NCBI RefSeq assembly: GCF_963853765.1
Contig: NC_088854.1
Coordinates: 45,136,001-45,200,000, forward strand
Direction: 5' to 3'
Source: Magallana gigas
Lineage: Eukaryota
Length of the DNA: 64,000 nt
Numbering within the stretch: position 1 is the first letter of the stretch; every line of letters starts with the position of its first letter. Made by a program: the position numbers and the translations under genes. The notes beneath the pieces were generated by a model, which worked only from the letters and a program-made list of their open reading frames with translations, ran no database searches and was not told the origin of the DNA. Below, in pieces: positions 1 to 64,000 of this stretch.

Positions 1-628
1 GCCCCTACCCCATGTGGCCCCACCTTACTCCTGAAGATTATGAGCTTGACAAATTTTCATCTACACTGTCTGAACTGACTTTTTTAGGCAGATTGTGTTT
101 TAGAAGATGTTTTTTCCCTATATATATCCCTATGTATTAATTTGACCCCTTTCTATTATAGCCCCACCCTACCCGCAGCAATCAAGATTTGAACAAACTT
201 GAATCTTCCCTATCTGAGGATGCTTCCACACAACCTACAGCTTTTCTAGCTAATTTGATTCAGAGAGGAAAATATTTAAAGAATTATTTACTCTATATAT
301 TCCTATGTAAAAATTTGACCCCCTATTTTGGCCTCACCCTACTCATGGGGATCATTATTTGATGAAGCTTGAATATACCCCACCTGAGGATGCTTCCACA
401 CAAGTTACAGCTTTTCTAGCTGACCAGTTTCAGTAAAGAAATTTTAAAGATTACCTCTATACATTACGAGAGGTAAAATGTAAAATTTGACCATTTTGGC
501 AACACCCTACATTAAGAGCCCCTACCCTATACACTATATGTCACTGAGTGTTTTGGGAGACATGAAATTTAAAATTTTGATAGAAAGAGACTAAGAAGAT
601 AGATTGAGAGACTCAGGTGATCTAAAAA
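1..628 (+). mobile_element. Helentron-type non-autonomous element (HINE-like) carrying degenerate ~145-170 bp satellite repeats; 5' end outside window
   Basis: GCCCCACCCT-like motifs recur near 17, 161 and 331. CTGAGGATGCTTCCACACAA and CAGCTTTTCTAGCT each occur twice about 170 bp apart. Ends in CTCAGGTGATCTAAAAA, matching the CTCAGGTGAGCTAAAA terminus of oyster HINEs. Confidence 0.7.
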
Positions 629-726
629 GACAAATATATACATCATTAGGTAAAATGTAATCTTGAAAGTGTTTTCAAGAAAAATGACAAAATTTTGCAA
701 AATCAGAGACTTTTAGACTGACTTAC

Positions 727-879
727 TTTTGAAAGGTAAAAAAAGGGTCCACTTTCCTTCTCCAACAAAATACTAGCATTATGAAACATGAGAAGGCCAA
801 AGTCAAATAACGGGCCTGGAACCTCTTTGCCGTTCACCTACAGAAATTATGGTTATGTCCATATCAAATATATAACAAA

Positions 880-929
<50 letters not shown>

Positions 930-3900
930 AAGTTGAAAATCAAGTTTTAATTCAACACATACCATCAAGTTATGTTCCACCATGTTCCATGCTCTGGGTC
1001 TAAGCATCAGTACAGGAGCATCCTGGATGTTTGGAACGCCTTGTTTTTGATAAAAGAAGAAATAAGGGGCCCATGGGCCACATTGCTCACCTAAGCAATG
1101 GCAGCCATAATATGATCAGATTCATAAAGTCAAATACAAAATAGCTAGACAATGTAGTATAACAGATCCTGTATGAAAAAAAATTTAAGTTTTCCCTCCA
1201 GATAATCTATTGTTCTATTACATGTATTCTATCATTGAGTCCCTTTTGTCAGAGGACGTATGTACAGTCATATCACAATTTAAGCATTGAATTTCTCAAG
1301 AAGATCTAAATCAAATAGAATATAAACCCACATCAAACATGTGAAGCCCAAGAACTGTCCAGGAACCAAAGTCTAAACAATGTTAAAGAATTAACAGAAT
1401 GTCAAAATGCTTGCATTTGGTGTCTGAGAAGACGATTTTTAAAGATTTCTATTGGACAGAAGGACACTGGACAAAAAGTAATCAAAAAAACTTGCTTGAG
1501 TTTTCAGCTCTGGTGAGCTAAAAATTGATACCACATTGTAGTTTTTAAGTCTATTTAATAGATGTTTTCTTCATAGCATTAATTGTACACATTATTATGC
1601 ATAAATTGTGTTTGGTATCTGAACTAGGCAGAGTTGGGGTCAATTACTTTGAAAAGTAATTAATTACTTTCAAATACATTGACAATTTTATCAATTACTT
1701 GCAATTACAATTACATCGATTTTTTAAAATGTAATTAATTACTCTCAATTACTTTGATAAATGTAATTAATTACATTTCAAATACTTTAGTTTTATTTTT
1801 TTAAATCTTGAGAACATATACATATATTAACGGCATTAAGATATACAGAGCTTTATGTAAGGTTATATTTTTAAAGGTTGTACAGTTCAGTTCAGATCAG
1901 ATTTCTTGAAAATTTCTAGAAAATTTTTTTTTAACATTAAATTCATTAAGTACCATTGAGTTCATTTTTGGTTCTGAATAATATTTTCTCTATAGTGAAT
2001 TAATTTTTATTCACATATTAAAACTATGTTTATTCAGAAAGTACAACTTCCGGCAGTACAGCATATCAGTATACAAATAAAAATTGCTATAATTCACAAG
2101 AAAGAGATATTTTGACTCCCTTAAGTCTAAAATCAATGGGGGTTCCTGGGTATTAGAGGAGTTCACACCTCCACAAAATTAGATCTTTACCTATTGCCCT
2201 GGGCAGTGTGTTATGCTGTATAAACATATGAAAAATTATGGGACATTTAATTATTGTATAAACAAAAGTCCATGCCAAACATGTATAAAATCTATTTATC
2301 ATTATAAGACACCGATTTTATATTTTAAACTTGGAAAAAAAGTAATTGAGATGTAATTGAAAAGTAATTGAAAATACACAATATTTTTGGAATGTATTTT
2401 TAAAAATACATTCAATTACTTGTAATTGAAGACAGGCTCAATTACAAATTACTTTCAATTACTTTGAAAAATGTAATTAATTACACTCAATTACAAATAC
2501 TTTTTTCAATTACCCCATCCCTGGAACTCGGTATGCTAGCACACGTATTGAAAATGTTTGAATCATTTCTTTCTATTTAGTGATCATACAAAATTCCTAC
2601 AAGCATGCAATGCAAGCTACTGGTACTTTGTTTTTCATCTTATATGTACCATATTCCTCTGATATGGGAGATTTATTTACTCTCACATAAATAAGTAATT
2701 ATCATTAATATTTATGAATGGGCCTCGTCACATATTGACCAAAAACAGCTGAATCACATCATAATGAAAACGATCTTCAAATATGTTTTGACTAATTACA
2801 TTTAAAATCTTATCTTCACATACCCATATACAGATATAGAGATTGCAATGAGGACATGAACAACAATACAATGAAAAAATTATACCTAAATCTTAAGACT
2901 CTAACATAAGTCTATACCTTAACTTAACCAGCTTCATGACATGTATCAAACTACACTCTTAAAATCCTTAAGTCTTTACTATCTACCTTAACTGAATTTA
3001 TCTTAATACATGTATTAAGTTACATTATTTACCTCCGATACATGTTCATGTATTAATTAAGCTACATTATTGTACCTGGTAAGGTGTTGTGTACCGCTCG
3101 GTAAACATTATGTAACCCTTGGAGCTGGTTGGTCCAGGTTGGACAATGGCCATCATCAAAGTCAGTCTGGTAAAAATATTAAAAATGTCATGTACTGGTA
3201 CTGATAATTAAGTACATATAATTCAACCTCTATAAATCATCATTCTTTGATAAGATTTTATTTTTTCCTTCAAACAACAAAGACATTTTCAAATTTAGTT
3301 GGAATATCTCAAAATTGGTAAAAAAAAAAATAAATCAATAGAATCAAATCCCCCCTCCCATCCCCCCCCCCTTTAAAAAAGTAATTTATTTATTGATAAC
3401 CCGGTAAGTTTTATGGTTTTCATGGAACTCTTTTTAAGATTAATTGCTATGTGAATCAAAAGATCAACAGGCTATCAGGCAGCTGAATATTATCAAGTTG
3501 AATGAAGTTTTTAGATACAGTTACCGTACACTTGGTACATGTATTACATAGAAATCTTGAAAGCCATGGGAACATGTATGTCAAAGTGATCTGGAATTCT
3601 TAAATATTTACTGAGTCCAAATTGATGTGTTTTTAGCTCAGTATCAAGAACCCTTCGATTTGCTGCAGTTCTGATATACTGCAATTTTGAAAAACTTCAA
3701 TCTTAATTTTCAATTACAGGTACTGTACTATTAAGAGCAAAAAAGGGAATGATCGAAATAAAAAAAAATTCTGTCCCAAATACACAATAACCTTTGCCTG
3801 TTGGGAGTTATTCATAAAACGTGGCACAAATTTAATCAAATAAGGTGAACTTATGCTTTCTCATGCCTTTTGGTTTTGTACCATCATTAATGACAAATTC

Positions 3901-6900
3901 AACTTTTTAAAAATTTACCGCTAATTACCAAATCGTCAGCCAAAATGGTAACTATGTCAGTTAAACGGATAATAGATGTCACTGTACTCTTAATATCTTA
4001 AAACTGTGGATTGTCATGCACTTTGATAAGGAAACTATGAAAAGTTTAACTCAATGAAAGTGCATATAGGTACTTCTGTTCTTGCTGCAAAATTTGGGTT
4101 GATCAGTCTTGAAACTTCTTGTAACAATAAAAAAAAAATGTGGCCAACATATTTAAAAACACCTGAATTCATTATATAAAAATGACTCAGTTGTTGTTTA
4201 ATAGAATAGTTCTACATTGTCAGAAACAGTGATTTGTACTCTAACATATTAAAATCAACAGTTCAGACTGATTCAATACAACCCCCCCCCCCCCCCCCCC
4301 AAAAAAAAAAAAAAAACCAGCATCAAAAAACCAAATGCAGTATGTGAAGTTGAAACGACTTGAGAATACCATAGCACTAGAACCTCATCATGATCAAAGG
4401 AGAAATAGAGAAATGACGTCAGAGTTAAACTTTCTAACATACTTTCCATGTGTATTTCATAATGATTAAAAAAAATATCTATGTAATTTCCTACTTAAAC
4501 ACTTGAATTTACCAGTAGATATCCTCAAATATTGTGCAACTACATAGATACATCATTTATGATTGGATAGGGTTTGGAGCATTCTGAACAATCCTAACTT
4601 TTACTAAAAAAAGGATTATTTCAAGAAAAGGACATATAATCTAATCTTAAAACTTCCATGCACACCAAAGGATATAAAATTCTATTATATCCAAACACAT
4701 GTAATTTCAGGCTTGTTTTGTTTCAGTGGTTTCAATCCTTTTATATAACATTAACATGATAAAATTAACACAATACAATTTTGACATCTGCAAGCAACTC
4801 TTCGAAGCACCAGTAATATTACATTCAGTGATAATAGGATGGTATATACATGTATGGGCTTCGCTGATGACAGAGATAATTCTGCTAACACTGTTAATGC
4901 AACCCTTTGGTAGGTTTTGGATGATGTCTTCCATTATTGGGTGTAAACAATTTGGACATGTCAGTCAAGTGTCTGAGGACTGGCCGCTCAGTAGGATCCC
5001 GAACAAACTGTGAGACTTGCAGACAAATGACATTTAAAACACCTGTTTTGAAATCGAAATACCTACCAGGTGACAATTATTAGTTAGCAATTAATAATCA
5101 ACTTCAGTTTCTATGGTAACTTTTGTGTAATAAAATGACTATAAATTGAAGCCATTTACCTGGAACACCTCAGTTTGAACCCAGGAATCTCCAGGTATGT
5201 TGTTTCTCATCACTTTCATGTGAAAATATCTCTTATATTTTGTAGTTAATTTTTATAATACCATATCACATTTTTCAAAAAAAAAAGATTAAATCTAAAT
5301 TCCTAGCTATCATAAAACCATGATAATGTTCGATTCAACTTTATGATGATATTATCCATCATTTTCAAACCTAAATGGGAGGTGGATGAGGGTGGGTGGT
5401 GAGTTTTGTGTGGTTCACGTTTTTTAATTACACCCTTTAAGGAGGCTGGATGGTCAACAAATTTTTTTTTCTGGATGATCAACAAATTAACCATCAGATC
5501 TAACTAGAATTTTAAGGTATGATAGGTTTGGCTATAAATTATTATTTAGTAAAGAAAAAATCCATAAAATTAATCTTTTAAATTTGGGTATTTTCTATAT
5601 TTTTATATAGAGCTCTTCTTCTAGAGAAGATCAATAGAGTCTAAAAATGGCCACAACCATTGAGCCTTCTTAAAGGGTTTTCCACCATTGTAATTTGTAA
5701 TAATTTTCACACTGTAAATTGATCTAAAATGTGTTTTAAACAAATTCTCGGGCTTATTTAAAGGGTATATAAAAATTTAACTCTAATTAATCCATATTCA
5801 TTTGTTGATTTTCCATTTAAAAAAACCAACTCCTTACTAAAGCTTCAGATCGCCAGTAAAATATATCTTTTGGTTTTGTTTCACTCCAAAATCCATGAAA
5901 TATTATAGAAATATTTTTCATGCATGGAAAGCCTGAAAGAAATATTTTTCACTCTATCAAAATGTGAAACAGAATATATTTATTGTATTCACTATAATTT
6001 AGAAGATGCCGAATTTTGATATTATGACTATATCATGGCTTTAAATGTTTTTTTAAATTTTGCAGGGTGAGAATTCTTAGTCATTTTGACAATATCATGT
6101 CAACTTTATATGTTTTTAAACTTTGCAGGGTTAGAACCCAAGATTAATGATGTTACCAGGCAAAGGAGCTGAGCATCTGGTTCACTCAGCTGATCCCACT
6201 TGAACAGCCAGGATAATAACATGGGAAATGTAAGAACACTATTGATGCCTGTAACAGTCACTGTTGTTTAAATTTTCTTGAATGAAACGGGAAAGGGGAA
6301 GGGCAGTAAGACTACCAGTAATGAAACTTGCTTGATATGGGGAGAGTAATACATTATATTTAATAACTTAAAGTTGGACTGAGAGGGGGAGAGGAAAGGA
6401 GGGGGAGAGGAGGGGAGGGGGGTGATTCTGTGAAGTGTCCACTATGTTTACCAGGGAGTATTTTAATTCCCATTACTCTTCCATATCATAAAAAAAGATG
6501 CATTGGTATAACTTAAATTTGGAAAAGAAATAATTTTATGATTGTAAAGTAAAGTTCCTTTTGATAATCTGCATTTTGCATTAATCATAGCGTAGCCAGT
6601 AACTAGTCCCGTCACCTTATGTGAGAGTTTACACACTGCGACCATTTGGTAACCATAGAAGGTGTGCTCCTGTGTCTGTTGTTCAGAGTGTTGTTTCAAA
6701 CATTTACCAAAGCTAATTTTGATAACTTTGGTAAATGTATGTGCATTGTGGCTGAATGAGCAAGAATAAAAGGGATAAGATGCTAGCAATACTAAATAAT
6801 ACTTTACCCAAATGTTCCCTAGATTAACATGTTGTAAAGTTATATGTTAATTAAATGTTATCCCCGATATTGAAGAGTCCAACACCTATTTCTGAAGAGT

Positions 6901-8924
6901 ACATGTTGTAGCTGTGTAGTTCCAGTCATCAAAGACCTTATTTGGGGACACTGAGATCAGCCTGATGTGGTTTTGTAAGATGGTCATTGTGTGACAGAAA
7001 TCCAATGACAATCTAACAATACCCATCATGCCATTCATGAACAACCAATTTGTTTTGTCTCTCTTAACATGTTGCCACAGGATGTTTGGTGTAAAAATGA
7101 TGTCTTATCAGTCAAAAATAAACATGATAAGCATTGCTTACACCATTAAAATTGTGGTATTTTTCTCCAAAATTCACTGTTCCTCATGAACATAAAAAAA
7201 GTTCACATTTTTTCTTAAATGTGTAAAATTATTTGTTCGTCTTTTACCTTTATTGCACTACATGTACATGTATATTTAAAGTCAACCCTCTACTGTATTT
7301 TGGTATCGATTTCATACTTTCAAAACCAACATAACAACTTGAGTATTGCTAAGAGATATATTTACCGGTACTTGAATAATAATATTTAGTTGACTAGTTC
7401 ACTTACATTTAGTTGCGTATCTTCTATGATTTTTACCGATGTTGATTATTGTTACGGTATATTTTCTAACCTGTATTCCTTGTGCTGAAGATTTCAGTGC
7501 TGCAACAAAGTGGGACGTGTTGCTAGGAGACACATCACCAAGGTCAACATGGCGACACTGAAGCCTTCTGGGAACAGGAGAGACAGTCCAACTTGACTGT
7601 CGAATGTGAGCAGTGCTTGGATCAAAATCAGGAAGAGTGTCAGACTGTTTCAACTCTAGTTTTCTCCATTCTCTCGCTTGTAGCACCTTAGAGAAAATGT
7701 CAAAGGATTCCACCACATCTTTACAGAGACCAAATATTTAAAACAATTAGCTATAAAAAATTGCATGTCCATGTCTGTTTGATAAAAAAAATTACAACTT
7801 GTTTATAATAGAAACAGTTAATAAAATAGATTGTTCACCTGTGTGACTTTCTCATCAAATTCTTGAACAAGTTCTGAGAGAAACTGAACTGCTTTTGGAG
7901 TCAGCAATGTTCTGTAGGCTTCCTCACAGTTAACCAGGGGGTCTGCTACCTCTGTGTTCGAGATCCCCATCTACATGTACAATCACAATTCATAAACATG
8001 ATAAAGGGTCAGCGAAAAAAAGCAACTTTTTAAAAACAGTCAATCATATGCTTTATTAAATCATCTGTCCATTAAAAACTTTTCAGGAGAACTACAGTTC
8101 TGCAGCTATGTTGAGGTTAAAAACCAATGAAATGTATCAAGGTTACTGTATACAAGACTATATGTACAATGTACAACAATAAACTTTGCCTGCATTCCTT
8201 ACAATTTGTAAATACAACTGAAAACATAATCTTTGATTTCTGCAAACATTGCAGTTGCAATGATATTGAGTACTGTAAACGTATTACATTTGGCTGTGTA
8301 TTCTATTTGGCGTTTTTTGGCGGAAAACGCCGTCCGCTAAATCAAGTACATCGCCAAATGTAAAATAAATAAGTCGATAAATAGATACAATCAGAAATGC
8401 TCTAAATCAAATCCACGTTAACTTGTTAAAAAATCATATTTCGCTAAATATTGTACACGCTAAATATACCTGGTAATACGTTTACAGTACCTTTTTTATA
8501 TCAAAGCCTAAAAACTATAGGAGATTCATACTGAAAAAATTGGGTGTCAAAAAATGTGATTAAAATTTAAAATGCAATTATAAGTGACCGTGGGGTTGAT
8601 CAAATCCTTTATAGTCAAATTTCGTTATCTCGAACTAGATTGGGGTGTTGAAAAACTTCGAGATATCCGAGTATTCGAGGCTAAAATACTTAAAAATAGG
8701 TGGTTAGGACTTAAAAATCACTTCGACATATCCATTGTATTCCAGATATCTGTGTTCGAGATATCGAAGTTCAACTGTATACTATCACAAACCAGGAGGG
8801 ATCCAATATTGCTTACCTTTCTAAGTTCTTGATGCAAGTAAAAGGATTCTCCTTTCAATGAACAAGACTTTGGTTGAATTTCAGCAGCAGACATTTTTCG
8901 CTGTGTGTTAAGAAAACTCTCCAT
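727..8924 (-). CDS. Malate synthase (MS-A-like), 5' portion; gene continues beyond the left edge
   Basis: Phase-consistent GT-AG exons: 8817-8924, 7839-7970, 7471-7686, 3076-3166, 963-1039, 727-837. Translation includes LLTPKAVQFLSELVQEF, PDFDPSTAHIRQSSWTVSPVP, TDFDDGHCPTWTNQLQG, LMLRPRAWNMVEH and VPGPLFDFGLLMFHNA...GPFFYLSK, all collinear with malate synthase A motifs (DFEDS.PTW, RPRGW, FDFGLYFFHN, GPYFYLPK). The start ATG at 8924 is less certain. Confidence 0.9.
883..925. repeat. (TC)n microsatellite in a malate synthase intron
   Basis: Uninterrupted TC dinucleotide run. Confidence 0.95.
1061..1524 (+). mobile_element. Degenerate Helentron/HINE-like element
   Basis: Begins AATAAGGGGCCCATGGGCCACATTGCTCACCT and ends GGACAGAAGGAC...TCAGCTCTGGTGAGCTAAAAA. 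A similar head (AACAAGGCCCATGGGC...CACCTGA) occurs near 9913. Confidence 0.55.
1629..2523. mobile_element. hAT-type non-autonomous element (895 bp)
   Basis: Imperfect TIRs CAGAGTTGGGGT / CCCCATCCCTG. Flanks GAACTAGG (1621-1628) and GAACTCGG (2524-2531) form an 8-bp TSD with one mismatch. Dense subterminal GTAATT/AATTAC repeats. Confidence 0.8.
8271..8489. mobile_element. TA-flanked MITE (Tc1/mariner-like)
   Basis: Terminal inverted repeats TACTGTAAACGTATTA / TAATACGTTTACAGTA. A shorter relative lies at 17651-17780. Confidence 0.7.
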
Positions 8925-9053
8925 TTTACTATGAAAAGAAAAAAAAAATTCTGTCTTTATACCTGCCATAAACATGCTGCAATTTCTAAATTGAATAGTG
9001 TAAAGGCTGAAAACAGTACCTGCTGTGTAAATCTAAAACAAAATACCACATTA

Positions 9054-9227
9054 CAGTGAAACACGGTTATAGCGAACACGCTTATAATGAATTGACGCTT
9101 ACAGTGAAGTAAATTTCATTCCCCAAGTCTCTATTTCATGTTGTAAATTTGACGGATATAACGAATTACGTTTATAACGAAGTTAAATTGGCCGTCCCTG
9201 GGACTTCGTTATAAGCGTGTTTTACTG
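9054..9227. mobile_element. 174-bp Tc1/mariner (pogo-like) MITE, copy 1
   Basis: TIRs CAGTGAAACACG / CGTGTTTTACTG with TA on both sides. Near-identical to 16894-17067. Confidence 0.85.
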
Positions 9228-9706
9228 TAATAATTTTTAATGCGAAAAATAGGAATAAATAAACATTCAATGCAAAAACTTATACATAAAAATGTTTGCC
9301 AAGTAGTTTAATTGACTTTATAACCTACGGATAAAAGATAAACAAATCTGTCCAATTTTGTACAAAATAACAAAATATTTCCTTTAGACTGACAGGTAAA
9401 TTTCAATATTCAATAAAATCAATGTATCATATACACTTTTTGTTCGCCATGCAGGAAGTATCTTACAGGGCTTTAAAGCTTGATTACATGTTGACAGTTA
9501 GAATACAAATACATGTACTGTATTTCTGATTACATAAGAGGAAGGATGTACATTACAAATAATCTCTTCTGTACATTGCATGTTTTCTCCTGTTCAGCTT
9601 TCTTGTTAAAAGACCAAAAGATTTTCACTGCCATATTTTATGCACATATTTAAGGTTTTAATTGCAATGTTAATTTAATATATTTGCAAAATACTGTTTT
9701 TCCTAA

Positions 9707-9900
9707 TACCGTTTATCTGGTAATTTTTGCGATGATCTAATTTTCGCTTTTTTGCGATCTCTTTTAAATCACAAATAACTGAATACGCATAAATTATATC
9801 TTGTAACATTTTCTATAAGAAACTTTTTAAATCGTAAAAAATGACTGAAGCAAATTAATCTGATTTCTGCAAATTTTGTGACAAGTGAAAAAAACCTGAT
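9707..9900. repeat. Dispersed repeat fragment (probable DNA-transposon end); inverted relative at about 61180-61375
   Basis: TACCGTTTATCTGGTAATTTTTGCGATGATCTAATTTTCGCTTTTTTGCGATCTCTTTTAAATCACAAAT matches the reverse complement of the 61300-61375 segment. Confidence 0.6.
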
Positions 9901-11479
9901 AGACGCAATGTAATAACAAGGCCCATGGGCATTAACAGTCACCTGAATAAAACACAACCCTGGGAAGGATCAATAGAAATACATGTACTAATTACAATAC
10001 CATTCCCTTTATTATTATATGGCAGATATGAAGCATGGACGAAAAGATGTTTGGTAAATTGACAGATCTAAACAGTATTCCAGATTTTGGCAATATGTGA
10101 TATATTAGAGGAAGGAGATTATATGATAACCATTTGAGGCACTGTCACAGTATCAGATTGGTCATAATGCACTAATAAAAAATAACCGGTAATAAGTTTG
10201 TGTGGATCGAGCTTCTAAAAAGTAATCAATTTACCAACTGAAAAAAAAATGAAGTGGAGGTGGAGAGGTATGGAATATAATATGCCTCTTATATAGGTAC
10301 TTAGTTGTTCAGTACTTAAATCATTTATTCTTTCTATGAAACAAGAGTTGGGAATTATACGGGGGTAATTTTTAAATAAAAAATGCATCTCACAGTAAAT
10401 AACCTTAATCCCCTCAATCCATGAATAAGAGTATAAATCTGTCCACTTCAATCTCATTATAATAATATGTTAATTTATTTACAATGTACTATAGAATTAG
10501 TGAGAGATACAACGTAACTATAGGTGTCTTTGCAGTAATTTTGCACCCAATTACTAATTTTTATCCCAAAACAAGCACGGAAAAAACAAATTGGATTTTA
10601 GAAACTGTTTAAATGACTGCTTGAAAAAAAATATGAAATCAACCAGTATTCTATTGAAAGTAAAGTAAGGTCAACTACTTAAAGTCCAAAATCAACACAA
10701 ATATTGATGACAAAAAATGAGCATTAGTAAGCCTTCCTACAATAGGCATTGTAAAGGGGTAAGAGAAATAATGACAGATCACACTGCATTCAATCCTACT
10801 CCCCCCTCCCCCCTGAATATCTAGTAAGGTGCTGTACCATTGCTGAGCTATTTGACACAAGTGATCCACCCGGTTTGATTGACCCTCACATTATTTCTCC
10901 CTACCCTATATTTTTGTGCTGTGACTAGCCCCTGGAACTGACAGGTTGACTCCGGATCCTACAAGGGAAAGAACCTCAGATGTTGATCATGGAGAGGTGA
11001 AATCATTTAAGGGGAGAAATGTGAAGGTCAGATCATTTGATCACCGGCACCAGAGAGCTCAACTGGTTCAGCAACTGATAACAGATTTTGGGGGCCTGAA
11101 TTTAAAGTTCGATTCCCAGTATGATGTGTCATTATTTCTCCCATCCTCTTACATTATTAATTAATTTCTCCTTTGTTATTTTCTGCTTTTAAATCTGACC
11201 ATCCGTTCAAAATATCATTCATCTAATGCTAATTTAAATTTGGGTTAATTATGTTTAGATAATCATATTACACCTGTACATAACTCATTTGATATACGGC
11301 ATGTTGACATATAGTGTTAATTTTATGATAGAAGCAAAAGTTTTATAAGATTATCTTTAAGAGAGACATAATTAAATAACAGAGATTGGCAATTAACTGC
11401 GCCATTAACGTGTTTTGTTGTTGAATAATAGTACGGGACCAACCTTACTTTGTGAACTACATTATAGTTGATAGTATAT

Positions 11480-11903
11480 GCACCCTCTGTGAAGAAAATG
11501 AATGGAAACTGCAAATAACTGAAATTTTTCTATGTCCAAGAGCCATAACTCTGTCGAAAATTGCTCAATCGTATCGAATATCGAACTTGACCTAGATATT
11601 ATTATGATAAACCTGTATACCAAATTTCTTTTCAAATATGTTCATCCTCTGCGAAGAAAATGAGTGGAAACTGCAAATAACTGGTATTTTTCTTCTACCA
11701 AGGGCCATAACTCTGTCGAAAATTGCTCGATCGTACCCAATATCGAACTTGACCTAGATATTATCATGATAAACCTGTATACCAAATTTCATTTCAATAA
11801 GTTCATCCTCTGCCAAGAAAATGAACGGAAACTCTTGGTGGCTTGACCGACCGACAGACAGCAACAAAGCAATATGCCCTCCCTTCTTCGAAACGGGGCA
11901 TAA
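11480..11903 (+). mobile_element. 3' part of a Helentron/HINE element with about 2.1 copies of a 162-bp repeat
   Basis: AAGAAAATGARYGGAAACT recurs near 11491, 11653 and 11814. Followed by a GACC/GACA microsatellite and the terminal hairpin GCCCTCCCTTCTTCGAAACGGGGCATAA. Confidence 0.8.
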
Positions 11904-12262
11904 TAATGTGTTAGCCTAAAAGTCGATTATAGAAATTCTTAATCCAAGTGAAAATTTTAAGTTATTAAACTTAAAATTTTATAAGAGAGGATAACTCTTT
12001 CATTACCGATAACTCTAGTTTATGAAAAGCGGAGGCGGATTGAGTTTTATACCATGAATATATTAATTGAAATGAAAAGGTAACATAACCAATTACCTAC
12101 ACTAAAACCACAATAAGAATGTAAATCTTATGGATGTTTTTACGGAATAAATGAATATATGCTTGTTGACACCGAAAATGACAGAAATGGAAATGTGTGC
12201 TGAATGTATATAATTGAAGTAAGAATGTACATTAAATGTCATTGTGAAAACTTCTGACACAT

Positions 12263-12278
12263 TTGACGTTAACGTCAA
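12263..12278. promoter_or_regulatory. Perfect 16-bp palindrome TTGACGTTAACGTCAA (two TGACG half-sites) between divergently oriented genes
   Basis: The palindrome is seen directly. A bZIP/CRE-type role is inference. Confidence 0.35.
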
Positions 12279-13024
12279 CAACGTCGAACTTATTTACTTC
12301 GCAAAGTAAATAACAGGATAATGCCCTCAAATGTTCCTATTTTTCCAATTTTACCAGTCTTGCTCAAGTGCCAAAAAGTGCTGTGAGAGCCGTGTATTAA
12401 CCTGTTTACTGATAGGCCTATACCGGTATTTTGGGTCTTGTCAGTCCCTATACATTAAACTACTAAACAGCAACCTAGCTTGCACAGCGTTTATAATAAA
12501 GAAATCAATTGCTTACCATAATTTGTGCTCTTGGTCTTCTAGAATGTTTCAATTCTTTACGCCACCCTCTTTTTATTATAGGACCCTAGTTTACATAATG
12601 ATTGCCTCAAAAACAAATAACGTGGCCTCGAGGTATGGTCATAGAAAGTGTGTCAATATTCTAATCATTGAGTACGCCTTTTTTAACTTCATTAAAGAAG
12701 ATCTAGTTTCACAACAACTAACATGCCACCCACTGAGGTAGGAGAGTTGCGTGATTTAACATCTAGTTTTGTGATGATTTTATGTAAATTTAAACATATA
12801 TTGACATACACATAATTAAAAGACAATCTTTAAAGTGTGTTTATGCGTTTTAATGCCACAAACTACAGCTATATTCTTAAGCATTGAAGCAGTCAGCCAT
12901 GTCAATATGGAACAGAGTATATGTAATATTTCATTGTCTGACGACGTTATACTGCTCTTAATCAATTATAAGAGGAAATTTAAAAAAACTCCTTTTTTAT
13001 TTGTATTTTGGTGTTTATCAGATT

Positions 13025-16000
13025 ATGAAGATCTATACAGTATGTAACTTGAATTTCCTCTGTTGCTAAGCTAGAGTTCTGTTGGTATTGTTAAGAGTCC
13101 CATTGACCATTGACAACTATTCTCTAATTGTTATCAATTTTCATTCATTTGGTTAATATATCAAATGTAAAAGAAGCATAACCTAATAAAGTAGATATAG
13201 AGATCGGACTGATCCTTGGATCTGCTCACCTAAGATCGTTTCTAAGCATATTTAATGTTCTAAATTTAATTGGCCTAGAGTGACCATATATATTTGATTT
13301 AAAAACTGGGAATAATAAGTTATCACAAAACTAATATTTTAAAAAAGGACGGAGATAGCAGTGAATATTTTTTCACTAAAACCCATGTACAAAATATATA
13401 CCGGTATTTAATATTCAAGTTATTTAAAAGCCTTTTTAAAATGTGAATTGGACATTACATGTATTATTTGCTCAGGCAAGTTATGTGATGCACGAGCATC
13501 CTTGTTTACCATATTCCATATTTCTAAATAATTGTTTTCCCCACAGGATCTTGCAGCTAAAATTGACCAAGCCTCTGAGGCAGGAGAGCAGTTTGCCAAA
13601 CTATATTATGAGACATATGACAAAAAGAGACATGTAAGTTAATCAAAAGTTACCAAAATATTACTCAATGTAAGTTTACACGAACATATGGTATTTGGTA
13701 AGATAATTGCAGGTCAGTTGTTTGGTTCTCTATGTTTTACATTTAAGAGTTAGGAAAAGGAAAATTATAAAGGTAGAATATATGTAAATATATGTACATG
13801 TGTATATATTTTTAAATGTCACTAACATGCTATTGTAAGTTAATTGCTACCTATGTCATACTGATCTGAAATAAAATTTTAAGTTTAATAACTTGAAATT
13901 TGATAAATCTTGTAGACACATCTTTGCTAGCCAAGGGTTTTTGGTCCACTTCATTCCCTACATTAAACTATCACTTCGCTTATGGGGGGCAAAGTGGACC
14001 GAAAACCCTTGGCTAGCAAAGATGGTAGACAAAGTTCACTACATTTTACATTGTGCACAATGTTAAGTAAATTATCTCCTTGACAAGAGTAAGTGCGGTA
14101 TATGTGTGATCTAAAATGAAATCTCTTGAAAATCTGCCAAACACCACTCCACAAATTCTGTTCTTCAGTTTGAATGTTGTAGAGAATGGTTGTGTTATAT
14201 AGAATGTAGTTGATTAATACTGTGAACTTTTGTTTTACTTTTATTGTAATATATTTAATAATTTTTTTTAATAAATTCGTACCAGTACTTCCAAATAATG
14301 TGCTTGTATTTTCTGCTTTGAGATATTTACAAAATATCTTTGATTTTGGCAGGAAAAATTGGCCAAAAGCTAAATCCTGTCACCAAAACATCTTTAATCA
14401 TTCAAGAGCATGATCGCAATGGTGGTAGAATCTCCGGATATCATTCAGAAATTTTACATGGCAGCAGTTAATCGCGATCTGTCAAAATTAGAAGAATGTG
14501 TACTTGTTGATGGTGTGGATGTTAATTATATATTCACTGAACCCTACATTTCCTCACATCACTCTGGGGGTACAGCGTTACATATTGTTGCAGAAAAGGG
14601 ACATACTGCCGTTATAGAGGATATGCTAATGTTGGGAGCCAATCTCTGTTTTGAAAATAAATCTGGTGATTCTGCCATGCACATTGCCTGTAAACATGGA
14701 AATAGTCAAGCTGTTCTTAGCTTTTTGAAAAGTAATCACATGTCCAAAAATCTTCAAAACAACCATGGTATAACTCCCTTGATGCGTGCAATTTTTCGCT
14801 ATGAGACAGCGTTCAAGGGGAAATATATTGAGATAATCAAGTCTCTGATAGAGTTTGGTTGTGATGTAAATCTTGCTCCAGAGCATTCTAAAACAACACC
14901 CCTCCACATGGCAGCAGAGAAATGGGATCCTGTTGTGTCTGAACTACTTATAAAGGCAGGCGCCCATGTAAATGCTAAAGATCTTAAAGGTTCTACTCCC
15001 CTGTTCACTGCTGTATCACGACCAAGAATTAGCTCAGAAGTTGTTAAAGTTCTTGTCAAGGCTGGTGCTCTTGTATGTGATGTCAATTCAAATGGAAGAA
15101 GTCCTTTGCATATAACAGTGTCAAAAAATGATGATCTTAGTGTTTTTCATTTACTAGAAGGCGGAGCAAATCCTAACGTTTCTGACAATGGGGGTTTAAC
15201 TCCCCTTGTTATTGCAGTGCATGAAAACAATACAAAGATTGTTTCTCATTTACTCACATATGGAGCAGATGTGAATTATATGCCCAGAGAGCAGAACAGT
15301 CTGGGAAAAGGTTTACAGGAAGAAAAATTAAGTATCTTGGGTATTGCTGTGTCAAATGAAAATTTGAAAATTTGTCAACTGCTTCTTCAAGAAGACGGTG
15401 ATATTTTGAAGAACAGCTTAAGAGGAAGGAATTTACTGTCTATGGCTGCTAGAAAAGAGAATATGAAGTTGGTTAAACTTTTTCTGCAACTGAATTACCC
15501 ATCAGAGTCTCTTCCAGAGATGTTTCCAAGCAGTCACCTGAGTTCCAAAGCTGCTGATATTTTCCTGTTGCTTCTAAAGTGGGCGACTTATCCGGATGTT
15601 TACGAGTTTGAGGATTGCTTATTAAAGTTGGATGACCTTGACAATGACTCAGTGTTTCATAAGAGAAAAGCACAACAACTGTTTTATAGTGCAAAGTCAC
15701 TGCGGGATATATGTTGCATCCATATAAGGAAGCTATTAGGGTTAAACATTCACAAAAAGCTACAGATGTTGATGGATGAGGGGCATATAGCTAGAGCACA
15801 TGCTGACTTACTATTGCTAACACAGGAGCTTTATTAAATATTTAACTGCATTGGATAGGGTATTTCATTTATCACTGCATCTATAACAATCCAATCAATC
15901 AATGTAAAGTGGTTTTTAAGTATATTCAGTGCCTATTTTATCAATAAAGACATGTCATTGCCTTTGTCTGCTAGTCTTCATACTGGTGTTAATATGGCTA

Positions 16001-18107
16001 GACAACCTGATGATTTTAATTATCTGTGATCTCTTAAATTCCTTTACATATTTTTATTACAATTATGTGATTTGTATACGGTATATTTTTAAAAAATGTG
16101 ATAACTTTTTATTTATGATACATGTATTTGTGAATTTGATATTGTTATGACCAATACTGGTGATTCTTTTTTCCGGCTTATAGACATAAATAATTGAGAG
16201 AATGATGAAGATGAAAACAATGTACCTGGTACATGTACGGTACTTATTAAAACTGTTGCAATAAATGTCTTGCTTCTTGCTTTTATTTGACATTTTTAAA
16301 AACACTAAGGATTTTAAAATTCCCCAAATTAAAATTTTTCCATATATGATGCCATTTTGTGTGACTTAATGCATGTTCAGCAGAGCGAGACTCGCGATTG
16401 CTCGCCAAAATTTGTGTTGCGTATATAGGGAATTTTGGCGAGCTCGTTGCACTCGCCTCTGCACTACAAAATTAAATTATAAAGAATAAACATTACATTA
16501 ACATACCTGTAAATAAACTACGGTATTAGGCTGGAAAAAATGTGGACAGGGAATTCAATTACCTGATATATTAATTTTTGTACTTTAAATACAATTATAG
16601 TGGTGTTAATTTAAGAAGCATTTTATTCAATTTATATATATATAAATACATTGAAAAGGAGAAAATATGCCTACATATTTCTCTCCTAACTTTACGCCAA
16701 TTTTAAAATTTGAGATGATTCAAACATTTATGGTTTAAATTATTGATTTGCATATTAAAAAGATGGAGTATCCATTTACCGTATACATGTATTTGGGATT
16801 TGTATCATTACCGGGTACTTTCAGGGCATGGTAGGTATATTTCACCAATCCAATTAATACAGATGTTCTGTTATTTGTGTTAAGAAACAAGTACAGTAAA
16901 ACACGGTTATAGCGAACACGCTTATAATGAATTGACGCTTACAGCGAAGTGAATTTCATTCCCCAAGTCTCTATTTCATGTTGTAAACTTTACGGATATA
17001 ACGAATTACGCTTATAATGAAGTTAAATTGGCCGTCCCTGGGACTTCGTTATAAGCGTGTTTTACTGTACTGACAACACTGTACAAGTTTTTCCCCTTAG
17101 AATGTTGAAATAAACTAGACTACAGCTTGCTTATGACATTTTAATTATGTACACAACTGCACAGAACAAAATTAATGAGATATGTAGTCACAATTTTCAT
17201 GAGAGTCGGACTAAACTTCACATATTTATATTTAGATATTTAATCATATGATGGCTTAAAGTTATATAAATATAAGTAATAAGGAATCATTCTTTGAATA
17301 TTATAAGGTCGGTCGGGGCGAGATCAAATCTATCATAAAGCCCATAGGGCTTTATTGGATTTCATCATGCCCCAAGTCTGACTGAACTTCACGACTGTTT
17401 TTATCTTTGGTTTCAGATGCTTAACAAGCTATACCTGGATACAGCAACAATGGTGTGGAATGGAAACGGACTGTCGGGATTAGAGAATATCCAGAAATAC
17501 CTGGAGGGACTACCTGTCACAGAACACAGGATGGAATCCTTGGACTGTCAACCTATCTCAGGTATGCAGAAAAACTGAAAAATACATTATCATGGGGCAG
17601 TTGGTTAAATCTGCTCTAGTATCTGAAAATTTTGGTGCAGATTCAGCATTTACTGTAAACGTATATACATGTATATGAATAGTCACATTCAAGAATACGC
17701 TAATTCAAATCCCCGCCAACTTGTTCAAAAACTAATTTTCGCCAAATACCGTACACACCAAATATAATACGTTTACAGTATATGTAGGTTCGGTGCATAG
17801 GTTATTGGGGACCACCAATTTCTTGGAAATTTAGAAGTGGGAGTACAAGTTAATAAACTTAAAAATGTCATTGACACAGTGCAGCATAGCTTTAAATACA
17901 TTGGCATTTGACATTTTACTTGTCATGCAATTATTTTTTTAATTTTCAGACAAAGTATCAGGAGGCCAGTTCTCAATCATCGTGAAAACTTACGGAACTG
18001 TGAAATATCAGAACAGGAAATCAAAGACCTTCCACCAGAACTTCATGCTGACATCGCAGAACAATGTATGGAAGGTGGTCAGTGATAGCTTCAGGTTTCA
18101 GGACTGA
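13025..18107 (+). CDS. NXT1: NTF2-related export protein (NXT1/NXT2, p15)
   Basis: Exons 13025-13039 (MKIYT, least certain), 13547-13633, 17417-17561, 17950-18107. They give DQASEAGEQFAKLYYETYDKKRH-MLNKLYLDTATMVWNGNGLSG...FHQNFMLTSQNNVWKVVSDSFRFQD*, collinear with human NXT1 (DQACRAAEEF...YMGTATLVWNGNAVSG...WKIASDCFRFQD). Confidence 0.92.
13919..14024. mobile_element. 106-bp MITE with CAT termini and 7-bp TSD (P-superfamily-like)
   Basis: 33-bp near-perfect TIRs CATCTTTGCTAGCCAAGGGTTTTTGGTCCACTT / AAGTGGACCGAAAACCCTTGGCTAGCAAAGATG. GTAGACA is duplicated at 13912-13918 and 14025-14031. Confidence 0.85.
14410..15837 (+). CDS. Intronless ankyrin-repeat and SOCS-box protein (ASB-like), nested in an NXT intron
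   Basis: 475-aa ORF with about 8-9 ankyrin repeats (GGTALHIVAEKGH, GITPLMRA, KTTPLHMAAE, GRSPLH, GLTPLVIAVHEN). C-terminal SLRDICCIHIRKLLG...L resembles the SOCS box (SLQ.LCR..IR..LG). Confidence 0.88.
   Translation: MIAMVVESPDIIQKFYMAAVNRDLSKLEECVLVDGVDVNYIFTEPYISSHHSGGTALHIVAEKGHTAVIEDMLMLGANLCFENKSGDSAMHIACKHGNSQAVLSFLKSNHMSKNLQNNHGITPLMRAIFRYETAFKGKYIEIIKSLIEFGCDVNLAPEHSKTTPLHMAAEKWDPVVSELLIKAGAHVNAKDLKGSTPLFTAVSRPRISSEVVKVLVKAGALVCDVNSNGRSPLHITVSKNDDLSVFHLLEGGANPNVSDNGGLTPLVIAVHENNTKIVSHLLTYGADVNYMPREQNSLGKGLQEEKLSILGIAVSNENLKICQLLLQEDGDILKNSLRGRNLLSMAARKENMKLVKLFLQLNYPSESLPEMFPSSHLSSKAADIFLLLLKWATYPDVYEFEDCLLKLDDLDNDSVFHKRKAQQLFYSAKSLRDICCIHIRKLLGLNIHKKLQMLMDEGHIARAHADLLLLTQELY
16381..16461. 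repeat. 81-bp imperfect hairpin (possible minimal MITE)
   Basis: Outer arms CAGAGCGAG / CTCGCCTCTG; inner arms GCTCGCCAAAATT / AATTTTGGCGAGC. No TSD found. Confidence 0.6.
16894..17067. mobile_element. 174-bp Tc1/mariner (pogo-like) MITE, copy 2
   Basis: Same length and orientation as 9054-9227; 7 substitutions counted by eye; TA flanks. Confidence 0.85.
17308..17382. repeat. Imperfect palindrome centred on AAAGCCC-ATA-GGGCTTT (foldback-repeat remnant)
   Basis: Arms GGGGCGAGATCAAATCTATCATAAAGCCC / GGGCTTTATTGGATTTCATCATGCCCC. Confidence 0.5.
17651..17780. mobile_element. Internally deleted TA-flanked MITE related to 8271-8489
   Basis: Same TACTGTAAACGTAT / ATACGTTTACAGTA ends. Confidence 0.65.
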
Positions 18108-18800
18108 CAGTGATCACAGAATACTGACTGGTATTACAGGCAGATTGACACTGCGGTCTCATGTATAGGAATCGGTCATTTGGGGATTTTAAAAGTGGAA
18201 GAGTCCTTCTGTATTGTCAGCTAGCTTTTAGAATTTCCCAATGGAATATGGAGCTTGTTGTAGGCGATGAAAAGTCAGAAGATTTCATTGAAGAGTGTAC
18301 AGAAATTAATTGTATGAGGAGATTCGGATGGAGCCCTGTCTATTGTAGAAATGTAAATACATGGATATTGTTTTATAGTGAATTTTATTGAAATAAAGTT
18401 ATTTTACAAAACATTCATTCTTAAAGTTGAAATTTAAAGTTGATTAAAAAGTAGATGTTTATTTAATGGAAACATTTTGTGCTTTACTTGTATGTAACCT
18501 CAAAGTAAATTCAAACTCTGTATACTAGTACATGTACTAGTATGTGTAATAAAGTATAAAAATTCAAAGTATAAAAAGATGTAAACCAGAAATTTATCGA
18601 AGACAAATCATAAAACTATGATTATCAGATTTTTTGTTTCACATTTGTTATCAGAGTTTTCAGCCAATAAACTCTAGTTATCTGTCATTTATGTTCAAAA
18701 CTATATTAACATACGTAAACTATAGCTAGTTATTGTAAACAATACATGTAGTTTTAAGATTAACTTTTTGATATTTTTTGTTGTTGATATTTTGATATAT

Positions 18801-19190
18801 TTATAACATCCCCCCCCCCCCCCCCCCGCAAACGAAGTTTGGGGGGTATATAGGAATCACCTTGTCTGTCCATCTGTCTGTCTGTGCAATTTAATTTGTG
18901 TCGGGTCCACATCTTTCTTATGTAGAAACATTGGAAGTTCTTGCTTCACACAAAGATTGCTTATGACCTAAGGGTGTGTCATGACCTTGAACTAAGGTCA
19001 TTCGGGCAAGGTCAAGGTCACTGGCAGGAAAAGTGCAACATTTGTGTCCGGTCCATATCTTTCTTGTGGAGAAACATTGGAAGTTCTTACTTCACACAAA
19101 GATTGCTTATGACCTATGGGTGTGTCATGACCTTGACCCAATTGAGGAAGTTCAAGGTCATTGTTTAAAAAATGCTTAACCTCTATCTGT
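18801..19190 (+). mobile_element. Helentron/HINE element with two ~146-bp tandem repeats
   Basis: Head CCCCCGCAAACGAAGTTTGGGGGGTATATAGGAATCACC plus a GTCT/GTCC microsatellite. ATTTGTGTC(C/G)GGTCCA...GGAAGTTCTT...CACACAAAGATTGCTTATGACCTA...GGTGTGTCATGACCTTGA is repeated near 18894 and 19040. Confidence 0.8.
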
Positions 19191-20067
19191 GCCATGTTTT
19201 GTATAAATGGAAATAATTAGAAGCTAAAATTGACACAAAGCTTGCTTGTCTCAGGCCACATAAAATTATTGTTTAGATTCTCATCCCCGTCTCTCTGAAA
19301 ATGGTCTGCTCCGATGTATTTTGTATTTTTTTTTTCCAAAAAAAAAAAAATGTGGAAAAAAAAAATTTCGTAAAAAAATCGGGCTCAGTATTCCAATCAT
19401 TCAAAATGTTTTTAAATATTAAATGGCTGCTTGACGTGGATTTTCGTTTGATTCGAGTCATGTTTGTTGACAAAAGGATGCAAATGTCCCCGTGCATTAA
19501 CAGTTTACTTGAAATAAAGTGGAGTTTAAAGAATAGAAATTGGTTTGTGTACTATTATTAGCATTAACAGTTTAAAAAAAATATAGATTACTTTAAACTT
19601 CTGCACCCCCTCCTGTGACCTCTCATTCTAACTAAAAACTGCTATCTGCGATATACACATGCATATTCTAGCTAGGTCGCCTCTACGTATGCTATGGACT
19701 ATGTTAATTTCAAGATATTCATTTTTTTATTTGGTATTCAACACCAAAATCCACGATTGTTTATCCCTCTCTTAATTACTCAAGAGGACAACGTACGGTT
19801 CTTGTAAAGGATATTTTTTAGACACCCACCCAATTTCCAACTATACTTTTCAATTTCCTTATTTTCAATTCCATTTTTTACACCGTCCCATAAAAGTGGG
19901 GATGGGGGGGGGGGGGGGAGACAACTCCATGTTAATTCAATTTTTTGTATAAGAAAAATTTTGCTGCGCATAAAATTGGGGCTGCACCCCCCCCCCCCCC
20001 CCGATGCTACGTGCCTGGCTCTGGAGAAGAGGTAGAAAATCATATATTTTTATAAAACAAAGTTTAT

Positions 20068-20139
20068 GGACGGAGAGACAGACAGACGGACGGGCAGGAG
20101 GAGGCTGGGCCAATAGTGACCAGAGCTCGATGAGCTAAA
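20068..20139 (+). mobile_element. Isolated 3' end of a Helentron/HINE element
   Basis: GGACGGAGAGACAGACAGACGGACGG microsatellite followed by CAATAGTGACCAGAGCTCGATGAGCTAAA. Confidence 0.5.
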
Positions 20140-20379
20140 TACTAGTTATGACAACTTGCATGTGTTCATTATTCTTGTAAAACTGTTTGTACACGACATT
20201 AAAAAAATTATTGACATATTAGGCTACACTTAAATAGTTACTCGCAATATGGAGGCAACATCTCATAGATTGTCACTTGCCGGAATTACATCGTAGATTT
20301 ATACAGATTTTTTTTTACTCTGCTCGTTAAATATCCGGTGTATTTTGGTCTGGACAAACGCTACGTGTTGACGTTTAAG

Positions 20380-21195
20380 ATGGAATTCAACGGTTTTATA
20401 GATTGTCATAATCATCTCGCAGATCCAATGTTTACTGATGACATTCACAATGTAGTGGATAATGCTAGAGAAGCTGGCGTTGTGGCCGCTTTGGTTTGTG
20501 CCGAAACTCCGTCAGATATACCAAAGGTTCTACGCTTATGTGAAACGTTTCCCGACATACTGTTGCCTTGTTTGGGCATTCATCCAGTACAGAAAAACGC
20601 AGATGACATTGAGAGATGCGTCACTCTACATGATTTTGAGATGGCAGTTTCAGAGATAGAGAAACATGCTCACAAAATATGTGCTATAGGAGAGGTGGGC
20701 TTGGATTTTCAGCCTCGAATTACACCTGGTGCTGAACACAAAGAAGCCCAAAGGGCCGTGCTAAAGGCCCAAGTAGAACTGGCTGCGAAATATGATTTAC
20801 CATTAAATGTGCATTCAAGATCTGCAGGTAGACCGACAATAGCGGCTTTGAAAGAATTTGGTGCCAAAAACGTTTTACTGCATGCTTTCGATGGGCGACC
20901 TAGCATAGCAATGGAGGGTGTAAAAGAAGGATATTTCTTTTCTATTCCACCTTCAATTGTACGTAGTGAACAGAAGGGGAAACTAATCAAACAGCTGCCG
21001 ATGGAACATATTCTCCTGGAAACTGACAGTCCTGCGTTAAGTCCAGTGAAAGGTGAACGGAATGTGCCTTCAAATGTACAAATATCTTGTGACTACATAG
21101 CGAAAGAGAAAGGGCTGACAGTGCAAGAAGTAAAAAGAATCACAACAGAGAATGCTTTGAAATTATTTCCAAAGCTAAAAGAATTACTAAAATAA
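20380..21195 (+). CDS. TATDN3: Intronless TatD-family nuclease, TATDN3-like, copy A (271 aa)
   Basis: DCHNH, PCLGIHPVQ, AIGEVGLDF, NVHSRSAGRPTI, LLHAFDGRPS, GYFFSIPPSIVRS and LETDSP match human TATDN3. The ORF-track start at 20338 is a GTG; the first ATG is at 20380. Confidence 0.93.
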   Translation: MEFNGFIDCHNHLADPMFTDDIHNVVDNAREAGVVAALVCAETPSDIPKVLRLCETFPDILLPCLGIHPVQKNADDIERCVTLHDFEMAVSEIEKHAHKICAIGEVGLDFQPRITPGAEHKEAQRAVLKAQVELAAKYDLPLNVHSRSAGRPTIAALKEFGAKNVLLHAFDGRPSIAMEGVKEGYFFSIPPSIVRSEQKGKLIKQLPMEHILLETDSPALSPVKGERNVPSNVQISCDYIAKEKGLTVQEVKRITTENALKLFPKLKELLK

Positions 21196-21241
21196 AATTT
21201 TGACAAAATGGGTCGTGCAAATTTTAATGGGTCAGTGTTAA

Positions 21242-21763
21242 AGGGACTTGGACACGATTTGAGATAAAAAAAAATTATTTTTTATTTTTTATGTATAAAA
21301 TGGTTCACTTGCGCATTTTAAATGATTGACCAAAATATTGAATGTTATAGTCAAGTTACAAGTGAGATACAGAGGTGAGAAATCATTGTAATGTAAACAA
21401 AGCTTGAGTCTTATGGTTGTTTACAAAAAATATAATGAAGAGAATTACCATTTCGTAGAGAAAATGACTTGTAAAGAACAATTTAAACTAATTCAATATC
21501 TTCATAAATACTATTTATATCAACAAAAGAAAGTTATATTTTATTGAAACTTACACCAATACAACTCATATGTAAACAATGACAATAATCAAACTTTTAC
21601 AAAACAAAGAATTATGAAATCTGTATCTTGCTTATAACTTGATATTTGACTTTCAAATTGTAACATAGCATTATTAACTTCTATGTTTATCATTATACAC
21701 ATTGAAATTGGAAAAATAATGCATGTATTTGAAAATTTTAAGCCAAATCGTGTCTAAGTCCCT
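21242..21763. mobile_element. Kolobok-type MITE (522 bp)
   Basis: TTAA at 21238-21241 and 21764-21767. TIRs AGGGACTTGGACACGATTT / AAATCGTGTCTAAGTCCCT. TTAA TSD with purine-purine termini fits Kolobok rather than piggyBac (CCC). Confidence 0.8.
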
Positions 21764-22645
21764 TTAATTGATAAATGAGTTTGAACTGTACATGTACCTT
21801 TACGTAATATTAAAACCCGTCTATATAAACGAATGAAAACTCCAGAATCAAAGGTACACATTTTTTAACTATAGATTTAAAGAAACTATGAAAGGATTAA
21901 ATTATAATGTGTTTGCAAAGGAACAATTTGAAATCAACTTCTGATCGCAGGCACAGGGGGAGGGGGTGCAAACTTTTATTGAAAACCGTATTTAATTTAT
22001 TTAATACAACGCAAAAACAATATTGGGGAAGTGTATACATGTATTTCGTACATGTATTTCAACTCCAATTAATCAAAAGATAGGCACCCCAACCCATTAA
22101 CGGATTAGGTTATAAGTATTTTCCGTAGCTCGACCATTCCCTTTCAAAAAACGGCGCAACTTGCCTGCAGTCCATTCTACAATTCTATTAATTTATGCCC
22201 TTATTACATGTAGATATCGGGCACGCAGCATCGTTTTTGATAGGGGGCAGGCTCATCCAAAAAATCTTGGCAAGCAAAAAAAAAAAGAAAAAAAAAGAGG
22301 CATATCGAAAGTGCTGTGATTCATGTGTGCTTGATTTCTATTCCGATTAAATTGTTAGTATGAATAATTTACGGAATTAACTTATAATAGTTCTATTTTC
22401 TGCAGACTGTGCACGAAACACGAAGCTATATTTCAAATCATTGTATTTTCTTTAGTTTAAAAACAAATCATTACACATGTAGTTTGTTGTTTTTTTTAAA
22501 AATAACATTCATACTGCAGTTTGTTGAAAACACCAACAATGCCCATTAAAAATACCGAATTGTCCATTATAGCACCATGAATAGTTTAATTTATTATATA
22601 TCATCAATTTTACAAGTGTTTTCTTTCCCAAAGTTCGTACCTAAC

Positions 22646-22712
22646 AGCGTAGCGCAGTGGATTAGAGCGTAAACTACGAATCCGTAGATCACGAGTTGAA
22701 ATCTTGCTGTAG
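22646..22712 (+). mobile_element. tRNA-derived SINE-like head (degenerate)
   Basis: A-box-like TAGCGCAGTGG and B-box-like GAGTTGAAATC at tRNA spacing. No convincing acceptor stem, so not called a tRNA. Confidence 0.5.
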
Positions 22713-23029
22713 CTTTTATAATAGTTACCTTACCAAAAAATCTTAAAACATATTTGTTGGTGAAATATTCTAAAATTTAAAAAATCTAAACCGGTAAGAT
22801 TATTTTGATTATTATGTACTTTTATCCACATTAATATCGACAGGTGTCCCATACCACAATAAAGTTATTTTGAATTCAGGATTTTTTGGGAACTGCTATA
22901 GATTTATTTTCAAATTCATTTGTAGTGGATAATCTCATAGTTTAACTCTAAAATTTAACATGACACACCCTTCTCTATATCAGAAACCCTCGCAAGGAAT
23001 TATAAATATTAGAATAAACCCTTGATTGC

Positions 23030-23270
23030 CACGAGACATTTTGTCAAAGAAATGGTCATTCCTCACTGCATTTTATTTGTAAACAAATTAATATAAGACT
23101 CGAGCTTTATTGTATAACAATGAATCTTCAACTCTGTATCTCTCATGAATTGACTTGTAAAATTCAAACTTAAGTTTGATTAATCATTCAAATGCACAAG
23201 TAAACCATTTTATACAACCAAAAAAAAAAAAATGAAAAAAAAATTCAGTGATTTCAAATCGTGTCTAGGT
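23030..23270 (-). mobile_element. Partial inverted copy of the 21242-21763 Kolobok-type MITE
   Basis: Ends in AAATCGTGTCTAGG. Its interior matches the reverse complement of the first ~240 bp of the full copy. Confidence 0.65.
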
Positions 23271-23678
23271 ACAGGAATTTTCAATGCAGACTGAGAGATT
23301 GCAACAATTCTAAATGGGTGTTTTAAAACAGCTGGTAGTATTTTGTACACGGTACAGATATGCTGGAATTCGCCTTATTTTCGAGTCACATCTTTATTTT
23401 ATAAAAACTTCATAGTCATATAAATAAGGATAATGACATTTAATTATGTACAACAACACCTTAAAACTAAACAAATATTGAAGATGTTAGAAACGTTCAT
23501 CAACTTGACTACTATGAAGAATTCGCCGGAGAAAAATCCATTTGGTTTTAACTCTTATGCACAATAATTGAAAATCCGGTAGTGAGTTGGCATAACAACA
23601 TTTCAAGTAAAAAACAAAAATAAGGGAAAAGTATTAACGAGGTGCATACTTTTTAATTTAATTGATTTAAGCTCAAAG

Positions 23679-36574: not shown

Positions 36575-39500
36575 CTACAATTCACTAAAGTCGGTCCTTT
36601 CCTCCCTATTTCTTTGAGTAAAAGTAGTTTCATTCCACTTTATTGGTTGTCTACATCCCGGCCAATTATTGGAATTCTTTTTGTCGCCACCATCTAGATC
36701 TGTTGTTCGTCTATCACTGTATAAATCCATTCCTGTCAAATTATCCTCACTATAACTGTTCTTTTGTAAATTATCTTCGTCTCTGTCACCATGATGATCT
36801 GATTCTTGCTCACCGTAAGCGAATGTTTTTGGAATGGTTTCGTCACTGTTTCTTTGAATGTTTATAGCACGTCGATTTTCCGGACTGTATGCATTTTCTA
36901 AGTTGGTTTGGAGGACGTCCCCCTCACATTGATCATATGCTCTAAGGACGACGTTATTTGCATTTGAACAGGTTCCGCCCGTGTTACTCTCAACATCTTC
37001 TGCCGTTACACCGTTGTCTCGAGGAGTATCTCCATTTTGTTCATAGCTAAAAAAATATTTAATCAATTTATTTATTGCAATGCACATACGAAATGATTTT
37101 AATATCATCAACATCGATAATGCATTAATGTACGAACACCATTACTTTACGTTTCCACAATGTGGATGTAACACCATGACAGTAGAAATAAATCTAAACC
37201 TGTCTATAACTTTTGAAATTATAAATAGCTTCTTTTTACAAAATAAGATATTTTGTTAGTTAGATTACATTCAGTATAGAGATTAAAATTTGCTAAATGT
37301 GTCAGTCAAAAAAAAGGTTAAAATTTTTGTCACTTGCCTGAATAAGTCCAAATTAATGTTGTCGTTTTCTAGCGATGTTCGATAGTTTTCACTTGACGTA
37401 TCATTTGTATCATTAATCTCCCCAAATTCTCTTCCTCGTGTCCTATATTTGAAGCAACTTAATTATCACGGTACAGACACATAAAATAAACCATCACAGC
37501 AAAATGTAACGTCATTAAATATCATGCTTGTGAAAAATATCAAAATTTGAAGATGCTATAGAAGTAATTTAATTATTCATTAAACTTTAGAGTATACCTT
37601 CAATATTTATAATGATGCACTAATTCAAAACACTCACCATCGTTTAAGGCCCAATTTGATAAATGAAACTACCACTAATACTAAAACAACAATAGCACCA
37701 CAGGACGATCCTATATACAGCGGAAGATTCTCTGTAAAATAACAATAGTGTCAGGTGAGATAAATTCTTTTGAAAAACCCATATACATAATCATGCGAAC
37801 AAAATTTAAAACGGTCGATTGTAAAACATAATGAAGAAAAGGGGTAGATAAGGTTTTGAACTTAGCTTTGCTACAAGTAAAATAATCTTTCAGAACGACT
37901 TTATTCTTAAACTTAACTCATGATCGCATGCCAAGTGAATCCTTTTTTATGTAATGTAAACATCAAGCTTTGTACGCTTATACGTGTATATTTTAAAAAA
38001 TTGTTCACGTCAACAAATTAAATTGGTGGAAAGTTGATTGAATAAATCACCCACCCGCCTGAGATTCATTTGAGTTTGATTGGGTTGTGGTGACATTTCT
38101 TCTATCTGTACCTGTAATATGAATACATATGTACAAGTTACTATTATATATCAATGTAATAAACATTCTACTTTCCGAGAAAGTAACAATGATCAGAATA
38201 ACATTTGATTAACAGTGAAATACAAGTATTTTTCTTTTCAAAAGAATACTAGTATATTATAAAAATGATATCTATAATTAAGTATTTGGATTATTTTAAA
38301 ATTAATTGAAAAAAAACCTAGCATTTTACTCCATTTACTACCATGATATGTTACTCACCCACTTCAGATATAGTTGAATTTTTTGGAATTTGTGTGACAT
38401 TTTCACTATTTTTATCTGTAATTTAAATGAAGATGTTTATTTTTATACAGTATGTGACCAAGTTCGCAATTCACATGCTTCTTGGAGTTTTAGACCTACA
38501 AATTACGTTTACTGGTTCAGAATATACCAGATAGGATACGCTATATCTGACATTATTGTTATAGGCCACAGGTGCTTGTGGACAGGACCGTACACTACAA
38601 CCCCCCCCCTCCCTCTTTTCCAATTCTTTTTCTATATTTAAAAAAAAATATTTAATATCATTAACAACCCCTTGTATATGTCTCAAATCGAAAAACCAGA
38701 ATAATCACGACTCTGTGGCATTTTATATTGACACTCGTTTCCCTTATATATAAAAAGAAAGCTCTCTTTTAATATATAGGGGAGACGAGTGGCAATATAA
38801 AATGCCACAGAGTCGTGATAGTTCTGTTATTTTTCGACATATATAAGGGGTTGTTAATAATAATAAATTAAAGAAAAATAATAAAATATATAGACTAAAA
38901 ATTGGAAAGGGGGTGGGGGCGGCTGGGTAGTGCACGGTGCACGGTGCACGGTCCTGTCCACAAGCACATGTGTTATAGGCAACAAGAATTCAGATCGTTC
39001 TCGTCCTTAGGCTGATTAAATGATATGTGTACTGCGTAACAAAATGGATCATAACATTTCATGCATGCTTACTTTACTTCCACGTCAAAGTTATAATTGT
39101 TATAGAGAGTCTAGATGACTATCTATGTTTAAACACACGACTTGAAGACACTCAACTTACGATAGGTAGAACTAGCAATGTCTTTCAATTTTTCAAAATT
39201 TTGTGGTGAGAAAATTTTATATAAACATAATGTGATTATGAACTGAAAAGGAAAAGTTGCTGAGGTTTAAACCCTGCATGCCATGGTATATTGCAATGAA
39301 TAATGGGTATCGGGTCGATTGGAAGATGTTCATAGTGAAATACGAGATCATTTTTCTTGTGCCTGAAAGTTGTTTGAAACAAGATTAATGTAGTAAATAC
39401 TTCACTCACCTGCGGATATTGTTGACATAATTGGCATTTCTGTGATATATTCACCATTTCCATCTATAATATAGATACAGTTGTAACTGTTGTTTATAGT

Positions 39501-42500
39501 AAAATATGATCTGGAGTGAAAATTAAGTGGGTTAGTTTTTTCAGAAGAAATAATTTATTTTTTTAAAAACTTACTTATGAAACATAACGCAGAGTTCTTT
39601 TTACTACATGATCGGCTTTCTAGAGTACCATTGCACCCTAAAATTCTACAAAATGGTCGTTTAAATTTCTTTAAATGCTCCTGAGAATCTGAAAGAAAAT
39701 CAATCAAACCATCAGGCCCTAAAATTCATTTATTTGAATCTGTTCTAAAACCGAAAGAATAAATTTGCATAACAAAAACTATATTTAAATCGAAATCAGG
39801 TTATGTACCGTTTATTTTTCTCCAGATATATTCTCTAAATATTCCAGTCCAGATTGTTTCCGTTTTCATTGATTTCAAGGCTTTTGAAAGTAGGGCTGGG
39901 CTGTAGTCTCTTGGGTTAAAAATGGTCGCAGAAAGGTTTGAACATCCGTCTACAGCTTCACGATAAGTTGCATTTGCCAGATAGATGTATTCAACACTAT
40001 TATCTGTAGAAAAGAAGTTTAACTGTTTTACTTAACGTTTTTTGCATTTGATCAATTGTTTTGATGTCATTGTTTGATGATTGTTGAACAAAGAAAGATA
40101 CATAGTGTATCACAGTATAAACAAAATATGCATACCATGAAAGTATTGACAGATCACATGATGTTTTTCCTCACATGTTCTTCCTATGAATGTGTAACTC
40201 ATTGGGAATATCTCAAAATTAATGCTGGCTACAACACATTGCTTATCTGCATATTCCAAATCCTCTGCATCTATTTCAACATCTTTAACTACAAGAAAGA
40301 AAAAAAAGAAATGGTAATTTCATTTACGAAGTATTTTGTACCTCTAAGTAATTGCACCTAAAACTGACTTGATTCTTACTTGTGCTATACACTGCAACTG
40401 TTGCATTTTCTGAGTAATCGGGTAAATTTTTCTGATCTGGTAGACAGTGGCATTTATTGTTCTGTAAAAATATTAATTATTATTCTTTTAGAAAATCACA
40501 TTCAATAAATAATAATATAAATTATCGCTAAGTATTGTTGATTTTATTACATGTATTTGTTGCTAAATATTGTTGCGTATATGTTCTCACCAGTGATACA
40601 AAGTTAGGAAAGTCTGCGCATCGATTTGAACATTCATAAGCTTTTTCAGGATTTGTTGTTGGAATGAAGAAATTGTTATGAAATCCACCAATATACCCTG
40701 TAGCATTTGGTAAATAATTGAAGATAATGACGAAATAAAAAATAGTTTGAGTCAAAAACTGTTTTTAAGAAATTTGTTTACCTGTGTGCATAATCCAATT
40801 ACTGACAAATAATCCAGAATTTGTCCACGTTTCTTCCAAACTTTTGTTTTTCAGCATTTGTGTTACATTTGTAGCTTCCATTTCAGGCAAGTCATTGCTC
40901 CAAAGACTGCCATGGCTCTGTTGGCACTGAACAGCAGCATCACTATAGTTTTGATCTTGTATCACCTTGATTATATAATCTACATGTATCACATGACTTT
41001 CAGTGGAGGCTGTCGTTAAAGCGAGACTGGTGGTAGTTGTTGGAGCCGCGGTAGTGGTAGTAGTAGTAGTGGAAGTGGTTGTAGTGACCTTTTCTACAAT
41101 AAAAGGGGACATAAAGACAAGGAATCTACTTTATATGATCAAGAGTTGAAAATAAATCATTTACACTCAACGTTCGACACCTAAATCAACTACCAGTATT
41201 TGTTTATCTGTTTCAGTTTTGATTTGTTTTAAAATTTAAGACTCTTAAAGCTTACATAATGGGAAATATACACCTAATGTAAATAATTAAACAATAGAAT
41301 GCGTTCTTTGATGATTCATGTGGGATATAAATGTAGCGATTTTTGCAGAAAAAATGAACACAACCAGCTAACGCGGGTTCTCTATTTTTCTGCAATGTCG
41401 CTATTTTCATATCCCGCACAAATCACCAAAAATAGCATTTAATTGTTTAATTATCTACATTCGGTGTATATTTCCCCTTATGTAAGCTTAAAATCTGTGA
41501 CGTTCAATTTTCAATAAAACATAAGTTAACATTATCACGCGCTTTGAATAAATTAATTCTTGTACGATAAAATGAAACTTCCATTGCATTTTTATATGTA
41601 CTTTTCAAAACTATCTCAGAAAATTTTCCCGGCACAGTTTTTAGCACTATATTTCTGACTGCGGAAGCGCACTAAATAAAATATTCAATGGCTGTTCCAT
41701 CAATTATCGTCGGTCCTATGATACTCCAGGCCGTGCAGACTAATTATCAACGCTAACGCATCGTATCAACCTGGACAGCCTAGTGTCTTATACGACCGAC
41801 GAGTTTAAAAAATAAGCATTCAATGCAAATTGATACATATAAGAATTCTTTACCTTTTACACAAATGGAATAAGTTTTTTCTGTACAATCTGTCGTAATA
41901 ATTGTACCGTTTAAAAACATCTTTCTGCAGTATCCACCATCAGAAGCCCTATCTCGACAATCTTTAAAAAAAAAAAAATTATATAGTTTTAACTTATCAT
42001 TTCTTCTTTGAGTTTGAAGTTAATGACAACAATATTCTATTCAAATCGAACCTTTCCTTCTCAGATAATTTTTTCTGGTTATTGGTGTCCAGTACATTCC
42101 ATTTGCCACCCTACTATTGTATAGATGTAGATTGGAAAAAGAGGAAGCTAACGTGGCACCTTTATCGTTACAAAACGTTTTCGAATCTGTGAAATTCAAC
42201 AGCGTATGACTGGTAAAGTATAGAGAATCATTTGCTACAAAAAAAAAAGATTAAATGAGTTATGAAAATATATGAAGGTAAGTTCTGTTTAGATGAAGAT
42301 AAATTATCAATAAATTTATATTACCTCTTAGGCATAATGCTTTTAAAGATTCCTCACAATCTTTCATAGAAAGCAGATAGGAAACAGGGAAGACATCTGT
42401 ATTTATTACAAGTTGTACACAATCTACACCAACGGAAGGAGCAGTCGCTTCTAGTACATCTCCTTCCTCTTTAAATAAAATACAAGATTGTCATAATTCG

Positions 42501-45500
42501 TATGTAAAGAAAAATGATTATCAACAAAAGTAAAAATAAGACCTTCCAAACTGTAATTGAAATACTTACTTGATGAGTACAGAACAATTGTATGGTTTTC
42601 TAAGCTATCAGATCCATTATAAAACAAACTTGATATGTTGACACATCTGTTATTCTGTAAAATTTATTAAAATGCGTTTGAAATTCAAAGCAGAAATTTT
42701 ATCAATTATTTAGAAGAATTTATTACCAACATTTCCATGTACCTTTTAGAAATGTAATTTCATAAAAAAGTATTTACCATCATTCCGAAGTACCAACACT
42801 TCCGACACAATATCGCACAGTCATAGATATCCGTAACTTTCGACAAAGAAACATTCTGGAAATTAACTGAAAACGTCCCTGAAATTAAAGTAGTTTGCCA
42901 AAAGTGTAAATTAACAAAAACAAATCATTAGTGACAAATTGTTTAAAACATTTATTTGTTCTAACCAAGTAGGTACAAAACGTTGTTTCAATGGTCATTT
43001 AACTATACTATTTGGTTGTGGCGTCGATTATCAATTTTCACGCTGTTTCCAGGCTGATTTTACACTGTTGTAACAACGTTGAAACAACACAATGCCACAT
43101 CAGTGATTGAGTTAAAGGAAATAAATAATGTGGAGTTCACGCTGATTTTCATTTTAAAAGAAGCGTCCGTGCTTTAATCTTGGATGGCAATGAAAAAACA
43201 TGGACACGAATACAACTTGAGATTACAATTTTTGGAACCTTTTACCAAACGATTGTACATGGTACTTAAAATGAACTGAAAATCAGCAATCTCACTGCTT
43301 TGATTTTACAAATTCGGAATAACCTCGAGAATCAGTAATATTTAATTATGATATATTTTGCTCGAAACTGACAAGTTCTGACAAACATTTAAAACTGTTT
43401 TTCTGCCTTTGACTTTCCGCTAAATCACAAACTATTGACAAGCATCCCATGTCCATTGACTGGACGAATACGTGTTGAAATCTGTACAATTTAAGTTTTT
43501 AAAGCGGATGGTAAGTGTCAGAAGAATCTTAGCATAGTTGTGGGCATTGTCAGCAGATGTCAAACATCATAGAAAATACCTGCTTTTGTTTCTTTGACTG
43601 ATTTGGAATTTAGAAAATTCTGAATGAATTTAAAAACATCCCGATTTCAAATAACTTTCCAGTTGTAATGAATAATTTTGATCTGGGGGCATTTTTCAAC
43701 ACCGAGTATTGAAACCAAATGTGTTTGAATTAAGATCCTTAAAATTGTTGGTGGTAAATTTGTTGCATCGTGAAATTGGTTTCTTCGGTTCTAAAACAAC
43801 TCCATATTAAAAGTATATCAATGTTAACAGATTAACAGGTTTTCTTTTCTTCAAAAGAATTCTACATCATGGCACCTTCAGTAAACGGCTGGGGATTCAT
43901 TTTTTCAACTTTATTCGTGCTTATGTATGTAGTTTTTCTTAAAAACAGTAAGACCAAATGTAATCGTTTAAACCACTTTATTAATTCAAATACAACTTTT
44001 GTTTACTTTCCTTCTCTGTAAAGCTTTTAATTTTATGGTGTCATACACTGTTTAATCAACGTTTACGTTAGCACATGACTTGTTTTATTTCCCTAAGACA
44101 TAATGTTGCATTTCTTATACTGTACATCTAAGTGATTTTTTGGGGTATATCATTTTACCTTTGGAGTAAATTAAATAAGGATTATACATTTATACATAAG
44201 CAGGTATTAAACACTTTAACTATGAATATGGACGATATATGATATTCTCTTGAAAAATGTCGTGGCGTGATTTGCTTGCTTGGTACATGTAACAACTAAA
44301 GGTAAATTTTAATCATTTACAAAAATATAACATAAATGTATATTCAACGTCAGAAATCAACAAAAAATCAATGACCAATATAAGACACGGACATCGAATA
44401 AAGTCGACGTAATCAAACATTTTTTCTCTGACACTTTTGAATTGATATGCAACATTGTTTTGACACTTTAAAATTGTCGTTAAAAGTTTTATCATTTTAA
44501 AAATGTCATATATTTTTGTCATATATCAATAACAGACCTGCAGGTACAATCCAGGCTCCTGGGAACACTCTATAATTCAAGTAAATTTCAGTGAAATTTT
44601 GAGCATTCATTTCTTCAATTATATTGAAGTCGTTCTCGTCATTTTGGATTTCCTTGTCGTACAATGTATTTGACTTCAGACAGCAATCACTTGACGAATC
44701 AAACCAGTTCTTTTTATTCTTGTCTTCCAGGATTTCTTCCGTTGTTGTATGTACAGCTGTACCTGAATAACACTTTAAAATTTGAAGTGACTGTATGTTT
44801 ATTGATACTCCAGTAAGGATATGTTCAAGTGTGATATATTTTTTATATAATTCTCATCTTTCTCTCTTTCTTTATAAGAATCGACAATGGTATAGCCACT
44901 AAATTATGAGAAAAACACATTTTAAATCAAAAGGTCTATATACATTTGTATGTTTATATACATATATTTTATTGTTTAACAGTTGTGAATGGAAAAAAAA
45001 GAAATTATACAAAAATCAGAATAACCGTTAAAGGCATTTGAAATAAAAGTCGTTGTCGCCTACAAGCCGAATGAATGATTTATTTGTATACATGATAAAG
45101 TCAATCACAACATTTCGTGTCTGTTAAGTCTCAGTTATAATCCATACAGAGAATCTAGATGACAAAATATGTTAAAACACTCGAGTCTTAGACAATCAAG
45201 TTATGATAACTAGAACTAGCCATGTATTTCTCTTTGTGAAAAATAATTTTATAGCAGGATAGAAATCTAATATAAGAATGATGTGACTATATAAATCTAA
45301 TTTAAAATTTTAAAACCGAAAAGCCGAATTTTGAAAACGTTTTCACTACGCGACTTATAGTATTTAATGATGTTTTTGTTAATATCTATCATTATGTATT
45401 TAACATGTGGATCGGGGCAGTTGATCTTTGTTCATGTTAATATCCAAATTCCGTTTTTATTTTTCGAAACATTTTTGGATACGTTACCCACCCACTTGAG

Positions 45501-48500
45501 ATAATGTTGAAGTTGTAGGAATTCGTGTGAAATTTTCATATTCTTTATCTGTAATAAAAATAAATATGTTTATATCTATATGTGTTAAAGTTGCAATTCA
45601 TGTATTAATTTAAGTTTCAGAAATACATTCAACTGTTTATTGGTTCAGAATATATCAAATACAAGATAGTTCAAACGAAAATAACGATCATTAAAATAAC
45701 GTTTAATTAACAGCAAGCTATTTTTCTATTAAAATAATAATGTGTTTATTTCGAACATTTACTTATGAAGCACAACGCTGAATTCCTTTCACTACATAAT
45801 CGACTTTCTAGGGTACCATTGCACCCTAAAACTCTACAAAATGGTCGTTCGAATTTCTCCAGATGCTCCTGGAAATCTGAAAGAATTCAAATCATCATGA
45901 ATTAAATTACAAATTTTTGACTTTGTAGTAAAATTGAAAGCATCAATCTGCATATCGTCAGTATTAAATGAAATCTTACGAGGCCGAGTTGTTTTTTGGC
46001 GAAAAATACAGTAGGATAACTTTATTTCTATATCATTTGTTATATACACTAACATAAGTATTCCTGCTAAGTTCCTTGAAAATCTATCGTTTTGTTAATT
46101 TAAGGGACCATCACAAAATACACTTGCACTAACTATAGGATTGTTAAGGAAATAGTAATTGTTCGCACTTTGAAGCCGATAATAATTTAGTTTCAACATA
46201 TAGTTACATGTGTTTGGTGACACATTATCTACATTTATTAAAAAACACCCACTTAATTCTTCCGTCTGTTATTTAAAAAGGACCCTTTTATGTTTTTAAA
46301 ATGCATCAAATTTTGCTATTTCATAATGTACATTAAAATTTCGAGAATATGTTAAAAAAATAACAATAGCATAAAGTAGCATATTTCTGTGTAAATTGTC
46401 GAAGGCGTTTTATTATACATTTTCTCTTTGTAAATTCTTAAGAACTACTCATACAGAGCTTTAGTTCATAATAACGTCATAATGAATAATGATAAAGTTC
46501 GCCTACCGAACGACGGAAAATTTACCATATTTTAGTTTATCATTAATTTTGTTTAGTTCAATTCATTAACATAAATGGTGAAAAAAAATCATTTTTAAAA
46601 GGTGTAAAAACACTGTAAATACAATGTTAACCTAAGTCAGCTACATTAAGTTTAAATCGGGATAAATACCATTTATTTTTCTCCAGATAAATTCTCTAAA
46701 TATATCAGTCCATATTGTCTCGGTTTTCCTTGATTTCAGCACTTTTGAAAGAAGGCCTGGGTTGTAGTCTCTTGGGTTGAAAATCTTCGCAGATAGGTTT
46801 GCACACCTGTCTGCAGCTTCATGGTAAGTTGCATTAGGCAGGAATATGTATCTAAGAACATTATCTGTAAAAATATATGACTTATCTTCAACTTTGTTTA
46901 ATTTTCTTTTCATTTAATCAAAGTATCAATTATTTGCAGAGTTAACCTTTGACTCAAAAAATCTTCAATCATATTATCGTTTTATCAGACCAAAACAGTA
47001 ACAAGTTTTGTAGTTATTGTAGATATAAAAAATGTTTTATCATCATACAATCTGAGAACCAAATGAAGAATCTAAAGTAAATAAATTTATTTCTTTACGC
47101 TTTTGACTTCGTTTATTTCCGTTAGTATTCGTATTATCTGGTTTACTTCAATACTGGTTATTTCATGCATGACCGCTTTCGCTCTCAGTATAAATAGATT
47201 TCCCGGGGAGTATTCGATTAATGCGACGTTCGTTACAAAGCAGTATAGGCTGTCTTTGGTCTTCCCTACCCGCCCTGACCCAAATATGTTTTTTGAGATT
47301 AACTAATATTTTGTGTTGCCATTTATTTGTATGTAGAATGGATATTAAAAATGCAATTTTGTAACGAACGCACCAATCCTAAAAAAATCTGTTTTTGTTT
47401 TTCAACAAATTAGTCAAGAAAATATTTATTTTCGGAGGAGTGAAACGAGGGAGAAAATAAAAATATAAAAAGATATGCATACCATGAACGTTTTGACAGA
47501 TCACATGATGGGTTTCATTACAAGCTGTTCCTTTGAATGTATAACTCATTGGAAATGTCTCAAAATCAATGCTGGCTACAACACATTGCCTTCCTTCGTT
47601 TTCCAGCTCCTTGGCTTCTATATGGACATCTTTTACTACAACAAAAATATAATAAATTTAGAATATATTTATACAAATAAGTATTTGAACTAAAATTGAT
47701 GTTACATTCTTAAAACTGAACTGACTTGTTCCTTACTTGTACTATACATCACAGCTGTTGTATTTTCTGAGTATTCAGATACATTTTTCTGATCTAATAA
47801 ACAGTGGCATTTATTTTTCTGCAATAAGATAATGACTTTCCTTTTAAAATAAAACATTCAATGAGTTAAAAAAAAAATGAACGATACGAAATTATTTATT
47901 TGCGTAAGCAACAGATGTTCTCACCAGCGATTTAAAGTTAGGGAAGTCCACGCATTGATTGGCACATTCATAAACTGCCACGGGATTTATTGCAAGGTTA
48001 AGGAAATTGTGTTGAAGTCCACCGCTATATCCTGATAAACGTTTGTCAACTAGGTGAATTTCATTTCTAACTTCACACAAAACAATTAATATAAGTACTT
48101 TTAAACATTTTAAAGAAAAATATTTACCTGTTTGCATTATCCAATGACTAAAGTATAATCTATAATTGGTCCAAGTTTCTTTCAAACCTTTGTTTTGCAA
48201 AATTTGTGACACATTTGTATCTTCCATATCAGTTAAATCATAACTCCAAACACTGCCATAGTTTTGTTGGCACTGAAAACCAGCCTCAATACAATTTTGA
48301 TCTTGTATCACCTTAACTATATAGTCTACATGTATCACATGACTTTCAGAGGACCCTGTTGTTAAATCAAGGCTGGTGGTGGTGGGTGGAGTCGTATTAC
48401 GGGTAGTAATAGAAGTGGTAGTAGTATTTATAATAATATTCATAGTAAAATTCATAGTAAAATTAGTCGTATCAGTGGTAGTAATAGTATCAGTAGTTGT

Positions 48501-51171
48501 TGTCTCCTCCTTTTCTAAAATGAATGAAAATAAAACAAGTATCAAGTTGATTATCTCACAATATGAATCAATAATAATGGTAGATTGGTTAATTTGAATT
48601 ATAGTTATTCGCCTTAATTGACTTCTTTTTACTTGTTTGTATTCTTTAAAATTGAGTTGATAATTATATTTATTGCTAGGTTTTTAATGCAACTAATCAT
48701 CTTGAAAACATTGGCAAAAAGACTGGTAAAACAGTTTCAGAAGCATTTGATTTACAGGATAAAATATATCAAAGATCCTGCAAGTGTTCATCTTGTTTAG
48801 ATGACGCATTTATAGTTTGTTAAAACCTCTATAAAACATTTCCAAGCGATGTATTTCATACAATTTTACTATACCTTTTATACAAATGGAATATGTCTTT
48901 TCTGTACAATATGTAGTGACAATTGCACCATTTGAAAACATCTTTCTGCAGTATCCACCATGATCTGTCTCATCTTGACAATCTTTAAGAGAAAAATGGA
49001 TGATATAACTTCTAATTATCACTTAACATTAGGAGAAAGTATTTGAAAAAAATACCAGCACTATTCAAATTGAACAGAACCTTTCCTTCTCTGTTGATTT
49101 TTTCTGGTTATTGGTGTCCAGTACGTTCCATTTGCTGTCTTACTACTGTATAGATGCTGATTGGAAAAAGAGGACGCTAAAGTGGCACCTTTATCTTTAC
49201 AAAACATGTTCGAGTCTGTGAAATTTAACGGCGTTTGACTTGTGAAGTAGAAAGAATCATTTGCTACAAAAAGAAAAAAAGAAATACATGTATGCCATGA
49301 ATGATGCAAGATTTATTAATTCTTATTTTAATAACAAAAATACATACCTCTTAGGCATAATGGTTGTAGCAATTCCTTGCAATCTTTCACAGAAAGCATA
49401 TATGAGACAGGGAAAACATCTGTATTAATAGAGACTTGTACACAATTGACACCAACGGAAGGAGCGGTCGTTTCTAATATATTTCCACTCTCTAAAAATA
49501 CAATACAATGGTATAAAAAAGGATATTATTAATATTTTTATTATCAGTTTCAAAGGACAATAAACAGTTTGTTGATCAATACTTACTTGAAAAATACAGA
49601 TCAATCGTATGTTTACTTGCGCTCTCAGCTGCATGATAAAACAAACTGGATATGTTGAAACAACTGTTGTTCTGTAAAAATTGTACAATTTTATTTGATT
49701 GAAATCAACATTGCATTCTACATGTGTTTATATAATTCATAAAAATTGCGAGGGAATTTTGCAAAATGTCAATACAATATAATCATATTTACCATCATTC
49801 CGAAATACCAACACTTCCGACATAGTATTGCACAATCATAAATATCAGTAACTTCGGACAAAGAATCATTCAGGTTATAAATTGTGTACGTGCCTGAAAA
49901 GTTAATTAGTTAAAGTAAAAATATAGATCAATAATTCCTTTAACTAAAGTAATAAACATTTATTGGTTCTAATCCAGGAACAAAACATTATTTCAAAGAA
50001 GATTCGCGATTGATAAGACGATACATATTTATAATAGAGAAGTAACATTTTTGGACATTTCAGAAAGCCAACTATCTAACGAATTATAGAATATAATCTT
50101 ATAATTGGTAACGCAATGAGCGGGAATTAAAAAAAGGTCACATATTCTAACTGAGGAGGCAGAACGGCCTCATGTTTAATGGTTATACTTTTTACAAGGG
50201 TATGCTACTAATAAGGCAAATATCCATGGAATATGATAAAAAGTAACTATTTTTCAGCTTGATCAAAATCAACATGCGCTTTAGATTTAATGGTGTTATA
50301 AACAATGTCTTGATTTTTTTTTAAGAAACACGGAATCAAAATTTGAAGCTGTACCTATGGAATCAGTGTATGTTTCAGCCAGACATGGGCACATTACTCA
50401 AAAATGTAATCAATTAGTAATTGATTACAAAGGGGAATTTTGTGTAATTGATTATTAATCGATTACACTCATTTTTGTCCAGTAATCGATTGTAATCGCT
50501 TACTTTATAACATGCAATCGATTAATAATCAAATACTAAAAAAAATTCATTAAAATTAATGTGCATGGTACCTCTTTTGAACATATGTATCATATTTTAA
50601 AACTCTTTAAGTTAATTTGGTTTTAGAGTTAAAGGGGTATTTTCATTATGAATGATATGAAAATTTGAGACTTCATATTTCAATCTTCATAAGATAACAT
50701 TTTATAATTTCTACTGCTTATTCAAATGCCAAATTATAAGCAATTATATAGTCAGAGCTCTGTCATATAAATTATGTAAACAAGGGTTTTTTCTTGGAAG
50801 TTAACGAGTTTAGATGAAATATTGGCCTTGCGTCTTTATCCATCTTAATTATTCTGTTGTTATTGATAATATCTCGAGAATTGGAATTTGGTTAGAATTT
50901 TATAATTTTGAAAATATCATTGGCAATATGCAAAGAACTTTGAGGAAACCTTGCTTCATGATTTGAATGAATTGTGTTTGGAGCTTGTAATAATCATTGT
51001 TCCGATTTTTAAAATAGATCCTTCTTGGGGCTATCCTAATTGTTATCTAATCATTAGGGTAGTCACACCTCATTCACTGCTTTATGGATTCCTTACCCGA
51101 CTAGGACAAACACACTTAGTGACACTTACATACCCTTTTGTTTCTTTCTCTGGCAAAATAGACACAAAATT

Positions 51172-51210
<39 letters not shown>

Positions 51211-54200
51211 ATAATGGTCAGTAGCTAAGTGTTTTTTCTATGCTAAACTTTGTTAAATAATAAAAGATTCTGCAAGAAAGTGTGAAAAACAGAGTGAATT
51301 GATGATTTGATTATATACTCAATGACATGTGAACCAGTATTTATATTTTAAGTGAAAATGGAATGTCATAAAAATGAATATAAACAATTTTATTCAATGA
51401 CTTGTATTATAAACACACCTGAAGAATATATTTTCATACAATATGTGCATCACAATATTTTTGTCATTTATGTAAAGAGTAATCGAAAGTAATTGAAAAA
51501 GTAACTATAATTACATTGAACTTTTTAGCTGCAGTCGATTAAATTACGATTACAAGTAATCGAAAACCTCTTCGATTACAGATTACTATAAATTTCTTGA
51601 AAAGAGTAATCATTACAATCGATTACGATTACTCGCGATCGATTACGATTACCCCATGCCTGGTTTCAGCTTCAAGTTCAACATTTAATGCTCGAATTTA
51701 AACCGAAAGCTTACATTTATGCCAAAATAGCTCTGTTTTTGGCCAGATGAGCGTATAAGCAAGCTGTTGGTCTATTTACACGAACAATGTATTGCATGTT
51801 TTATCCAATTGAATTTTTAAGAATGTGTCGATTTTACAGCAATGAAAAAATGATGATACATTAGTAAATATTAGACACCAGAGCTGTGGATTAGGACGAG
51901 GGACAAGTCAAATAGAAAATTAATCAGTCGTCTTTAAATCTTTTGAAAATAAAAGGAAGGTAACGGTTGAAATATGTCTTGATATGTGATTTCCTTGCAC
52001 GGTCACCAGGTAAATTTGTTTTATGAAGAAACTTAATTTTTTAAACGTAAATTTATCGTAAAAATCAAACAAATGAATCAACATAGAAAGTTGACATATA
52101 ACAAACATTAGAATTCGAGAAAATCAAAGTTGAAATACTCATTTGCAGAAAAATTGAAACAAAATCGATGCATGTGACTCTCGGAAAGATATCTATTTTT
52201 TGTTTTATAATTCAACATACTTGTGGAAAATATTTAGTTTTCGTTTTATAGTTCAACAAACTAAAGGAAAGATATTTAGTTTTCGTTTTATATTTTAACA
52301 AACTAACCTGCAGGTACAATCCAGGGTCCTTTATACACTTTATTATTCAAGAATATTTCAGAGAAATTTTGGGCATTCATGCTTTGAATTATGTCGAAGG
52401 TGTCCTCGTCATTTTGGATTTCCTTATCATACAATATTTTTGACTTTAGACAGCAATCCCTTGACGAATCAAACCAGTTCTTTTTATTCTTGTCTTCAAT
52501 GGTTTCTTCTGTTGTTGTATGCAAATCAGTACCTAAAAACCATTCTTTAAAATTAGGCAATTCTACTAGTTTTCACAGAATAATTGTTGCATTCCATATG
52601 AAGAAAAATAAACCCAAAGTACACTTCGATGGTACTCTCCCGGAGAATTCTGTGGTTCTGAATTCTCAAATGTAATAAATTCATCCAATCATTCAAATTC
52701 TCATGTAGTCTTAAAAATAAATTTATACTTTTCGCCCCAATACACATCTAAGAAACAACCTACTCTCAGTAGAATATGTTGTCTGTGATCCTTGATGGTG
52801 CATATCCGTCCCTGTTGCACTCGATGTGAGAATGCTACAGTTGCTAGAAAAAATATTCATTTTGCAAGACAATGGATTCCAGGTCTTTCTTTCAATTACT
52901 CCAGTCCACACCGATATATTTTCTGCTGTGAATTGCGTGAAGGTTAAAATATTTTCTAAAGCTCCTGACTGAAAGTCTTCAGGTAAAAACAAATGAGCAG
53001 ATTCCTTTTTACAGTAGTGCCAACTCTCCATGAAATTTGTTTCATTGTCAGAAAATATGTATTTGATCTTTTTATCTGTGGAATGAAAAAGTGCTATATA
53101 CATGAATAGGTAAATATGATGGGTATTAAAGTTAGAACTTATAAAAGATTTAAGTTAAAATACCTGTAACTTTCTGGCAAATTATTGCAAAAGATTCGTT
53201 ACAGTACGTAGTGTGAACTGTGAAGGTGATTGGTCTAATTTCCATCTTTAGGTTGGCTACAACACATAGGTCTTCTCCCAAAGTATTAAGAGTGTCTCCC
53301 TGAAGGTCAGGGTCAGCATTGATCTCGTATATATGTTGACCTGCCAAAATTTGTATTATTTTTCATATACAACGTTTGAAAACAATAAGCATATAAAATC
53401 AAAGTTATAATTGGTTGAGAAACAAATAAACAAAAGAATCTTTGGACAATTTGCCAACTCTCGTAACTAACCACCATCAATCTTAATACAATACAGTAAG
53501 TACAATGCATGCACATCAATTCTAAATATATATGAACAGATTTATAAGAAACAAATCATAATTATTTATAAGAGAAATCAAAATCGGAGTGGCCTCTATC
53601 TGGTCAATAGTGTTTCATAAGGATAACTGTAAGATTAATTATTTCGAAATTTCAGTAAAAAGATCCCCTTCCCCTCTATTTGCTTGTTATCTGTTTACCT
53701 GTCTCTTTGTCAATCTGTATAGAAGGTTCTGCATTTCCTCTTTCACATTTGCATTTCAAATCCTTCGAATGAATTAAAAATGATATCGTTATACTTCACA
53801 TATAAGATGATAGCATATTCATAAAAAAAAGTTTAGGCATACAAAAGTCAATTTTTTTTAAACGAATATAAGTCGACTATTCTATAGATGGAATAAATAT
53901 TTCAGCTAAATGTACGCTATTCGTATACTGATTTTATCAAATATTTAACACTGTGTAAGATGTTAATCTCAAATTGCCCATAAGATTTACGAAAAAATCC
54001 TACCTGTTCTGTAAATGTTACGTGAAAAAACTGATATGCGTCACACTCCTGAGCACAGTTATAAGCTTTCAATAGTTTTTCAAAGAGTAAATGCGATGAG
54101 TTTAATCTAGTAGGTAAAGCTAGCCCAAAATCTACAATGAATAATGAATATGTTATATTGATATTTTTTACTACATTTTGAACGAACCATGACCCATAGA

Positions 54201-57200
54201 CCCTAGTATACAAGCTTAAATTTATATACCTTTATTTCGTTGTTAATAAAAGTTTTGTGTTTTTAACAACCTTAGCAGCCAAATGCTTGACTTAGCTTTC
54301 ATCACATGGACAGTTCAATGTTTTATATCATCATCATTGTCACCATCGTTGTTTTGACATTCTTTTTACTTATATTACTCTCTACAGAGTCACAAGAGTA
54401 ACACAAGTAAAATAAGTTGACTTGGTGAAAAAAATTCAAATGAAGAATAAATATATGCTCTAGAGAATAGAATAGAAATAAAAAAAAAGGTTTGAATGGT
54501 GTTTTGTTTTTAAATTCTTAAGTATAGACCCCATAGTGATTTGAAGGTAATACGAGGCCAATGTTAACAAAACATGTTGTGAGAGAAAACTGTCAAAAAT
54601 TGTGTTTCAAGGGCCCAAATCCTTCATTTTAAGATATTCAGTAAAAGCATCTAAATAGAATATATTAAAAGTGTTTTCACAATACGATCGCTTACTTATA
54701 AATGAGTTGCAAAATGTATATATGAAGTAGAGAAAGACTTTTGTTTAGATTAAAATGAATTGCTACAACTTATATAACTAGCATTAGTTGTGAAGATATT
54801 ATAAAACACCATAGACTTGAGATTCTTCTATGACATCAGAATCATACATATCGGGGAGCCCATAAAAACGTAGAATACAAAAAAATTTAGTAAAAACGTC
54901 TTTTCGAGATAAAAATAATACATTTTGCAATACAAAAATGTAAATTTGGTTTGATTTGCGCAATGCATGCCATTTTTTGATTTCTTTTTTATTCGATGAA
55001 TAATTCTCAAGGCAATGCCATATGTAACTCATGTAGGTGTTCGTTTTAGCTTGAATAAAAATATGGTTATATTTTGGGTTTTTAAATCGTAATTATTTCA
55101 TTCATTTCATATTGAACAGAAAAGTTTTCCTTTTTGATTTACATTTATTGAACATGAAATAATATACGGACATGAAAAATTGTACCTATACACGTTGTTT
55201 TGAACATTCTTAGTATTAGAGGTATCGTTAGATTTCCTTAATTTTATTCTAAATTATTATGGCTTGCAATATCTATGACAAATATATGTAATTAAAATCA
55301 TTAGATAGCCCTGAAGATGCATATTGTGATGAATCTTATTATTTGCAAGCTTGTCCTACTTCTATTTTGTAGTCTTCTCATCAACATTTCAAATTAACGA
55401 TGAAATTGACTTCTTCAAGATTTTCATTTGATGCTACATGTATAAAATCATTGTGATACAGGGATACTTAAAGTATCTTTTTAACACTATTTTCTCAATT
55501 AGATTCTTTGGTTAATGTATTGATTGACCATTTTATAACTAAATTTTTAAAATGAAACATTACGGAACTTGTACGATATCTATATCCTTGGGTCATTTAT
55601 CAAACAAATTAACCTTTTCCTATAGAAAACTAGAAACGGGATAATGAACCAATTTGGTTTACCGGGCACTTGTTACCAATTGTTGCCTTTAATATTCGAC
55701 AAGAATGCTAAAAAAGTAACGAAGTATTGTTATAACACGGTGCTCTGATTTTTTAATCGAATTTCTCTTTGTAAATGTAATTTTCCTTTAAATGCAATTG
55801 AAACACCTCATATCAGCAGATATACTGCTATATTTGTACCTACCCGATATCATTTAAATTGTGCAGTGAATTTTTACCAATTTAAACTTTTATTTGTCTA
55901 ATTGTGCACAGTAGGGGTCCGAGGAGCACTTGATATAATCTAGAGATTTAACATGTAACCCTGATTTAGGTTCCTATCAACAGGTAAATGTTTCAAAGCA
56001 ATAACGTTTTAAGAATTTGAATTAAGCAGCATGAAAAATGTTTTGAAGACTTATTTTAAACAGAGTTGAATCACGTTCTTTAATTGCCTTAACAATTCCC
56101 AAAAATAAGCATTGAAGCTCTCTGAAATTGGGATATTCAAATCTTTACTTGATAAATAAAAGTAATAATGAATTACACAATAACACAATTAGCATATCGA
56201 ACACGTCCAGCCATGAACAGTATCGTCAAATCTTAATGACTAACATCGCATTCGGTTGGTAAAACGTTGTCGATTTGCACTTTGAACATAATCAATCCCC
56301 TTTTAGACACTACTTTATTATCGACTTTTATGAATCATACCATGTGGTCATTCCATTGTAGTCACCCACTGTGCGTAAGAAATGCAATCAATAAAAAATA
56401 AATTGCAGAGTGTTATCTTATCTAAATTTATGAAGCTTACGTAACACATTTCAGCAATTTTGATTGACCCTGGCTATATTAATTGTAGGACTGACGTTCC
56501 TTCAAAGCATCCCAAAGAACGGTATAACGACACAAAGAGACAAAATATAACGAAAGGTATGGGTTAATACTCTTATCGTGCCGATGGAAAAAAGTCCAAT
56601 TTATCATTGCCCTGAATAAAAGGATTTTCATCCGTGTACTTTTTGTAAAAATTGCGTCAAATTGAAAATATCTTGAGCAACACCACTAAAACTAAAATAT
56701 GTTAAACAAAACATACAGGGTAATAATGCATTGCTGCACATACCTTTACTATTTGTAGAATTCTTTATCGAGCAAACATGCTGAACAAACAGAATATTGG
56801 CGGCATTCGATGAATGATCACATCCTTCTAAATCTTTCAGTTTAATATGGGATACATTATCGTGCCTACACATGTCTCCAATCCATGTTCCACTTTCAAG
56901 ATTTTCAACTAAACCATCTGTAGCATAAAACAAATTTTAAAACACACCAAAATCCGAAATGAAAAAAAACCCTCAAGTAATTAGAAGGAGAACAGATAAA
57001 ATATCACTGTATTCAACTAAACATCTTAAATTATAATCCTTAATCTTAAGAAACTCTTACAATGAATCTTTAACATTTAAGAAAATTTGGATAAATGAAA
57101 CCTTAAGCCTTGACCCTTTTTGTAAAAATATGCACATGTATAACGATCAAACAATCCTTTATCATTATGTTTCAGTTTTTAAAGTTTAATTGTTTTGCAT

Positions 57201-59833
57201 CAAAAATTTATTTCATGCAATTTTTCTCTGTTTAAGAAGAACATATTATATAATAACAAACAATCACTTTATCAATATTAATTAATGATGATATCATGAC
57301 GATCTTGCCCAAACCTTTGAAAATGTATATTACTTGTATTACTGAAACCTATTAACCTTCTTTCATTATCATCTTCTGTTATTTTCTAAGCAACCCCTTA
57401 CCCAAAATTACCCCTTTACAAGTACTCAACACAAAAACTTCTAATACTTAAATATAAAATATTTAAGACATCATTATTTTAAAAAAAAACCAAGCGAACA
57501 AAGCCCTTTAGATTGAATCAATGAGTTTTTCAGCTGACAAATGATATAACACATGAAAATTATTTATCAAATAGAAATAGTCTATTTCATTAAAAACAAT
57601 TAAATTTTAAAATATTTTTTTCATTTTCTTTCTTCAAAACGTGCAAAAAGTTAGAGATTATTTAATCTAAAAAGTGTCAATTTTGCATTTGACATTTTGA
57701 TAAGATACGTATAAGAGTTTAGTGTTATGTACTACTTAAAATGTTTGATAAAAAAGAGGATATCCTGACTCCTTGTGCCGTTACCTATAGAGAAGACGTA
57801 ACTAAACAAGACAATGTCAGACGTCGTGGGGATATTATCACACCCTATCTGCCACGTTTCCGGTGAAGCCTCGATGTTGGTCTGATCCAAAAAGTATGTG
57901 TAATCATTACAACATTTTGAAGCAACACAGTTTGTTAAACAAGTACATTAGTGAAAAATTGAATAAATCTATGTCAACGAAAAAATGAGAAAAATATTAA
58001 AATTCAATTTATTTTGAATAATGTTTTGTAATAAAGCACTGCACATTTTGGTTTGTTATATGAAATTTGAAAAGCCTTTTGTAGATCATCAGGTTTTAGC
58101 AGAAATATTTTAATTAAACATATTTTGGGGAAAACAATGTCATAACGATGCTTGACATGTATTCTCTTTCTTACCAAAGAGTTCCTAATGCAGGTTTGAC
58201 AGAGATCAAACATCTCCCTTAGGTAAACACCAACTACTTCTCCATAGGAAACTGCAAATACAGAAGTTATTTCTTAGTAGAACAATTACAAGAATAAGAA
58301 AATCGATTTCACATTTATTTAATCTTACCAGATTCTACGTACGAAATACAGCTCTGGAGAGGATGCTCAAAGGTATTATTGCTAGTATCACTATACATAT
58401 CCGGAAGAGGGATACTACCACTACTATATTTTGTTTGAATCCACAAAGTTTTGTTAGCAATCAAATACTGTTCTTCTTGTAACAAAGCGAAACCATTTCC
58501 AATTAGAGTGCAAGTAAAAACTAAAACTAAAAAAAAGAGAACATGAATAAGTATACTTTGAGACTAATGGAAAAAAGGAGAAAGAATATCAGGGAAATGA
58601 ATTAAACGTGTTGTTATTAATGCAGTGTTTAACCAATGTAACTTATAACTAATTTTGCCGCAATTTTTTTTTAAAGAACAATGTATGAACTGTAAAGGAG
58701 CTTCCGTAAGTGTTTTCTTAGATAGAGGTGATTAATTGTGGGTTTATGAAGTTTTGGCCAAGGATCTTTTGTTAACCGCACTTTTTTTCTTCAAAAACTA
58801 CAATGATGATTTGTAAAATTCAATATGTACAAATGTGTGAATAAAGTTTAAGTTCTGAAAAAAGAAAGAAAGAAAGTTAAATAAAGAGAGAGATAGATAG
58901 ACAGATATTGCAATTAATTTGATTACGGTATATTTACACACTACGTATAATTCTATCTATTTCTTACGGAAATTTGCTGTATTTTACAGCTATATATAAC
59001 TTGACAGACTGAAATAAACAGATCCACTTAAAACCAGTGTACCGATCGGTCGAAACCTTCACAGCACTTTAAGAAAAATCACGGACTGCACATAAAAAAT
59101 CTCGATGATGTCAGACTCAAATTCCCATAGACGGTTTGGCTATTTCTTTTATCTAACTTACTGATGTACATCTCACCCTATTCCGGATATATTGAAATTC
59201 AGGAGACCATGCAAATTATTTCAATATATCCGTATTTCAATATAAGCGAAGTTGACTGACGTGAAGCCGTATCCTTAATAAACAATACACTTGCTAATCA
59301 CTCTTTAATTCTTTGGCAATTGACATTTGCTACATTTTATCTGATATACATATATGTACCTGATTTGATATTAATATAATTATTGGGAAGAAGAAATAAT
59401 GACGGGAAGGCCAAATGATAGAGCAGATACATAATTATTATCTGAAACACGTACAACTACATTCCTTATTTTCACCAATTTGATAAACTACGTGAACTTT
59501 TGGGAACCACTGATTATAAGATAGATATGGATCGATAACGAAACAAACATCGACAAAAATCTCGTCAAAAAGTGTACTCTTTCAATCTTTTTAGATATAA
59601 CAGATTAACTTACAATGTTTAGTCAATGTCAAATATTCCACAGCATGATTTTAGAGTATTCTTGGATTTTAAAATATTCCTATAGTCGTGGTTTTGATTG
59701 TCAGAAAAGTTACAAAGTATTGATTGTTAGAAAAATTACAAGGATATACTAATATTTTTACATGTTACAATAAAAATAAATTGTATTTACCTGATGTAGT
59801 AAAACATGTTTTCCCAAATTTGTGATAATTCAT
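36575..59833 (-). CDS. Large type I membrane protein with tandem C-type-lectin-like and WSC-like modules (about 1,944 aa, 40 coding exons)
   Basis: Exons 5'->3': 59791-59833, 58329-58520, 58175-58251, 57785-57881, 56744-56917, 54022-54131, 53699-53762, 53164-53340, 52764-53075, 52308-52532, 49793-49893, 49587-49671, 49348-49491, 49081-49263, 48875-48982, 48128-48514, 47925-48031, 47737-47818, 47483-47635, 46670-46864, 45763-45876, 45492-45548, 44538-44762, 42778-42878, 42570-42654, 42325-42468, 42052-42234, 41854-41961, 40782-41093, 40591-40697, 40380-40461, 40136-40288, 39809-40003, 39575-39688, 39410-39463, 38359-38415, 38055-38111, 37638-37731, 37338-37442, 36575-37046. All junctions are phase-compatible; total 5,835 nt. 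Signal-like N-terminus MNYHKFGKTCFTTSVFTCTLIGNGFA; one TM segment LYIGSSCGAIVVLVLVVVSFI-KLGLKRW. The 5' exons are less certain than the duplicated core. Confidence 0.75.
38567..38972. mobile_element. 406-bp foldback element with 8-bp TSD (P/Galileo-like)
   Basis: TTATAGGC at 38559-38566 and 38973-38980. Ends CACAGGTGCTTGTGGACAGGACCGT / ACGGTCCTGTCCACAAGCACATGTG. Arms pair imperfectly inward to a centre near 38760. Confidence 0.85.
41246..41491. repeat. ~245-bp imperfect foldback (palindromic dispersed repeat)
   Basis: AAGCTTACATAATGGGAAATATACACCTAATGTA pairs with TACATTCGGTGTATATTTCCCCTTATGTAAGCTT. Inner arms AATTAAACAAT...TTGCAGAAAAA / TTTTTCTGCAA...ATTGTTTAATT. Confidence 0.75.
50380..51662. 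mobile_element. hAT-type non-autonomous element (1,283 bp) containing a (TC)n tract
   Basis: Perfect 8-bp TSD GTTTCAGC (50372-50379, 51663-51670). TIRs CAGACATGGG / CCCCATGCCTG. Subterminal GATTAC/GTAATC arrays. Confidence 0.88.
54229..56372 (-). pseudogene. Probable decayed lectin-module exons inside the lectin/WSC gene
   Basis: Fragments with in-frame stops or frameshifts follow good acceptors: VGDYNGMTTWYDS*...SWLDVF (about 56150-56372), DYIKCSSDPYCAQLDK*...HCTI* (about 55843-55939), ECQNNDG...KSSIWL (about 54229-54382). They resemble the intact module halves. Confidence 0.4.
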
Positions 59834-61851
59834 TTTTCTGCACGTTGTGATATTCGCTGAGCGCAGGTAGTGTAAAGTTTGACCAGGTTCTTAATCTTAT
59901 CAGAGAGAAAAAAGCAATCGATAATTCACGCCCATTGAAATATTTTTATCGTGATGAAAATAACGTTTAGTGTTTCTGATTTTAGAAAAAGGTGGTTCAG
60001 TCGTTTTTGTTTGTTTTTCTTTTTGGTAATTTTTTTTTATAAATAAAACCATGTATTTAAACCCAAGAAAACATTGGTTACACTCACCTGATATTTAATA
60101 TAAAAATCGTATTTCAAATCAGTATTTCTTAAAAACAATGAAATACACATCAGGATTTTTTATGCGACAAAAGTAATGAATCGTGTGGAAATTTTTAGCC
60201 ATTGCAAATGGTCGGTTTTGTATTTAGGAAATTATAATATCAAGAGTGATACAAAACAATAAAATTAAAATCGAAGTTATTACAAAAAGAAAATGATTAT
60301 TTTTCAAAGATAACAAAAGTGTCAGACTGGGTTCAAAGGACAGCTTTTTATTATCTTGAAGCAGTAGAGGTGTAAATCAATTATAGACAAGAGGTTCTTC
60401 CGGGTTCACAACCGATCCTGCGACATGCCTAAGGATAGTAAAGGTGTATGGAACACCTGTGATTTATGTCCTTTCGTAATTGAACATTTTGAATGTTGAG
60501 ATAACCATTAAGTGTTAGATTTAAACTATTTCTAAATTCTGACATTACACCGTTTGTTAACATTAAATCAGTGGACATATTCACATACGGCAAGGGTATC
60601 ACTGGAAAATCCAAGAATTTTAATCTTGAGCATTTAAAAGTCCTTTTTGTTTTCTGCTCACCTGAGCCAAAATGCCTTTAAAAAATAGTCAAAACGTTTT
60701 ATAGTTTGACGTACGGATCGAAACCTTTCCACATTTTATTTCAATCTTTCTTGAAAAAAAACTGGCCATTTTTAAGTGAGTAGAGGTCTGGATTCAAGTT
60801 TGGTCAAATGAAAGGATATGGATTTTTAAGGATTAGATGATAAAATTTAAGAAATTAGACTGCGGATGTTTTTAATACCAATGCACAAGAAATATTAATA
60901 TCAGTAAGAAAGATTCACTAACGACCTCTGAACTAATAATACATTTAACGCAAGAGATGGCATACATATAAAGAGGAAAGCAAAGAACATTTTCCTAAAG
61001 AGTCACACACCCTTAATATTTAAAATGTTCTAGCAAGTATTGTTTAGGTTCACATTTGTTGAACCCGTGACTTGAAGTAAAACAAAAACTGTATTATTTG
61101 TTCTGTTGGCTAAAACACTCTTAAGTAGTTAAAAGGTGCAGTTTTTCCTTTATAACACATTGTACGTTATATCCTTTATTTGGCATGTCACAAAATTTGC
61201 GAAAATTGGGAAAATCTGTAACATTTTTAATTTGCATCAGTCATATTTTGCGATTTGAAAAGTTTGTTATTGAAAATGATACGGGAAATTTCTGCGTATT
61301 CATTGATTTGTGATTAAAAAGAGATCGCGAAAAAGCGATAACTAGATTATCGCGAAAATTACCAGATATACGGTATATTGATACGATATAAGATTGCATC
61401 GTGACAACCATACATTTTTCCTCACTTAATGCATCATTAAACTTGAAATTGCATTTATGAAAACCGTGTTTGTTATGTTCGTCGAAATATACCAATTTCT
61501 TGTTTTGACGGTGGTTAGGTACAATCTATATTGTCTTTTTTTTTATCTGTGCTATTATTTAGATAACAAATCACTTACAAAATATTCAAATTTTCACATA
61601 ACTGTATTTTCATGATTTTGAAATTATTCTATATATCAAGATGTTTTGCTAAGTGTCAGTAGTAGGTGACTGCTTGTTAATTTCTTTTACAGTTCAGCTT
61701 CTTCGAGTTTTACATTCATTCATATTTAAATTAACCTACTAGCTGTTGTACTGCAGACAAAGTAAGCGTACAGATATCTTTTTGCACTGGATTTAGTAAT
61801 TCAAACAACGATTTATTGAATTCTATGTGTCTTTAGAGCAAATACATTTAA

Positions 61852-62653
61852 AGCTATACACGCTATAATTTGCGTCAATTTTGAATGACAGTGAAAACGC
61901 ATGTGTTTGTCTACTTATAAAAGTTATCCTTAATCTGTAAATTACAAGGGTGATTTTCATCTCGTTACAAAGATATAGATTTTTAATTGTTTATTTTCCT
62001 GCCAGGAAAATATACCTTTTCATGAATATTGATGAAGGAAGAGCAAACCGACCTCATTGCGCATGTCCGCGGAGAACTAGGTGGTCGTTATTGTTTGCCT
62101 AATTAAATATCCAACTTGATTTTTAATATGCTTAACAGTTGTTAATTTGAAATACATACATGTATAATGAGTAAAATACGCTTGCCATTCACGATACCCT
62201 TACTTCTGCATTAACACTTATAGGATCTATAAATAGCACATAGGGGAAAAACACAGGTCTACGTCATTTTTTTAAAGGAAGTATTCATATCTACTCACAG
62301 GCTTGTATTTTTTCCTTTTGTTTGTACTCGTATATCGGACAAATTTATGCTTTACTGAAAATATCCTTTCCTTTGTGAAACTATCACAATTATGAAGATG
62401 TTGACCCTTCACCAGTTTTGGTATGATAGGCTAAATTTAGCTGTCGATATCACGTGATAGATTGATATTCACGAGGAGGCATTACTTTCCTGGCAGGAAA
62501 ATAAATATTTTTTATTGTTTAATATTTGATATATTTGTTACGTGATCGAATTGAGCATTATAATTAACAGAATAAAGGTAACTTTTAATAGTAATCAAAC
62601 ACATACATTTTCCCCTTTATTCAAAATTGACGCAAATTATAGCGTGTATAGCT
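61852..62653. mobile_element. Kolobok-type MITE (802 bp)
   Basis: TTAA at 61848-61851 and 62654-62657. Perfect 35-bp TIR AGCTATACACGCTATAATTTGCGTCAATTTTGAAT. Internal inverted pair TTTTCCTGCCAGGAAA / TTTCCTGGCAGGAAAA. Confidence 0.9.
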
Positions 62654-64000
62654 TTAATCTATTTCACTTCAAATAATCATTGTTTATGTATGGATCTGAT
62701 AGTTTCCTAGTTAAGTAGGAATTCATTTTAAAAAATAGGAAAAAATTGTATTTGTTTTGCCAATTTGCACATAGGTTTCAAGTGGAACTTTAAAATGACA
62801 AATAATTTGTGGACAGTGAGCTTATCTAGAAAATTGATGCTCAAATTCTTTCTTATCACGCTTTTAAATTTTAAGACTATTATATCATAATAATAATTCA
62901 TTTTGTGATGTGACATGCAGTTCTTAAGTGATCAAATAAGTATAACTACATCTATTGATTTGATCACATTTCAAACGCAATCGATACTTTAATTATAATA
63001 TCTATATTTTATATGACTTTGTTATATAATAACTTTCTTACAATACATGTCATTTTTGCTCCATGCTTGCTGCCTTAATGCATTCATGAATAAACTGAAT
63101 AACAATATATTACGGGTTTTGTGAGTGTTGGAAAGACAGAATCAGATGTATAGGTTTTGTTCAAACATTAAAAAAAACAAGAGAAAAGGAAAGAAAGGAT
63201 GATGTCAAAAGATAATGATATTGTTATAACTTTTAAAACAAATCTATATTTCATAGCTGATCATGATCGAAAACCGACAAAGAAATGGTGTGAACAAGAA
63301 CTCTCCATGCCGAATAAAGAGCGGGGAATGACCGTGTCTATTTTTATACAGACTGTATTGATCTCTTTAAGATGAAGAGCATGGCATAAAGATATACAAA
63401 ATACTAAAATTTTAAAATAAAAATTATGGAAATTTTCTTTGCTTAATAACACTTTACAACTTTACAAATTATATCTGAATTTTTAAAGTATATCTGATGG
63501 TTATTTTGTTAATATTTGTAGATCAATGAACGATCTCACCGAAATCAAATCGTTTTATCACATGTAAAATCTATTTGTAAATATGATTGAATTGTTGAAA
63601 TTTTTTCTCTATTTGCCAGCTCTTATTGATAATATTAATATGATGTAAAATCATGAAAAATGACATTACGTTCTCCTCACGATCTTTTTAGCAGTCGCCA
63701 CATGGAATCATTTTGTCTTTGATAAGGTCTATTAAATCTCCGAGTTCACATTTTCCTTTCAATATAGAACAAAGTAAAAGGGAAACCCCATATTTTCAAC
63801 ACGAAATCTCATTTTGAAAAGATGTGAATAGGGTTAAAACCCCCAGTGAATAACGAGAACAATGACTGCAAGATAACAAGGTGCGTTGTAACTTTGCATA
63901 TGCATGTAGGTGTAAGTACGTACTCACGTGTGTACATATCGACTTTTCGACAGTAGGTCTTCTCGTTATGCAGTTGTAACAATCTAGGTGCAGTGTCAGC

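What the first reader, a model, noticed from the sequence alone, without database searches (positions are those of the whole stretch)
36575..59833. Giant lectin receptor whose C-type-lectin-like domains are alternately split by an inserted WSC-like module
Seen: the exons splice into one frame of about 1,944 aa with a signal peptide, about 9 lectin-like modules, a stalk, one TM segment and a tail. Two module types alternate. Type Y has an N-half exon (e.g. ATYREAVDGCSNLSATI...IWTGIF) then a C-half exon (FCRILGCNGTLESRSCSKKNSALC). Type X has the same halves with two extra exons between them (GYIGGF...AYECSNRCADFPNFVSL and NNKCHCLP...VAVYST), whose C-x3-C...C-x-C spacing is WSC-like. Established: CTLDs have a W/Y-x2-A-x3-C N-terminus and C...C...C C-terminus; WSC domains are linked to carbohydrate binding. 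No EPN/QPD or WND motif was seen in the intact modules, so canonical Ca-dependent sugar binding is unlikely. Inference: WSC is nested inside the CTLD fold, roughly where the long-loop region lies, giving a composite glycan-sensing unit repeated in a mannose-receptor-sized surface protein. I know of no formal description of this architecture but cannot search for one.
Basis: partly seen in the sequence, partly recalled or inferred. Interest (0 to 1): 0.8.

Follow-up and report, generated by a model that had tools for sequence, protein, structure and literature searches.

The report
Oyster lectin-repeat receptor with nested modules
This is a real, spliced oyster gene for a very large cell-surface protein built from about ten short lectin-type domains. 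Every second domain has a small WSC/Apple-type module in the place where such domains normally carry their calcium and sugar-binding loop, a layout I found described nowhere, and its function is untested.

Summary
On the minus strand, 35 GT-AG exons from 56917 to 36578 join into one open frame of 1,776 codons. Public RNA data confirm 11 introns and two further junctions in the 3' half.

The protein alternates two module types, X and Y.
- **Y modules** are compact C-type-lectin-like domains (CTLDs) without the long loop. Their profile hits only CTLD chains in the PDB (best E 4e-4).
- **X modules** have the same two halves with a two-exon, phase 1-1 cassette of 62-64 residues between them. A weak AlphaFold model of the Saccostrea ortholog's X module matches almost only CTLDs, over both halves.
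- **The insert**, folded alone, is a helix tied to a hairpin by C-x3-C...C-x-C. It matches mostly PAN/Apple and WSC domains.

The insert lacks four of WSC's eight cysteines and the CGG motif, and it fails Pfam's WSC threshold. It is therefore a truncated WSC-like core, not a WSC family member. No EPN, QPD or WND motif occurs.

The four-module block is duplicated in frame, with dN/dS 0.35 between copies. Relatives appear only in oysters.

The 5' exons and unit 1 splicing were not checked against RNA. Sugar binding is not shown. The scan noted this same stretch before (s1-403320), not other DNA.

The parts
44538..44762 (-). Unit 2, module A (X type), CTLD N-half exon (225 nt, phase 1-1)
   Evidence: The donor junction 44537|42877 is seen in RNA contigs. 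The upstream junction to 45492 comes from loose read ends. The frame is open.
42778..42878 (-). Module A insert exon 1 (101 nt, phase 1-0), carrying C-x3-C-x2-C
   Evidence: Both borders are RNA joints. Reading frame.
42570..42654 (-). Module A insert exon 2 (85 nt, phase 0-1)
   Evidence: Both borders are RNA joints. Reading frame.
42325..42468 (-). Module A CTLD C-half exon (144 nt)
   Evidence: Both borders are RNA joints.
42052..42234 (-). Module B (Y type) CTLD N-half exon (183 nt)
   Evidence: RNA joint 42234|42325, and contig pieces covering 42052-42234. It is part of profile A4, which hits solved CTLDs.
41854..41961 (-). Module B CTLD C-half exon (108 nt)
   Evidence: RNA joint 41093|41854. 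The 41961 acceptor is inferred from an AG and from the length arithmetic of the 923-nt contig.
40782..41093 (-). Thr-rich mucin-like stalk plus module C (X type) CTLD N-half (312 nt)
   Evidence: RNA joints on both sides.
40591..40697 (-). Module C insert exon 1 (107 nt, phase 1-0): Y-x-G-G-F ... C-x3-C
   Evidence: RNA joints. Aligned in A3.
40380..40461 (-). Module C insert exon 2 (82 nt, phase 0-1): C-x-C plus a final strand
   Evidence: RNA joints. Aligned in A3.
40136..40288 (-). Module C CTLD C-half exon (153 nt)
   Evidence: RNA joints.
39809..40003 (-). Module D (Y type) CTLD N-half exon (195 nt)
   Evidence: RNA joints. Part of profile A4.
39575..39688 (-). Module D CTLD C-half exon (114 nt)
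   Evidence: RNA joints.
39410..39463 (-). Stalk exon (54 nt)
   Evidence: RNA joint 39463|39575, and a loose end at 39410 that leads to 38415.
38359..38415 (-). Stalk exon (57 nt), the end of the duplicated unit
   Evidence: The start is fixed by the loose-end sequence of the reads. The donor is inferred.
45492..45548 (-). 57-nt linker exon joining unit 1 to unit 2
   Evidence: The 3' border is fixed by five raw reads whose loose end matches 45493-45522. The acceptor is inferred.
45763..52532 (-). Unit 1, the older tandem copy of modules A-B-C-D. It has 12 exons with hi-lo coordinates 52532-52308, 49893-49793, 49671-49587, 49491-49348, 49263-49081, 48982-48875, 48514-48128, 48031-47925, 47818-47737, 47635-47483, 46864-46670 and 45876-45763.
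   Evidence: Ten of the twelve unit 2 exon lengths are matched and verified (the stalk exon C_N is longer; A_N's 225 nt is my own count after its acceptor was re-placed), and all borders are AG/GT. Exon identity to unit 2 is 82% at nucleotide level, with dN/dS 0.35. Not checked against RNA.
52764..54131 (-). Modules X0 and Y0. X0 has insert exons 54131-54004 and 53762-53699 and C-half 53340-53164. Y0 is a single exon, 53075-52764, with a shortened C-half.
   Evidence: Collinear with Saccostrea protein P0007 residues 242-410. Splice sites. Open frame. Not checked against RNA.
56744..56917 (-). Probable N-half exon of X0 (174 nt, phase 1-1)
   Evidence: Splice sites and phase only. The assignment is weak.
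57785..59833 (-). Putative 5' exons: the ATG exon 59833-59791, a hydrophobic leader exon ending at 58329, and a Cys-rich exon ending at 57785
   Evidence: Splice-site logic only. No homology and no RNA check.
38055..38105 (-). Probable third stalk exon (51 nt)
   Evidence: Similar to the 57-nt stalk exons, with AG/GT borders and matching phase. Inferred.
37638..37731 (-). Transmembrane exon, with a hydrophobic run of about 22 residues
   Evidence: Sequence and phase-consistent splice sites.
36578..37046 (-). Last coding exon: an acidic cytoplasmic tail of about 155 residues ending in -S-E-L, with the stop codon at 36578-36580
   Evidence: Open frame and phase. No Pfam family matched.

Best explanation
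**What it is.** The gene encodes a lineage-restricted (oyster) type I membrane protein of roughly 1,800-1,950 residues. Its ectodomain is a chain of ten compact C-type-lectin-like domains (CTLDs). They lack the long loop region, and so lack the Ca2+/sugar site.

**The nested module.** In every second CTLD, a 62-64-residue disulfide-bonded module sits between strand beta2 (the WIGL-like W-x-x-G) and strand beta3.
- It has the PAN/Apple-WSC core type: one helix pinned by two disulfides to a beta-hairpin, plus one more strand.
- It is encoded by a two-exon cassette that enters and leaves in phase 1.
- The position is exactly where canonical CTLDs carry the long loop.
- The layout fits insertion of a symmetrical exon cassette into the phase-1 intron that splits the CTLD (inferred).

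**Other features.** Thr-rich mucin-like stalks separate module pairs. A four-module block was duplicated in frame, and both copies remain under purifying selection.

**Likely function (inferred, untested).** It is probably a multivalent, Ca2+-independent surface binding or adhesion receptor. The CTLD would serve as a rigid scaffold and the nested WSC/PAN-like lobe as the ligand-contact surface, held where CTLDs normally bind ligand. The acidic tail with a C-terminal S-x-L may link it to cytoplasmic scaffold proteins.
For: **Shown: gene and splicing**
- The spliced single transcript and open frame are supported by RNA and assembly checks.

**Shown: Y modules are CTLDs**
- Profile A4 hits 55 distinct PDB sequences, all CTLDs. 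The best are SRCL at E 3.9e-4 and DEC-205 at 0.002.
- In the printed alignments to the two best chains, a gap of about 24-27 residues in the query falls exactly at the long loop.
- Six of 12 Y pieces touch Pfam Lectin_C sub-threshold.

**Shown: X modules**
- The AlphaFold model of the ortholog's X module (pLDDT 53) matches CTLDs in nearly all of the top 50 VIA rows. Z is 3.4-5.3, with 69-102 residues aligned (mostly 84-100) across model range 1-184, so both halves are used and the insert is skipped.
- The X N-half profile weakly hits CTLDs of PLA2R, FcRY, mannose receptor and TC14.
- X and Y halves align in register.

**Shown: the insert**
- The insert-only model has pLDDT 67, about 83 in its core. 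The C-x3-C lies on the helix and the C-x-C on a strand.
- About 17-18 of the top 22 VIA rows are PAN/Apple/WSC domains: SML-2 Z 4.3, TgMIC4, Wsc1 Z 3.8, kallikrein and FXI apple domains, plasminogen, HGF N domain, MANEC, and Kremen1 WSC Z 3.0.
- The best Foldseek TM-score is to yeast Wsc1.
- The same double helix-to-strand disulfide is the conserved core of WSC and PAN domains (PMC9024836).

**Shown: conservation**
- Cassette lengths of 186, 189 and 192 nt are all multiples of three.
- The Saccostrea cucullata protein P0007 has the same X-Y order.
- dN/dS between the duplicated units is 0.35, and 0.36 for the inserts alone.
Against: - The X model is low-confidence (pLDDT 53, pTM 0.39), and every structural Z is at or below 5.3. 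The tool notes that Z under 8 may reflect only a common arrangement.
- The models are of the Saccostrea ortholog, about 39% identical, not of this window's protein.
- Pfam finds neither Lectin_C nor WSC above threshold, either in single exons or in the whole ortholog.
- PDB profile searches with the whole X module, the insert alone and the X C-half gave only chance hits.
- A-type inserts have a different cysteine pattern (C-x3-C-x2-C ... C-x-N).
- No binding, localisation or expression-pattern data exist, so the functional part is inference only.
- The 5' third of the gene was not checked against RNA.
Confidence: 0.65

Rival explanations
1. The 62-64 extra residues are not a nested domain. They are an unusually long, disulfide-stapled version of the CTLD long loop, and the PAN/WSC resemblance is a chance match of a small helix-plus-hairpin motif.
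For: - All structural scores for the insert are low: Z at most 4.8, and Foldseek E at least 2.
- The top VIA row is an unrelated Bacillus protein.
- No PAN or WSC chain appears in the PDB profile search.
- The insert has only 4 cysteines and no WSC-specific features.
Against: - The insert folds on its own with its best confidence in the core.
- 17-18 of the top 22 rows among 48,161 chains belong to one fold family.
- The cysteine spacing and placement equal the conserved WSC/PAN core.
- One ortholog insert gives Pfam WSC as its best hit, at E 0.016.
- The insert is a separate symmetrical two-exon cassette that is absent from Y modules.
Confidence: 0.2
2. The X modules are not single CTLDs. The 'N-half', insert and 'C-half' form some other arrangement, such as three small independent units or a new fold, and only the Y modules are CTLDs.
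For: - X and Y halves are barely related by sequence. hhalign P for XN-YN is 0.006, no better than a mismatched control at 0.0064.
- The X model has pLDDT 53.
- The X C-half profile finds no CTLD.
Against: - VIA-align matches to CTLDs span both halves, with 69-102 residues aligned (mostly 84-100).
- The N-half profile picks CTLD N-termini of the mannose-receptor family.
- C-halves of X and Y align with the three cysteines in register.
- Exon phases and positions are the same as in Y modules.
Confidence: 0.1
3. The locus is a decaying or mis-assembled repeat: a pseudogene, or an assembly-duplicated block, rather than one functional giant gene.
For: - Y0 has a shortened C-half.
- No annotated protein for this gene was retrieved.
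- The 5' exons are unverified.
- Low-level RNA is present inside introns.
Against: - 1,776 codons are open across 35 canonical exons.
- The two units differ by 18% at nucleotide level with dN/dS 0.35, so they are old, distinct and constrained copies.
- Reads join unit 1 to unit 2.
- DNA runs hold 96-99% of the sampled words.
Confidence: 0.05

Closest known systems
Mannose receptor family (MRC1, PLA2R1, DEC-205/LY75, Endo180, avian FcRY)
   Same: These are type I membrane proteins with 8-10 tandem CTLDs, most of them not sugar-binding. They are the best sequence and structure matches for the modules.
   Different: - The 5' exons scanned here matched no Pfam family, so no Cys-rich (ricin-type) or fibronectin-II head is seen.
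- The CTLDs here are compact, without the long loop.
- Alternate CTLDs carry a nested module.
- Mucin-like stalks lie between module pairs.
- The tail is long and acidic, with no FxNxxY-type endocytosis motif.
- No orthology is implied.
Compact CTLDs (Link modules, bacterial intimin/invasin CTLDs)
   Same: The CTLD core lacks the long loop region (definition in PMC9630629). One Y piece touches Pfam Xlink at E 0.11.
   Different: The sequence affinity here is to canonical animal CTLDs, not to Link modules. The modules are repeated ten times, and half of them are refilled with another module.
WSC domain (yeast Wsc1, human Kremen1; Pfam PF01822), a branch of the PAN/Apple fold
   Same: - A helix is tied to a strand by two disulfides, with C-x3-C ... 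C-x-C spacing.
- There is a Y-x-G-x-F-like first strand.
- There is fold-level similarity.
- One sub-threshold Pfam WSC hit occurs, in the ortholog.
   Different: - It has only 4 of the 8 hallmark cysteines.
- It has no CGG motif and no long L5 loop.
- It is about 62 residues long, against about 80-100 for WSC.
- It is never free-standing here; it is always nested in a CTLD.
Bivalve CTLD proteins with an additional WSC domain (survey in PMC10140915), and polycystin-1, which carries both WSC and CTLD (the polycystin-1 point is my own knowledge)
   Same: A lectin-type CTLD and a WSC-type module co-occur in one extracellular protein.
   Different: The survey reports the WSC domain only as an additional domain recognised by domain models. 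Here the module interrupts the CTLD, and standard models detect neither part.
Other notes of this scan on the same genome: CTLD fold carrying a nested PR/SET domain (s1-380920, s1-388552)
   Same: A CTLD serves as host for a domain inserted within it, in the same oyster genome (not checked by me).
   Different: The guest domain, gene family and cellular context all differ.

Membership tests
[quoted passage not shown] | Profile-level sequence similarity to known CTLDs | tested here: met
   - Y-module profile A4 against the PDB gave 55 hits, all CTLDs. The best E is 3.9e-4, with the alignment covering profile positions 3-91.
- X N-half profile A5 gave weaker hits: FcRY 0.01, PLA2R 0.02, TC14 0.2, mannose receptor 0.3.
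[quoted passage not shown] | Pfam Lectin_C (PF00059) above the gathering threshold | tested here: not met
   - Single exons gave no hit.
- The whole ortholog P0007 gave no hit at E<=1.
- Six of 12 Y pieces gave sub-threshold hits only, best E 0.028.
[quoted passage not shown] | Four core cysteines (C1 in helix alpha1 to C4 in beta5; C2 in beta3 to C3 after beta4) and a WIGL-like beta2 | tested here: met
   Alignments A4, A5 and A6 show one Cys in the N-half helix region, three in register in the C-half, and W-T-G/W-I-V motifs ending the N-half. The definition is from PMC9630629. The disulfide pairing itself is inferred.
[quoted passage not shown] | CTLD fold for the X modules (N-half plus C-half together) | tested here: inconclusive
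   The model has pLDDT 53. Nearly all of the top 50 VIA rows are CTLDs spanning residues 1-184, but Z is only 3.4-5.3. Foldseek E is at least 0.1.
Canonical Ca2+-dependent C-type lectins (carbohydrate-recognition domains) | Long loop region with EPN/QPD and WND motifs | tested here: not met
   No EPN, QPD or WND occurs in the 1,776-residue model. Y modules align to SRCL with the whole long loop missing.
WSC domain (PF01822) | Pfam model above the gathering threshold | tested here: not met
   The only hit is the ortholog's first insert, at 15.9 bits against a cut-off of 27.8 (E 0.016), covering profile positions 20-63 of 82. The window's insert exons gave none.
WSC domain (PF01822) | Eight conserved cysteines (four disulfides), a CGG motif and a long L5 loop (PMC9024836) | tested here: not met
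   The inserts have four cysteines, no CGG, and end about 20 residues after the C-x-C.
PAN/Apple-WSC fold (superfamily level) | One helix attached by two disulfides to a strand of a small antiparallel sheet | tested here: met
   The insert-only model places C-x3-C on helix 21-30(31) and C-x-C on strand 43-47, with core pLDDT about 83. 17-18 of the top 22 VIA rows are PAN/Apple/WSC, Z 2.6-4.3. The scores are modest, so this counts as met at the level of a predicted fold only.
PAN/Apple domain (PF00024 and relatives) | Pfam model hit | tested here: not met
   No PAN family hit appeared for any insert at E<=10.
Mannose receptor family | N-terminal ricin-type Cys-rich domain plus fibronectin type II domain before the CTLD array | tested here: not met
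   The 5' segments 58318-58563 and 57735-57947 gave no relevant Pfam hit. P0007's N-terminus also gave none. The 5' exon model is itself unverified.
Mannose receptor family | Array of 8-10 CTLDs, a single transmembrane segment, and a short tail with a tyrosine-based endocytosis motif | tested here: inconclusive
   The array and transmembrane segment are present. The tail is long and acidic with six tyrosines, none in an FxNxxY or Yxx-hydrophobic context.

The most novel reading that the evidence does not exclude
Oysters may use the compact CTLD as a general host scaffold whose ligand-binding loop can be swapped for whole autonomous domains. Here the guest is a minimal WSC/PAN module, repeated five times in one receptor; elsewhere in the same genome, by the scan's unchecked notes, it is a PR/SET domain. 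That would be a modular way of creating new recognition surfaces, distinct from the loop variation that diversifies CTLDs in other animals.
Probability: 0.3. Interest if true: 0.75.

Novelty: new variant of a known kind. Interest (0 to 1): 0.6.

Why it matters
CTLDs are among the most studied recognition domains. Their variety is normally explained by changes in the long loop that holds calcium and sugar. This gene shows a different route: the loop is absent, and in alternate repeats a small independent disulfide-bonded module sits in its place.

Standard domain models see neither part, so surveys of bivalve lectin repertoires would miss this family.

If the structure is confirmed, it gives:
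- a natural example of domain insertion into the CTLD binding site;
- a candidate Ca-independent, multivalent surface receptor specific to oysters;
- a test case for how exon cassettes in phase-1 introns create nested domains.

Tried and rejected
- **Pfam on single exons.** Scans of 20 stop-free segments at E<=10 found neither lectin nor WSC. The pieces are too short and divergent.
- **Word searches.** All three returned only genomic ORF fragments or P0007 itself. The length window excludes a ~1,900-residue protein. I suspect Thr-rich words crowded the capped candidate list. A blank here says little.
- **Representative search.** It found only 7 hits. One of them, P0005, is a Cys-free repeat protein of Lupinus albus (DUF6738). 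I rejected it as chance similarity multiplied by 12 repeats.
- **First alignment for folding.** A1 misplaced the second insert exons, so I rebuilt it without them as A2.
- **PDB profile searches.** The whole X module, the insert alone and the X C-half gave only chance hits, such as antibody YYCAR.
- **Saccostrea locus flanks (L004).** I found no conserved transmembrane, tail or 5' exons there. Only four P0007 exons could be re-mapped.
- **Ankyrin-gene synteny.** Synteny between the two species was not supported.
- **Longer Logan cluster members.** The four I read (P0012, P0019, P0022, P0031) are intron read-through ORFs, not spliced transcripts.

Full report
**Observation**

The cited peptides sit in stop-free minus-strand segments of a 31% GC region. 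I laid public RNA data on 39400-45399: contigs from three studies plus raw polyA reads.

- The reads gave 11 introns with GT..AG ends on the minus strand. Read direction fits a minus-strand RNA.
- The 13 exons so defined all have AG/GT borders and join into one open frame.
- Two loose read ends match elsewhere in the window and add two junctions: 39410|38415, and 45492|44762. The second ties the upstream copy of the repeat unit to the downstream one.
- The lengths of the 923-nt and 2,398-nt contigs equal the sums of the exon lengths. The stretch from 44719 to at least 39410 is therefore continuous mRNA.

Unit 1 (52532-45492) has the same exon lengths, phases and canonical borders.

A 35-exon model from 56917 to the stop at 36578 is open for 1,776 codons. 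I built it only inside scripts to test the frame and sent it to no search tool.

The first exons (59833-57785), the leader, and the path from 38359 to the transmembrane exon rest on splice logic alone.

**Anatomy**

The module order is X0-Y0, then [A(X)-B(Y)-Thr-rich stalk-C(X)-D(Y)-linker] twice. Short stalk exons, one hydrophobic segment and an acidic tail of about 155 residues follow.

- Y modules are two exons (N-half and C-half), 97-105 residues in all.
- X modules have the same two kinds of exon with two more exons between them.
- The extra pair enters in phase 1, has an internal phase 0, and leaves in phase 1. Its total is 186, 189 or 192 nt. This is a symmetrical cassette sitting in the intron that splits the domain.
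- The ectodomain model has 46 N-glycosylation sequons and no EPN, QPD or WND.

**What the modules are**

Pfam sees nothing, either in single exons or in the only annotated relative.

That relative is P0007, a 1,111-residue 'uncharacterized protein' of Saccostrea cucullata. It came from a search of 1.84 billion representatives that gave just seven hits. P0007 is collinear with the window, has the same X-Y alternation, and carries one copy of the four-module block.

*Y modules.* A profile of Y modules, built from P0007 pieces and window exons by reference, hits 55 distinct PDB sequences, all of them CTLDs.
- The best hits are SRCL at E 3.9e-4, collectin placenta 1, DEC-205, CLEC-2 and E-selectin.
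- The printed alignments, to the two best chains, run from the first strand to the last cysteine.
- A gap of about 24-27 residues in the query falls exactly at the long loop.

Y modules are therefore compact CTLDs in the sense of PMC9630629, without the calcium and sugar site.

*X modules.* The evidence is weaker but points the same way.
- The N-half profile weakly hits CTLD N-termini of FcRY, PLA2R, TC14 and mannose receptor.
- C-halves of X and Y align with their cysteines in register (P 7e-4). N-halves also align in register, but no better than a mismatched control.
- An AlphaFold model of P0007:813-996 has low confidence (pLDDT 53).
- Even so, its Foldseek list is dominated by CTLDs (E at least 0.1).
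- In an unfiltered comparison with 48,161 chains, essentially all of the top 50 rows are CTLDs. Z is 3.4-5.3, with 69-102 residues aligned (mostly 84-100) across residues 1-184. Both halves are used and the middle is skipped.

**The insert**

Aligned alone, the inserts share a Y-x-G-G-F-like start, C-x3-C, an aromatic position, C-x-C (C-x-N in A-type copies) and a final hydrophobic strand.

Folded alone (P0007:880-950 with 14 rows), the model has pLDDT 67, about 83 in the core. C-x3-C lies on a helix and C-x-C on the second strand of a hairpin.

- Foldseek finds nothing significant, but its best TM-score is to the WSC domain of yeast Wsc1.
- In the wide VIA comparison, 17-18 of the top 22 rows are PAN/Apple or WSC domains: SML-2, TgMIC4, Wsc1, kallikrein and factor XI apple domains, plasminogen, HGF N domain, MANEC and Kremen1 WSC. 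Z is 2.6-4.3.
- The Wsc1 structure paper states that WSC is a PAN/Apple fold whose helix is tied to strand beta4 by two disulfides. In Wsc1 these are C49-C69 and C53-C71, the same C-x3-C...C-x-C spacing.
- The same paper states that WSC is set apart by two further disulfides, a CGG motif and a long L5 loop (PMC9024836). The inserts have none of these.
- The only Pfam WSC signal is sub-threshold and comes from the ortholog's first insert (15.9 bits against 27.8).

The module is not a member of the WSC family.

**Nesting**

The N-half ends with the WIGL-like strand and the C-half begins just before the beta3 cysteine. In Y modules that junction is where the long loop is missing, and in X modules the cassette lies at that same junction. 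Together with the model matches spanning both halves, this supports a module nested at the long-loop position. The support is only at the level of predicted structures of an ortholog about 39% identical.

**Evolution**

The two four-module units differ by 18% in exon nucleotides. dS is 0.44 and dN/dS 0.35, with similar values for inserts (0.36), X halves (0.38) and Y modules (0.29). This is an old in-frame duplication with both copies constrained.

Saccostrea has one unit. Other hits are short host fragments from oyster-associated data. The family looks confined to oysters, within the reach of a single-sequence search.

**Likely function**

The protein lacks the long loop and its motifs, so classical calcium-dependent sugar binding is excluded for these domains.

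My best reading is a multivalent surface binding or adhesion receptor. The CTLD would act as scaffold, and the WSC/PAN-like lobe as contact surface, placed where CTLDs normally meet ligand. Mucin-like stalks would space the module pairs. The tail has no recognised domain and no ITAM, ITIM or FxNxxY motif. It ends in S-E-L, which fits a class I PDZ ligand pattern (that pattern is my own knowledge). All of this paragraph is inference.

**Comparison and novelty**

The nearest known design is the mannose receptor family, a type I protein with a tandem CTLD array. These are also the best matches. This protein differs in five ways:
- it lacks that family's N-terminal domains;
- its CTLDs are compact;
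- alternate CTLDs are interrupted by another module;
- it has mucin stalks;
- its tail is different.

A survey of bivalve CTLD proteins lists WSC as an additional domain found together with CTLDs (PMC10140915). A large study of domain insertions does not mention lectins. Searches for nested or inserted domains in CTLDs found nothing relevant. I rate this a new variant of a known kind.

**Limits**

- Both fold jobs used the ortholog, because a spliced model of this window has no reference.
- Structural scores are modest.
- The 5' third of the gene lacks RNA confirmation.
- The species label 'Pacific oyster' comes from the scan's own notes. Here it is supported only by runs labelled as oyster and by the Saccostrea relative.

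Noticed in passing
window 14410-15837 (+): An intronless 475-residue ORF made of ankyrin repeats (Pfam Ank_2, E 9e-42). An ankyrin gene also lies beside the Saccostrea relative, but the two showed no similarity in the part of that locus held here.
   Followed up: partly
window 20338-21195 (+) and 23679-24497 (+): Two uninterrupted TatD-related DNase ORFs (Pfam TatD_DNase, E 1e-57 and 3e-60) lie about 2.5 kb apart. They look like a tandem pair of intronless paralogues.
   Followed up: partly
window 43061-44445 and 41200-41600 (introns of the receptor gene): Low-depth RNA contigs lie inside two introns. Loose ends at 41289, 41449, 41491 and 43707 match nothing else in the window. These could be unspliced RNA, a transcribed repeat or alternative exons.
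   Followed up: no
window 48032-48127 (-): The 96-nt intron between the N-half and first insert exon of module C in unit 1 is stop-free and in frame. Many public ORF calls read straight through it (P0001, P0025, P0031). In some alleles of unit 2 the matching intron is open too (P0012).
   Followed up: partly
window 52183-52306: A 42-bp tandem repeat of three copies lies in the intron directly after the donor of the unit 1 A-type N-half exon.
   Followed up: no
window 38390-39015, both strands: Similar proline-rich ORF peptides on opposite strands suggest an inverted repeat or transposon remnant. It lies in the intron between the 54-nt and 57-nt stalk exons.
   Followed up: no
window 36578-36590 (-): The predicted protein ends in -F-S-E-L, which fits the class I PDZ-binding pattern (S/T-x-hydrophobic at the C-terminus).
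   Followed up: no
P0005 (Lupinus albus KAF1884353.1): A plant repeat protein (11 x DUF6738, no cysteines) scored E 1.6e-17 against the first insert exon, through a shared ...Y-x5-x-V-x-F-P-N-F... string. I took this as chance similarity amplified by repetition.
   Followed up: partly
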